This document shows, piece by piece, positions 1-53,832 of a DNA stretch of 53,832 nt. The position numbers were made by a program, and so were the translations under genes. The notes below the pieces were generated by a model that was not told the origin of the DNA, did not search any database, and worked only from the letters and a program-made list of their open reading frames with translations. The DNA is from an uncultured Candidatus Sumerlaeota bacterium. GTDB lineage: Bacteria; CAYMEV01. Each line of letters starts with the position of its first letter. Position 1 is the first letter of the stretch. The stretch lies in contig CAYMEV010000023.1 of NCBI GenBank assembly GCA_964389675.1, positions 1 to 53,832 on the forward strand. Direction: 5' to 3'.

Positions 1-301
1 TAAATTGGGTATTTTTATTTGTCGTTAGTGAGTAGGAATATTTGTCGCCAGACAAGGCAGGCTGAATCCTGACTGGGATTCCATTTCATTATAGAAAAAT
101 TCAGCAGAGCTTACAGTGACCGCTGAATAATTTTTCTCAATGTATTTTATTATATCCAGAATTTTCCTCGTCCTGATAAGTTTATGATCATTTTCCTGTA
201 CTATATCTGTTTTTAAAAAAAATCTCTATAAATATTCTAAAAGAAAACCTTTCCTTTCCGCTGCTAACCATCATATTTATGAAATAATTTTTAATTTGGT
301 A

Positions 302-330
302 TTGAATTCCTTTGTAAAAGATTCTATAAT
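302..330 (+). promoter_or_regulatory. Putative sigma70-type promoter of the lipoprotein gene
   Basis: TTGAAT (302-307), 17 nt, TATAAT (325-330), upstream of SD AAGGAG (357-362). Confidence 0.6.
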
Positions 331-368
331 ATTAAAAAATAATAATGAAATCGCAAAAGGAGTTTGTA

Positions 369-1343
369 ATGCATAAAAAATACCTGGATAATATTTTATG
401 GATTATTGCCCTTCTGGCATCAATTGCAATGACAGGCTGTTATTCATGGCATCCGGTTGTGGTTAATCCTTACCTTAATGCTAAAAGTGAGATAATTATC
501 AGGCCGGAACTCCAGGAATTACTGGATAAAAACGGACAGAACCTGAAAATTGTTCTCAGGGTGCCCGCCATGCCTCCGCAGGTATCACAGGCTGACATAA
601 TAGCAAAAAACAAACTTTATGACATCATAGAAAGAGCGCTGTACAAGGCCGGCTTCACCGTTCGCGACAGGGCTCTGCTTGAGAAAGTCCTCCAGGGGGA
701 GATAGGAAGCTACCGGGAAGTGGCTGACAAGATTGATACAGATATTATCCTTGAGATTATCTCTCTTGAGACTGGCATCAAGCTAAGCCACAGGTTCTAT
801 TATGACCCTTCCACCGATACAAATGAGAAGCTTGCAGATACCATAGGAGAGAATCAGCCGGGGCCGGTATTCACACTATATGGCGGCAAGCTGGATGCCA
901 GGATAATCACAGTGAAAGACGGTTCTGTCACAGGAATAATGACTATATATGGAGTCCCCTATAGTGCAGGATTCCAGGTCCTTACACCTGCCGTAGCCCC
1001 GATGAACATAGGGGCACCCGGCTACACAGGCTTCGGAATAGGAGACGAGGAGGAAGCTGTCCAGTTCATGTCAGGGCTCGTGGTCCAGACCCTTCTTGGC
1101 TGTCAATGGATCATAAAAAGCGTAACACCCGGAAGCATTGCGGATTATTCGGGGCTTAAACCCGGGGATGAAGTGATCGAGGTAAACGGAAATAAGGTCT
1201 ATAATTTCAGTTACGGCCTGGAATTATTAAGAAACTCATGGGATTATATAGATCTGAAGATCAAAAGGCAGGGGGCGGTCAAAAATATAGAAATTGAGGA
1301 CTACTTTGGGCAGCTTATAGGGCTTGAATTTGAAAGCAGATAG
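369..1343 (+). CDS. Putative lipoprotein with CsgG/LpoB-like N-terminal region and C-terminal PDZ domain
   Basis: ATG369 follows AAGGAG; hydrophobic signal ending in lipobox AMTG-C; GFTVRDRALLEKVL..D.IL segment resembles the CsgG/TolB-N fold; C-terminal VTPGSIADYSGLKPGDEVIEVNG is a PDZ signature. Confidence 0.65.
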   Translation: MHKKYLDNILWIIALLASIAMTGCYSWHPVVVNPYLNAKSEIIIRPELQELLDKNGQNLKIVLRVPAMPPQVSQADIIAKNKLYDIIERALYKAGFTVRDRALLEKVLQGEIGSYREVADKIDTDIILEIISLETGIKLSHRFYYDPSTDTNEKLADTIGENQPGPVFTLYGGKLDARIITVKDGSVTGIMTIYGVPYSAGFQVLTPAVAPMNIGAPGYTGFGIGDEEEAVQFMSGLVVQTLLGCQWIIKSVTPGSIADYSGLKPGDEVIEVNGNKVYNFSYGLELLRNSWDYIDLKIKRQGAVKNIEIEDYFGQLIGLEFESR

Positions 1344-1404
1344 GCTGAATGGACGATTGATAATCAGATTTTTGATGCTTCATGCAGCAATTAAATGAGA
1401 AATT

Positions 1405-2169
1405 ATGGCAGACCTTAAAGATTATAAGACAGAAGGGCTCATTGAAAAGAGCATTTTCTATTTTTATGCAGTATTCATCGCCCCTGCTGTAATACCTGTC
1501 CTCCGCAATGCACTGAAGTCTCACGACACTGTACCATGGGCCGGATGGCTCATAATTGCAGCGCTAATACTTGAGACAGCAGGCATCTGGTGGCTGTCAT
1601 CCCTCTGGCGCTTCCGCGGGGGTATGCCCTATGCTGCAGGATTACCAATGCGCCTGGGGGCAGGACTGGTCATAAGCCATGTACTTCTTTCATACTTTCT
1701 TCTGCTATTTGCAATGGACATGCTTGGGCTCATGGCAGGAAAAGAAAAGGAACCATCCGCTATTGCAATCACTCTTATGGTCACGATGTTCTTCAGGGAG
1801 TTTATCTTCTGGTTCGGGGCCGCAGCAAAAAGGAATGTCAATAAGGAACCTTCACAGCTGAAGGTGATGTTTGGCAGGTTTTTCCTATTTCTTTTCAGGA
1901 TAGTTTCTTTTACTGTTTACTGGGATACTATCATTCAGATAGAGGGGATAAAAGGAGTCCCTATATTGCTGTGGATAGTACTTGGGCCGGCAATAGTACT
2001 GATCTTCATGATAATCTACCTTCCCATGCGAGCAGCTGAACTGCTTGAACTATGCTTTTACAGGGAATCTCCCAAAATGCTTGCAAAAATGGGCTGGAGC
2101 ATCATTATGAATGCTTCATTCCTGGCGCTCTATCCAATTGTCGTGGAATATGTCAGGAATTTGTTTTAA
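1405..2169 (+). CDS. Hypothetical multi-pass membrane protein
   Basis: 254-aa ORF with about 7 hydrophobic segments; no recognised motif. Confidence 0.7.
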   Translation: MADLKDYKTEGLIEKSIFYFYAVFIAPAVIPVLRNALKSHDTVPWAGWLIIAALILETAGIWWLSSLWRFRGGMPYAAGLPMRLGAGLVISHVLLSYFLLLFAMDMLGLMAGKEKEPSAIAITLMVTMFFREFIFWFGAAAKRNVNKEPSQLKVMFGRFFLFLFRIVSFTVYWDTIIQIEGIKGVPILLWIVLGPAIVLIFMIIYLPMRAAELLELCFYRESPKMLAKMGWSIIMNASFLALYPIVVEYVRNLF

Positions 2170-2465
2170 GATAACGCTGATGATATTTCATTGCATAGTA
2201 CTATGAACAGCAGGGAAGTTTCCTGCTCTGAATTAAAGTCGATTATGAGCAGTATCAAACTGAATTAATACCATTGCACCTCTGCTTACCGGAAGCATAA
2301 AGGATGGCCTGCTGGTATGCGACAGCAGTACGGGGAATATATATCCTGGGAAAAAACTGCTTTCCTCATGGGAACTGCCTGTTCCGTCATATGACACTGA
2401 TGCTGCGGCTGTCCTGGAATAAAGACAGTCAGAGAAGCAATTTTTTTACCCTAAGCGTATTCCGA

Positions 2466-3509
2466 TCAGGTATTTTTAACATAATCTGCTATAAAGGCTG
2501 CTCCGTTTTTTTCCTGGCTTTCCATGTGGCTGTTAATACATAGGGGGTTTATTTTTCTTATCCCTGCCATCCATAGATTATAATAGGAGCAGAAAACAGC
2601 AGTAAAAAGGTCCATTTTATTAAGTTCATCAGAGGAAAGGGGACATAGTGATGTGTACCCTGATAAAAGAGCATCCCGGAAACGCAGATAATCCGCAGTA
2701 CCAAGACAGTGCACCAGCGCTACAGCTAAATCAAAGAGCCAGTAACCGAAACCGGAGGAATCAAAGTCAATGGGACGGGGCTGTCCATGATTGAAGATCA
2801 CATTAAAATCAAGCCCCATATCCCCGTGGATAAGTCCGAAATAGCGAGGGGCCTCACCCCATTTATCACTAAGGGCCTGAAAATGCTCAGCCACGATCTC
2901 AATATGTTTCATCTGCTCAGAGCTAAGCAGACCCCAGCATTCACCCTCCTGCAACCCGATCTCTTCATCATTCATAAATAATCCCTTCCAGTCATATCTA
3001 CGCTTCTCAATGTTCTTAAAGGGGACCCTCCAGTTTTGTGAAAAAGCATGCATAGCCGCCATAAGTTTTCCCTGGGCAGTATAATGCTTTGCCTGTCCGT
3101 AACCGGGCAGGTGCTTCCCTTTCACCCAGCGGGTCATAGCAACTAAACGGATATGGGAAGAACCATTGACTGGAAAGCTTGTAAGCATACTGCCTTCATT
3201 ATTCAGCATGGGTTCAGGAACAGGCAGGCCAGCCCTGAACATCGCTTGGAGCCATGCAAGCTCCAGGCTGATAGACTCGGCTGTCTGCCAGCCTGGCTGG
3301 TAGAGACGCAAAAGGAACTGTCCCCTGATAAAAAGATCAGATTCGCAAAAAAAAGCATCCGGTGCATAGACCCGGTAAAGGGTATTGCCTGAATGATGAA
3401 GAAAGCTCATTGAAGCATGTTCAAGGCCATAAGCGCCCAAAGCCTTTTTTGCATAAGCATGCTCTTTGCGGAGCCGTCCAAGGCGAGTAAGTTTTTTATC
3501 GGACCTCAT
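2466..3509 (-). CDS. APH/choline-kinase superfamily phosphotransferase (type II homoserine kinase/YerI-like)
   Basis: N.LYRV, LRLYQPG, ELAWL..GLPVPEP, catalytic IHGDM..NV and IDFD..G.GYWLFDLA motifs. Confidence 0.85.
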   Translation of the reverse strand: MRSDKKLTRLGRLRKEHAYAKKALGAYGLEHASMSFLHHSGNTLYRVYAPDAFFCESDLFIRGQFLLRLYQPGWQTAESISLELAWLQAMFRAGLPVPEPMLNNEGSMLTSFPVNGSSHIRLVAMTRWVKGKHLPGYGQAKHYTAQGKLMAAMHAFSQNWRVPFKNIEKRRYDWKGLFMNDEEIGLQEGECWGLLSSEQMKHIEIVAEHFQALSDKWGEAPRYFGLIHGDMGLDFNVIFNHGQPRPIDFDSSGFGYWLFDLAVALVHCLGTADYLRFRDALLSGYTSLCPLSSDELNKMDLFTAVFCSYYNLWMAGIRKINPLCINSHMESQEKNGAAFIADYVKNT

Positions 3510-3736
3510 TTTTGATATTCCCTTATTATAATCATTTTGCTTAATAATACGGTATATGCAAAAAATATACAGGAGAAAAATGCATTTTATGCTGGAAATC
3601 TTATTATCCCTGCAGTATTCAGATATAAATTTGAAATTTTGCCATTTTTTTCTTTTAAAACCATTTTATTTGATACCTGTTTTAAGGTATACTATCTGAA
3701 ATACAGGGAAAATAATAAGAAAAAGGAGGACAGGTA

Positions 3737-4579
3737 ATGGAAAAAGGCGTAACCCACAAATATATTTTGTCCAGGGCATTTATAATAATGATATGCCTAA
3801 TTTTTATTTTTTCGTCAGTATCTTCAGCAGGGGCAAAAATACCAGACAATAAGCAACTTCAGTCGATTACACTTGAGGCCCTTATGAAATTCAATGAGGC
3901 TGTCAGGATAAAGAGCTTCAATAAATTCCATGCTTTTATCTCAAAATTCTGGCAGAAACAGATTACTTCAGAGGAACTGAAAGGAATATTTCAAGCCTTC
4001 ATAGATGCTGAGATCGATCTATCCCCTATCAGGAATCTTGAGGCAGTATTTGATGTTTCTCCCTGGATCAGCGATGACGGATGGCTGGAGGTTATAGGCC
4101 ATTACCCGAGCATGCCGAGCCGGACTGCTTTCAACCTTACCTATCTGCAGGAAAAGGGAAAGTGGAAACTGGTAGGAATAAATGTACAGGTCTATGCTCC
4201 TGATAAGCTGGTGCCTTTTGACCCTGTCCTTGCAGAGATGGCACAGGAAACCCTTATTAATTTCAGCAGGGCAATCCGGGCAAAAGATTTTACAGCTTTT
4301 CACAGATCAATTTCAACATTGTGGAGGCAGCAGACTACTCCTGATGAACTCAAGGAAGCATTCAAGACCTTTATCGATAATGATTTCAGCCTTAAAGAAG
4401 TAGAAAAGGTCAAACCTCAGATAGACCCCGGGGCATCAATCGAAGAATATGAAGAATACAATGTCTTAAACTTCTCAGGAGTCTTCAGCCTTGATGAAGG
4501 CACTCTCCGCTTCAGCCTGCAGTATCTCATGGAAGCTGGGGAATGGAAGCTGGCGGCAATTAATGTTAATATAAAATAG
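3737..4579 (+). CDS. Secreted hypothetical protein with two tandem ~120-aa domains (NTF2-like fold suspected)
   Basis: SD AAGGAGG; signal peptide; internal repeat FH..IS..W..Q.T..ELK..F..FID ... Y..E.G.WKL..INV occurs twice. Confidence 0.75.
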   Translation: MEKGVTHKYILSRAFIIMICLIFIFSSVSSAGAKIPDNKQLQSITLEALMKFNEAVRIKSFNKFHAFISKFWQKQITSEELKGIFQAFIDAEIDLSPIRNLEAVFDVSPWISDDGWLEVIGHYPSMPSRTAFNLTYLQEKGKWKLVGINVQVYAPDKLVPFDPVLAEMAQETLINFSRAIRAKDFTAFHRSISTLWRQQTTPDELKEAFKTFIDNDFSLKEVEKVKPQIDPGASIEEYEEYNVLNFSGVFSLDEGTLRFSLQYLMEAGEWKLAAINVNIK

Positions 4580-4602
4580 TGCTTTTAGTGGGTTAGCAGG
4601 TA

Positions 4603-6015
4603 TTAATTTATATAACCCAATGCTCTAAGCTCAGATTTTATGCTTTCGTCATATTCCTGTATGGATGACTCTGCATTCCCTGGATCTATACTCTGATATC
4701 TCCTGGCCTTTTTTTCCAGGTTTTCTGCAGCCTGCTTATTTTCACCTATTATATTATTTCTCTCCTCCCTGTCCTGCTGTATATCAAAGAGCATTGTTTT
4801 CCCATCGTTACGTCTGATATACTTAAGATTTTTATCAATAATTGATACTGTGCCAGGCCCATAAGCCGGAGATGATGAGATGATCGGTTTTCCTGGCAAT
4901 TCGGAAAGAGATTTTTCATTCTTTAGATATGGCCACAGGTTCCTTCCCTGAAATCCTGGGTAAGGTTCTAGCCCCACAGCTGCTAATATGGTCGGGCTGA
5001 TATCGATATGATCGACATGGTTATTGATTGTTTCAGGGCAAGCCCCGCATAATCTCGTCCAGTAAAATACAAGAGGAATATGGAGCTGTTCCTCAAACAT
5101 GGAATGACCGTGAGCAACCCCGTATATGCCGCGAGGGTCATTGCCCATATCCTTTTCTGCCCTGGCATGCTCCCAGAATTCTTCACCGTGATCAGACGTT
5201 ATAATGATCAATGTGTCCTCCAAAAGGTCATTATGCTCCAGGAACCGGATTAATCTGGCGATCTCCTGATCGACATACAGTAAAGCCCCGTCATATACTG
5301 CTATACGATGCGCCCTGAAATCAGAGAACTGGCTGGTATCAAGTTTCTCCCCTTTCTGGAATTGCCATCCCTGGTGCTCCTCTCCTCTTTTGCCTTCTGC
5401 ATCAGCAGGAAAATAATTGAAAAAACCTGGTGGGGGATTAACAGGATGGTGAAGGTCTATATACTGAATATAGCAGAAAAAGCGTTTGTCCTTAATATCT
5501 GCAATCCATTCAATGGCCTTATCTGTAAGATCGTTTGCGGGCATCCTTTTTATATGATTTATCGAAAAACCATGCTCCACCTGGTAGACCAGGAACGGAT
5601 TAGCGGAAAACATGCCGGTCTGCCAGCTGTTCTCCTTCATTAAACATCCAATACTGGGAATGGATCTGTTTATTACCGTGGGCAGATTTTCATCCAGGCA
5701 TTTTAATCTGCCAGGCACTTCTGCCTGATGCTGCCATGGGTATAATGAGGTTAAAATGCTCATAACAGCAGGCACAGTCCAGCTTGACTGAGCATAAGCC
5801 TTATTGAAAATAATACCCTCCTCTGCCAGTTTATCAATATTTGGAGTGGTGCATCTTTCATATCCAGTATAGCCAAGGTGGTCATAACGCAGAGTATCTA
5901 TGCATATTACAATGATATTATTTATTTGATCAGGTTTTATTCTGTAAAAGTATATAATGCTTCCGGCAATTAATATTAACGCTGAAAGTAAAATGGTAAT
6001 CCTGATCGCTCTCAT
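4603..6015 (-). CDS. Sulfatase-like hydrolase/transferase (alkaline phosphatase superfamily), N-terminally anchored
   Basis: IDTLRYDH, SSWTVPA, D.HHP, TSDHGE, HGH, LFDIQQDREE and C-terminal LRALGYIN motifs. Confidence 0.85.
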   Translation of the reverse strand: MRAIRITILLSALILIAGSIIYFYRIKPDQINNIIVICIDTLRYDHLGYTGYERCTTPNIDKLAEEGIIFNKAYAQSSWTVPAVMSILTSLYPWQHQAEVPGRLKCLDENLPTVINRSIPSIGCLMKENSWQTGMFSANPFLVYQVEHGFSINHIKRMPANDLTDKAIEWIADIKDKRFFCYIQYIDLHHPVNPPPGFFNYFPADAEGKRGEEHQGWQFQKGEKLDTSQFSDFRAHRIAVYDGALLYVDQEIARLIRFLEHNDLLEDTLIIITSDHGEEFWEHARAEKDMGNDPRGIYGVAHGHSMFEEQLHIPLVFYWTRLCGACPETINNHVDHIDISPTILAAVGLEPYPGFQGRNLWPYLKNEKSLSELPGKPIISSSPAYGPGTVSIIDKNLKYIRRNDGKTMLFDIQQDREERNNIIGENKQAAENLEKKARRYQSIDPGNAESSIQEYDESIKSELRALGYIN

Positions 6016-6112
6016 AGCATCTTTTGTAATTTATATATCATACAATAGTTTGAATTTACAGTTCTTATTAAAAAAAATTTCGATGCAGGGTATTGGATAT
6101 AGGATCAAGATA

Positions 6113-9100
6113 TCAGCCTAATTCTTCTATCATTTTCATGAATTTTGCTTTTGGTGTCGCTTTTATAAGCTTCTGGCAAAGGCTTCTTGCCTTTTTCCGA
6201 TACTGCTCTTCTCCTGTCAATTTCCAGAGCTCGTGGTTGAGACAGGCTTCCTGCTCATCAGAGACAGGCATGTCTTTAAGCATTGAAGACAGAGCTTCAG
6301 CATTTTTCTCTATCTTGTTTCTTAGGAGTGATGCTGCAAACTGCATATCCTTAATATCTAATTTTTCTGCAAGTATTGCAGATTCATTTATGGCTGTCAT
6401 GGCCTCATCATTCTTTTTAAGGCTGAACAGAATATTTGCTTTGCCTGCCAGCTGCTGGCAAAGCTCATATTTTATATCGAGATCCCGTGATATTTCTATT
6501 GCTCTTTCATAGAATTCCAGCGCAGAATCATACTGCCCCCGTTCACAGGCCAAAGATCCAATATTGGCAAGCGCTATGCTTATCCCCCTTCTATCGCCCA
6601 GTTCTTCAAAGAGTGTTTTCTGCCTTGTAAAATACTTCATGGCCTTTTCATGATCGCCATAATCTGCATAGATATTTCCAATATTATTCAGAGCTATGCT
6701 GATGCCCCATTTATCACCCATGCCCTCACATATTTTAAGATCTTTTTCAAAGCACTCCATTGCCTCTCTGAATTCTCCAAGCAAATAGTGCACAGTCCCG
6801 ATATTGCTGACAGCTGAGCTGATTCCGCTCTTATCTCCCAGTTCTTCAGAGATTTCCATTTCTTCCTGAAAGCACTCCATTGCCTTTTTAAATTCATTCC
6901 TTTCTTTATATACAACACCCATATTTCCGACAGTTATGCTCCTGCCCCTTTTATCACCAAGCTCTTTGCATATAAGAAGCTTTTTATTATAATATTCAAT
7001 TGCTTTTTTATAATCTCCCAAATAAACACAGGCATTACCAATATTTACATATGCATTGCCAATTCCCCATATATCCCCGAGTTCCTCCGATATTTCAAGC
7101 TCTTTTTCATAACACTCTATTGCCTTTTTGAAACTGCCCCTTGCCCTGTAAACGATCCCCATATTTGTCATTGCAAGGCTGATGCCTTTTTTATCGCCAA
7201 ACCTTTCACTTAAGGCCAGCAGTTCTTCATAACAATCCATGGCCTTTTCATATCTCCCCTGATAATAATGGATTATCCCAATATTCCCTATTGCTTTTGC
7301 CAGGCCTTTTTCATCCTTGATCTTCATGCATATTTCATAATCCTTTTGGAAGTATCTGATAGCCTTTTTATAATCACCCTGCTGTTCGTATATACTGCCA
7401 ATGTTCCAGAAAGCATTTTTTAGCCCTTTCAGGTATCCTTCTCTTTTTGCAATACTCTCTGCCCTTTTCAATACAATGCGTGCATCGGGATAATTTCCGC
7501 TGCATTGAAGAAGGTTCCCCAGTTTATTCAGGGTATCGACTATAATTTCAGGATATTGCAGTTCTTCTGATATCCTGAGCGAATTCTCAAATATTTCCTT
7601 TGCCCTGTTCCATTTGCCTGTCAGCTGCAGGACATCCGCCTGCCTGATAAGGGCCCGGGCTGTTTTTTCCTTCAGGTCTCTGCCATCAGCCTTATTAAGG
7701 AAGTACATCAGCCTGTCATAAAAATCCAGAGCCTGGGAATTCCTGTAATTTTCACGAGATGAATCTCCGGCTTTTTCAAGATATTCTATGGCCTTTTCCA
7801 AGTTTTCTGCTTTTTCATAATGATCTGCAAGCTCCTCATAATGCGGAAGCAGGTTGTCCTGATAAAGCTCTTCAATAATGCTTCCTGCATAATTATGGAG
7901 GCTCCTCAGGGTATCCTTGAGCTGTATTTCATAGGCAGCATCCCTGATCAGAGCATGTTTGAATATATAGCTCAGCTCTGACATGCTGTCCCAGATATTT
8001 TCCCGGCAGCCCATCTCCATCTGTTCGCTAAATTCTCTTTCCCCTGAAATGATCCCGGCAAGCTGAAGAAGATTTCCCAGCACAAGCAATGCAAATTCCC
8101 TTCCAAGGACAGAGGCTGTCTTTATCGTTTCCTTAAGTTCCGAAGACAGCCTGTCAATCCTTGCAATAATAATTCGGTTTATTCCTGAAGGGATCTCATA
8201 AGCCTGTTTGATGAGCCTGAAATTATCATCAAAGAGCCTGTTTTCCCTTAAATATAGAGTTATCTGCTCTGCATAGAAGGGATTGCCCCGGCTTTTCTCC
8301 CAAATAAAATCCTCTGTTTTTTCAGGAAGGCAATGTTCTGAAATATCAAGCCGGTCAATAATGAGTTTTCTTAGCATTCTTCTGCCGAAGGGCATTAATT
8401 TGAGCCTTTCTGACCTTATGCTGTCTGTCCTGGGCAGTAAGAAGCTTCCTCCCTTATCATCAGGCCTGCAGAGGGCGAGAATGATAAAGGGATATTTTTC
8501 CACATTGCGTGTCAGATGCTCTATCATCTCTATACTGTCCCTGTCGATCCAGTGTGCATCATCAAGGATCAATAACGTCGGGTTTGCCATGCTCCGGGCT
8601 TTAATGAACTGCTTTACAGCATTCAGTGTATTTTCAAAACGCTCTTTGGCATCAAGATGGCTGTAAAGGCTGTTTTCCCAGAAATATCCAAGCAGGGCTC
8701 CGATGACAGATATTTTCCGTGCAAGCTCACCGGCTGTATCTTTATCTTTTATGCTTCTGACCATTTCCATATACCTGATTTCAAAGCAGGCCTTTTTTTG
8801 CTCATGTTCAAGATTGTCATCCTGCGCAAAATACTCCTTGAGCATATGGATAAAAGGATTAAGGGATTTTCTCAAAATCTCATCGCAGGGCATGAAAAGG
8901 ACATTTGCTTTCCTTTCCTCAATAATGGCTGAAAAACTGGAAATAAGCCTTGATTTGCCAATACCCGCTATACCTTCTATATAGATAATTCCGCCGAAAT
9001 TGCCTTCAAATACGGGATATATCAATTCTAGAAGACGTTTTATCTCATCCTGCCTTCCAATGAACCTTCCTGAATATGATCTTTTATATTTCTCGGAAGC

Positions 9101-10279
9101 CTTTGATTCCAGAAGGCTTAATTCTATCTTCCTGCCGAATCCCTTTATCTGTTTTTTTCCAAGGCTCCTGAACCTGTAATCAGATGAAAGGTGTCTTCTG
9201 ATACCCGGCCCGGCGACTATCCCCTCCCAGGGAGCCTGCATCATCAGCCTTGATGCCAGGTTAACCCGGCTTCCCAGGGCTGTATATTCGCTCCGGAGCT
9301 TTGAGCCCACAAAACCTGCATAGGCTGTTCCGGCAGCAAGGCCTGCCCTGAAAACAAAGCCCTTTATGGGCTTAAGGCTTAAAGCAAAATCACAGGCTCT
9401 CTCATACAGCTTTTCCTTGCCTACTGGTGCGCCGAAGAGAACCAGAATAACACCGCCCTTGTCACCAAAATCAACGCGGTTGAAATATCCTCCGTAATCA
9501 TGGCATTGCTTTATGACTGCCTTAATAGCATCATGAAAATTGTATTCTTCCCTGAAGTTAATAAAACAGCTGATAACCTCCCTGAACTCCCCTGTATCTT
9601 TCATCCTGGTTACAGAAGGGGGTACGAAGCTTTCCTGCAGGGATACAGGTATCCTTTTTTCTTTTTTTCCAGCATAAGGCTTTATTTTTACCAGCTCAGG
9701 GGTAATAATAGACCAGTTTTTCCCTGTTCTTTTATGATCAGAGATATAAGGCATCCTGGATTTAAAGTGATGGTCCGCAACTACCTGCATCGTATCGGCC
9801 TTATGCTCTGAGAGTGCACAGCCGTCTATTGCCTCTCCCCTGAAATACCAGGTATTCTGGATATCACCCGGAATGATCATGTAATTCACCTTTCCCCAGG
9901 ACAGTCCGATCTTTACGGACAGGCTGAAATCCCCTGCCTTTGTGGTTATCCTGCCCCGGTCCTTAAACAGGGCATTTATTGCAAAGGCAGCATTTAGAGT
10001 GTATTCAGATTTCCTTCTGTGGAATATGGCAGTGAAGGCATCGCCTGCAAATGATGATATAAATCCCCCCTCAGAGTAGACCGCCTGAATGCATGGTGTA
10101 AATATCTGATTGATGATCCTCGAGAGTATCTCTGAACCTTCTTTGCCTGATTCCATCAGCCTTTCCGTCATAGGAGTAAAGCCTGATATATCAATGAACA
10201 TTGTAAATGCGGTCAGATTTCCTGATAATCTCCCCTTACGGAGCATATCAGCTATGAATAGGGGAACAAACCTGCTCAT
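6113..10279 (-). CDS. Tandem class III nucleotidyl cyclase - STAND/AAA ATPase - TPR protein (sAC/ADCY10-like), paralogue 1
   Basis: FIDISGFT, FAGDA, GDKG, EYTALGSRVNLASR; Walker A GIAGIGKS, Walker B LILDDAHW, GNPFY, FKHALIRD; 11 40-aa TPR units. Confidence 0.9.
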   Translation of the reverse strand: MSRFVPLFIADMLRKGRLSGNLTAFTMFIDISGFTPMTERLMESGKEGSEILSRIINQIFTPCIQAVYSEGGFISSFAGDAFTAIFHRRKSEYTLNAAFAINALFKDRGRITTKAGDFSLSVKIGLSWGKVNYMIIPGDIQNTWYFRGEAIDGCALSEHKADTMQVVADHHFKSRMPYISDHKRTGKNWSIITPELVKIKPYAGKKEKRIPVSLQESFVPPSVTRMKDTGEFREVISCFINFREEYNFHDAIKAVIKQCHDYGGYFNRVDFGDKGGVILVLFGAPVGKEKLYERACDFALSLKPIKGFVFRAGLAAGTAYAGFVGSKLRSEYTALGSRVNLASRLMMQAPWEGIVAGPGIRRHLSSDYRFRSLGKKQIKGFGRKIELSLLESKASEKYKRSYSGRFIGRQDEIKRLLELIYPVFEGNFGGIIYIEGIAGIGKSRLISSFSAIIEERKANVLFMPCDEILRKSLNPFIHMLKEYFAQDDNLEHEQKKACFEIRYMEMVRSIKDKDTAGELARKISVIGALLGYFWENSLYSHLDAKERFENTLNAVKQFIKARSMANPTLLILDDAHWIDRDSIEMIEHLTRNVEKYPFIILALCRPDDKGGSFLLPRTDSIRSERLKLMPFGRRMLRKLIIDRLDISEHCLPEKTEDFIWEKSRGNPFYAEQITLYLRENRLFDDNFRLIKQAYEIPSGINRIIIARIDRLSSELKETIKTASVLGREFALLVLGNLLQLAGIISGEREFSEQMEMGCRENIWDSMSELSYIFKHALIRDAAYEIQLKDTLRSLHNYAGSIIEELYQDNLLPHYEELADHYEKAENLEKAIEYLEKAGDSSRENYRNSQALDFYDRLMYFLNKADGRDLKEKTARALIRQADVLQLTGKWNRAKEIFENSLRISEELQYPEIIVDTLNKLGNLLQCSGNYPDARIVLKRAESIAKREGYLKGLKNAFWNIGSIYEQQGDYKKAIRYFQKDYEICMKIKDEKGLAKAIGNIGIIHYYQGRYEKAMDCYEELLALSERFGDKKGISLAMTNMGIVYRARGSFKKAIECYEKELEISEELGDIWGIGNAYVNIGNACVYLGDYKKAIEYYNKKLLICKELGDKRGRSITVGNMGVVYKERNEFKKAMECFQEEMEISEELGDKSGISSAVSNIGTVHYLLGEFREAMECFEKDLKICEGMGDKWGISIALNNIGNIYADYGDHEKAMKYFTRQKTLFEELGDRRGISIALANIGSLACERGQYDSALEFYERAIEISRDLDIKYELCQQLAGKANILFSLKKNDEAMTAINESAILAEKLDIKDMQFAASLLRNKIEKNAEALSSMLKDMPVSDEQEACLNHELWKLTGEEQYRKKARSLCQKLIKATPKAKFMKMIEELG
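6344..7663 (-). repeat. Eleven tandem 120-nt (40-aa) TPR-like repeats in paralogue 1
   Basis: Gap-free 40-aa periodicity, consensus A..NIG.IY...G.Y.KA.E.F.K.L.I.EELGDK.G; DNA-level echoes such as cactccattgcct recur 120 nt apart. Confidence 0.85.
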
Positions 10280-10427
10280 CTGGCTTTTATATCCTTTCCA
10301 TATTACTATATTTTATTTTTCCTTCAGTGCAATATCCTGGGATATCAGGATTATTTTTTCCTGGTTATTATAATAATATCTCATCTTCTTATGAAGGACC
10401 ATGCACATAAACTGCTTTTTTAGCTCT

Positions 10428-12311
10428 TTACCTTCTTTTGCGCTTGGTAAGCAGGATCACACTGCGAAGCTCCCTGTCATTCTTTGCATTCATCCATTCC
10501 TTGTGGAAATCAGGGTCCTGGAGTATCTGAGCGATGAACATCAGAGCCCTTAGATGAAAATTCCTTTCATCTTTTGTCCCGATAAGGCAAAAGGCAGTAT
10601 ATACCACTTCGCCCTCCTCATTCCAGATGATGCCGAACTTGTTTCTGACAAGGACAATATCATATTTGTGTTCGCCTGTAATAACAATATGGGGTATAGC
10701 ATGAGGCAGTGCCACTCCGGGATAGATGAGCGTTGATGCAAGGACTTCCCTCTCATTGAGCTTCTGTTCAACCTCATCTTTATCAATATTCCATTTTTTA
10801 CTGACCTTTGCAGCAATAAGCTTAAACAGCTCATCACGGTCTAAAGTCTTCTTAAGGTCAATGACCAGGGCACCTTTTATGATCTGGTCGAAACGGTCCA
10901 GGATAATTTCATCCCTTTCTATAAGTATGTCCAGAAGCTCCTCTTCAAGGCCCTTACCCTCATCATCAAGCTCAGGGGCTGTATGCTTTTCTATCATGTG
11001 CACCAGGACTGATTTCCTCTTTACTCTCTTTCTTGCATAGAGGAAATACCAGATGAGGGCAAGCACGATAAAGACCGATGCAATAACAGTTGTAAATATC
11101 CCCATTTTAATGATCAGAAAGACATAAACAACCATGCCGAAAAACTGAATGAAGGGAAACAAAGGAGATTTGAAAGCCGGTTTATAGTTTGATATCTTTG
11201 AGGTTCTGACTACTATAAGCGCAAGGTTCACTGTGGCAAATTCGAGGAGAAGGAACAGGGAAGCGACCTTTGCAAGCTTTTCAATATTAAGCAGAAATAT
11301 GACAGTAAGCATGAAAAGGGATGTAAGGATAATAGATATATATGGAATCTTGTTCTTTCTGCTTACACGGCTTATTGATGAGGGGATCAGGCCATCCCTG
11401 CTCATGGAAAGCGGTACCCTTGAAGCTGCCATTATGCCCGCATTTGCAGTTGTTATAAATGCAAGGATTGCCGCTGCGGCTGTCATGATAAGGGCGATAT
11501 TCCTTACGCCTGTGCCTTCGAAAACATACAGCGCTGTATCTGTTACCGGGGTCTGTGATGAGCAGAGAAGTTCCCGGGGCATTATCCCTATGATAACAAA
11601 GACAACAAGAATATAAAGCGTCTGTACTACCAGGAAGGCTGTTATTGCACCCATTGGAAGGTTCTTCTGCGGATTCTTCACCTCCTCGGAGATACTTGCT
11701 ATTTTGGTAAGCCCCCCATAGGATATAAAGACCATCCCGGTAACGGTCAAAACCTTTCCCCAGTCTATTTCAGGGAATATATCGCCAATGACTCTCAGAT
11801 CCATTTCCCTGTAGCCGAAGAGTATAAAGAGGAAGAGAATTAACAGCAGAAAGCCTACCATAATATTCTGCAGCCTGCCTGAAGATCTCACGCTAAGCAG
11901 ATTGATGGCAGTAAAGAAAAGGCATGCCGATCCTGCAGCCAGCTTCATCTCCCATTCAGTAATTGAGGGATTTATAAGTTTTGTAAAAACCCCTATACCT
12001 ATCAGCGCAAAAGCGCTTTTAAGGCTTATGGAAAACCAGTTGCCGAATCCGTCGATGACCCCCGCAGCATTTCCGAGTATCCTGTCTGCAAAGAAATAGG
12101 TTCCGCCTGCCTTTGGTAATGCTGTGGCAAGCTCAAGCTTTGAAAAAAGAGCAGGAAGCATTAAGATGCCGGCAAAAAAATAGGAAAATATAATAGCTTT
12201 TCCAGCTATTGAATAGGCAATTGCAGGAAGCACAAACAAGCCTGAACTTATCATGGCGCCTGAGGCGATACTGAAAACATCAAGTGCCTTAAGCTGTTTT
12301 TTAAGATACAT
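10428..12311 (-). CDS. APC-family amino acid permease fused to a C-terminal PTS EIIA (Ntr/Fru-type) domain
   Basis: GAMISSGLFVLP, ELATALPKAGGTY, SEEVKNP; 12 TM-like segments; C-terminal ERE..ST...GVALPH...HLRAL..IAQ. Confidence 0.9.
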   Translation of the reverse strand: MYLKKQLKALDVFSIASGAMISSGLFVLPAIAYSIAGKAIIFSYFFAGILMLPALFSKLELATALPKAGGTYFFADRILGNAAGVIDGFGNWFSISLKSAFALIGIGVFTKLINPSITEWEMKLAAGSACLFFTAINLLSVRSSGRLQNIMVGFLLLILFLFILFGYREMDLRVIGDIFPEIDWGKVLTVTGMVFISYGGLTKIASISEEVKNPQKNLPMGAITAFLVVQTLYILVVFVIIGIMPRELLCSSQTPVTDTALYVFEGTGVRNIALIMTAAAAILAFITTANAGIMAASRVPLSMSRDGLIPSSISRVSRKNKIPYISIILTSLFMLTVIFLLNIEKLAKVASLFLLLEFATVNLALIVVRTSKISNYKPAFKSPLFPFIQFFGMVVYVFLIIKMGIFTTVIASVFIVLALIWYFLYARKRVKRKSVLVHMIEKHTAPELDDEGKGLEEELLDILIERDEIILDRFDQIIKGALVIDLKKTLDRDELFKLIAAKVSKKWNIDKDEVEQKLNEREVLASTLIYPGVALPHAIPHIVITGEHKYDIVLVRNKFGIIWNEEGEVVYTAFCLIGTKDERNFHLRALMFIAQILQDPDFHKEWMNAKNDRELRSVILLTKRKRR

Positions 12312-12506
12312 TTTTTTATTATTGCATATTCTCGTGAACAGTCAATATTGATTTTTTTTGAAATGGGCATTAAAGGAGGCATTCAATTTGAATTTTACGG
12401 TCAATCTCAAATCCTTCTGATTTATACCCTTTTTTATTTTTTACTTAAATCATTTATATTGATTATTTTGCTGAATTCTGTAAGAATTTCATATACCGCT
12501 GGAAAA

Positions 12507-15500
12507 ATGAAGAACTTAATACCAGAATTCATATTACACAGGCTCAGGGAAAATACCCTGAAGGGTGAAATTGACAGCTATACAGTGTTTATAGACATGT
12601 CAGGGTTTACAAGGATGAGCCAGGACCTTATGAAATATGAGAAAGAAGGCTCAGAGCTTCTCTGCTCTATTATAAACAGGGTCTTTACTGAAGCTATAGA
12701 TTCGGTTCATAATAATGGCGGGTTCATTACCACATTTGCAGGTGATGCTTTCACAGCAGTCTTTGATAAAAGAGAGGTTCCCTTGCCCTGTGTCCTTAAA
12801 GCATGCACAGAGATCAGTAAAAAAATAACCGGCCTTGGAGATATCGAGACTGAAATGGGCAATTTCCCTGTATCTGTAAAAATTGGAATCTCTGAAGGGA
12901 TTGTCAAATGGGGAATCCTGAAAACAGATGCAAATTACAGCTTCTACTTCAGGGGAGAAGGTATTGACAATGCAGCATTTGCTGAACACCAGGCCCGCAG
13001 GAATGACATCATCCTGGACAAAAGGATCCTGAAGAACAGCAGAGAGATCGAAGATCATCTGCATTATTTGCCCAAAAGAGGGAACTATGCCAGGCTTATC
13101 AGGTTTGATCACACCGGATGCCCGAAGAGGCCTGCTGAAAAAGCCGATTCAGGCATGATAAGGCATTTCGTACCTGACTCAGTAAGCAAATTGAAGGCAA
13201 AGGGAGAGTTCAGGGAGCTGCTGAGCATGTTTCTGACTTTCAGGGAGAATGAGGGCTTTTTAGAGGGGATCGCAAAAGCTATAAATCTTTCAAAAATATA
13301 CGGTGCTTACCTGAAGCAGATAGATTTCGGCGACAAGGGAGGCACACTTCTTTTCTTTTTCGGAGCGCCTGTCGCAATGGAAAAGCCATTTGACAGGGCT
13401 GCAGAGTTTTCTCTTGAGTGCCTCAGGATAAATGAGCTTTCCTGCAGGATAGCCCTTACCTATGGCAGGGCTTTTGCAGGATTCATCGGAAGCACTGAAA
13501 GGTGTGAATACGGTGCTTTGGGCAATGTTGTCAATAAGAGTGCCAGGATAAACATGGTAACGGACTGGAACTCCATTTCAGCAGATAAAATAGTATACAG
13601 CAGGATCAAGGACAGGTTTATTGCAGAACTGACGGACAGCAGGGATTTTAAGGGATTTTACGGCAAGCTGGACTATTACAGGATTATCAGGAAGATGGCA
13701 AAACGTAAAAAGGTCCAGTACAGGGGCAAAATCTTCGCAAGGGATAAAGAACTATCACTGCTTTCAGACAGGATTAAGGCACTGAACAGCGGAAAATTCG
13801 GCGGCCTGATATATATAAACGGCGACCCTGGCATAGGCAAGACACGCCTTATCTGGGAGCTTAAGAAAAACCTGGATGAAAAAGAGCTCTACTGGGTATA
13901 TATGCCATGCGACCCTATCCTGAAAAACAGCTTCAATCCTGTTAAATATTTCCTGAGAAATTTCTTTGACTGCAGTGATGAGCTGGATAATGAGATAAAT
14001 AAGAGATCATTCGAATCAAAAATTGATCTTATAATGGGATCGATCGATGATGAGTACCTGAAAAAGGAACTGGACAGAACAAAGCCCCTGACAGGAAGCC
14101 TTGCAGGAATTTCCTTCGAGGGCTCTCTTTTCAGCAGTATGAGCTCAAAGACCAGGCATGAGAACACGATCTACTCCCTGAAAAACCTGATAAAAGCCTT
14201 GAGCATGATAAAGCCTGTGGTGATCGAGCTGGATGACGGCCAGTGGATCGATCCCGAAACACATGATTTTTTGGGCAGGCTGGTAGAAAATTTGGAGGAT
14301 CATCCCATCCTAATACTGAGTGAATGCAGGTACCAGGACAATGGCGAGAGGTTCAGCTTTAACTTTAAGGGCATAGGGTCATGCACAAACAGCATAGACC
14401 TTGAATATTTTGACAAAGAAACTATAAGAAGCTTTATTCTCGACTTTTACAGCATAGAAGAAGTAACTGACGAGACAGTGGAATATATATTTAAATATTC
14501 TTCAGGCAATCCATTCTTTCTGGAGCAGATACTATCCTTCATACAGGAGAACAGCCTCATTGATAAGAAAGGCAGTATCAGCAGGGAAAAGATCAGGATA
14601 CCATCTGACATAAACTCTCTTATCATTGCAAGGATCGACAGGCTTTCGGAGGACTTAAAGGAGCTCATAAAGACAGCATCTGTGCTTGGCATTGAATTCC
14701 CCGTAAAGATCCTGCAGAGCATGCTTTCCGGAGAAAGAATAGACGATAAGATAAAAAAGGTGGAGGATGAGCAGATATGGATACCATTTACCAGGATCAG
14801 CTACCTGTTCAGGCATATGCTCATAAGGGAATCAGTATATCAGATCCAGCTCAGGGAGACCCTTAGAAAGCTTCACAGCCTTGCTGCAAAAACCATTACA
14901 GAGATCTATGCTGACGATCTTGAACCCCAGTACCCTGCCCTTGCAAACCATTATGAAAAAGCAGAGAATACAGAAGAGGCCGTAAAATATATCAGGCTTT
15001 CCATAAAAAGCTTCAAAAAGCAGTACCAGAATAAAAAAGCCCTTGAGTATTATGACAGGCTTTTAAGATATATTGAGGATCCGGAAGAGAAAATGAATAT
15101 TAAATTATCCAGAATGACACTCCTTAATGAGACTGGCAGGCTCAATGATTCGCTCTCCCTGGGGCTTGAAGTCCTGGAAGATGCACAGGAGAGGCATTTT
15201 GAAGCCATCGTACCGCGGGCCTGTTTAAACCTCGGCATAGTGAGCAACCTTCTTTTTAAGCTGGATGAAGCTGTTGGATATTTCATGCGTATTCTGGAAC
15301 CTTCTTCAAAATGCGAGGATAAAAATCTGATTGCAAGCGCTTATCAGTGCCTGGGAAAGAATTATCACCACAGGGGTTATGATGATCAAGCCCTTGTGTA
15401 TTTTCAGAAAGCGCTTGATATCTATAAAGAAATAAATGACAGTATAGGCATAGCAAACTGCTATAACGATATAGCCATATTCTGCGGAAGGCAGGCAGGG

Positions 15501-16340
15501 CTTGACAGGGTTCTGGATTATCTTTTCAGGGCATATGATATTTTCAAAAAAGAGGGTGATATTAATTTTCAGCTCATACCCCTTTCAAACATAGGCCTTA
15601 CATACTTTGAGGTGTACCTTGACCTCGAGAGATCCAATTCCTATTATGAAAAAGCTGTTGATATAGCAGAAAGGACAGGCAATTACAGAACACTGCAGTA
15701 CCTCTATCTGAACCTGAGCTCTAATTACTGCGCCCTGCATGATTACGGGAAAGCCTATGATTTTATCATGAAAGCCATACACTACTGTCAGGAGATGAAT
15801 GACAGAGACAATCTTTCGCAGTGTTATATCGGCCTGGGTGAGATATATTATCAGCAGAAGGAATATGACAGGTCCCTGGAATATATAGACAGGGCTATCA
15901 GCATCACAAAAACACATAAGAATATGAACCTTCGTTTAATTGATCAGAAATTCGCAAAGATCATTCCGTTGATCGATCTGAAACGATATCAGGAAGCATA
16001 TTCAGAATTAAGTGATATTAAAAGGCTGTACAGGCAGTTTGATATAAAATCCTTAAAAGAATATATCAGGATATATGAATTTAAGATAAAGCACCTGATG
16101 AACTTCAAAACTGCACTGAAGAATATGAAGGCCCTTCTGAAGGACAATCTCTGCAGTCATAGTGAAGCCCTTGTATTATATATTCTCTGGCAGTTCACCG
16201 GGGATGAAAAATACCGCACTCAGGCCCTTGGAAAATACAGGGAGCTGGTTGATGGCCAGGCTGATGATTATAAAAGCTTTCAGTATACTGAAAGAGTAAA
16301 AGAATTAGAGGACAGCGCATCAGCAGGATCTCATCATTGA
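12507..16340 (+). CDS. Cyclase - STAND ATPase - TPR protein, paralogue 2
   Basis: Start moved to MKNLIPEF by homology with the paralogues; FIDMSGFT, FAGDA, GDKG, VNKSAR; GDPGIGKT; IELDDGQW; GNPFF; about 8 TPR units. Confidence 0.88.
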   Translation: MKNLIPEFILHRLRENTLKGEIDSYTVFIDMSGFTRMSQDLMKYEKEGSELLCSIINRVFTEAIDSVHNNGGFITTFAGDAFTAVFDKREVPLPCVLKACTEISKKITGLGDIETEMGNFPVSVKIGISEGIVKWGILKTDANYSFYFRGEGIDNAAFAEHQARRNDIILDKRILKNSREIEDHLHYLPKRGNYARLIRFDHTGCPKRPAEKADSGMIRHFVPDSVSKLKAKGEFRELLSMFLTFRENEGFLEGIAKAINLSKIYGAYLKQIDFGDKGGTLLFFFGAPVAMEKPFDRAAEFSLECLRINELSCRIALTYGRAFAGFIGSTERCEYGALGNVVNKSARINMVTDWNSISADKIVYSRIKDRFIAELTDSRDFKGFYGKLDYYRIIRKMAKRKKVQYRGKIFARDKELSLLSDRIKALNSGKFGGLIYINGDPGIGKTRLIWELKKNLDEKELYWVYMPCDPILKNSFNPVKYFLRNFFDCSDELDNEINKRSFESKIDLIMGSIDDEYLKKELDRTKPLTGSLAGISFEGSLFSSMSSKTRHENTIYSLKNLIKALSMIKPVVIELDDGQWIDPETHDFLGRLVENLEDHPILILSECRYQDNGERFSFNFKGIGSCTNSIDLEYFDKETIRSFILDFYSIEEVTDETVEYIFKYSSGNPFFLEQILSFIQENSLIDKKGSISREKIRIPSDINSLIIARIDRLSEDLKELIKTASVLGIEFPVKILQSMLSGERIDDKIKKVEDEQIWIPFTRISYLFRHMLIRESVYQIQLRETLRKLHSLAAKTITEIYADDLEPQYPALANHYEKAENTEEAVKYIRLSIKSFKKQYQNKKALEYYDRLLRYIEDPEEKMNIKLSRMTLLNETGRLNDSLSLGLEVLEDAQERHFEAIVPRACLNLGIVSNLLFKLDEAVGYFMRILEPSSKCEDKNLIASAYQCLGKNYHHRGYDDQALVYFQKALDIYKEINDSIGIANCYNDIAIFCGRQAGLDRVLDYLFRAYDIFKKEGDINFQLIPLSNIGLTYFEVYLDLERSNSYYEKAVDIAERTGNYRTLQYLYLNLSSNYCALHDYGKAYDFIMKAIHYCQEMNDRDNLSQCYIGLGEIYYQQKEYDRSLEYIDRAISITKTHKNMNLRLIDQKFAKIIPLIDLKRYQEAYSELSDIKRLYRQFDIKSLKEYIRIYEFKIKHLMNFKTALKNMKALLKDNLCSHSEALVLYILWQFTGDEKYRTQALGKYRELVDGQADDYKSFQYTERVKELEDSASAGSHH

Positions 16341-16344
16341 GGCA

Positions 16345-16384
16345 GGATAAAGGGCCTGACCTGGTACCGGCAGGCCCTTTATCC
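16345..16384. terminator. Hairpin between convergent genes (probable bidirectional terminator)
   Basis: Perfect 14-bp inverted repeat GGATAAAGGGCCTG / CAGGCCCTTTATCC directly between two stop codons. Confidence 0.7.
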
Positions 16385-16389
16385 ATATA

Positions 16390-18846
16390 TTATTTCTCTT
16401 CCTCTTCTGTTTTCAGGACAGGCAGAAGGATATGGGAAGGATATTCCTCTGAATGATAGATCCTCTGCTTAGCCTTTACGGATTCTGTCTCCATCTCATT
16501 ATGCCCGCCTGTATTCAGGTTCCTTGAAAATGCCGGGAAAAGAGCTGAAGAGACTTCTACCCTTATGCGGTGGCCTTTCTGGAATGTAATCCCTGTCTGC
16601 CAGAGGTCAATGCTATATTCATATACCATGCCTTTTTCCAGAAGTTCAGGCTTTCTTGTGCTGTTCCTGAACCTTGCCCTGACAGTACCCCTGGCAAGAG
16701 GGAGAATATTACCTTCTTCATCAACATCCATCAGTGTCACAAACCAGTCAGTATCCACAGCTGAGGATGAAGCATAGATAACAGCACTCAGCGGGCCGCC
16801 GACAGTAATCCCTTCAGTCAGGGGTTCAGTCCGGTACACAAGTATATCATCCCTGGAATCCGTAACACTGTTATGGAATGCCTTCTGCTTCTCCTTCCTC
16901 TTTTCCAGGTCAACTGTCCCCTTCTTTTCCTCTTCAATCTCCTCTTTGCTCTTATAATAGTATGAAGGCCAAGGTGTAGGGTCTTTGGGGTCATATAAAT
17001 ATGCGTCATATTCCCTTTTATCTTCCCTTATTTCAAAAGATAGCTTACCGTCGCCTTTTGAGGTATTTGCCCCTTTACAGCTGCTCAGGTACAGCGGCCT
17101 GAACTCAGTCTGAGGCAGTGGGTAGGCGTCTCCTGTATGCCATTTATTTGAAAACATGGTAAATATCTGCACCATTGGCTCATTCTCAATATTATTCTCC
17201 ATACCTTTCAGGAAGCGGTCAAACCACCTTAGATACAGCTGCTGAAGGTCCAATGCAGCCTCCACGCCAAAATCAAAATCACCTATGGTACTGCTGGACT
17301 GGTCAGTATGCCCCCACGGGCCCAGGATAAGCTTTATATAAGGGCTTTCTGACTCTTTCAAAGCCATATAATTAAGCTTGCTCCCTATTCCGTCACCGTC
17401 GAACCATCCTGACTGCAGAAATACAGGAATCTTCAATTCCTTCAGCTTTTCCATGAAATTTGCCTTTTCCCAGTATTCATTATTGGTATTGTTGATTATC
17501 CATTTTCTCCAGTAGGGGTTTTCCCTGCCGAATATCTCTTTATCAAGGTCAATTACCGGCAGTTTTTTGAGTATCTCTTCATATTTGCGTTCAGAGATCC
17601 TGGCAAGGGCCTTGCCTGAGATATCAGCAGTAGCCTCGCTTTCAAGTATTTCAGCCCACCAGATCGAGCCGAGGATAAAGAATGTTCCATACTCATAGGG
17701 TATATTATAGAATGGGTCTGGCGGAGCAACATTAGGGATAATTGTTGTAAGATGCGGCGGTTTGATTGATGCTGCCCAGAGCTGTACCCATCCGACATAG
17801 GAACCGCCTATCATACCGACCTTTTCATTCGACCAGGGCTGTGATGCAAGCCATTCTACAGTGTCATACCCGTCTTCTGCCTCATTTATGAAGGGTTCCC
17901 ATACACCTTCTGAGGCAAACCTTCCCCTGCAGTCCTGTATGGCAGTCGCATAGCCCCTCCTTGCCCAGTAATCTCCTGTCATATAGCTCATTTCCTTGCT
18001 GTAGGGAGTCCTTACAAGGACAGCCGGAAATTTTTCCTCCTCTTTGGCCTCAGGAAGGTAAAGGTCAGTTGCAAGCTTTACACCATCTCTCATGGGTATC
18101 ATTATCTCTTTCTTTTCATAGGTAAATACAGGGTTTGATACGGATTCATCCGCCTCCTCCAGGTGCATCAGCTCCTCATAACCCTCCCTTACATATCTTA
18201 CATACTGGACAGGAACATCCATAAGGTAGATCCTGCCTTCCTCGTCAGCCCAGAGCTCCAGGCCAATCCCTGCCATTTTCATGCTGTAAAGCCTGAAATT
18301 GATGTCTTCTCCCTTGACACTGCAGGTTTTATCCCCGATATATTCCAGCTCCGCGTCCATGGTCGCTGCAGGAGCAATAAACCGTGAGAAGGTCTGGCTG
18401 CCCCCATCCTCATGCGAATAATTCCTGATCATAAAGCTGTCAAATGTAGGCCCGTAGCTGTCATAGATTATATGGTCATCAGCAAGCTCCAGGGAAAAAG
18501 TTGTTCCTTTGCTTTCAAGAGTGTATTCAGCCCTGTCTCCGATCCTCTTTACTGTTACTGTCTCATTCGGGAGGGTAAATCTTATGCTCTCCCATAAGCC
18601 TGTATCGTCGGATTCAATCTCCATATCCATTGATAATTCCTGTTCCCCGATGGACAGAACGAAACTGCGTGTGTAATCCCCCTCTTTGCTGAGTTTTGAC
18701 CTGATAGTGCCAAGCTTTGCTTCATTCTTGTAAATGGTGAAGACTGCCTCCTCCTCAAATCCGCTTAAAGGCATCGGCTCTGCGCTTTCCTGTGCCTGAA
18801 GGGCAATAGCCGGCAACAGCAGGAAAATAATAAGTATCCTTTTCAT
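16390..18846 (-). CDS. Secreted CocE/NonD family serine hydrolase (peptidase S15-like) with extra N-terminal domain
   Basis: SD AAGGAGG before MKRILII; signal peptide; PMRDGVKLATDLY, RTPY, QDCRGRFASEG, nucleophile GGSYVG, GWFD, GPWGH, C-terminal GHRIRVEVSS..FP. Confidence 0.9.
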   Translation of the reverse strand: MKRILIIFLLLPAIALQAQESAEPMPLSGFEEEAVFTIYKNEAKLGTIRSKLSKEGDYTRSFVLSIGEQELSMDMEIESDDTGLWESIRFTLPNETVTVKRIGDRAEYTLESKGTTFSLELADDHIIYDSYGPTFDSFMIRNYSHEDGGSQTFSRFIAPAATMDAELEYIGDKTCSVKGEDINFRLYSMKMAGIGLELWADEEGRIYLMDVPVQYVRYVREGYEELMHLEEADESVSNPVFTYEKKEIMIPMRDGVKLATDLYLPEAKEEEKFPAVLVRTPYSKEMSYMTGDYWARRGYATAIQDCRGRFASEGVWEPFINEAEDGYDTVEWLASQPWSNEKVGMIGGSYVGWVQLWAASIKPPHLTTIIPNVAPPDPFYNIPYEYGTFFILGSIWWAEILESEATADISGKALARISERKYEEILKKLPVIDLDKEIFGRENPYWRKWIINNTNNEYWEKANFMEKLKELKIPVFLQSGWFDGDGIGSKLNYMALKESESPYIKLILGPWGHTDQSSSTIGDFDFGVEAALDLQQLYLRWFDRFLKGMENNIENEPMVQIFTMFSNKWHTGDAYPLPQTEFRPLYLSSCKGANTSKGDGKLSFEIREDKREYDAYLYDPKDPTPWPSYYYKSKEEIEEEKKGTVDLEKRKEKQKAFHNSVTDSRDDILVYRTEPLTEGITVGGPLSAVIYASSSAVDTDWFVTLMDVDEEGNILPLARGTVRARFRNSTRKPELLEKGMVYEYSIDLWQTGITFQKGHRIRVEVSSALFPAFSRNLNTGGHNEMETESVKAKQRIYHSEEYPSHILLPVLKTEEEEK

Positions 18847-19018
18847 TAGAAACCTCCTTATAAAATAACCCATCACTTTGTAATACGCTTTCAGGCTGAT
18901 TTTGTTAGTTTTATCGGACAATAGCTTATACCAGCATATCCTGCCATATAATTTTATTCTTTACAAGTTGCTTTAAGATTCTTATGTTATGCTGAAGAAT
19001 ACTAAGGGGTAGATATTT

Positions 19019-21040
19019 ATGAAAATTGAGGACAGGACAAAAAAGGCTGAAAGGCCGGTATTTCCCAAGAAGGCCCTGATCACCGCAGGTATGCCCTATG
19101 GAAACAAAGAGCTGCATTTTGGCCATATCGGCGGGGTCTTTGTGCATGCAGACGTTTTCACAAGGTTCTTAAAAGACCGCATTGGCAATGAAAATGTGAT
19201 CTTTGTCTCGGGAACGGACTGTTACGGATCACCCATAGTTGAACAATACAGGCAGATGGTCAGTGAAAACAGGTTTAACGGTACAATTGAAGATTTTGTC
19301 AGGATTAACCATGAGAAGCAAAAGGAAGTACTCCGGTCATATCATATTGATCTGAGCCTTTTTGCCGCTTCGGGCTTCGGTAAAGCCAAAGAAATACACA
19401 AAGAGGAATCGGATTTTTTTATAACTGAGCTTTACAGGAACGGACACCTGATTAAAGTTGAGACCCCGCAGTTTTATGACCACGAGCATGAAGTATTCTT
19501 AAACGGCAGGCAGGTAGTCGGAAAATGCCCTATAGAAGGCTGTTCGTCCGAAACAGCATATGCTGATGAGTGTTCTCTGGGGCACCAGTACATGCCAAAG
19601 GAACTGATAAACCCAAAGAGCACGCTTTCAGGCAAAAGGCCTGAAATGAAGAATGTTGTTAACTGGTATTTCAAGCTTGATAAATTCCATGATCTCCTTG
19701 GAGACTGGATAAAAACGCTGGAAGACAGCCCGACCGGCAGGGAATTTATGATAAAGAGCATAAAGGAATTCATGGAACCGCCTGTAATATTCGTCAAGAA
19801 CGATCAGGCTGGCCAGCTTGCCGGGATAAGGGGCAGACTGCCTGAGCATAAATATTCCCATGAGAGTGAAAAGAGACCCATAATCCTGATATTTGAAAAG
19901 CTGGAAGACAGGGAGCAGGCATGTATAGTTCTCACCGCAGAGAATATCAGGTACAGGACAGGCAAGACGCTGGTACCCTTCAGGCTTACAGGAAATATTG
20001 AATGGGGTATACCTGCTCCATCCCTGGAAGGCCTGGATGACCTTACAGTCTGGGTATGGCCTGAATCTCTCTGGGCCCCTGTCTCATTTACCAAGGCTTA
20101 TCTGAAAGAAAAGGGGATTGATACAGAAGCATGGAAAGAATGGTGGTGTTCAAAGGATGCAAAGGTTTACCAGTTTATTGGAGAGGATAATATCTACTTC
20201 TACGGTCCCGTTGAGATGGCTATTTTCATGGGGATGCAGGGGAAAGACCCGGTCTCCGGGCCCAAAGAGGGTATGCTTCAGCTCCCAGAGCTTATTGCAA
20301 ACAAGCATATACTCTTTCTGGACAAAAAAGCCAGCAGCAGCGGTAAGGTCAAGCCTCCAATGGCAGGCAGGCTTCTTGACTTCTATACTGCGGAACAGCT
20401 CCGTGCTCACTTTATGGGCCTTGGGCTTGCCTTCAAGAGTGTCGGGTTCAAGCCGAAGCCCTTAAACCCAAATGCTCAGGAAAAGGAAGGAGACCCGGTC
20501 CTTAAGGAGGGGAACCTGCTTTCAAACGTATTTAACAGGGCTGCAAGGTCATGTTTTTACTCAGCCCAGAATTACTATGATTCACAGATCCCGGTCGGAA
20601 GTATCAGCACAGATATACTGAAAGGGTCTGAAAGCCTGATACTGGACTATGAAAAGCTCATGTACAGGTATGAGTTCCATGCTGTCATAAACCTTATGGA
20701 CAGCTATATCAGGAATATGAACAAATACTGGGCAAAGAACATGAGGGAGGCAGATCTTGAAAACAATGAGGAACTCAGAAAAACTACGCTTATTGATACA
20801 TTTCACATGGTCCGGACAGCTGCTGTCCTTATGCACCCTGTAGCTCCGGCAGGGACTGAGCTGATACTGGACTATCTGAACCTCGGCAGGGAGTTCTGGA
20901 GCTGGGACAGGATATTTGACAGCCTTTACGACTTTATGGATGATCCTGCCGGGCATAAGCTTAAATTTCTGCCCCCGAGGTTTGATTTTTTTGAAAAACA
21001 TCCTTATCAGATCGCTCAGTTCAAAGATAAGGGGAAATAG
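19019..21040 (+). CDS. metG: Methionine--tRNA ligase (atypical; no C-terminal tRNA-binding domain)
   Basis: ITAGMPYGNKELHFGH (HIGH), SGTDCYGSPI, Zn knuckle CPIEGC..DECSLGH, WGIP, WVWPES, IGEDNIYFY, KASSS in place of KMSKS. Confidence 0.88.
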   Translation: MKIEDRTKKAERPVFPKKALITAGMPYGNKELHFGHIGGVFVHADVFTRFLKDRIGNENVIFVSGTDCYGSPIVEQYRQMVSENRFNGTIEDFVRINHEKQKEVLRSYHIDLSLFAASGFGKAKEIHKEESDFFITELYRNGHLIKVETPQFYDHEHEVFLNGRQVVGKCPIEGCSSETAYADECSLGHQYMPKELINPKSTLSGKRPEMKNVVNWYFKLDKFHDLLGDWIKTLEDSPTGREFMIKSIKEFMEPPVIFVKNDQAGQLAGIRGRLPEHKYSHESEKRPIILIFEKLEDREQACIVLTAENIRYRTGKTLVPFRLTGNIEWGIPAPSLEGLDDLTVWVWPESLWAPVSFTKAYLKEKGIDTEAWKEWWCSKDAKVYQFIGEDNIYFYGPVEMAIFMGMQGKDPVSGPKEGMLQLPELIANKHILFLDKKASSSGKVKPPMAGRLLDFYTAEQLRAHFMGLGLAFKSVGFKPKPLNPNAQEKEGDPVLKEGNLLSNVFNRAARSCFYSAQNYYDSQIPVGSISTDILKGSESLILDYEKLMYRYEFHAVINLMDSYIRNMNKYWAKNMREADLENNEELRKTTLIDTFHMVRTAAVLMHPVAPAGTELILDYLNLGREFWSWDRIFDSLYDFMDDPAGHKLKFLPPRFDFFEKHPYQIAQFKDKGK

Positions 21041-21079
21041 CCACAGGGTCTGCTTCTTGTTGAAGCAGGGAGGCATTTA

Positions 21080-22027
21080 TTGATTGATAATATAATCTTT
21101 ACGGCAAATACTGTAGCCCCTGTCTTTATAATCATTGCGCTGGGATATTTCTCAAAAAAGATTAATGTAATAAATGAGAATTTTGTGGATATTACCTCGA
21201 AATTCGTGTTCAATATCTCTCTTCCTGCCTTTATTTTCCTGAAGATATATGACATTGACCTGCATAAGGTCATTATACTTGACCTCTTAATATATATATA
21301 TTCAGCTACTGTCATAGTATTCATACTTCTGCTTATCTTTTCCGCTCCTTTCATAAAGAACGGCAGGGACAGGGGATCCTTCATACAGGGAGCTTTCAGG
21401 GGAAATTTCGCCATAATAGGCCTCGCCATAATATCAAACCTGTTCGGCAGGGAGGCCCTGGCTGAATCTACGGTAATACTTGCATTTGTAATACCTCTCT
21501 ATAATATCCTTTCGGTCATTGCCATAGTGGTCCCATTGCACAGCGAAAGGAAGATGAATATCAGGTCCACCATACTGGAGATATTCTTCAATCCTCTTGT
21601 GCTGGCTGTTATAGTGGGACTTCCATTTTCATATTTCAGGCTGAAGCTCCCTGACCTGGCCAAACTGACAGGAAGTTTTCTGTCCGACCTTGCATTGCCT
21701 ATGGCGCTTATCGGGATCGGGGGTTCCCTCAACTTTCATAATATCAGGAAGGCTTCCGGCCTTGCTTTCTCCTCATCATTCCTTAAGCTTGCAATCCTGC
21801 CTGCTTTGATGACTTTCGGCGCATATCTGTCAGGCTTCCGGCAGACAGACCTGGGCATCATGTTCATACTTTTTGCATGCCCCACTGCGATAGTAAGCTT
21901 TATAATGGCAGAGACAATGGGGGCTAATTCCAGGCTTGCCGGCAATATTGTCCTGGTATCGACCATAACATCCATCTTATCCATTTCTGCAGGGATCATC
22001 CTCCTGAAAAGCATATCCCTGATATAA
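21080..22027 (+). CDS. AEC (auxin efflux carrier/malate permease-like) family transporter
   Basis: TTG start after GGGAGG; PVFIIIALGY, FNISLPAFIF, RGNFAIIGL, NPLV, LPMALIGIG, CPTA motifs; about 10 TMs. Confidence 0.88.
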   Translation: MIDNIIFTANTVAPVFIIIALGYFSKKINVINENFVDITSKFVFNISLPAFIFLKIYDIDLHKVIILDLLIYIYSATVIVFILLLIFSAPFIKNGRDRGSFIQGAFRGNFAIIGLAIISNLFGREALAESTVILAFVIPLYNILSVIAIVVPLHSERKMNIRSTILEIFFNPLVLAVIVGLPFSYFRLKLPDLAKLTGSFLSDLALPMALIGIGGSLNFHNIRKASGLAFSSSFLKLAILPALMTFGAYLSGFRQTDLGIMFILFACPTAIVSFIMAETMGANSRLAGNIVLVSTITSILSISAGIILLKSISLI

Positions 22028-22134
22028 AAAAAAGGGGCTACCCCTGGTCTTACCGGGAATTTTATTTGATATGCATTTCCCTTCTGATGTTAAAACGAGT
22101 ATATGTATATATCTGCAGACTTTATATAGAGCTT

Positions 22135-22734
22135 TCAGGCCTGTTTTTTTGTCTTTTTGATGATCAGTTCTATGTTCTTGAATGCGATTGAGACTATTAT
22201 ATCATCAGCAAATCCCTCTATAAGGGTCTTTTCTATATCTGACAGCATGTTTTTCTCTTTTTTCTCTTTCTCTTCTGACTGCATCGACCAGCATGCGATG
22301 TCAGGAGGCACCATGCTGATATTATAGGTACCTACTTCAGGATACATGCTCATTATCATGAAAGGGTCCTCCCCTATTGCTGTATCTGAGGCCAGATAAT
22401 CTATAAGGCTTGCAAGCTTCCCTATAATACCCTTTTTGGGTGTATTCTTCTTTTCACTGGAAAGCTCTATCAGGTTTTCCCTTTCTTCCCTGGTCAGCTC
22501 TGCACTTGCTTTCAGGTGTATCTCAAAATCGTTTTCATTTGTCTCTACCCACAACTCACCGCAATTAACGCCTATTATCACTGAGAATGCGCTGATGGCC
22601 TCTTCGGCAAGAAGCCGGGCAGACGCAGAATCCTTCTTTTCAAACCCGAATGATTGCGCAAGCATTTCAACATGGTCGAGAGCCTGCTGTTCAGTGGAAA
22701 GGTCGCCATTCAGATGTATTGCATCTGCTTTCAT
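22135..22734 (-). CDS. Hypothetical protein (possible GHKL/anti-sigma-like fold)
   Basis: SD AAGGAGG; RLLAEEA...LWVE...FEIHL and IEK.LI..FADDI.V pattern; function uncertain. Confidence 0.6.
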   Translation of the reverse strand: MKADAIHLNGDLSTEQQALDHVEMLAQSFGFEKKDSASARLLAEEAISAFSVIIGVNCGELWVETNENDFEIHLKASAELTREERENLIELSSEKKNTPKKGIIGKLASLIDYLASDTAIGEDPFMIMSMYPEVGTYNISMVPPDIACWSMQSEEKEKKEKNMLSDIEKTLIEGFADDIIVSIAFKNIELIIKKTKKQA

Positions 22735-23019
22735 CTTAAGCCCTCCTTTGTAGGTCAGCCGCTATAATATATCAGCATAACTCATTTTAAGCCGGAAATC
22801 AAGAAAATATGCTGAGGGCTATTTTCAGACTGAAATGACATTTCCTGCTTTTTATTCTTTCAGCATATTTTAGGGATTGGCCTTCCCTTTATCAGGCCCT
22901 CCTGAAAATCCCCGGTATAAATCCGATCAGAGGTCAGATTTGATTTTTTGCAGAAAATGCTGTAGTTTATAAATATAGGCTAAAAAACAGTCCGAATAAA
23001 AAGAAGGCGGTAGGATACC

Positions 23020-25206
23020 ATGACTGAAAACGAAAGACTTGACCAGATAGCGATTACTGTAAAATCCCATAAACTGCTTAAAAAGCTTCTGAAAGAGAAC
23101 CCCATGCTCGAGGAGATAATGCGCAGTTCAAGGAATGAGACTGAAGCACTGATAGGCGTGCGCAACTGGGTGCTGGAATATATAAGGAAAAAACCGGTGG
23201 CATACGGTTTCTATAAAGGTTCAGAGGAGGGAAGGGATTCTTTTGAAGAACTGACATGGCAGGACTATGCAGCAATAAGGCTTCTTGACTATATTGACAA
23301 TGCCGGCAGGGAGTATGATGACCTGAACTTAAGGGGTGAAATAGCAGTAAGCAATCCGATAAAAGCTATATGGATGGCGGTAAATTACGGAACAGGCGGC
23401 GCAAAACCATATTTTTTCGAAGATATGCTTTATCTTTTCAGGCAGTTTGCTGGAACATACAGGAGGGTACTCCCTGAAAGGCAGAAGTTGAACAGCTGGA
23501 TGGACCGTTTTCCAAGCGGGCTTGACCCCCGCATCGTAAAACTGCGTGAAGAGAACAGGGAAAGAATAATAAATATCCTGATCAGTAAAATGGACTCAGG
23601 AGAGATAAAAAGCGGTCACTTCAGCTTTCCGCCAGGGCTCAGCCATGAACAGAAGTTTCTAAAGATGCTTGAATGGTGGGGGGATTATAAATTTCACCTG
23701 AGCTTTGCGGTCCGCTCTCCATCTCTTCTCAATGAACTGCTGGGAAATTCTCTTGACCCGGATACCATGAAGGTCCTTTATGAGGCAGAAAGGCAGGGGA
23801 TACCATTCTTTGTGAATCCCTATTTCCTCTCGCTTCTTCATGTAAGGGTCCCGTATTTTGCTATAGGCGCCGACCTTGCGATAAGGTATTATGTCGTTTA
23901 CAGCCAGCAGCTTGTAGATGAATTCGGCCATATTGTCGCATGGGAAAAGGAGGACAAGGTTGAGGCAGGCAAGCCCAATGCAGCCGGCTGGATACTGCCG
24001 ACTCACCACAGCGTGCACCGCAGGTATCCTGAGGTTGCAATCCTGATACCAGCTACTATGGGGCGCGCCTGCGGAGGATTATGCGCATCATGCCAGAGGA
24101 TGTATGATTTCCAGAGGGGCAACCTGAATTTTAACCTGGACAGGCTGAAACCAGATGAATCATGGGATACTCAGCTGAAAAAGATAATGGATTACTGGGA
24201 AAATGACTCACAGCTCAGGGACATACTCATAACAGGAGGAGATGCCCTTATGAGCTCGGACAGGTCACTCAAGAAGCTTCTTGATGCCATCCTTGAGATG
24301 TCTTTAAGAAAGAAGGAGAAGAATAAAAGGCTTCCTGACGGAGAGAAGCTTGCTGAAATGGTCAGGGTAAGGCTTGGGACCAGGATACCTGCCTACCTTC
24401 CCCAGAGAATAACAAACGAGCTTGCAGATGTGCTTGCAAATTTCAGAAAGAAGGCCTCAAGAACAGGGATCAGCCAGTTTATCATACAGACCCATTTTGA
24501 AGCCCCGATGGAGATCACGCCGGAGGTGAAAGAAGCCGTAAAAAAACTTACAGGAGCAGGCTGGGCCGTTACAAACCAGCATGTATTCACAACAGCATCC
24601 TCAAGAAGGGGTCATACTGCAAAACTCAGGCAGATAATGAATGAAACCGGGATCCTTCCTTACTATACATTTTCAGTAAAGGGTTATATGGAGAACTATT
24701 TTAACTTTGCAACAAATGCCCGGGCTGTACAGGAGCAGATAGAGGAAAAATCCTACGGCACAGTAAGCAGTGAGCAGATAGAAAAGATAAGGGAAATGAC
24801 AGCGGACCCGGGGGATATTGAACAAAGCCTGGCAGAAATAATGTACAAAAACGGCCTTCCCTTTCTTGCCACTGACAGGAATGTCCTGAACCTTCCTGGT
24901 GTCGGGAAAAGCCTCACATACAGGGTGATAGGGATAACACGATATGGAAGGAGGATCCTTGAGTTCGACTATGACAAGACCCGCAACCACAGCCCTATCA
25001 TACACAAGATGGGAAAGATAATCATTATCGAGAGCAAATCAATAAGCGAATACCTGCGCCAGCTTGAGGACATAGGCGAAGATGTATCCGAGTATGAGAG
25101 CATATGGGGCTATTCAATAGGCGAGACAGAACCGAGGCTTCCTGTATATGAGTATCCGGAATACAGCTATGAGGTGACAAAAGAGCTTACAAACCTTGAA
25201 ATATGA
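23020..25206 (+). CDS. Long KamA-family radical SAM protein (lysine 2,3-aminomutase-like)
   Basis: HRRYPEVAIL, CGGLCASC (CxxxCxxC), DILITGGDALM, RLGTR.P...PQRIT, THFE, NQHVF, PYY, PGVGK (PLP-Lys equivalent). Confidence 0.85.
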   Translation: MTENERLDQIAITVKSHKLLKKLLKENPMLEEIMRSSRNETEALIGVRNWVLEYIRKKPVAYGFYKGSEEGRDSFEELTWQDYAAIRLLDYIDNAGREYDDLNLRGEIAVSNPIKAIWMAVNYGTGGAKPYFFEDMLYLFRQFAGTYRRVLPERQKLNSWMDRFPSGLDPRIVKLREENRERIINILISKMDSGEIKSGHFSFPPGLSHEQKFLKMLEWWGDYKFHLSFAVRSPSLLNELLGNSLDPDTMKVLYEAERQGIPFFVNPYFLSLLHVRVPYFAIGADLAIRYYVVYSQQLVDEFGHIVAWEKEDKVEAGKPNAAGWILPTHHSVHRRYPEVAILIPATMGRACGGLCASCQRMYDFQRGNLNFNLDRLKPDESWDTQLKKIMDYWENDSQLRDILITGGDALMSSDRSLKKLLDAILEMSLRKKEKNKRLPDGEKLAEMVRVRLGTRIPAYLPQRITNELADVLANFRKKASRTGISQFIIQTHFEAPMEITPEVKEAVKKLTGAGWAVTNQHVFTTASSRRGHTAKLRQIMNETGILPYYTFSVKGYMENYFNFATNARAVQEQIEEKSYGTVSSEQIEKIREMTADPGDIEQSLAEIMYKNGLPFLATDRNVLNLPGVGKSLTYRVIGITRYGRRILEFDYDKTRNHSPIIHKMGKIIIIESKSISEYLRQLEDIGEDVSEYESIWGYSIGETEPRLPVYEYPEYSYEVTKELTNLEI

Positions 25207-25288
25207 TGGCACCGCACTGAAAAGCACCCTTTTTTTAAACAAATCAAAGCAGGTAAAGGTATTAGAATTAAAGGATAAGGAGATCTAT

Positions 25289-26419
25289 ATGTCCTTTTTC
25301 GGCATAGTTCTTACCAGTATTGTAACATTAATGCAGCTATATGTGTCTTTCAGGTTTTACCCGCTTCCCATAAGAAAGCGCTTTATTTCCGGAAAAGGCC
25401 TTATCATCGCGTCTGTTCTTTTATGGGTTTTATTCTATATTTCCAGGGTTTACGGCGGGCATGACAGCACTCTTGAAATAATCCTTGAATTTGCGGGTAT
25501 GCACTGGATGGGAAGCATCTTTCTTATCGCTGCCGGTTTTTTTATAGCTGATATTATCACCGCATTCGGGCTTTTATTCAAAAAGCACCTGCCTGCCATA
25601 CGCACAGCAGGACTTATTACAGGCCTGATCCTCGTTTTGACCGCCCATATACAGGGTATCAGGAACCCGGTCATAAATAGTGTTGATATTTCCATAAATG
25701 GCCTTAGCGATGAGCTTCATGGGCTAAAAATTGCAGTCATAGCAGACATACACGGCGGCGAGATGCTTATAGGGCCTGCCTGGATAGAGAATATCCGGGA
25801 AAGGCTCGATATACTTCAGCCTGACATGATAGTTTTTGCCGGTGATATTTTTGAGAGGGCAAGCAGGCCTGAGGAAATGATACCCGTAATGAAGAAGTTC
25901 AGTGCCCCTCTTGGTGTCTATGCCGTAAGGGGCAACCACGACTCAAGAAGGGCAGGCAGGAGGGATGTTTTTGCAGAGATCATGGAGGGTGCAGGCACAG
26001 ATATCCTTGAAAACAGGTGGGTCAGTGTATCAGATAAACTCGTCATAGCAGGCATAAACGACCTAACCACTGCCCGGAGGCACAACGTCAGCGGGGCTTA
26101 TATGGTGAAGAATGCCCTCGAGGGCATCCCTGACAGTACCGTCATACTTCTCTCGCACACACCATGGCTCACAGGCCTTATAGCAGAGCATGAAGTGGAC
26201 CTCATGATCTCAGGGCATACACACGGAGGCCAGATCTGGCCCTTTAATTACCTGGTTCAGACAATCTATCCATATGTTGAGGGCCTGTACACCATCGGCG
26301 ATATGAAACTGTATGTAAGCAGAGGGTCAGGGACATGGGGCCCGAGAATGAGGCTCTGGAAGCCCGGTGAAATTACAATATTAAACCTCACTGAAAACAT
26401 ACCCCTTCCCCGGCAATAG
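25289..26419 (+). CDS. Membrane-anchored calcineurin-like metallophosphoesterase (YkuE/YaeI-like)
   Basis: SD TAAGGAG before MSFFG; 4 N-terminal TMs; DIH, GD, GNHD, SH.P, SGHTHGGQ, SRG.GTWGP.MR motifs. Confidence 0.9.
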   Translation: MSFFGIVLTSIVTLMQLYVSFRFYPLPIRKRFISGKGLIIASVLLWVLFYISRVYGGHDSTLEIILEFAGMHWMGSIFLIAAGFFIADIITAFGLLFKKHLPAIRTAGLITGLILVLTAHIQGIRNPVINSVDISINGLSDELHGLKIAVIADIHGGEMLIGPAWIENIRERLDILQPDMIVFAGDIFERASRPEEMIPVMKKFSAPLGVYAVRGNHDSRRAGRRDVFAEIMEGAGTDILENRWVSVSDKLVIAGINDLTTARRHNVSGAYMVKNALEGIPDSTVILLSHTPWLTGLIAEHEVDLMISGHTHGGQIWPFNYLVQTIYPYVEGLYTIGDMKLYVSRGSGTWGPRMRLWKPGEITILNLTENIPLPRQ

Positions 26420-26454
26420 AATGACCTTAAAAAGGGACATACCATCTTAAATGC

Positions 26455-28620
26455 TCAGTTATCCGAAGGCTCTATGCATGCCATGGCTTCAGCATCCCCT
26501 GCAAAGACAAGAACCTCATATTCAGAAGATCCGGTCTTGTACAGTATGATATTATTAGTAAGGCTGTCGCAGACTATAAGGTCATCAAGGCTATGGCCGG
26601 TGAATTTTCCTGATAAGATGCTCTTCAGGGGGGCCATGACAAGCGATGACCATCCCTTTATATCATGGGAATAGTAGTATGTCCTTCCGGAAAATGCAAA
26701 TATGATCTCTGTCCCGCCTGCTTCCGATATATTCCCGCCTGAAACCTGATGCCCGGCATCGGGTGTCCCCCATGTGAGCCTGCTGTACTCCCATCCAAGC
26801 CCTTCCGGGTTCTGAAGCAGGTAGATCCCATAACCGTCAAACACGCATACAATGTTGTCTTCAGAATCTCCTGTTATATCGCCTGCAAGCAACTGTGAAG
26901 GGCTTACTGTCATAATGCGGTTAAAGGTCTCATCTGCAAAAGAGTAGGTATAAAGGCCCTCAATCCCCGTAAATGACAGTACAAGCTCATCCGCACCGCT
27001 TCCATCAAGGTTCCCTGAGGCTATTATATCAGCAGGGGCACTGATTATCTGTGTCCATGTCATTGTATTGTAATTCAGGATATAAAGCCCGTTACCTTCA
27101 AAGGAAGCTGTGACCTGCAGAGGCATCTTGAGGTTTGCCCTGGCAAGGGTAAAGCATGAGCTTGAACCGCCCAGATATACCCAGTTCTGGCCCTGGAACG
27201 AATACAGCCAGAGCCCGTAGCCTTCAATATCGACAACAAGGTCAGTATTTCCGTCATTTGTGATATCGCCTGCAGACATCCCACCTGAGCTGACACTGCT
27301 TAAAAGCCTGTTCCACTGTGACCCTTTTGCTTCAATGTTCTGGGGCTTCCCGGGGTCATAAGCCCAGTGCCATATGCCGGAAATCCCCGGGTAGTTAATG
27401 CTCAGAACGGCAGTAACAGCCTGCCCGAAGATATATTCATGAGCGCCGATATCATAAAAATCGCCCTCAGGCCTTAAAGTCATGTAGATATCATCTGTGA
27501 CATAAGCAGGGATATCAAGGCCTGAATCAACAACCGAAGGGACCGGCGAGGCAAGCGAAAGGTCCCCGGCAGTTACATCGGCAAACCAGGAGCCCTGTGC
27601 CCCTGTCTCATTGTACGAAACAGTGCCGGTGGCTCCATCACGTGCAGTAACAGGCCTGTTTGCAAGATTGTTCTTTATATCCACGTTTGTGGTCGATGAG
27701 AAACGGTACTCTATGCTGTTCATATAATCAATATATACAGTATTATTATATACCCTCGTATCAGGGGAGGTCTCCAGGCCAATCCCCACATCATCGAAGC
27801 TTCCGGAGCCGTCATTGTATATCATATTATTCCTTATTATCCCGCCTGTATTCGGCGATGTTCCGAGGCCGAAGCCTATTCCCCTGTCACAGTCTATTAT
27901 AAGGTTCCTTTCCACTGTATTATCGGCACAATTGTTCCAGAAATGCACGGCATGCTCCGCTGATGAACCTGACGGGCTCTTTATATGCCTGAAAACATTG
28001 TCCTTTACGATCCAGCCTTCCCCCATATGAACATCAATTCCGCCTATATAGTACTGGGGGCCGATACCAGCTGTATATTCAAAAAGACAGCACTGGACAG
28101 TGCAGTTGTCAGAACCGTCGCCCTCTGCCGTACCCTTTACCATCTGCTCATAGGTATCCTGTATCCTTACATTGTATATAAGATGCGAGTCACAGTGGGT
28201 TGCTATTGCATGATTCCCGCATTCCCTTATTGTCATATCCGCTATTACAATATCATCTCCGGCAAGGTAAAAGACATTCTCAGTCCCGGAACCGTAGTCC
28301 ATGCCGCTTCCGGTGAGTATCACAGCGTCCCTGCTGCCTGAAGCACTCCTGAATACTATATGGCTTCCGGTTATATACGGATACCAGGACTCTGTCGCAA
28401 TATGATAGTTTCCGTCAGCAATGAGCACTGTCATATTGCCTCCGCTCGAATTTGCAAGGTTAATTGCATCCTTAAGCTCCTGCACTGTTGATACATTGAC
28501 AATACTGCCGTATGTGACAGTGCATGGCTCCACAGTATTGTCAAGCACATCATTTATAGTGTTCTGGGCATAAAGGGCAGTACTGAAAATTACTGCCATG
28601 AAAAATAGTATTCTTTTCAT
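26455..28620 (-). CDS. Secreted right-handed beta-helix (pectin-lyase-like) protein with C-terminal FG-GAP-like propeller
   Basis: GGAG before MKRIL; signal peptide; Asn-ladder repeats (VKDNVF, VERNLI, IRNNMI, VYNNTV, IKNNLA), DIGAHEY; then 7 GD.TGD..D repeats. Confidence 0.75.
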   Translation of the reverse strand: MKRILFFMAVIFSTALYAQNTINDVLDNTVEPCTVTYGSIVNVSTVQELKDAINLANSSGGNMTVLIADGNYHIATESWYPYITGSHIVFRSASGSRDAVILTGSGMDYGSGTENVFYLAGDDIVIADMTIRECGNHAIATHCDSHLIYNVRIQDTYEQMVKGTAEGDGSDNCTVQCCLFEYTAGIGPQYYIGGIDVHMGEGWIVKDNVFRHIKSPSGSSAEHAVHFWNNCADNTVERNLIIDCDRGIGFGLGTSPNTGGIIRNNMIYNDGSGSFDDVGIGLETSPDTRVYNNTVYIDYMNSIEYRFSSTTNVDIKNNLANRPVTARDGATGTVSYNETGAQGSWFADVTAGDLSLASPVPSVVDSGLDIPAYVTDDIYMTLRPEGDFYDIGAHEYIFGQAVTAVLSINYPGISGIWHWAYDPGKPQNIEAKGSQWNRLLSSVSSGGMSAGDITNDGNTDLVVDIEGYGLWLYSFQGQNWVYLGGSSSCFTLARANLKMPLQVTASFEGNGLYILNYNTMTWTQIISAPADIIASGNLDGSGADELVLSFTGIEGLYTYSFADETFNRIMTVSPSQLLAGDITGDSEDNIVCVFDGYGIYLLQNPEGLGWEYSRLTWGTPDAGHQVSGGNISEAGGTEIIFAFSGRTYYYSHDIKGWSSLVMAPLKSILSGKFTGHSLDDLIVCDSLTNNIILYKTGSSEYEVLVFAGDAEAMACIEPSDN

Positions 28621-28889
28621 GATCTTCTCCATTTCTATATATCAAGTTTAATTATAAGAATAAATATATTCCAAAAATAGATTTTATGTATTTTTTATTT
28701 TTATAAAATTTCTGCACAAATATTGAAAGATTTGAATTGTATCAAAAATTCCATCAGCAAAATACTGCTGCAGTGCAATACTGATAAAATATTCCAGTTT
28801 TCGGGATATCCCGGGTTCAGCGCTTTTATACTAAAACAGAATCAAGATCCTTCATTACAGATATTTTTTTCAGACATCGCGTTTTTTCA

Positions 28890-30641
28890 TCAGTAAGCAG
28901 CCATCGCATTCGTACCCGCATCATAGAGCAGCAACTGCCATGTGCTTAATGTCGAGTCAAAGAGGTATATATTCCCCGAAGAGGTCTCGCATGCTATCAG
29001 GTCTTCAAGCTCCTGTCCTGTGAAACTGCCTGCAATTGACCTTTTAAGGGGTGCAGATACCAGCAGTGACCATCCGGCTGAATATGAATAGCAGTATGTC
29101 CTGTTCAGATAGGTCATTATTATCTCATCGCCTGCAGTTCCTGATATATTCCCCGCTGTCATAATATGCCCTGTATCGGGGGTTCCGCATGTGATCCTGC
29201 TTACTGCAGACTGGGTTATGAGATAAAGCCCGTAACCGCTGAACGAACATGCAAGCTCATCACACCCGTCCCCGGAAACATCCCCTGCAACAGCCTGTTC
29301 CGGGGAAACACCAATGATCTTTACCCAGGTTTCTGTATCAAAGGAATAGTAATACAATCCATCAAAACCGCTGAACACTGCTGCCAGCTCATCTGTCCCG
29401 TCCCCGTTCCTGTCATAGGCAAGTACGATATCTGCCGGGACATTCATAAGGCTTGTCCAGGAAGAAAGGCTGTAATCCCATATATATAGCCCGTCGCCCC
29501 CAAATGATGCCGCGATCTTTGTCTCTCCATCCAGATCCACAAGGGCAAAATCAGCAGGTTCTCCAGTAATGGCAGTCCAGGACCCTCCGGGAGAGTAATA
29601 ATAAAGCCCGTAGCCGTCAAGGCTCGCAACAATATCCAGGTATCCGTCCCCTGTAATATCCCCTGTGAGCATTTTGCCGGCCGTTGCACTGCCCAGAAGG
29701 CAGTTCCAGCCGCCCTTTGCATCATGATCATATTCCCATATACCCATGAAAGAGGCATTCTCTATACTGACAACCGCTGATTCTGCTGATAAAGCAGTTC
29801 CGTCCCAGCCTGCTATCCTTGCAAGCATCCACCACATGGCGGCGCCTTTCAGGACACAGTTCAATGCCTGTGAGTGGGCACATGACCCGCAGGTCCCTGA
29901 TATTGACGCAAGCTCGGAAGAGGGGTTTGCAGAAAGCCAGTTTACAGCCCAGTTCCCTCCGCTGTAGTCGCAGTTATCATTACAGTATAGCTCCATATAG
30001 TTTGTAAGGCCGTCAGGGTCATAGCTTTCAATATCTGCAAAATCAAAAAGCACCTTGCCGTTTGCCTGGCAGTATGCCCTTATCTGGTCATTCCTTATGT
30101 TCAGGTTGCCGGTCTCTCCAGTACCGTCCAGATGGCCTGTCATATATATGAATGTCACATCAGGGTAATCAAGCTCAAGCTGGTTCATTGCATTAAGGTA
30201 TATATTTATCCCTTCCTCCGTATTGTCAGAGCATCCCCCGCACCATGACCACATAACTACATTCCTGTCATTATCAGGGTCATCAAGCATGGTAACTGTC
30301 TCATCCCTCCATGTGAGGTCTCCATTGTGCCCAAGGTCTCCGTAAGCCCAGGTGTCATTCAGGAATACTCCTACCTGAAGGCCGTAGGATGACATGTCAA
30401 AATCCCATATTCCCCCCAGTGCATCCTCAAATGCAGTTATCCCTGTAACCAGCTGGCTTCCGTGGGATGTATGGCCGTAGCCTATAAGAAGATCATCTTT
30501 GGCAGCCTGTATCCATGATTCAGGTATCTGTGTATAATCTGTACAGGTATGGTCAATAATGATCGCTTCCTGTGCTGAAACTGCAAAAGAAAGAAGAAAT
30601 AATGCAATGACCGCAATGCTGAAAACAGCAGAATTTTTCAT
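28890..30641 (-). CDS. Secreted hypothetical protein (possible SGNH-like N-domain) with C-terminal FG-GAP-like propeller
   Basis: SD AAGGAGG; signal peptide; YGHTSHGSQ, WSWC, YMTGHLD, FDFADIES, CAHS; C-terminal repeats homologous to those of the adjacent gene. Confidence 0.7.
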   Translation of the reverse strand: MKNSAVFSIAVIALFLLSFAVSAQEAIIIDHTCTDYTQIPESWIQAAKDDLLIGYGHTSHGSQLVTGITAFEDALGGIWDFDMSSYGLQVGVFLNDTWAYGDLGHNGDLTWRDETVTMLDDPDNDRNVVMWSWCGGCSDNTEEGINIYLNAMNQLELDYPDVTFIYMTGHLDGTGETGNLNIRNDQIRAYCQANGKVLFDFADIESYDPDGLTNYMELYCNDNCDYSGGNWAVNWLSANPSSELASISGTCGSCAHSQALNCVLKGAAMWWMLARIAGWDGTALSAESAVVSIENASFMGIWEYDHDAKGGWNCLLGSATAGKMLTGDITGDGYLDIVASLDGYGLYYYSPGGSWTAITGEPADFALVDLDGETKIAASFGGDGLYIWDYSLSSWTSLMNVPADIVLAYDRNGDGTDELAAVFSGFDGLYYYSFDTETWVKIIGVSPEQAVAGDVSGDGCDELACSFSGYGLYLITQSAVSRITCGTPDTGHIMTAGNISGTAGDEIIMTYLNRTYCYSYSAGWSLLVSAPLKRSIAGSFTGQELEDLIACETSSGNIYLFDSTLSTWQLLLYDAGTNAMAAY

Positions 30642-30755
30642 ATTGTAACCCTCCTTATCCGGGTTGCCTGCAGGCAGGCAAGAATTTATTTTTAATATTT
30701 AACAATAACCTAAAAAGCTGAAAGATCAATCGGAAGAACATAAACCCCCGGATAT

Positions 30756-31613
30756 CTACCTGTATCCGAAAGCGGCGAAGGTATCCCCCTGCTGTATGTC
30801 CCCGGTCCTGTAGCCTTTCATGAACCATTCCATCCGCTGTCTGGAGGTGCCATGAGTAAAGGCATCAGGGACAACCCTTCCCGTCTGCATCTTCTGAAGC
30901 CTGTCATCCCCAACAGCAGATGCAGCATTCATGGCCTCCTCTATATCGCCCTCCTCGAGCACATTCATCATCTTATCAGCATAATGGGCAAATACCCCTG
31001 CATAGAAATCAGCCTGAAGCTCAAGGCATACCATGATCTTGTTGTACTCGACCTTGTCCATCCTGCCTCTTAAGCCCTGCACCTCGTTCATGGTTCCAAG
31101 AAGGGTCTGGACATGGTGGCCGACCTCATGGGCAATGACATAGGCCATTGCAAAATCGCCCGGGGCATTCAGCCTGTCCTTCATCTCCTTAAAGAAGCTT
31201 AAGTCTATATACACCTTCTCGTCACCGGGACAGTAAAAAGGCCCGGTTGCGGCCTGGGCAAAACCGCATGCTGAATTTACGGCGTCAGAGTACAAAACAA
31301 GCCTGGGCTTTCTGTACTGCATGCCGTTCTGAGTAAAGATCTCAGTCCAGACATCTTCAACATCAGCAAGGACTACAGAGACGAACTCTCCGAGCTCCCT
31401 GTCCTCCTGGGTAAGCACTGCAGGTTCTTCAGAGGTCACTGCTGAGGTCTGAGTGTTCTGCATGACTTTCACAACATCTTCCGGGTTCCCCCCCAGAAGC
31501 ATTACAATTACAGCAATAATAATAACTCCTATACCGCCGAACGCAGCCTTCTTTGCCTTACTGCCCCTCAGGTCCTCAACATTGTCGCTCTGTCTTCTCC
31601 CTTTCCAGCGCAT
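30756..31613 (-). CDS. ypfJ: Neutral zinc metallopeptidase (YpfJ family)
   Basis: MRWKGRRQSDNVED.R, GPFYCPGDEKVYIDL, YVIAHEVGHHVQ, ELQADFYAG, FTHGTS.QR..WF. Confidence 0.9.
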   Translation of the reverse strand: MRWKGRRQSDNVEDLRGSKAKKAAFGGIGVIIIAVIVMLLGGNPEDVVKVMQNTQTSAVTSEEPAVLTQEDRELGEFVSVVLADVEDVWTEIFTQNGMQYRKPRLVLYSDAVNSACGFAQAATGPFYCPGDEKVYIDLSFFKEMKDRLNAPGDFAMAYVIAHEVGHHVQTLLGTMNEVQGLRGRMDKVEYNKIMVCLELQADFYAGVFAHYADKMMNVLEEGDIEEAMNAASAVGDDRLQKMQTGRVVPDAFTHGTSRQRMEWFMKGYRTGDIQQGDTFAAFGYR

Positions 31614-31794
31614 ATCCCTCTCCTTATGATACCTTTGTGGTATTTATTTCTTGCTTTATAATTTAAATATCAATAGATAAAAAAACAAGCAATTTATGTC
31701 TTTCCTTAAAAAATTATTATTAAACACGATAAAATTGATCCTGGCTGTTCATCCGCTGTACAATGGCAACCCATAGCTTTCTTATAGACAGCTC

Positions 31795-33123
31795 TCAGTT
31801 GATATATCCCAGCGCCCTGATCCTTTCCTCAATTTCTTCATTTTCATCAGCTTCCGGGCCTGGCTCGGGATAATCATAGATATGGATATTCTGGCGCACA
31901 TAGTCCATGAGCATTTTCGAGAGCTTTTCCGCCTGTTTGGGAAAACGGCCTATAATATTCAGCCTTTCTTCAGGGTCATTGATCAGATTATATAGCTCAT
32001 GCTTCTCATCGTCATAGCTGTGAATATACTTCCATTCATCAGTGATTATACAGCGGAGGGTGCTGTCGTTCTTGCCCTCAATTTTGGCTTTCCACAGCGC
32101 TGCAAAGGCGTAGAAATCTCGCGGTTCATCAGATAGCAGTGACATGCCCTCGTACTGATCGGCATAGAAGGGTATTGAGCATATATCCAGTATTGTGGGT
32201 ACAATGTCAATTACCTGCACAGGCCTCTCTATTATCATGTTCCCGGGGAGCCGGTCATTGCAGTGCAGTATAAGCGGAACATTCAGAACCTCATTATAGA
32301 GGGTGACGCCGTGGCCTGTACCGCCATGGTCCCCGAACTCATCCCCATGGTCTGAGGTTATCAGCCACAGGGTCTCATTTTCAAAAGCCCGGTTTTTTTC
32401 AAAAAAATCATATATGGATGATATAAGATGATCCTGATATAAAACTTCAGCATCATACAGGTCAACTGCTATCTTCATTTCCTTGGGTGAAAGGTCCGTC
32501 ACTTTTCTGTTTATAAGGTTCATGGCCTTTTTTTCGATGGAAGGGTACAGCCTGTCAAGGTATTCAGGTGGCGGATAAAGAGGCTCATGGGTATCCATAT
32601 AATGGATATAGATAAAGAAGGGCTCCTCAAGCTCTCTTTCGCACATGTCCTCCACCATATTGTTCACATCTATCCCGTCACTGCTGTGTATATACCTGTA
32701 GACATGGAATCCCTGGGCAATATTATAGTTCTCCTTCAGCAGGGGATTGGCTGATACCATATAGGTATGATAGCCGTTTCCTGCAAGTATCTCTGAAATA
32801 AAATCAAGCTCTGTTGATAAGGCCATGTCCTGCCTGTATGAAGCCACCGGGTTGACCCCTGTAAGGTGAGATGCTGTTGAAGGGAATGTCCATGAGCTGT
32901 GCGCATATACAGTCCTGCACATAATACCTTCTTCTGCCAGCCTGTCCAGGAAAGGGGTTGTATCCCTGTGGTACCCGTAGCATCCTACATGGTCAGCCCT
33001 CAAGGCATCACACAGGATATATACAATATTGACCGGCTTCTTTTCCGTATTTGTCATAAGCAGGTATGCAGATATGCCTGAAATAATAATTATGGCAGCT
33101 GCCAGAGCTGTTTTCCTGAGCAT
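31795..33123 (-). CDS. Sulfatase-like hydrolase/transferase, N-terminally anchored (paralogue of 4603-6015)
   Basis: CDALRADH, SSWTFPS, YMDTHEP, TSDHGD, GHG, ELYNLINDPEE, IRALGYIN. Confidence 0.85.
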   Translation of the reverse strand: MLRKTALAAAIIIISGISAYLLMTNTEKKPVNIVYILCDALRADHVGCYGYHRDTTPFLDRLAEEGIMCRTVYAHSSWTFPSTASHLTGVNPVASYRQDMALSTELDFISEILAGNGYHTYMVSANPLLKENYNIAQGFHVYRYIHSSDGIDVNNMVEDMCERELEEPFFIYIHYMDTHEPLYPPPEYLDRLYPSIEKKAMNLINRKVTDLSPKEMKIAVDLYDAEVLYQDHLISSIYDFFEKNRAFENETLWLITSDHGDEFGDHGGTGHGVTLYNEVLNVPLILHCNDRLPGNMIIERPVQVIDIVPTILDICSIPFYADQYEGMSLLSDEPRDFYAFAALWKAKIEGKNDSTLRCIITDEWKYIHSYDDEKHELYNLINDPEERLNIIGRFPKQAEKLSKMLMDYVRQNIHIYDYPEPGPEADENEEIEERIRALGYIN

Positions 33124-33363
33124 TCCTTTCTATACCCTTTGCCTTCTGTTTTGCAATATATTATACAAATCCGGACATAAATCAAAAAAAATATAGATGA
33201 CCTGCCCTGTGATAAAGCAGTTTCATTCCAGGCATATTTACCAGATCATGCACGATATATTCCCATGCATTCATGGCAAAACTCTGCTGAATGGCTCAGG
33301 GGCCTCATATTAAGAGATCTGGCTGGGCAGTTATAAAAACTTCTGATTTCTCTTTTTTCTTAT

Positions 33364-33391
33364 TTGACAATGAAGAAAAAATGGATATATT
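33364..33391 (+). promoter_or_regulatory. Putative sigma70 promoter of tdh-kbl
   Basis: TTGACA (33364-33369), 16 nt, TATATT (33386-33391). Confidence 0.45.
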
Positions 33392-33462
33392 TTGCCTGAA
33401 CTTGAGATTAAAGCATTACAATCAAAAATATAATAAATTTATCGTTTTAAAGGAGTTCTTGA

Positions 33463-34413
33463 ATGAAAAAGATTCTTATTATCGGAGCAGTAGGACAGAT
33501 CGGATCCGAGCTGACCATGAAAATGAGAGAGATCTATGGAAATGAGAATGTAATAGCTTCCACAAGGAAGACAGAACCAACCCTCAAGATCAAAGAATCC
33601 GGTCCCTTTGAATTCTTTGATGTAATGGACAGGCAGAGGCTGGGTGAGGTTGCCGACAAATACAGAATTGACCACATTATCAACATGGCGGCTATTCTTT
33701 CTGCGGTCGGCGAAAAGAACCCGATGATGGCATGGAATGTAAACATGAACGGGCTGATAAATGTTCTGGAGCTTGCACGTGAAAAAAACATGAAACAGGT
33801 GCTGATCCCCAGTTCAATAGCCGTTTTCGGCCCGGAAACCCCGAGGATAGACACGCCGCAGGAAACTGTCCTGAAACCTGCTACAATGTACGGTGTCACA
33901 AAAGTTGCCGGCGAACTGCTTGGAGACTATTATGTAAGAAGGTACGGGCTTGATGTAAGGGGCCTCAGGTACCCTGGTATCATAAGCCATGAGACCCTGC
34001 CGGGCGGGGGGACCACTGATTATGCAGTAGCGATCTATTATGACGCTGTCCAGTACAAGAAGTACACATGCTTTGTTAAGGAAAGCACAAAGCTTCCGAT
34101 GATGTATATGCCTGACTGCCTGAAAAGCACAATTGACCTCTTTGAGGCTGATTTCAGCAGACTGAAGCACCACAGCGACTTTAATGTTGCAGGCATGAGC
34201 TTTACCGTAAAAGAGATGGCAGATGAGATAAAAAAACATATCCCTGATTTCACCATAACCTATGAGCCTGATTACAGGCAGGCCATAGCAGATTCATGGC
34301 CTGAATCCATCGATGATTCTGCTGCAAGAAAAGAGTGGGGATGGAAACCCGATTATGATCTGGCCTCCATGACCAGGGACATGCTTGAGCAATTAAGAAA
34401 AAAACTAAAATAA
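33463..34413 (+). CDS. tdh: L-threonine 3-dehydrogenase (extended SDR/epimerase type)
   Basis: GAVGQIGSEL, AAILSAVGE.NP, PSSIAVFG, YGVTK, PGGGTTDYAV, LPMMYMPD, RQAIADSWP; adjacent to kbl. Confidence 0.9.
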   Translation: MKKILIIGAVGQIGSELTMKMREIYGNENVIASTRKTEPTLKIKESGPFEFFDVMDRQRLGEVADKYRIDHIINMAAILSAVGEKNPMMAWNVNMNGLINVLELAREKNMKQVLIPSSIAVFGPETPRIDTPQETVLKPATMYGVTKVAGELLGDYYVRRYGLDVRGLRYPGIISHETLPGGGTTDYAVAIYYDAVQYKKYTCFVKESTKLPMMYMPDCLKSTIDLFEADFSRLKHHSDFNVAGMSFTVKEMADEIKKHIPDFTITYEPDYRQAIADSWPESIDDSAARKEWGWKPDYDLASMTRDMLEQLRKKLK

Positions 34414-34424
34414 GGAGCATAAAT

Positions 34425-35651
34425 ATGTCAGTAGATAGGCTAAGCAAAGCTTTGATAAACTATGTTAATGAACTGAAGAAAAAGGGGACTGCCAAGGGAG
34501 ATGAAATGGTCATCACCAGGGTAATTCCTGCTGAAGGCGAACGCGGGCCCCGTTATATAGTCGAGGGCTACGGCAATAAGGAGTTCATGAAAATGAATTC
34601 AAACTCCTATCTCGGACTGAGCTTGAGAAAGGATGTTCTTGGGGCAGAAGAGGAAGGCTCAGCAACTTACGGGGTTGGCCCGGGAGCTGTCAGGTTTATT
34701 TCAGGAACCCATAAGCCGCATGTCGAGCTTGAAAAAAGGCTTGCAAAGTTCCATGGCAAAGAATCAGGAATGATATTCTCAAGTGCATATGTAACCTCCA
34801 TGGGTGTAATAACACCCCTTACAACCGGTGAGACAGTACTGGTCAGCGATGAGCTCAACCATAACTGCATCATAAACGCCATGAGGCTCGCCCGCCCTGC
34901 ATTAAAACTGATTTATAAGCATAATGACATGAACGACCTTGAAGCCAAACTGAATGAAGCTGTCGGCAAGGGCAAAAGATGCCTTGTTATTACAGACGGC
35001 GTATTTTCAATGAGGGGGGACTACTGCCCATTTGATAAATTTGTTTCAATCTGCCAAAAATATAAGGATAAATTTGAAGAAGGCATTACAACCATAGCAG
35101 ATGATTCACACGGTGTAGGGGCATACGGGGAAACAGGCAGGGGAACAGAAGAGATAACAGGCACCAAAGTGGATATTATCATAGGGACCCTTGGCAAGGC
35201 TTTCGGAGTAAACGGCGGATATGTGGTAGGCCCGAAGGCTCTGACTGAATACCTGAGGCAGACTGCCCCTATGTACATCTACTCCAATCCAATTACAGTC
35301 GGCGAGACTACAGCAGTCCTGAAAGTCCTTGACATCCTTGAAAGCCCTGAAGGCCTGAAGATACTGAAGCATATTAAGGAAATGACAAAGAGGTTTGAGA
35401 AAGGGCTTGTTGATAACGGCTATGAAACCATACCTGGCCCTCATCCTGTAACACCCCTTATGGTAAGGGATACACAGAAGACTTCAGAAATTGTAAAATG
35501 GCTCACAGAAAACGGCATCCTGGCAACAGGGCTCAATTTCCCCGTTGTCCCCAAGGGTGATGAGGAGATACGCTTTCAGATAAACGGCGACCATACTGCT
35601 TCCGATATAGACTATGTAATTGATGTATTGAAGGCATATAAGAATAAATAA
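34425..35651 (+). CDS. kbl: 2-amino-3-ketobutyrate CoA ligase (glycine C-acetyltransferase)
   Basis: NSYLGL, GAVRFISGT, SDELNH..II, ITDGVFSMRGD, DDSHG, GTLGKAFG (PLP Lys), FPVVPKG..IRFQ; operon with tdh. Confidence 0.88.
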   Translation: MSVDRLSKALINYVNELKKKGTAKGDEMVITRVIPAEGERGPRYIVEGYGNKEFMKMNSNSYLGLSLRKDVLGAEEEGSATYGVGPGAVRFISGTHKPHVELEKRLAKFHGKESGMIFSSAYVTSMGVITPLTTGETVLVSDELNHNCIINAMRLARPALKLIYKHNDMNDLEAKLNEAVGKGKRCLVITDGVFSMRGDYCPFDKFVSICQKYKDKFEEGITTIADDSHGVGAYGETGRGTEEITGTKVDIIIGTLGKAFGVNGGYVVGPKALTEYLRQTAPMYIYSNPITVGETTAVLKVLDILESPEGLKILKHIKEMTKRFEKGLVDNGYETIPGPHPVTPLMVRDTQKTSEIVKWLTENGILATGLNFPVVPKGDEEIRFQINGDHTASDIDYVIDVLKAYKNK

Positions 35652-35652
35652 T

Positions 35653-35729
35653 TGCCCGAAAGGGCACATAAGGCTCCCCGGGCCTGCTGCGGTATTGCAC
35701 TATAAATAGCAGGCGGGGGAGCTTTTTTT
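35653..35729 (+). terminator. Intrinsic terminator region after kbl
   Basis: TGCCC-GAAA-GGGCA hairpin followed by a long stem AGGCTCCCC..GCCTGCT / AGCAGGC..GGGGAGCTT with a T-run. Confidence 0.7.
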
Positions 35730-35830
35730 ATTGATCATTGAAATGAAGACCTGCCGGGTTTTTAATAAACTGGCATCCAGGGCTGAAGCATCGCTTATTA
35801 AAATAGATTTAAACATAAATTCATTTTAAA

Positions 35831-35859
35831 TTGAAAAATAAAAACAGACAGGGTATAAT
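35831..35859 (+). promoter_or_regulatory. Putative sigma70 promoter of the nucleotidyltransferase pair
   Basis: TTGAAA, 17 nt, TATAAT. Confidence 0.6.
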
Positions 35860-35898
35860 TAGAATATTGTAATTCAGAATAGAGAGGTTTGAAGCATA

Positions 35899-36423
35899 TT
35901 GATACTCGAAGTTTTGCAGAAAGTCTGCAGGAGTCTTAATGAACATAATATCCAGTATATGATCTCAGGCAGCATTGCCCTGAATATATATGCACTTCCA
36001 AGAATGACAATGGATATAGATATCGTGATCGAACTGCCTGAGAACATGATTGAAGAATTCATAGCTTTATTTCCTGAAAGCTATCTTGATGAGATTATAA
36101 TTATGCAGCAGGTTAAATCACGGGGGATGTTCAATATAATTGATGTTAAATCCGGTTTCAAGATTGATTTTATTATGCGAAAAGATTCGGAATATGATAA
36201 ACTGGCTTTTAACAGGAAACATAAAATAAGAGAATTTAACACAGATATTTGGGTAATAGATCTCAATGATCTGGTAATTGCAAAATTAAGAAGGATACAG
36301 GAATACCAAAGTGAAAAGCAGATACTTGATATAAAAAATCTGCTGCTTAATCCTGAAAGGGATATGAAATACCTGAAAAAATGGTGCATTAAGCTTGATC
36401 TTCATACTTACGGGCTTATATAA
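35899..36423 (+). CDS. Pol-beta superfamily nucleotidyltransferase (putative toxin-antitoxin component)
   Basis: TTG start after AGAGAGG; YMISGSIAL..Y..PRMTMDIDIV, KIDF, DLVIAKL, KQILDI. Confidence 0.75.
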   Translation: MILEVLQKVCRSLNEHNIQYMISGSIALNIYALPRMTMDIDIVIELPENMIEEFIALFPESYLDEIIIMQQVKSRGMFNIIDVKSGFKIDFIMRKDSEYDKLAFNRKHKIREFNTDIWVIDLNDLVIAKLRRIQEYQSEKQILDIKNLLLNPERDMKYLKKWCIKLDLHTYGLI

Positions 36424-36424
36424 A

Positions 36425-36697
36425 ATGAATGATACTCCTGATCATATAACTAAAAAGCAGTTTGAAATATTCTATAATAAACCCTTAAGTGAAAAGATCC
36501 GCTCATTATTTGAAATGACAGAGCTTTCAAGGAATATTATATTAAATCAGCTTCGCCTGAAAAATCCGGAAATGAGTGAAGCAGGCCTGCAGATTGAACT
36601 GTTCCGGATCTTTTACCGTGATGACCTCAGCCCTGATATTATTGAAAGGGTTGCAGAGAAAATGCGAGAATTCCATCAAAATCTAAACAAAAAATAA
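36425..36697 (+). CDS. Small helical hypothetical protein, partner of the nucleotidyltransferase
   Basis: ATG 1 nt after the NTase stop (TAAaATG); MNDT...SEK....EM.......LR.KNP.MSE..L..ELF...Y. Confidence 0.65.
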   Translation: MNDTPDHITKKQFEIFYNKPLSEKIRSLFEMTELSRNIILNQLRLKNPEMSEAGLQIELFRIFYRDDLSPDIIERVAEKMREFHQNLNKK

Positions 36698-36878
36698 GCA
36701 TTGATACAGTAAGAATTCTTTAAGCCCTTTAAGCCATATCAGAGCTTATGGCAGGAATCTGTTTCCAAAGCCGGATAAATTATCCAGGCATGGCTTTGGA
36801 TCATGCACATTGTATTAAATCCCCATACAGACTGCCTGTAAAAGGATAGTTCCTGGTCCCTGCAGGAGGTCTCCATTC

Positions 36879-39800
36879 TTACCTTATTTTCCCTTTCAGC
36901 TCTTTTATCCTTGCCCTGTATTCATATGCCGGTTTTTTATCATACAGCCTCCTATAGATTTCCATTGCCCTGTTCCTGTAATACTCTCTGCCGTTTATCC
37001 TCCAAAGCTCATATGATATATACGCCGACAGTTCTTCTTCATCTATGCTTTTCTTCAGCATATCAGTAAGCGCTTCCTCATTTTTTTCTATCCGATGCTT
37101 AAGTATTGTGCATTTTATATTCATCTCATAATTATCAAGCCTGCAGGCCATTTTATAGGCTTCCTCTGTCACATCCAATGCTTCCTGGATATCATTCATT
37201 TCGATAAGCAGCACGGCCTTTTCAAACAGAAGTTTACATAAAGCAATACCGGCATTCAAAGGCCTTAATATCTCCAGGGCTCTGTTATAAAAACCAAGTG
37301 CCTTTTCATGTTCTCCGGCATAATGATATGTAAACCCCATCTGACCAAGGACATCTGCTGTCTCTCTTTTTGCCCCTGCCTCTTCACAAAAGGACAGGGA
37401 TTTTTCAAAACACTTCATTGCTCTGTCAAGATACCCCTGTTCCCGGTGGATATCCCCGAGCTTTATAAGGCTGTACACCAGGCCTATCCTGTCATTTGTC
37501 CTTTTGCACAATGCAAGGTTTTTCCTGCAGTATTTTTCAGCATCATTATACCTTCCCTCGTCAATGAATATATTTATAATACTGCCCAGGGCAAGGCTCA
37601 CTCCTGCCTGGTGGCCAATTTCCTCGCTTATTTCAAGCTGTTTTCTGTAATATTCCAGGGCTTTGTCCTTTTCACCCATTTTTCTGTATGTAATACCCAT
37701 ATTTCCGTATGCATAGGCTGCCCCTGATCTATCCCCTGTCTGTATGCATATAGCCAGGGATTTTTCAAAATTCTCCATAGCCTTCTTAATATCCCCCTGA
37801 AGGTAGAGGACACCCCCTATATTGCCGTAGGCACAGCTTTCCCTGCCTTTATTGCCCAGCTCTTTGCACAGGGCAAGCATTTTTTTGTAGCATTCAAGCG
37901 CTTTATCATAATTGCCTTTATATGAATGTACTATTCCTATCTCTCCTGAAGCAATGCTTATGCTGTTCCTGTCCCCTGCATTTTCAGATACACTGACAGC
38001 CCTCTCAAGGTACTTCATAGCACCATCAAATTCTCCAGAACGGCTGAGGATGCTGCCAATCTGTATGAGAGACTTGCTTACACCCTCCATATATCCTGCT
38101 TTTTCAGACAACTCCAGTGAAAACTCCAGGAATTTCCTTGCCTCCTTGAGTTTTCCCTTCTCTTTCAGTAAATATCCCAAAGATCCTGCAGATTCTGCCA
38201 TCAAATGCTCACTGCCTATCGATCGTGAAATTTCAAGTGATTCTGCAGAGACCTTCTCAGCATCATCCAGCCTGCCTGTCAGCCGAAAGACCTTTTCCTT
38301 CCTGAGGAGTATATCTATGTACTGATCATTTTTCCCATCATCCTCAAGGTAGCCCAAAAGCCTGTCATAATAATCAAGGGCTTTTGTGTTATGATAGTTT
38401 GCCTCAGCCTTATCCCCGGCCTTTTTCAGGTATTCAACAGCCTTATCCCTTATCCCTGACTTATCGAAATGATCTGCAAGCTCCTCATAGTGCTCCTCTA
38501 TATTATTGCTGTAAATATCTTCGATTATATTGCCTGCAAGGCTGTGAAGCCTTCTTAGTGATGCTTTAAGCTGAAGTTCATAGACTGTATCCCTGATCAG
38601 CGCATGCTTGAATATATATCTTATCTCGGTAATATTATCCCATATCTGTTCATTGTATCCCCTTTCCACCTGCCAGGATGATTCCGTATCATTTTTTGCA
38701 ATATCTGCCTTTATGAGCAGTTTCTTTAAGACCCTTACTGCAAACTCCCTTCCCAGCACTGATGCCGCCTTTACAGCATCCCTGACCTTTGCAGAAAGCC
38801 TGTCTATCCTTGCAGTAATTATCTGGCTTATGCCTGAGGGAACATCCTCTCCCTTTTCAGTAATTCTGTAATCTTCTGTAAACAGGCCTCTCTCAGCAAG
38901 ATACATAGCTATCTGCTCAGCAAAGAAGGGATTTCCTTCGCTTCTTTTTTCTATGAAATCCAGTGTATCCTCAGGTATATTATCTGATCTAAGCATATCA
39001 GAAAGCAGTTCTTTAATATCTGCTCTGCCGAACTTACCTATCTTTAACCGCTCTGTCCTGACACCTTCCTCTCCCAGGTCCAGCTTAAACAGAGTACCGT
39101 CATCCCCGGGCCTGCAGACTGCAATAATGACAAACGGGTATCTCTCCACATTACGGGCCATTTCGCGCAGTGCTTCAATGCTGTCGCTGTCAATCCAGTG
39201 CGCATCCTCAATGATAAGGATCAAAGGTTCAATAAGGCTTAAGGCCTTTATAAGGTTCTTTAAGGCATAGAGTGTATTCTTATAGCGCTTTTCAGCACTC
39301 AACTGCAGATAAAACCCGTCCTGTCCCAGTCCTGCCAGTGCCCTGATAAAAGATCCGGTGCGGACAAGCTCACTTTTTATCCCCTGATCACTTGTCATTC
39401 TGATCAGCTCAGCATATCCTGCCTCAAAATTTTCTATGGCACTGGCTGTCCTGCCCCTGTTAAAATACTCAGATAAAAAACTGATAAAAGGGTTAAAGGG
39501 CTTTTTTAATATCTCATCGCATTGAAGATAATAGTATGCACGGCCTACTGCATTTTTTCTGAAATTATCTATAAACCTTGATTTTCCGATACCAGCTTCC
39601 CCGTCAATATATATAATCCCTCCGAATCTGCCCTGAAAAATACTCCCTGTCAGAGCCTTCAGCTCTTCTGTTTCAGCCTTTCTGCCGATAAACCTTCCAG
39701 CATATTCTATTCTTCTGTCTTCATGCTTCCCTTTAAGTTCATATACTTCAGTTCTTTTCCTTATCCCTTTGAATTTTTTGTATCCGGCCTTCAGGAACTC

Positions 39801-40886
39801 ATAGGTTTTTGAAACCCTGTCTTTCACCGAGCTGTCTGTTTCCGCCATTCCCCACCGGGCCAGTGACATTATCCTTGCTGACATATTCACAACATTCCCA
39901 AGTGCCGTGTACTCGCTCCTCATCTCCGAACCTACAAAGCCTGCAAAGGCAATACCGCCAGCAATGCCTGCCCTGTATTCAAAGCCGGGAATATCCCCAA
40001 GGCTGAGCGCAAAGTCGCAGGCCCTTTCATATAGTTTTTCCCTCCCCTCAGGGGCTCCGAAAAGTACCAGGATGGTGCCTCCCTTATCCCCGAATCCTGC
40101 CCTGTTGAGATACCCTCCGTAAGTACTGCAGTTATTCAGAACCCTTTCTATGCCGTCCCTGTAATTTCCCTTCTCAGAGAAATTAATAAAGCAGGATACG
40201 ATCTCCCTGAACTCTCCTTTCTCCTTTAGTTCCAGCACTGAAGCCGGCACAAAAGCTGACTCATCCCCCGGTGTTTCTTTACTGCCTGTACCTCCAGGCT
40301 TTATCTTCCCCTCTCTTATCAGGAAATGATCAGGGCCTGCTGATCTCTTTTCAATATCCGCCCTGTCAGCAAAGCTCCTGTCTGCTATGATCTGCATCTT
40401 TCGGGCAAGGTGCTCTGACTCTGCACATCCATCGACAGCCTCTCCCCTTAAATAATACAAATTTCTGTGTTCAGTCTCAATTATTGAAAACTCCACCCTG
40501 CCATATGAAAGCCCTATTTTGGCAGAAAGGTCAAATCTCCCGAACCTTGTGTCAATAGTACCCTTTTCCTTAAACAGCCTGCTTATCATAAAAACAGCCC
40601 TTAAGACATTATCCGCGCCAGCATTCTCAAAAACGGCCGTAAATGCATCTCCCGCAAAGGATGCTACAAACCCCCCGTTATCATATACGGCCCTGATGGA
40701 AGGGGTAAAAACAGAATTAATGATCCCGGACAGCACTTCAGCACCCTCTCTGCCGTGTGCCATAAGCTCCTGGGTCATATCAGTGAAACCTGATATGTCG
40801 ATAAACCCGGTAAAAGCCTCAAAAATGCCGCCAGGCCTTTTATTTCTGTAATTATCCAGAATGAAACCGGGTACTAATCTGCTCAT
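36879..40886 (-). CDS. Cyclase - STAND ATPase - TPR protein, paralogue 3
   Basis: FIDISGFT, FAGDA, GDKG, EYTALGNVVNMSAR; GEAGIGKS; LIIEDAHW; GNPFF; FKHALIRD; 10 TPR units. Confidence 0.9.
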   Translation of the reverse strand: MSRLVPGFILDNYRNKRPGGIFEAFTGFIDISGFTDMTQELMAHGREGAEVLSGIINSVFTPSIRAVYDNGGFVASFAGDAFTAVFENAGADNVLRAVFMISRLFKEKGTIDTRFGRFDLSAKIGLSYGRVEFSIIETEHRNLYYLRGEAVDGCAESEHLARKMQIIADRSFADRADIEKRSAGPDHFLIREGKIKPGGTGSKETPGDESAFVPASVLELKEKGEFREIVSCFINFSEKGNYRDGIERVLNNCSTYGGYLNRAGFGDKGGTILVLFGAPEGREKLYERACDFALSLGDIPGFEYRAGIAGGIAFAGFVGSEMRSEYTALGNVVNMSARIMSLARWGMAETDSSVKDRVSKTYEFLKAGYKKFKGIRKRTEVYELKGKHEDRRIEYAGRFIGRKAETEELKALTGSIFQGRFGGIIYIDGEAGIGKSRFIDNFRKNAVGRAYYYLQCDEILKKPFNPFISFLSEYFNRGRTASAIENFEAGYAELIRMTSDQGIKSELVRTGSFIRALAGLGQDGFYLQLSAEKRYKNTLYALKNLIKALSLIEPLILIIEDAHWIDSDSIEALREMARNVERYPFVIIAVCRPGDDGTLFKLDLGEEGVRTERLKIGKFGRADIKELLSDMLRSDNIPEDTLDFIEKRSEGNPFFAEQIAMYLAERGLFTEDYRITEKGEDVPSGISQIITARIDRLSAKVRDAVKAASVLGREFAVRVLKKLLIKADIAKNDTESSWQVERGYNEQIWDNITEIRYIFKHALIRDTVYELQLKASLRRLHSLAGNIIEDIYSNNIEEHYEELADHFDKSGIRDKAVEYLKKAGDKAEANYHNTKALDYYDRLLGYLEDDGKNDQYIDILLRKEKVFRLTGRLDDAEKVSAESLEISRSIGSEHLMAESAGSLGYLLKEKGKLKEARKFLEFSLELSEKAGYMEGVSKSLIQIGSILSRSGEFDGAMKYLERAVSVSENAGDRNSISIASGEIGIVHSYKGNYDKALECYKKMLALCKELGNKGRESCAYGNIGGVLYLQGDIKKAMENFEKSLAICIQTGDRSGAAYAYGNMGITYRKMGEKDKALEYYRKQLEISEEIGHQAGVSLALGSIINIFIDEGRYNDAEKYCRKNLALCKRTNDRIGLVYSLIKLGDIHREQGYLDRAMKCFEKSLSFCEEAGAKRETADVLGQMGFTYHYAGEHEKALGFYNRALEILRPLNAGIALCKLLFEKAVLLIEMNDIQEALDVTEEAYKMACRLDNYEMNIKCTILKHRIEKNEEALTDMLKKSIDEEELSAYISYELWRINGREYYRNRAMEIYRRLYDKKPAYEYRARIKELKGKIR
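37122..38321 (-). repeat. Ten tandem 120-nt (40-aa) TPR-like repeats in paralogue 3
   Basis: Gap-free 40-aa periodicity from YIDILL to DNYEM. Confidence 0.8.
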
Positions 40887-40936
40887 ATTAATACCCTACC
40901 ATAAGATCATTATTTATATAAAATAAATAAAGTCTG

Positions 40937-41056
40937 CACAATAAGGCTGAATTTATATAAATTTTCTGAATTGCAGGCTTTGCTGCAATAACAAAGGACC
41001 CTTTTTCAAGCACCATGCTTCATGATGACACTATTGGGCATCTCCTGGAGAGTCAT
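40937..41056 (+). pseudogene. Decayed copy of the 5' end of the VOC/glyoxalase gene at 42651
   Basis: 40937-41001 matches 42633-42697 at 57/65 nt without gaps; SD and ATG are mutated and there is an in-frame TGA; the continuation encodes DPFSSTMLHDDTIGHLLESH versus DPSASASLYRDTLGLPLESH. Confidence 0.85.
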
Positions 41057-41127
41057 AAAAATTATTTTTCATTTATAAAACCAGACAGATCATTTTGTAT
41101 CTGTAAATATAATGAAACACCCGGATA

Positions 41128-42318
41128 TTATTCCATGGAGGAATAAAGTAAATCCTCAATTTTGCAGATATCATGAAATGACTGGATAAATATCCTGTTG
41201 CCAATCTTATAATTTTTGAATAATTCCAGCTGTCGGCCTTTCATTTCCCTGTCCAGCTTAACCTCTATGAGAGTATTTCCATTAACGACAAAATCAAGCT
41301 CTATTTTATTTTCATAAAGATAATTCACTCTGTTGTGCCTTATCAACAGGAATATATAGTTCTCAAATAAACTGCCTGTATCCCGAAAGCCTGTATAGTG
41401 ACTTCTGATGCCGATATCTGCTGCATATACCTTTTTCGGGGCAAGTATTACTTCATTTGTTTTTCCGTACCGGGCAATTATATGAATGAGATATGTGTCT
41501 TCAAACAGCCTTAGATAACGGCTTGCAGTGTCAGGGCTTATTGAGAGGATTTTAGCAATCTTATTTACGCTGTATCGTTTTCCTGAACGCTCCATAAGCA
41601 GAAGGAAAAACTCTCTTATAATATTATGGTTCTTTATTGAGTGAAAGGCTATTATATCCTTGTATATAATATCATCCACCAGATGCTGGAGATATGACCT
41701 GTCCCTGTATAATACATATTCAGGGATACCGCCATGCTCAAGGTAATCATTAAAGTATTCCCTTTCAAGATAGCTGTCACGTTTTTTTATTTTGATACTG
41801 TTAAACAGTTTATACTCCTCAAAATTCAGGGGCGGGATCTCAATAATTATCTCCCTCCCGGTCAGAAATGCTTTTTTGTCCCTGAGAACTGAAGCGCTTG
41901 AAGATGATGCAAATATTTTTACGCTTTGCGAGTCATACAGGTTTTTAATCTGCTGCTCAAACCTGTCCTTATATGATATTTCATCCAAAAACAGGTAAAC
42001 CTGTGTGTCATTTGTCAGTTTGTGCAGCTTTCTGTAATCCCGCACAATATCAATAATTGACAGTGAATTCAGAGAAAAATCATCACAGCTTACATAAAAA
42101 ATGAGTTTATTATCAATGCCCTGATCCAGCAGGTATTTTACTGTTGCTTTAAGAAGCGTGGTTTTTCCTATACGGCGCAAGCCGGTCAGAATTACAATAT
42201 TCCTTGTATTGATCTGGTTTTTGATCAAAGAAAAGATCATCGGACGTTCTATCATGGCAGGCTCGGTCCAATCGTTCTCCCACCATGGATTATATTGATA
42301 ATAGATATCTGTATTCAT
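41128..42318 (-). CDS. AAA_14-type ATPase with wHTH and C-terminal DUF4143/PD-(D/E)xK-like domain
   Basis: GGAG before MNTD; YNPWW, GLRRIGKT, LFLDEI, LTGR, PLNFEEY, GGIPE, KKVYAADIG, FENY, ELDFV..LIEVK. Confidence 0.85.
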   Translation of the reverse strand: MNTDIYYQYNPWWENDWTEPAMIERPMIFSLIKNQINTRNIVILTGLRRIGKTTLLKATVKYLLDQGIDNKLIFYVSCDDFSLNSLSIIDIVRDYRKLHKLTNDTQVYLFLDEISYKDRFEQQIKNLYDSQSVKIFASSSSASVLRDKKAFLTGREIIIEIPPLNFEEYKLFNSIKIKKRDSYLEREYFNDYLEHGGIPEYVLYRDRSYLQHLVDDIIYKDIIAFHSIKNHNIIREFFLLLMERSGKRYSVNKIAKILSISPDTASRYLRLFEDTYLIHIIARYGKTNEVILAPKKVYAADIGIRSHYTGFRDTGSLFENYIFLLIRHNRVNYLYENKIELDFVVNGNTLIEVKLDREMKGRQLELFKNYKIGNRIFIQSFHDICKIEDLLYSSME

Positions 42319-42364
42319 ATTATTCTCCAAATATTTATACGATAATATCTTATATTATATTATA

Positions 42365-42393
42365 AATATATACGTTGACATCGTATAAGTCAA
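42365..42393 (-). promoter_or_regulatory. Putative sigma70 promoter of the AAA/DUF4143 gene
   Basis: On the minus strand TTGACT (42393-42388), 17 nt, TATATT (42370-42365). Confidence 0.55.
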
Positions 42394-42650
42394 ATATTTT
42401 TTAGAAAAAATGCTTTAATAAATTTCTGCCTGCATAGCCAGATGATGTATCAGCTGCACAAGACAGGCTGCAGGCTGAACAGATTTCATATTAACATCCA
42501 CAGACATAATCCAGTTAAAATGAATCCTGGCTTATTGCATATTATATAAGCCCGTATTATATTATATACGTGAACTTAGATTATTTTATAATGATCCAAT
42601 TATTTAGTATAAGTATATAATAATAATGATCTCACAATAAGGAGAAATTC

Positions 42651-43073
42651 ATGAAGATTTTCTGCATTGCAGGCTTTGCTGCAATAACAAAGGACCCGTC
42701 CGCAAGTGCATCACTCTACAGGGATACCCTGGGCCTTCCCCTTGAGAGCCATGGAGATTACCTCTTCATGGATAAATTTCCCGGAGCATTCCATTTCGGT
42801 GTATGGCCACTTAAAATGGCAGCCCTTTCCTGTTTCGGCACGGAACGGTGGCCATCTGATATACCCGAACCTTCATCCACCATTGAGTTTGAACTTGAAG
42901 ATGCATCTGCAGTATCTGAAGCTGTACTGGAAATGAAACAGAAGGGCTATCATTTTATCCATGAAGCACGCACAGAACCATGGGGACAGACAGTAGCAAG
43001 GTTTCAGAGCCCTGAAGGAGTGCTGACAGGCTTAAGCTATGCACCCTGGCTTCATGAAAAACAGCCTTCCTGA
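42651..43073 (+). CDS. VOC/glyoxalase/bleomycin-resistance family protein
   Basis: SD TAAGGAG; LYRDTLGLPL, HFGVWPL, IEFE, EPWGQTVARFQSPEG. Confidence 0.88.
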   Translation: MKIFCIAGFAAITKDPSASASLYRDTLGLPLESHGDYLFMDKFPGAFHFGVWPLKMAALSCFGTERWPSDIPEPSSTIEFELEDASAVSEAVLEMKQKGYHFIHEARTEPWGQTVARFQSPEGVLTGLSYAPWLHEKQPS

Positions 43074-43096
43074 TAAAACAAAAGATCAGGCTTATT

Positions 43097-43129
43097 TTTG
43101 AGCTGTTCAAAAACAGCATAAAGCTCAAA
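43097..43129 (+). terminator. Possible terminator hairpin after the VOC gene
   Basis: TTTGAGCT ... AGCTCAAA inverted repeat with alternative inner GCTGTT/AACAGC stem. Confidence 0.4.
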
Positions 43130-43163
43130 TTTCTGTCCTGTCATTACAATGAAAGCATAGATA

Positions 43164-43191
43164 TTGACAAATATAAAAAAATGCATAAAAT
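43164..43191 (+). promoter_or_regulatory. Putative sigma70 promoter of the carotenoid operon
   Basis: TTGACA (43164-43169), 16 nt, TAAAAT (43186-43191). Confidence 0.5.
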
Positions 43192-43248
43192 TAATAATGG
43201 TTCAAAAATTCTGACTGATATAGAGGGAAATCAGTTATCAGATATTCA

Positions 43249-43704
43249 TTGCTGAAAGATTTTTTAATTGCTCTAAGCATTCTTTTGTCATTTGCAGGGC
43301 ATTCCTCGCTTTGCGGTGAAGAAAAAACAGGCAGGATAGTTGTAGAGATAAAGGGCCTTAAGAATAATGAAGGCAAAGCCCGGATACTAATATTTTCTGA
43401 AAAAGAGAAAGATTATTTCCCCTCAGACCATGAAAAAGCATACAGGGCTCATGTCATGCCTGCTTCTGATGCACAGGAGGGTTTTGTATTCGAAGGGGTC
43501 CCATTTGGCAGTTATGCAGTGAGCGTGCATCATGATGAAAATGATGACGGCAGGGTGAATTCAAACTTTCTGGGCATCCCGAAGGAAGGCCTTGGGGCAT
43601 CCAATGATGCAAAGGACAGTTTCGGGCCTCCGCCTTTCCGGAAGGCTGAAGTTGCCCTGAATGATGATACCCTTGTTGTTAAGATAAATATTGTATATCC
43701 ATAA
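43249..43704 (+). CDS. DUF2141 family secreted protein
   Basis: Signal-like N-terminus; GLKNNEGK, G.YAVSVHHDENDDG...NFLGIPKEGLGASN...FGPP.F; start uncertain (TTG). Confidence 0.85.
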   Translation: MLKDFLIALSILLSFAGHSSLCGEEKTGRIVVEIKGLKNNEGKARILIFSEKEKDYFPSDHEKAYRAHVMPASDAQEGFVFEGVPFGSYAVSVHHDENDDGRVNSNFLGIPKEGLGASNDAKDSFGPPPFRKAEVALNDDTLVVKINIVYP

Positions 43705-43729
43705 TAAAAATATAGGAAGGGAACGCAAA

Positions 43730-45229
43730 ATGGAAAAAAAGAAGGTAATAATAATCGGAGCTGGCCCTGGAGGTCTATCTGCCGGCATGATACTGGCGCA
43801 AAAGGGGTTTGATGTCCGCATATATGAAAAAAGGAATATCGTCGGCGGGAGAAACGGTTTTATCAAATCAGGAGATTTCACCTTTGACATAGGCCCTACA
43901 TTTTTTCTTATGAAATACGTTCTTGAGAATATTTTTAAATTATGCGGCAAGGAGCTGACAGACTATGTAAAGGTCATAGAACTTGACCCTATGTACAGGC
44001 TTGCTTTTCATGACAGGACCCTGATACCCACTACAGACAAGGAAAGAATGATAAAAGAGATGGAAAGTGTTTTCCCGGGAAGCTCAAAGGGCTATATAAG
44101 GTATCTTAAAAAGGAAAAGAAGAAATTCGACAGGCTTATCCCATGCCTCGAAGTCCCATACGGCAGGATAAGAGATTATTTATCCCTGAGGCTTCTAAAG
44201 GCTGTACCCTACCTGGATGCACACCTAAACCTCTTTGATGTCCTGGGGAGGTATTTTGACGATGATACCCTTAAAATATGCTTTACCTTCCAGGCAAAAT
44301 ATATAGGAATGTCACCCTGGGAAGCGCCAGGGCTTTTCAGCATACTTTCCTTCATTGAGCACGGAGGCGGTGTCTATCATATAGAGGGGGGGCTGAACAG
44401 GCTTTCTCAGGCCATGGCAAAGGTGACAGAGGAATTCGGCGGGAAGATACGGCTCTCCACCCCTGTTAAAAACCTTATTATTGAAGACGGCATCGCCAGG
44501 GGAGTCCTTCTTGAGGACGGCTCAGAAGAAAGAGGCGACTATGTAATAATTAATGCTGACTTTGCCCATGCAATGAACAGGCTTGCAGGATCAGGGCACA
44601 GAAGAAAATATACCGACAAACGCCTTAAAAAGATGAAATATTCATGTTCCACCTTCATGCTCTACCTTGGGCTGGACACGGTATATGACAATCTGAATCA
44701 CCATAATATCTTCTTTTCGAAGGACTATAAGCAGAATGTTGCTGAAATAGTCAAAAACTCAGTCATTTCCGATGACCCGTCATTCTATGTCCACAACCCC
44801 AGCCTGATAGACAAAACCCTTGCGCCGGAGGGAAAATCATCCGTTTATGTCCTTGTGCCAATAGGAAATACCAGCGGGGGCATCGACTGGGAAAAGAATG
44901 AAGAGCCCTTTAAGGAAAAGATACTGGGCCTGATGGAGTCAAAGGCAGGCATGAAGGATATCAGGTCCCACATAGAGCAGATAAAGGTAATAACCCCTAA
45001 ATACTGGCTTGAGGAGATGGATATATACAATGGGGCTACCTTCAATCTCGGCCATAATATGGGTCAGATGCTCTATTTCAGGCCCCATAATGAATTTGAG
45101 GAATTTGGGAACTGCTATCTTACAGGCGGGGGAACCCATCCGGGAAGCGGGCTTCCCACCATATACGAATCAGGGAGGATCAGCTCTGAGCTTATCCTGA
45201 AAAGGGAAGGTATGAGCCTTAAATCATAG
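43730..45229 (+). CDS. crtN: C30 4,4'-diapophytoene desaturase (phytoene desaturase family)
   Basis: GAGPGGL FAD motif, GGRNG, FDIGPTF, FQAKYIGMSPW, SCSTFMLYLG, GGTHPGSGLPTIYESGRIS; first gene of the cluster. Confidence 0.8.
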   Translation: MEKKKVIIIGAGPGGLSAGMILAQKGFDVRIYEKRNIVGGRNGFIKSGDFTFDIGPTFFLMKYVLENIFKLCGKELTDYVKVIELDPMYRLAFHDRTLIPTTDKERMIKEMESVFPGSSKGYIRYLKKEKKKFDRLIPCLEVPYGRIRDYLSLRLLKAVPYLDAHLNLFDVLGRYFDDDTLKICFTFQAKYIGMSPWEAPGLFSILSFIEHGGGVYHIEGGLNRLSQAMAKVTEEFGGKIRLSTPVKNLIIEDGIARGVLLEDGSEERGDYVIINADFAHAMNRLAGSGHRRKYTDKRLKKMKYSCSTFMLYLGLDTVYDNLNHHNIFFSKDYKQNVAEIVKNSVISDDPSFYVHNPSLIDKTLAPEGKSSVYVLVPIGNTSGGIDWEKNEEPFKEKILGLMESKAGMKDIRSHIEQIKVITPKYWLEEMDIYNGATFNLGHNMGQMLYFRPHNEFEEFGNCYLTGGGTHPGSGLPTIYESGRISSELILKREGMSLKS

Positions 45230-45233
45230 ACCG

Positions 45234-46616
45234 ATGAATGAAAAAGATGTAGAGATACTTTATAATAAGCAGAGAACATTCTTTGACAGCGGAAAGACCC
45301 GGGATACACACTTCAGAATAGATCAGCTGAGAAAGCTGTACCATATCATAGATGAGAACACAAAAGAGATCCTTCATTCACTTTTTCTGGACCTTAACAA
45401 GAGCAGTACAGAGTCATTTACAAGCGAGATAATGTATGCGCTCATAGAGATCAAGGCCCTTCTTCGAAATATAAAGAAATGGTCCCGCCCTGTAAAGGTA
45501 AAGACCCCTATACTCAATAAGCCGGGAAAAAGTTTTTATATATATGAACCATACGGCACCGCACTGATAATAAGCCCGTGGAACTATCCCTTCGGCCTTC
45601 TGATCACCCCGCTTGCCGGAGCAATAGCATCGGGCAACTGCATTATCGGCAAGCCGTCGGAACAGGCACCCAGTACATCAGCCTGCATAAAAAGGCTTAT
45701 CGATCAGAACTTTGACGAGGCTTATATAGCCATTGTTGAGGGTGGAGCTGAAGACACACAATCTCTCATCAGGCCAGGGACAGGCTGTATATTCTTTACC
45801 GGGAGCACCGGTGTCGGCAGAAAGATAATGGCATCCGCCTCAAATTACCTTATCCCGGTCATACTGGAGCTTGGAGGCAAGAACCCATGCATCGTCGATG
45901 ATGATATCAACCTGGATACAGCAGTAAGAAGGATCGCATGGGGCAAATTCTTCAATGCGGGGCAGACATGCGTAGCCCCTGATTACCTCATGGTGCACAG
46001 GAATATAAAGGATAAGTTCCTAAATAAACTCAAAAGCACCATAAAGGATTTCTATGAAACCAGGGACCCTGTAAAGGACTTTACCCGTATAATTAACAGA
46101 AAGCATTATGACAGGCTCTCCGGGCTCCTGAATAAAGGAGATATAATAGCAGGCGGCAATACAGATGAAGAGAGGCTTTATATCTCGCCCACTGTACTGG
46201 ACAATATGGATTTTGATTCAAGGATAATGCAGGAAGAGATATTCGGCCCCGTTCTGCCTGTAATTACCTATGATAACCTTGCCTCTGCATTAGATCATAT
46301 TACAAAAAGGGACAGGCCCCTCATTACATATTTTTTCTCGAATGACAAAAGGAAGCAGAAGCTTGTGATGGACAGGGCAAACTCTGGATCTGTATGTATA
46401 AACGGCACACTGCATATCTTTCTGTCAAATGAACTGCCATTCGGAGGTGCAGGTGCAAGCGGTATGGGCAGATACCATGGTTTTGCAAGCTATGAGGCCT
46501 TCACTTATAAAAAGGCAGTACTGCAGAAATCATTGTCATGGGATATAAAAACATTCTATCCCCCATATAAAACACCCCTGAAATTCTTAAAAAAAATAAT
46601 GGATTTTATATATTAA
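45234..46616 (+). CDS. aldH: Aldehyde dehydrogenase (probable 4,4'-diapocarotenoid-aldehyde dehydrogenase)
   Basis: SPWNYP, KPSE, FTGS, LELGGKNP, NAGQTCVAPDY, EEIFGP, PFGG.G.SG.G.YHG; lies between crtN and crtP. Confidence 0.8.
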   Translation: MNEKDVEILYNKQRTFFDSGKTRDTHFRIDQLRKLYHIIDENTKEILHSLFLDLNKSSTESFTSEIMYALIEIKALLRNIKKWSRPVKVKTPILNKPGKSFYIYEPYGTALIISPWNYPFGLLITPLAGAIASGNCIIGKPSEQAPSTSACIKRLIDQNFDEAYIAIVEGGAEDTQSLIRPGTGCIFFTGSTGVGRKIMASASNYLIPVILELGGKNPCIVDDDINLDTAVRRIAWGKFFNAGQTCVAPDYLMVHRNIKDKFLNKLKSTIKDFYETRDPVKDFTRIINRKHYDRLSGLLNKGDIIAGGNTDEERLYISPTVLDNMDFDSRIMQEEIFGPVLPVITYDNLASALDHITKRDRPLITYFFSNDKRKQKLVMDRANSGSVCINGTLHIFLSNELPFGGAGASGMGRYHGFASYEAFTYKKAVLQKSLSWDIKTFYPPYKTPLKFLKKIMDFIY

Positions 46617-46642
46617 AAATAATGGATATGGAAGGTGCAAAT

Positions 46643-48121
46643 ATGAGCGGTAAAAAGATTATTGTGATCGGTGCCGGGCTTGGCGGGATCTCTGCGGCAA
46701 TAATGCTGAGGATAAATGGCTATGATGTTGTAATACATGAAAAGAACGATAAGATCGGAGGCAAGCTGAATACAATAAGCAGTCAGGGCTATACATTTGA
46801 TCTGGGGCCATCCATACTTACACTGCCGCACTACTTCAGCAGGCTTTTTGAAGCCTCAGGCAGAAAAATGGAGGATTATATAAAAATAAACAAAGTACGC
46901 CCCCACTGGAGGAATTTCTTTGAAGACGGCACAGTAATAGACCTTGACCCTGACATGGAGATAATGGAAAAACAGCTTTCAAAATTCGGCCCTGACACCT
47001 TTGCACAGTTCAGGGAATTCCTTGACTACTCTGAGAAGCAGTATGATCTGATTGAGAAGGGATATTTTGAAGAAGGGCTGGATAATACCATTGATTTCAT
47101 GAAATTCTACAGCCTCTCCACTTTTTTCAGGATTGATTTTCTCCACAGCATGCATACAGGCGTTGCAAAACATATCAGCAATCCCTATCTGGTGGATATC
47201 ATGGACTTTTTTATAAAATATGTCGGGTCTTCAGCATATAATGCCCCCGGCTTCATGAACCTTATGCCCACCATACAGTTCAGGTATGACCTGTGGTATG
47301 TACCCGGAGGCTTATACAATATAGCATCGGGCTTTGACAGATACATGAAGGAGCTCGGGATCGAAATCAGGCTTAACAGCGAAGTAAAAGCCATAAAAAC
47401 ACACAACGGCAGGGTAACTGCCGTTGAGACAGCAGACGGTACTGATGAAGCTGATTTCATTGTCTGCAATATGGAGGCAATACCTGCCTACAGGATGCTC
47501 CTTAAGGAGGATGAGTCCTTCCTGAAAAAGCTCAGGCGGTTTGAACCGGCATGCTCGGGGCTTGTCCTTGATATCGGCCTTGACACTCAGTATCCCCAGC
47601 TTGGGCATCACAATTTTGTATTCTCAGGCAATCAGAAGGAGCATTTCAATACAGTCTTCAACAAAAAAAGGCTTCCCGAGGACCCCACCATCTACCTGGT
47701 CGATGCATCAAAATCGGATCCATCTGTAGCCCCTGAAGGCTGTTCAGGCCTGAAGATACTGCCCCATATACCCTATATTGATGAGAAAAATCCCCTGACC
47801 AGGGATGAATATGTCAGCTATAAGGAAAAGATACTGGATAAACTGGAAAGGACAGGGCTGAAGGACCTGAGAAAGCATATAGTATATGAACATATCCTGA
47901 CCCCTCTTGACATTCAGGAGATGTATTATTCCAACGGGGGCTCAATATACGGTGTCGTATCAGACACAAGGAAGAACCTTGCATTCAAAATCCCCAAAAA
48001 AAGCAGAAAATACAGCAACCTCTACTTTACAGGCGGAAGCGTGAACCCGGGGGGAGGGATGCCCATGGTCATTCTCTGCGGCCAGAATGTCTGCAAAAAG
48101 ATAATTGAGGATGACAGATAG
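46643..48121 (+). CDS. crtP: Diapolycopene/diaponeurosporene oxidase (CrtP/CrtNb)
   Basis: GAGLGG, GGKLN, FDLGPSILT, FFIKYVGSS, NME.IPAY..LL, FEPACSGLV, GSIYGVVSD, GGSVNPGGGMPMV. Confidence 0.82.
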   Translation: MSGKKIIVIGAGLGGISAAIMLRINGYDVVIHEKNDKIGGKLNTISSQGYTFDLGPSILTLPHYFSRLFEASGRKMEDYIKINKVRPHWRNFFEDGTVIDLDPDMEIMEKQLSKFGPDTFAQFREFLDYSEKQYDLIEKGYFEEGLDNTIDFMKFYSLSTFFRIDFLHSMHTGVAKHISNPYLVDIMDFFIKYVGSSAYNAPGFMNLMPTIQFRYDLWYVPGGLYNIASGFDRYMKELGIEIRLNSEVKAIKTHNGRVTAVETADGTDEADFIVCNMEAIPAYRMLLKEDESFLKKLRRFEPACSGLVLDIGLDTQYPQLGHHNFVFSGNQKEHFNTVFNKKRLPEDPTIYLVDASKSDPSVAPEGCSGLKILPHIPYIDEKNPLTRDEYVSYKEKILDKLERTGLKDLRKHIVYEHILTPLDIQEMYYSNGGSIYGVVSDTRKNLAFKIPKKSRKYSNLYFTGGSVNPGGGMPMVILCGQNVCKKIIEDDR

Positions 48122-48136
48122 CAAAAAAAAATAAAT

Positions 48137-49249
48137 ATGGCTGAACTATCTTTAGTATTCCAGGCAGTATCATTTCTGCTCTGGCTTTTTGCATTCTGGT
48201 TCCTGTTCAGGATACCGGCCTGCAGGGCCAGTGAAAGCAGGATCAGATATCCCTCAGTCTCCCTGATAATACCTGCAAGGAACGAGGAACACAATATAGG
48301 CGGGCTTCTTGACTCTATCAGCTCACAGCCCTCAGGGCCGGATGAAATAATTGTCGTAAACGACCATTCAACAGACCGCACAAAAGAGATCAGCCTTGAA
48401 AAGAAGGCAGAAGTGCTTGACGCAGAAGAGCTTCCCTCTGGCTGGCTTGGAAAGCCCTGGGCATGCATGCAGGGAGCATTGAAGGCAAAGGGCGAGATCC
48501 TGATGTTCCTGGATTCGGATACCAGGTTCTGCAAAAACGGCTATGAGAAGATACTGCAGACCTTTCAGCGTCTCTCCTCCCAGGAAAAGACCGCCATGTC
48601 CGTATCCCCCTACCATGCAGTAGAAAAGCCCTATGAACAGCTCTCCCTCATGTTTAATATTATCATGACAGGCTCCCTGAACGCCTTTACCCCGCTGAAA
48701 AATGCAGAGCCTTCAGGCCTTTTCGGCCCCAGCCTCATTGTCAGAAAAGATGATTACTTCAGTATCGGTGGCCATGCCTCTGTAAGGGACAGGATACTTG
48801 AGAATGTGTTCATAGGCGAAAAGTTCAGGGATAATAATATCAGTATCAGATGCTTCGGCGGAAGCTCTTCCCTCTCATTCCGCATGTATCCTGACGGTAT
48901 CCCGGCCCTTGTAAAAGGCTGGGCAAAGGCCTTTGCATCCGGTGCCTCAAAGGCCCCGATCATTATACTCCTTGATATAATCGCCTGGATATCAGCCGGA
49001 TTCATAATAGCAATTTTTCTGATCTTATCAGCATTCAGCCATTTTAACCCGATATTATGGCTTATCCTTTATCTTCTATATACTGCCCAGCTCTACTGGA
49101 TGGGAAGAAGGACAGGCTCCTTCAGCCTGCTTTCAGCCCTTCTTTTCCCGGTTCACCTGGTCTTTTTCTGCTCTGTTTTCTTTCTGTCCCTTTATTACCA
49201 GCTTTCAGGAAGGGCAGTAAAGTGGAAATCCAGAAAGATAAAAAGATAA
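48137..49249 (+). CDS. crtQ: GT2 glycosyltransferase (4,4'-diaponeurosporenoate glycosyltransferase)
   Basis: IIPARNEE, VNDHSTDRT, GWLGKPWAC, FLDSD, FRMYP.G...L..GW.K, C-terminal TMs and WK.R. Confidence 0.8.
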   Translation: MAELSLVFQAVSFLLWLFAFWFLFRIPACRASESRIRYPSVSLIIPARNEEHNIGGLLDSISSQPSGPDEIIVVNDHSTDRTKEISLEKKAEVLDAEELPSGWLGKPWACMQGALKAKGEILMFLDSDTRFCKNGYEKILQTFQRLSSQEKTAMSVSPYHAVEKPYEQLSLMFNIIMTGSLNAFTPLKNAEPSGLFGPSLIVRKDDYFSIGGHASVRDRILENVFIGEKFRDNNISIRCFGGSSSLSFRMYPDGIPALVKGWAKAFASGASKAPIIILLDIIAWISAGFIIAIFLILSAFSHFNPILWLILYLLYTAQLYWMGRRTGSFSLLSALLFPVHLVFFCSVFFLSLYYQLSGRAVKWKSRKIKR

Positions 49250-49262
49250 TGGAAGGCTTATT

Positions 49263-49766
49263 ATGCTGATAGAACTTTCTCCAGGATGGATAATAATCCT
49301 GAACATCATTCTTCTTTTCCTTCTCCATATATCAACAGCTTATCTAATAACAAGCCTCCCCGGAAAAGCCTTCGATCCATTATCGTGGCTGTACAGGGAA
49401 AGGAAATGGGAAAAGGACGGCAGGGTCTATGAAAGCCTTTTTAAGATAAAGGCATGGAAAGGCATGCTTCCGGACGGCGCTGCACTGTTCAGCAGGGGAT
49501 TTGCAAAAAAGCATCTTCTTTCTTTTGATACTGAATATTTACACTCCTTTATAACTGAAACATGCAGGGGCGAACTGGCACACTGGCTTGTAATCGTATT
49601 ATCCCCTCTATTCTTTATATTCAACTGGTGGTGGGGAGGCATCATCATAGTAGTGTACTCGCTTTTCGCCAGCCTGCCCTGTATAATGACACAGAGATAC
49701 AACCGCATAAGGTTTATAAAAATGCTGGCTAAGAAAGCATCCGCCCCCGGGGTGCCTGTAAAATAA
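49263..49766 (+). CDS. crtO: Glycosyl-4,4'-diaponeurosporenoate acyltransferase
   Basis: WE..G..YE..FKIK.WK..LPDGA, F.KKHL, FI.ETCRGELAHW, LPCIMTQRYNR.R. Confidence 0.8.
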   Translation: MLIELSPGWIIILNIILLFLLHISTAYLITSLPGKAFDPLSWLYRERKWEKDGRVYESLFKIKAWKGMLPDGAALFSRGFAKKHLLSFDTEYLHSFITETCRGELAHWLVIVLSPLFFIFNWWWGGIIIVVYSLFASLPCIMTQRYNRIRFIKMLAKKASAPGVPVK

Positions 49767-49776
49767 AGCTCCGGCG

Positions 49777-52700
49777 CTACTTTAGATAAGAAAGCAGGAC
49801 ATCATACAGCGGGCCTGAGGAATCAAGCCTGAGCCTCTGGTACTTTTCCACAAGGGCAGGCTTTTCCCCACCTGCAATATCTTCATATCTGCGGAATACG
49901 AAGAACTCTGCTATCGCCCGGATGTTTGCATCAGTCTCTATGCATGACAAAAGGCCTCTGCCCTTTTCCAGGCCAGATAGCCCGCCTCCTCTATCCAGAT
50001 TATAAAAGATAATTTTAAGCAGATCAAGCTCTTCTATCAGTGCAGGGTCATAGTTCTTTTCCCTCATGAAGGCAATGGTTGTGTTCAAAAACCTTGAACC
50101 CTTCATGTACATGCCCTTCAAACCGCACAGCAGGGTCCTGTATATCAGGCACTCATACACATAATCATTTATTTCGGCCTTCACTGACATTTTCTGGTAT
50201 TTTTTCAGGTATTTTTCTGCACTGGCATAATCCCTTTTTATTAAGGATAATATGCCTGTCATAAAGCCTGAATAGCAGATCCCCTCAACATAGTTCATCT
50301 CTATGGCTTCTTTTTCTGCCAGGATGGACAGTTCCATTGCTTTGTCGTATTTTCCCAGTTTATAATAGATCTCTATCTTGGTAAACACCAGCTTGATCTC
50401 AGCATACCTGAAATAAAACTCATTCAGCAGTTTTTGAGCTTTATCTATCTGACTCAGGGCTTTCTTAAAATCCTTTTCAGCTGTCATATAATAGCGCGCT
50501 GACAATTCCAGAAACTGTATCAAAGCATACTTTTTACCTGACTTTTTAGCAATGGTATAATACCTGTCCAGGTGCTTCTTCGCTTTATCAAATTCTCCCC
50601 TGTAAAAATATATCACAGAGAGGTTTGCATCATCCGGTCTGATCTTTTTGAGCTCTGCAGACATATTAAAACAGGCCAGGGCTTCATCCACTTCATGGCG
50701 GAATAAAAGATTCACTGCCCTGGAATGGTAAATAATACTGAGCATTTTTTTATCCTGTTTTTTTGATGCTATTTCCAATGCTTTTTCAATGAGATTCTCA
50801 CCCTTCTCGACCTCATTTGTAATATTATAGAAATATGCGGTATTTATAAGGATATCACAAAGTATCTCCAGGTTCTCAGCTTTCTCCATGATACTGATAA
50901 AATCCCTGTATAAAAGTATGCCTTCCTTAAAAAGGCCGATAAACCTCATTAACTGCATATTCTCATTGATCGCCATAAGGATTTCTGTTTCATCAGCCCT
51001 GATAAATATAAGAAGCTCCAGAACCTTTTTATAGCAATTCAATGCTTCCCTGGCGCTTATGCCATTCAGGTAATATTCTGATGCCTTTTTGTAATATTGT
51101 ATGGCATCCCTGTATTTTTCGCTGATCTCCAGGTGCCTGGCTATATCATAATAATATGCAGGATTGTCCTTATAGGTACTGATATAGGAATCTGCCGCGA
51201 TCCCATGCAGTCTTTTTAGCTCTCTTTTTAGCTGGATCTGGTATACCGTATCCCTTATAAGAGAATTTGAGAACATGTATATCAAAAGGGATGCAGGCTT
51301 CCAGATATTCTTGCTTGTACCCTGTTTCAGCACTTTCTTATCCCCTATTTTCTGCCTGGCTATCATGGAAAGAAGAATGCCTGCCTCAAACCTGTATCCC
51401 AGCACACTTGCATTCCTGACGCTTTTTTTCAAAGCCCTTGACAGTTTATCTATCTGTGAAAGGATTATCGACTGAATGGAACCCGGTATCTCCAGATTTC
51501 CTTTTTTAAGCTTATTATCGGCATCAAGCAGTTCATTCTCCTTTATATATGAGGCCAGGGCCAGCAGGAACAAGGGGTTGCCCTCTGACCTGCTGTATAT
51601 ATGGTCAATGGCCTCTTCAGAGCATTCCGATGAGATAATATTCTCTATCAGCTTCCTTGAACTCCGCCTGTTCAGGCCCTTTAGCCTGATCTCAACTATT
51701 CTGTTCCTGAGGTATTTATCATTTATGCTGCCCCTTCCTGAGAAAATTAAAGCAAATCTGCAATCTCCGGCTGAACCCAGAAAGAAGTTTAAGAACTGAA
51801 GCGTATCAGCATCCAGCAGATGACTATTATCAATGCACAGGACAAACGGATCACCCCGGGCCTGTGATACAAGAAATACCTTAAGGCTGTTTAGTATGGA
51901 TTCATGGCGGATATTAGCATCCAGGCCGAGTATATCATCCCTCTGTATATCTATATCCAGCAGGAAGGCTATAAAGGGCTTTGACCTTAAAATCTCATCC
52001 CTTAATTCAATATTGCTGTCTGCATTAATAAGTTCATCATATATCCTTAAGAAACTCTGCTTCTTTTCTTTTTCATCCTGCCCCGGCATTTGCCTGAAAT
52101 GCTCCTCAAGAAGCGATATTAGAGGATGGAACGGAAGCCTGTCAAGGCTGCTGCATACCATCTCTACCCATTTAATACCTCTGTCAAGGCTCTCCTTCAA
52201 AGCACTCAGCAATCTGCTCTTGCCTGCCCCGGTACCCCCTGTAATCATGCTTATCTTCTTCAGCTTCCCATCCAGGGTCCTCATTACATTTGATCTCAGT
52301 CTCCTTAATTCAGCTTCCCTTCCTACAAAAACACTGATGTGATGATCCTCGGTATCAATGCCTTTTTCTGACAGCCTGTAAACCCCGATCATTTTCTTAA
52401 ACCCCTTTACCTTCTCCTCAGCAACGAATTTAGATGCAAAATGCCTCCTTATCCTTTTTGATGTTTCTTCATCCATATATACCCTGTCAGAAGGGCACAT
52501 CACCATAAGCCTTGAAGCAAGATTTACCTTGGTACCAAGGCAGGAGAAGTCTGATCGGGCCTTTGAACCGTAAAACCCTGCAAACACGACCCCGGTAGTC
52601 ATCCCGCATCCAATCCTGCTTTTATTGAATACAGCCTGCCTGATGCTCTTAATGAAATTAACAGCCCGCATTTCATTATCCTCATAGGATACTGGGCTTC

Positions 52701-53544
52701 CAAAAAATACCAGTATGCAGTTTCCTTTATCACCTGAAATAAATCTTGGCGTGCTCCCTCCATAGTATTCCTGGTATTTCACTATTGCTTTCAGCATATC
52801 AATGCTGGCCTGAGTAAAATCAAAAGATATAAATACAGTCGTAATGTCCCTGAATTCCCCCTTCGGAAAATTAATGACCTCATCCGGATAGAAACCTGAG
52901 AGGCATTTTCTGGATAAGGGCCTGACCCTGTACTTATCTTTGCTTACGCTGAATGGCTTGATGCCCAGGATCCTTAATACACCTGATGACCTTCTGAGAG
53001 CAGAATACTCTATAAACCCTTTCAATCTTTTCAGCATACCCTGATCAGCAAGGATATTACCCCTTCCTGCATGCTTTGCCAGCCTGTAGACCTTCTCCAG
53101 CGCACTCCCAAAGAAATAATAATGGTAGAACCTGTCATGCCTGAATATATGCCATCCGAGATCCCCCTCTGCAATGCATATCTTTGCATTGATATCTGTA
53201 AGTCTCTGACTGCTGCTGATCATCTCCTTCATTTCAGCCCCGGCTCTAAGCATTCTTAAAGCAGTACTCTCATTTTCCTTCTCTTCAAACACGGCGGTAA
53301 ATGAATCCCCTTCAAACCCTGCAATAGAACCGCCATATGAATATACGATATCAACCAGCGGGTCATATATCTCCTCAAGCAGGTCTGAAAGGATCTCAGC
53401 CCCCTCGCTCCCCCTGGTCATAAGCTCTTCAGTGATCCTGGTAAAACCGCTTATATCCAGAAACAGCACGGATGCTTCAAGGCTTCCTGAGTATTTACCA
53501 TGATTAAGCCTGTCAATTATAAATTTTGGCAGAATATTCTTCAT
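49777..53544 (-). CDS. Cyclase - STAND ATPase - TPR protein, paralogue 4 (most divergent)
   Basis: Start MKNILPKF; FLDISGFT, FEGDS, GDKG, DFSCLGTKVNLASR; GGTGAGKS; LCIDNSHL; GNPLF; degenerate TPRs. Confidence 0.88.
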   Translation of the reverse strand: MKNILPKFIIDRLNHGKYSGSLEASVLFLDISGFTRITEELMTRGSEGAEILSDLLEEIYDPLVDIVYSYGGSIAGFEGDSFTAVFEEKENESTALRMLRAGAEMKEMISSSQRLTDINAKICIAEGDLGWHIFRHDRFYHYYFFGSALEKVYRLAKHAGRGNILADQGMLKRLKGFIEYSALRRSSGVLRILGIKPFSVSKDKYRVRPLSRKCLSGFYPDEVINFPKGEFRDITTVFISFDFTQASIDMLKAIVKYQEYYGGSTPRFISGDKGNCILVFFGSPVSYEDNEMRAVNFIKSIRQAVFNKSRIGCGMTTGVVFAGFYGSKARSDFSCLGTKVNLASRLMVMCPSDRVYMDEETSKRIRRHFASKFVAEEKVKGFKKMIGVYRLSEKGIDTEDHHISVFVGREAELRRLRSNVMRTLDGKLKKISMITGGTGAGKSRLLSALKESLDRGIKWVEMVCSSLDRLPFHPLISLLEEHFRQMPGQDEKEKKQSFLRIYDELINADSNIELRDEILRSKPFIAFLLDIDIQRDDILGLDANIRHESILNSLKVFLVSQARGDPFVLCIDNSHLLDADTLQFLNFFLGSAGDCRFALIFSGRGSINDKYLRNRIVEIRLKGLNRRSSRKLIENIISSECSEEAIDHIYSRSEGNPLFLLALASYIKENELLDADNKLKKGNLEIPGSIQSIILSQIDKLSRALKKSVRNASVLGYRFEAGILLSMIARQKIGDKKVLKQGTSKNIWKPASLLIYMFSNSLIRDTVYQIQLKRELKRLHGIAADSYISTYKDNPAYYYDIARHLEISEKYRDAIQYYKKASEYYLNGISAREALNCYKKVLELLIFIRADETEILMAINENMQLMRFIGLFKEGILLYRDFISIMEKAENLEILCDILINTAYFYNITNEVEKGENLIEKALEIASKKQDKKMLSIIYHSRAVNLLFRHEVDEALACFNMSAELKKIRPDDANLSVIYFYRGEFDKAKKHLDRYYTIAKKSGKKYALIQFLELSARYYMTAEKDFKKALSQIDKAQKLLNEFYFRYAEIKLVFTKIEIYYKLGKYDKAMELSILAEKEAIEMNYVEGICYSGFMTGILSLIKRDYASAEKYLKKYQKMSVKAEINDYVYECLIYRTLLCGLKGMYMKGSRFLNTTIAFMREKNYDPALIEELDLLKIIFYNLDRGGGLSGLEKGRGLLSCIETDANIRAIAEFFVFRRYEDIAGGEKPALVEKYQRLRLDSSGPLYDVLLSYLK

Positions 53545-53768
53545 AATAATATATAACACAAATATACCACTAATGCGGATAAAACCTAAATAAAAACATT
53601 ATGCGCCCAAGCCTGTATTCTCTAAAGACCTCACAGACTTTTTAGCTTTAACGCGAGGATAATTGTATTGATCGTGTATTATACCATCAGTGTATTATTC
53701 TATCTCATTACCATTGCCTAAATGACCCTGGGCCAGCACTGGCAATAAAATTCCTGCTTCCCCCAGGT

Positions 53769-53801
53769 AAATAAAAATGGGCAGAGTTTCCCCTGCCCAT
53801 T
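53769..53801 (-). terminator. Intrinsic terminator of a minus-strand gene lying beyond the window edge
   Basis: Minus strand: AATGGGCAGGG-GAAA-CTCTGCCCATT followed by TTTATTT. Confidence 0.7.
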
Positions 53802-53832
53802 ATATCTTTATTTAGATTAAAACAGCCACTGT

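What the first reader, a model, noticed from the sequence alone, without database searches (positions are those of the whole stretch)
6113..53544. Four dispersed cyclase-STAND-TPR paralogues in 48 kb: candidate expanded family of NLR-like cyclic-nucleotide receptors
Seen: 6113-10279, 12507-16340, 36879-40886 and 49777-53544 share one architecture (C1+C2 class III cyclase, P-loop STAND ATPase with GxP motif and winged helix, TPR array) and fill about 30% of the window. All keep both metal Asp in C1, the N-x3-R in C2 and a Walker A. They are non-adjacent, lie in both orientations and sit among unrelated genes. The cyclase and ATPase halves are conserved while the TPR sensors differ strongly. Known: this layout matches animal soluble adenylyl cyclase (ADCY10), and STAND-TPR sensors with N-terminal effectors underlie Avs/NLR immunity, while class III cyclases make immune signals in Pycsar. 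Inference: a lineage-specific receptor repertoire in which each TPR array senses a different ligand (possibly phage proteins) and triggers cNMP synthesis for an effector encoded elsewhere. No cNMP-binding effector is visible in this window.
Basis: partly seen in the sequence, partly recalled or inferred. Interest (0 to 1): 0.8.

Follow-up and report, generated by a model that had tools for sequence, protein, structure and literature searches.

The report
Expanded bacterial soluble-adenylyl-cyclase-like sensor family
The four giant genes are real copies of a bacterial counterpart of animal "soluble" adenylyl cyclase (a two-part cyclase joined to an ATP-driven switch and a repeat sensor); the design is already known, but this small genome carries 26 copies, and they look like ordinary cell-signalling sensors rather than virus-defence receptors.

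Summary
All four ORFs share one layout: tandem C1-C2 class III cyclase, AAA_16/MalT-type STAND ATPase, TPR array. They fill 29% of the window.

The 3.57-Mb genome has 26 intact full-length copies, about 3% of its DNA. It also has 2 single-cyclase and at least 23 Ser/Thr-kinase STAND-TPR proteins.

The cyclase half matches human sAC/ADCY10 by sequence (E 1e-23). It matches by fold too: the top 24 PDB hits are sAC, TM 0.77-0.84.

A defence role is not supported:
- 13 of the 19 copies fetched from the only congener pair one-to-one with copies here.
- Orthologous TPR arrays keep their length and about 47% identity.
- No Avs/NLR defence model matches.
- No partner gene recurs.
- The five cNMP-binding proteins are regulatory types.

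The family is widespread in uncultured bacteria, and this scan met it before on other genomes.

Verdict: a new, unusually expanded member of a known kind. It is most likely a set of ligand-gated cAMP sensors.

The parts
6113..10279 (-). Paralogue 1 (1388 aa): C1-C2 cyclase, AAA_16 STAND ATPase, long very regular TPR array, conserved C-terminal cap
   Evidence: Its place in the tree is unresolved, in a fork with C19_41920 and one congener copy.
12507..16340 (+). Paralogue 2 (1277 aa from ATG 12507; the longest ORF starts at TTG 12348): same architecture. The base-specifying pair is Gln/Gly.
   Evidence: It has a one-to-one orthologue in the congener with support 100.
36879..40886 (-). Paralogue 3 (1335 aa), used as the reference copy. 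The whole gene includes the stop codon.
   Evidence: It has a one-to-one orthologue in the congener, 64% identical over C2+STAND.
40287..40886 (-). Paralogue 3, C1 cyclase domain (residues 1-200). It carries the two metal-binding Asp (D30, D80) and lacks the Asn/Arg pair.
   Evidence: Aligns to ADCY10 residues 29-220. Residue counts. AF2 model with pLDDT 94.
39711..40244 (-). Paralogue 3, C2 cyclase domain (residues 215-392). It carries Asn334/Arg338 and the base-contact positions R262/T327, and lacks the first metal Asp.
   Evidence: Aligns to ADCY10 residues 320-467. Residue counts. Fold match to sAC.
38277..39695 (-). Paralogue 3, STAND module (residues 398-870): P-loop NBD (Walker A GEAGIGKS, Walker B IIEDAH), helical domain with GNP motif, winged helix.
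   Evidence: Pfam AAA_16. AF2 model with pLDDT 92.8. Foldseek hits to the 6MFV STAND-TPR protein, MalT, Avs3 and Apaf-1.
36882..38276 (-). Paralogue 3, TPR array and conserved C-terminal cap (residues 871-1335).
   Evidence: Pfam TPR_12 and TPR_MalT. PDB sequence hits to consensus TPR proteins and LGN/Pins.
49777..53544 (-). Paralogue 4 (1255 aa from ATG 53544; the longest ORF starts at GTG 53559). It is the most divergent copy, with Walker B D-N and weak TPR matches.
   Evidence: It has a one-to-one orthologue in the congener with support 100. There that orthologue lies directly beside the orthologue of paralogue 3.

Best explanation
Each gene encodes a soluble, one-polypeptide signalling receptor of the bacterial 'sAC-like' type.

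Shown:
- The N-terminal C1 and C2 domains fold onto each other as a pseudo-heterodimer with a single active site.
- C1 gives the two metal-binding Asp. C2 gives the Asn/Arg that stabilise the transition state, plus the base-contact residues.
- A MalT-type STAND ATPase (NBD, helical domain, winged helix) follows.
- Then comes a TPR array that differs between paralogues but is kept between orthologues.

Inferred:
- The TPR array binds a paralogue-specific cytoplasmic ligand, a protein, peptide or metabolite.
- Binding lets the STAND switch exchange ADP for ATP and change its state or oligomerise.
- This relieves autoinhibition of the cyclase, which is already complete within one chain, and cNMP (most likely cAMP) is made.

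The genome holds 26 such inputs, and about as many kinase-headed STAND-TPR sisters. The messenger is read by only five cNMP-binding proteins: a Crp-type regulator, a histidine kinase, a PilB-like secretion/pilus ATPase, a tandem-CNB protein and a wHTH-CNB protein. This is a many-inputs, few-outputs physiological signalling network, not a cell-suicide defence.
For: Architecture.

Likeness to ADCY10:
- Sequence alignment covers both C1 and C2, in order, at E 1e-23.
- The AF2 model has pLDDT 94. Its 24 best PDB matches are all human sAC (TMq 0.77-0.84, E 1e-30 to 1e-26). tmAC soluble domains come next.

One active site per chain:
- Both C1 Asp 26/26, Arg 26/26, Asn 24/26.
- C2 first Asp 0/26. C1 Asn 1/26 and C1 Arg 3/26.

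STAND module:
- Walker A 26/26 and Walker B 25/26.
- STAND fold, with 6MFV, MalT, Avs3 and Apaf-1 as matches.

Old, stable repertoire:
- Species labels are fully interleaved on the tree. 13 sister pairs form among the 19 congener copies fetched, 12 of them starred.
- Orthologue identity is C1 57, C2 62, STAND 58 and TPR 47% (medians of 13 pairs). TPR length is kept in 10/13 pairs. Paralogue TPR identity is 28% (median of 325 pairs).
- Housekeeping orthologues are 60, 72 and 87-90% identical.

Signalling context:
- Of 30 other large STAND-related ORFs examined, 24 have a kinase head (23 also matching AAA_16), 2 a single cyclase and 1 a PP2C phosphatase. One has no head and 2 have unidentified heads.
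- AAA_16 gives 58 matches in the genome and the response-regulator receiver domain also 58.
- The five CNB proteins have regulatory architectures.

Autoinhibition precedent: full-length mammalian sAC is about ten-fold less active than its C1-C2 fragment, owing to a segment after C2 (passage of PMC11006738).
Against: - No biochemical data exist for any copy. Cyclase activity, product and ligand are all inferred.
- The sAC Lys at the adenine-contact position is Arg in 19/26 copies, His in 2, Gln in 1, Gly in 1 and Lys in only 3. The product may not be cAMP in every copy.
- 13 of the 26 copies here have no sister among the 19 congener copies fetched. This could mean turnover. It could also reflect the congener assembly, which is 91% complete and in 270 contigs.
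- TPR arrays do evolve somewhat faster than the enzyme parts (47 against 57-62%).
- The STAND fold matches Avs3 and plant NLRs as well as MalT, so fold alone does not separate signalling from immunity.
- Only two genomes of the phylum are held, so conservation is judged on a single species pair.
Confidence: 0.6

Rival explanations
1. NLR/Avs-like antiviral receptors. Each TPR array recognises a phage protein. The STAND oligomerises, and the cyclase makes an alarm cNMP that activates an effector encoded elsewhere.
For: - STAND plus repeat sensor plus N-terminal enzymatic head is the Avs/NLR layout. Avs3 is the second-best structural match (E 1.3e-9).
- A 2026 preprint proposes an 'immune clade' of cNMP cyclases fused to NACHT and AP-ATPase STANDs (passages of 10.64898/2026.08.12.744502).
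- There are many paralogues with different TPRs.
- 13/26 copies have no sister among the congener copies fetched.
- A PADLOC candidate gene (PDC-S01, E 4.7e-71) lies next to paralogue 3.
- C1 gives weak PycC hits (E 1e-8 to 1e-9).
Against: - No Avs/NLR-type STAND defence model matches any of the four.
- The STAND here is the AAA_16/MalT type, not NACHT or AP-ATPase.
- Most duplications predate the species split, and orthologous TPRs are kept in length and sequence.
- No neighbour recurs within three genes of the 26 copies or in 80 loci from other phyla.
- The genome's five CNB proteins carry no TIR, pore or nuclease part.
- Sister STAND proteins carry kinase or phosphatase heads.
- Window neighbours are housekeeping genes.
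Confidence: 0.12
2. Bicarbonate/CO2/pH sensors, as in animal sAC and the Chloroflexus sAC-like enzyme. The cyclase core itself is the sensor, and the STAND-TPR part is only a scaffold.
For: - The closest sequence and structure match is sAC.
- A bacterial sAC-like cyclase from Chloroflexus was reported to be bicarbonate-stimulated (Kobayashi et al. 2004, as cited in a passage of PMC11006738).
- The sAC-type Thr at the second base-contact position is kept in 15/26 copies.
Against: - The two side chains that hold bicarbonate in human sAC (Lys95 and Arg176; these residue roles are recalled, not from a call) align with no Lys (0/26) and no Arg (0/26) here.
- In a wider set of 79 family members they align with 0/79 Lys and 0/79 Arg.
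- One ubiquitous signal does not explain 26 paralogues with 26 different, individually conserved TPR arrays.
Confidence: 0.07
3. The copies are active cyclases but make different messengers. The base-contact pair differs between paralogues, so the family may encode several cNMP channels (cAMP, cGMP or others). Some copies may be nucleotide-binding pseudo-enzymes.
For: - The base-contact pairs in the 26 copies are R/T 12, R/D 5, R/S 2, K/D 2, H/T 2, K/T 1, G/G 1 and Q/G 1.
- In 79 wider family members they are K/T 35, R/T 17 and E/A 9. The last recalls the Glu of guanylyl cyclases (that rule is recalled knowledge).
- Two copies have Ser in place of the catalytic Asn.
Against: - The metal Asp and the catalytic Arg are invariant (26/26), so loss of catalysis is unlikely.
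- All five receptors found are ordinary PF00027 domains, whose specificity cannot be read from these data.
- No rule is known to me for Arg at this position.
Confidence: 0.2

Closest known systems
Soluble adenylyl cyclase, full-length isoform (sAC, ADCY10) of animals
   Same: - Tandem C1-C2 in one chain with one active site. The sequence match covers both domains (E 1e-23).
- Fold TM 0.77-0.84; the 24 best PDB hits are all sAC.
- Thr at the second base-contact position in 15/26 copies.
- A long C-terminal extension with a P-loop NTPase and TPRs. That full-length sAC has such a part is recalled, not from a call.
   Different: - About 23% identity.
- Bicarbonate-site Lys and Arg are absent (0/26).
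- The adenine-contact Lys is mostly Arg (19/26).
- 26 paralogues per genome, against a single animal gene.
- Homology of the STAND-TPR halves could not be tested, because no full-length ADCY10 sequence is reachable with these tools.
Bacterial sAC-like cyclases of Chloroflexus aurantiacus (Kobayashi, Buck and Levin 2004)
   Same: - A bacterial protein family with two cyclase domains and a sAC-like C-terminal extension. These details are recalled from the abstract. The paper is not held. Its bicarbonate result is quoted in PMC11006738.
- Chloroflexota MAGs are among the carriers of close relatives.
   Different: - Three genes were reported there (recalled), against 26 here.
- The sAC bicarbonate side chains are not conserved in this family as sampled.
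- No enzyme data exist for any copy here.
MalT-clade STAND signalling proteins: MalT, AfsR, PknK, and the mycobacterial cyclase-ATPase-TPR-LuxR proteins (Rv0386 type)
   Same: - AAA_16 P-loop, helical and winged-helix domains, and a TPR sensor.
- MalT is a structural match (TMq 0.51, TMt 0.61). AfsR TPRs match by sequence.
- The same genome holds at least 23 PknK-like kinase versions.
   Different: - No DNA-binding domain.
- The head is a tandem pseudo-heterodimeric cyclase, not a single cyclase domain that must dimerise. That Rv0386 has a single domain is recalled.
Avs (antiviral STAND) and other bacterial NLR-like defence proteins
   Same: Tripartite head-STAND-repeat layout. Avs3 is a structural match at E 1.3e-9.
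   Different: - No Avs/NLR-type STAND PADLOC model matches.
- The head is a signalling enzyme, not a nuclease or protease.
- Copies are conserved one-to-one between species.
- No defence-island setting in the window.
Pycsar/Pucsar cyclases and the proposed 'immune clade 1' cyclase-STAND fusions (bioRxiv 10.64898/2026.08.12.744502, passages only)
   Same: Class III cyclase fold. Weak PycC HMM hits on C1 (E 1e-8 to 1e-9). A cyclase fused to a STAND NTPase.
   Different: - Pycsar and Pucsar cyclases are single-domain homodimers with an adjacent CNB-TIR or CNB-TM effector. Here no such neighbour or effector exists.
- The preprint names NACHT and AP-ATPase fusions, not MalT-type ones.
- Its Table S1 and tree were not visible to me, so I could not place these cyclases on it.

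Membership tests
sAC (ADCY10)-type tandem class III cyclase | Two cyclase homology domains in one chain that pack as a C1-C2 pseudo-heterodimer | tested here: met
   phmmer aligns residues 13-197 to ADCY10 29-220 and residues 248-389 to ADCY10 320-467. The AF2 model has pLDDT 94 and pTM 0.90. The top 24 Foldseek PDB hits are human sAC, TMq 0.77-0.84.
sAC (ADCY10)-type tandem class III cyclase | Complementary degeneracy: metal Asp pair only in C1, Asn/Arg only in C2 | tested here: met
   Both C1 Asp 26/26, C2 Arg 26/26, C2 Asn 24/26. C2 first Asp 0/26, C1 Asn 1/26, C1 Arg 3/26.
sAC (ADCY10)-type tandem class III cyclase | Lys/Thr base-contact pair (human Lys334/Thr405; the residue roles are recalled) | tested here: not met
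   K/T in 1/26 copies and R/T in 12/26. None of the four window copies is K/T (R/T, R/T, Q/G, R/S). In the wider family K/T is 35/79.
sAC (ADCY10)-type tandem class III cyclase | Bicarbonate site side chains (human Lys95, Arg176; the roles are recalled) | tested here: not met
   Lys 0/26 and Arg 0/26 at the aligned columns. 0/79 and 0/79 in the wider family.
sAC (ADCY10)-type tandem class III cyclase | C-terminal extension homologous to that of full-length sAC | not testable with these tools
   A STAND plus TPR extension is present here. The PDB holds only sAC residues 1-469, and no full-length ADCY10 sequence could be fetched.
sAC (ADCY10)-type tandem class III cyclase | Makes 3',5'-cAMP | not testable with these tools
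   Needs an enzyme assay or cya- complementation.
STAND NTPase, MalT clade | P-loop NBD with Walker A and Walker B | tested here: met
   Walker A GxGK[ST] 26/26. Walker B [DE]D 25/26; window copy 4 has D-N. Pfam AAA_16 in 4/4.
STAND NTPase, MalT clade | NBD, helical domain with GxP motif, and winged helix, followed by a repeat sensor | tested here: met
   GNP is invariant in the four. AF2 model of residues 390-900 has pLDDT 92.8. Foldseek matches: 6MFV STAND-TPR protein E 2e-11, MalT 8BOB TMq 0.51/TMt 0.61, Apaf-1, CED-4. TPR_MalT and TPR_12 match by Pfam.
Avs / bacterial NLR-like antiviral STAND | Matches a defence-system STAND model | tested here: not met
   PADLOC gives only TPR, weak PycC and one other weak model (C3a156, E 2.2e-5, on copy 1) for the four proteins. 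No Avs or NLR-type model matches.
Avs / bacterial NLR-like antiviral STAND | Cell-killing or growth-arresting effector head, or a dedicated effector gene alongside | tested here: not met
   The head is a cyclase. No neighbour family recurs within three genes of the 26 copies or in 80 related loci. The CNB proteins are regulatory types.
Avs / bacterial NLR-like antiviral STAND | Patchy, fast-turnover distribution between close relatives | tested here: inconclusive
   13 one-to-one sister pairs form among 19 congener copies, and the species labels are interleaved. But 13/26 copies here have no sister, only one other species exists in the held set, and its assembly is fragmented.
Avs / bacterial NLR-like antiviral STAND | Activated by a phage protein and protects against phage | not testable with these tools
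   Needs phage challenge experiments.
Pycsar | Stand-alone cyclase with an adjacent cNMP-binding TIR or membrane effector | tested here: not met
   The cyclase is fused to STAND-TPR. Two CNB genes lie near a paralogue: a PilB-like ATPase on C31 and a wHTH-CNB protein on C1. Neither has a TIR or TM part. The first adjacency is not kept in the congener.

The most novel reading that the evidence does not exclude
In this rarely sampled phylum, about 55 STAND-TPR proteins form the main intracellular sensing system. Of these, 26 have sAC-like cyclase heads and at least 23 kinase heads. They equal the receiver domains in number and take roughly 6% of the genome.

This would be an NLR-like repertoire of cytoplasmic ligand receptors wired to cAMP and phosphorylation instead of to cell death. 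Different base-contact residues might give several cNMP channels. A minority of fast-turnover copies may watch for invaders.

The set would be a natural panel of 26 variants for working out what the still unexplained STAND-TPR half of animal soluble adenylyl cyclase does.
Probability: 0.2. Interest if true: 0.7.

Novelty: new member of a known kind. Interest (0 to 1): 0.42.

Why it matters
The protein design is not new. Bacterial sAC-like tandem cyclases with a STAND-TPR tail have been known since 2004 and are common in uncultured bacteria: 3165 clusters at E<=1e-30, with carriers in more than a dozen phyla.

What stands out is scale:
- 26 intact copies take 3% of a 3.6-Mb genome.
- That is about twice the 12-13 matches found in the three richest of the five other carrier genomes sampled.
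- They sit beside about as many kinase-headed sisters.
- Only five cNMP readers are encoded.

This makes the organism a compact natural case of many-to-few cAMP signalling. It also gives a set of paralogues with conserved catalytic cores but distinct, individually conserved sensors. Such a set could be used to learn how a STAND switch controls a cyclase that is already complete in one chain. As far as I recall, that question is still open for full-length mammalian sAC.

The work also warns against reading every STAND-repeat protein family as immune receptors.

Tried and rejected
- Sequence search of the STAND part (residues 395-900) against the PDB found nothing meaningful (2 hits, E about 0.01). 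A fold search was needed.
- A conserved partner gene was sought three ways.
  - Clustering the ORFs within three genes of the 26 copies gave only other family members.
  - Clustering the flanks of 80 related loci gave lineage-local neighbours: secreted carboxypeptidase-like and T9SS proteins, histidine kinases, and a sigma-54 activator.
  - The cyclase/CNB-PilB adjacency on C31 is not kept in the congener, where that gene sits beside PepX.
Orthologues are only about 47-62% identical in protein, so synonymous sites must be saturated.
- Literature searches:
  - 'soluble adenylyl cyclase' + STAND + TPR + bacterial gave 5 papers, none relevant.
  - ADCY10 + P-loop + tetratricopeptide gave 0.
  - 'soluble adenylyl cyclase' + 'signal transduction ATPases with' gave 0.
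  - 'adenylate cyclase' + AAA_16 + TPR gave 1, on mycobacterial LuxR proteins.
  - Rv0386 + Rv2488c + ATPase + TPR gave 2.
  - I found no paper in the held library on a large expansion of this family. Subscription journals are mostly not held.
- The Kobayashi 2004 paper is not held.
- This scan's index holds no look-alike of paralogue 3 by sequence.
- A bicarbonate-sensor reading was considered and set low (see rivals).
- No complex prediction, read mapping or protein-atlas search was run, because none would have changed the verdict.

Full report
1. THE OBSERVATION

The window has four very long ORFs at 6113-10279(-), 12348-16340(+), 36879-40886(-) and 49777-53559(-). These fit the N-terminal motif shared by all paralogues.

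Pfam finds the class III cyclase domain, AAA_16 and many TPR families in 4 of 4. The best NCBIfam match is a partial hit, far below cut-off, to the kinase/cyclase-AAA_16-TPR family TIGR03903.

The four genes take 15,777 of 53,832 bases (29.3%). They lie on both strands among a sulfatase, an amino-acid permease fused to an EIIA domain, PepX, MetRS and a carotenoid gene cluster.

Pairwise identity among the four is 30-53% in C1, 29-53% in C2, 28-49% in the STAND part and 23-33% in the TPR part. The TPR is the most divergent part, but the enzyme halves are far from identical.

2. A GENOME-WIDE FAMILY

The window is contig C23 of a 3.57-Mb assembly in 58 contigs, 93.8% complete.

- The first 800 residues of paralogue 3 find 31 places at E<=1e-5. 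Of these, 26 are covered from residue 1-4 to about 790-800, with no internal stops.
- A local phmmer over all ORFs gives the same 26 genes, 1260-1495 aa long.
- Together they are 106,449 bases, 3.0% of the genome.
- Two further proteins (C3:16719-20012 and C3:22802-26125) have a zinc ribbon, one cyclase domain, AAA_16 and TPRs.
- Of 30 other large STAND-related ORFs examined, 24 begin with a Ser/Thr kinase domain. Of those 24, 23 also match AAA_16 and one gave no AAA_16 hit in its first 600 residues.
- Of the remaining ORFs, one begins with a PP2C (SpoIIE) phosphatase, one has no head, and two have unidentified heads.
- AAA_16 matches 58 places, 54 of them in ORFs of 1097 aa or more. The response-regulator receiver domain also matches 58 places.
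- The copies are mildly clustered. There are two groups of four within 48 kb, matched or exceeded in 39 of 5000 random placements. There are nine pairs within 20 kb, matched or exceeded in 36 of 5000.

3. THE CYCLASE HALF

phmmer against PDB sequences aligns paralogue 3 residues 13-197 with human ADCY10 29-220, and residues 248-389 with ADCY10 320-467 (E 1e-23). Single-domain bacterial cyclases match C2 only.

An AF2 model of residues 1-400, built with 79 aligned sequences, has pLDDT 94 and pTM 0.90. Its 24 best Foldseek PDB matches are all human sAC (E 4.5e-30 to 5.4e-26, TMq 0.77-0.84, 22-24% identity). The AC9 soluble domains follow.

Columns equivalent to the sAC catalytic residues across the 26 copies:
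- Both metal Asp of C1 26/26, the C2 Arg 26/26, the C2 Asn 24/26 with two Ser.
- C2 has no Asp at the first metal position (0/26). C1 has Asn 1/26 and Arg 3/26 at the transition-state positions.

So each chain has one active site and one degenerate site, as in sAC and the membrane cyclases.

Two features differ from sAC. The residue roles below are recalled from the sAC structure papers, not from a call.
- The bicarbonate-holding Lys95 and Arg176 align with no Lys and no Arg in 26 copies. The same holds in 79 wider family members.
- The adenine-contact Lys334 is Arg in 19, Lys in 3, His in 2, Gln in 1 and Gly in 1. Thr405 is Thr in 15, Asp in 7, Ser in 2 and Gly in 2.
- In the wider family the sAC pair K/T is the commonest (35/79), then R/T (17) and E/A (9).

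The product is therefore probably cAMP, but this is not settled, and it may differ between copies.

4. THE STAND AND TPR HALVES

Walker A is intact in 26/26 and Walker B [DE]D in 25/26; window copy 4 has D-N. The GNP motif is invariant in the four.

A sequence search of residues 395-900 against the PDB found nothing useful. An AF2 model of residues 390-900 (pLDDT 92.8) matches these structures:
- the Pyrococcus STAND-TPR protein 6MFV (E 2e-11);
- Avs3 (E 1.3e-9);
- MalT (E 2.4e-9, TMq 0.51, TMt 0.61);
- Apaf-1, CED-4 and plant NLRs.

It is a true STAND module. The fold alone does not tell a regulator from an immune receptor.

The TPR arrays match consensus TPR proteins, LGN/Pins and AfsR. A C-terminal cap of about 60 residues is conserved in the cyclase copies and in relatives elsewhere. 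The kinase paralogues also match this end of the protein.

5. WHERE ELSE THE FAMILY OCCURS

The held set of GTDB species genomes has only two genomes in this phylum: G000 and a congener, G001. G001 has 22 matches at E<=1e-30, fragments included. Among 29 genomes of other families sampled, 3 have matches, all partial and lacking C1.

In the large protein collection, 1622 of the 7998 scored candidates reach E<=1e-10. Source names are of the kind 'TPR repeat protein/class 3 adenylate cyclase'. They come from MAGs labelled Delongbacteria, Cloacimonetes, Atribacteria, Saprospiraceae, Lewinellaceae and Dependentiae.

A profile of the C1-C2 part finds 3165 clusters (50% identity) at E<=1e-30. Of the best 150, 128 are 1100 aa or longer, with the match at their N-terminus.

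A scan of species genomes gave 373 confirmed loci among 513 pattern matches. The best 80 come from Cloacimonadota, Delongbacteria, Neomarinimicrobiota, Fermentibacteria, WOR-3, Mcinerneyibacteriota, Coatesbacteria, Caldithrix, Gemmatimonadota, Chloroflexota, Spirochaetia/Leptospiraceae, Desulfuromonas, Polyangium and Acidobacteriota.

Five carrier genomes searched whole gave these counts, with fragments and split genes included:
- a Cloacimonadota MAG: 13 matches;
- a Mcinerneyibacteriota MAG: 13 matches;
- a Spirochaetia MAG: 12 matches;
- a Delongbacteria MAG: 4 matches;
- Polyangium fumosum: 2 matches.

Multi-copy families therefore recur. The 28 matches in G000 at the same threshold are the most among the seven genomes counted.

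This scan has met the same architecture on other genomes several times, and classed it as known since 2004. These are AI notes, not independent evidence.

6. SIGNALLING OR DEFENCE

(a) Orthology. I fetched 19 of the 22 G001 matches; three short fragments were left out. A tree of the C2+STAND columns holds 45 rows. It was built with LG+G4, a quick search and SH-aLRT support only. It shows the two species fully interleaved: 18 label changes against a shuffled mean of 14.7. It has 13 G000-G001 sister pairs, 12 with support of 95 or more and one at 94. It has only one G000-only pair, the adjacent C11 genes.

Window copies 2, 3 and 4 each have a sister with support 100. Copy 1 sits in an unresolved fork. 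So most duplications predate the species split. Thirteen G000 copies have no sister among the rows used, which may reflect turnover or the fragmented 91%-complete G001 assembly.

(b) Rates. In the 13 pairs the median identity is C1 57, C2 62, STAND 58 and TPR 47%. TPR length agrees within 7 residues in 10 pairs. Two pairs are cut by contig ends and one truly differs (435 against 305 residues). Among 325 paralogue pairs the TPR median is 28%, range 19-38.

Housekeeping orthologues of the same two genomes are 60% (MetRS), 72% (PepX) and 87-90% identical (an aminotransferase). The sensors are thus specific to each paralogue and conserved between species. They evolve only moderately faster than the enzyme parts.

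(c) Defence models. PADLOC gives no Avs or NLR-type STAND model for the four proteins. It gives only TPR, weak PycC hits on C1 (E 1e-8 to 1e-9) and one other weak model, C3a156 (E 2.2e-5), on copy 1. A neighbour of copy 3, the AAA_14/DUF4143 ATPase at 41128-42330, matches the candidate family PDC-S01 (E 4.7e-71).

(d) Partners. No family other than STAND-TPR proteins themselves recurs within three genes of the 26 copies; ORFs under 100 aa were not scored. None recurs across phyla in the 80 related loci.

(e) Readers of the messenger. PF00027 matches six domains in five proteins:
- CNB-MshEN-T2SSE ATPase;
- CNB-HisKA-HATPase;
- a tandem-CNB protein;
- a Crp-type regulator;
- a 531-aa wHTH-CNB protein with no TIR or membrane segment.

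Two of these lie near a paralogue. The one adjacency I checked is not kept in G001.

(f) Output types. The other STAND-TPR proteins of the genome carry kinase, phosphatase or cyclase heads. None carries a nuclease, protease or TIR head.

A 2026 preprint proposes that cyclases fused to NACHT or AP-ATPase STANDs form a fast-evolving immune clade (passages only). Its tree and Table S1 were not visible to me, and the STAND here is the MalT/AAA_16 type. Kaur et al. 2020 list cNMP cyclases among effector domains of conflict systems (passages). That shows only that cyclases can serve in conflict systems, not that these do.

7. MECHANISM

Shown: one active site per chain, an intact STAND ATPase, a paralogue-specific conserved TPR array, and few cNMP readers.

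Inferred:
- The TPR binds a specific cytoplasmic ligand.
- The STAND exchanges ADP for ATP and changes state.
- The block on the cyclase is released.

Because the catalytic dimer is already formed within one chain, activation is more likely relief of autoinhibition than induced dimerisation. For mammalian sAC, a review passage reports ten-fold lower activity of the full-length form, owing to a segment after C2 (PMC11006738). For the two single-cyclase proteins, oligomerisation-driven dimerisation is the more natural model.

I put this signalling reading at 0.6 and the antiviral reading at 0.12. A pure bicarbonate-sensor reading gets 0.07.

8. VERDICT

This is a real feature of a known kind, bacterial sAC-like cyclase-STAND-TPR proteins, here expanded to 26 copies in a small genome of a two-species phylum. 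Its immune interpretation is not supported by the tests available.

The interest is moderate. It lies in the scale of the expansion, the Arg-for-Lys change at the base-contact site, and the use of the set as a natural panel for studying how a STAND switch controls a sAC-type cyclase.

Noticed in passing
G000 contigs C2, C4, C5, C7, C8, C13, C14, C15, C17, C28, C31, C36, C42 (loci L031-L050, L155-L163): 24 large proteins begin with a Ser/Thr kinase domain, and 23 of them also match AAA_16 and continue into TPRs. One PP2C(SpoIIE)-AAA_16 protein (C9:60696-64682) and one headless AAA_16-TPR protein (C5:126031-130215) are also present. AAA_16 matches equal receiver-domain matches in the genome (58 each).
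   Followed up: partly
window 43249-49766, and G001 contigs C84 and C89: A carotenoid cluster lies between paralogues 3 and 4. It holds DUF2141, two amine-oxidase-type desaturases, an aldehyde dehydrogenase, a GT2 glycosyltransferase and a CrtO acyltransferase, a staphyloxanthin-like set. In the congener the orthologues of paralogues 3 and 4 are directly adjacent, about 90 bp apart. The cluster there sits on another contig at 74% DNA identity.
   Followed up: partly
window 41128-42330 (-): An AAA_14/DUF4143 ATPase next to paralogue 3 matches the PADLOC candidate defence family PDC-S01 (E 4.7e-71). Its role here is unknown.
   Followed up: no
window 10428-12311 (-): An amino-acid permease is fused to a C-terminal PTS EIIA-2 domain. 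It lies between paralogues 1 and 2.
   Followed up: no
G000:C31:12305-14095 (L054:1378-3168): A cNMP-binding domain is fused to MshEN and a T2SSE/PilB-type ATPase, divergently next to paralogue C31_7576-12006. This suggests cNMP control of a pilus or secretion motor. The orthologue in G001 (74% identity) lies beside PepX instead.
   Followed up: partly
G000:C7:30553-34365 compared with window 6113-10279: The last 480 residues (TPR plus cap) of this kinase-STAND protein are 42% identical to those of window paralogue 1. That is more than any two cyclase paralogues share in that part (19-38%). It hints at shared or exchanged sensor modules, or at convergence on consensus TPRs.
   Followed up: no
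window 23020-25206 (+), 26455-28632 (-), 28890-30641 (-): Three large ORFs (728, 725 and 583 aa) have no Pfam family at E<=1e-5.
   Followed up: no
alignment A3 (75 database relatives plus the four window copies): Nine of 79 family members have Glu/Ala at the two base-contact positions. This recalls guanylyl cyclases and may mark cGMP-making members of the family.
   Followed up: no
window 35899-36423 (+): A DUF6036 nucleotidyltransferase-like ORF lies just downstream of paralogue 3. Such genes are often half of a toxin-antitoxin pair (recalled). No partner was sought.
   Followed up: no
G000:C3:16719-20012 and C3:22802-26125: Two zinc-ribbon, single-cyclase, AAA_16, TPR proteins lie just beside the tandem-cyclase paralogue C3_26987-31279. 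Their cyclase domains score far better against Pfam Guanylate_cyc (E 1e-25) than either half of the tandem type.
   Followed up: partly
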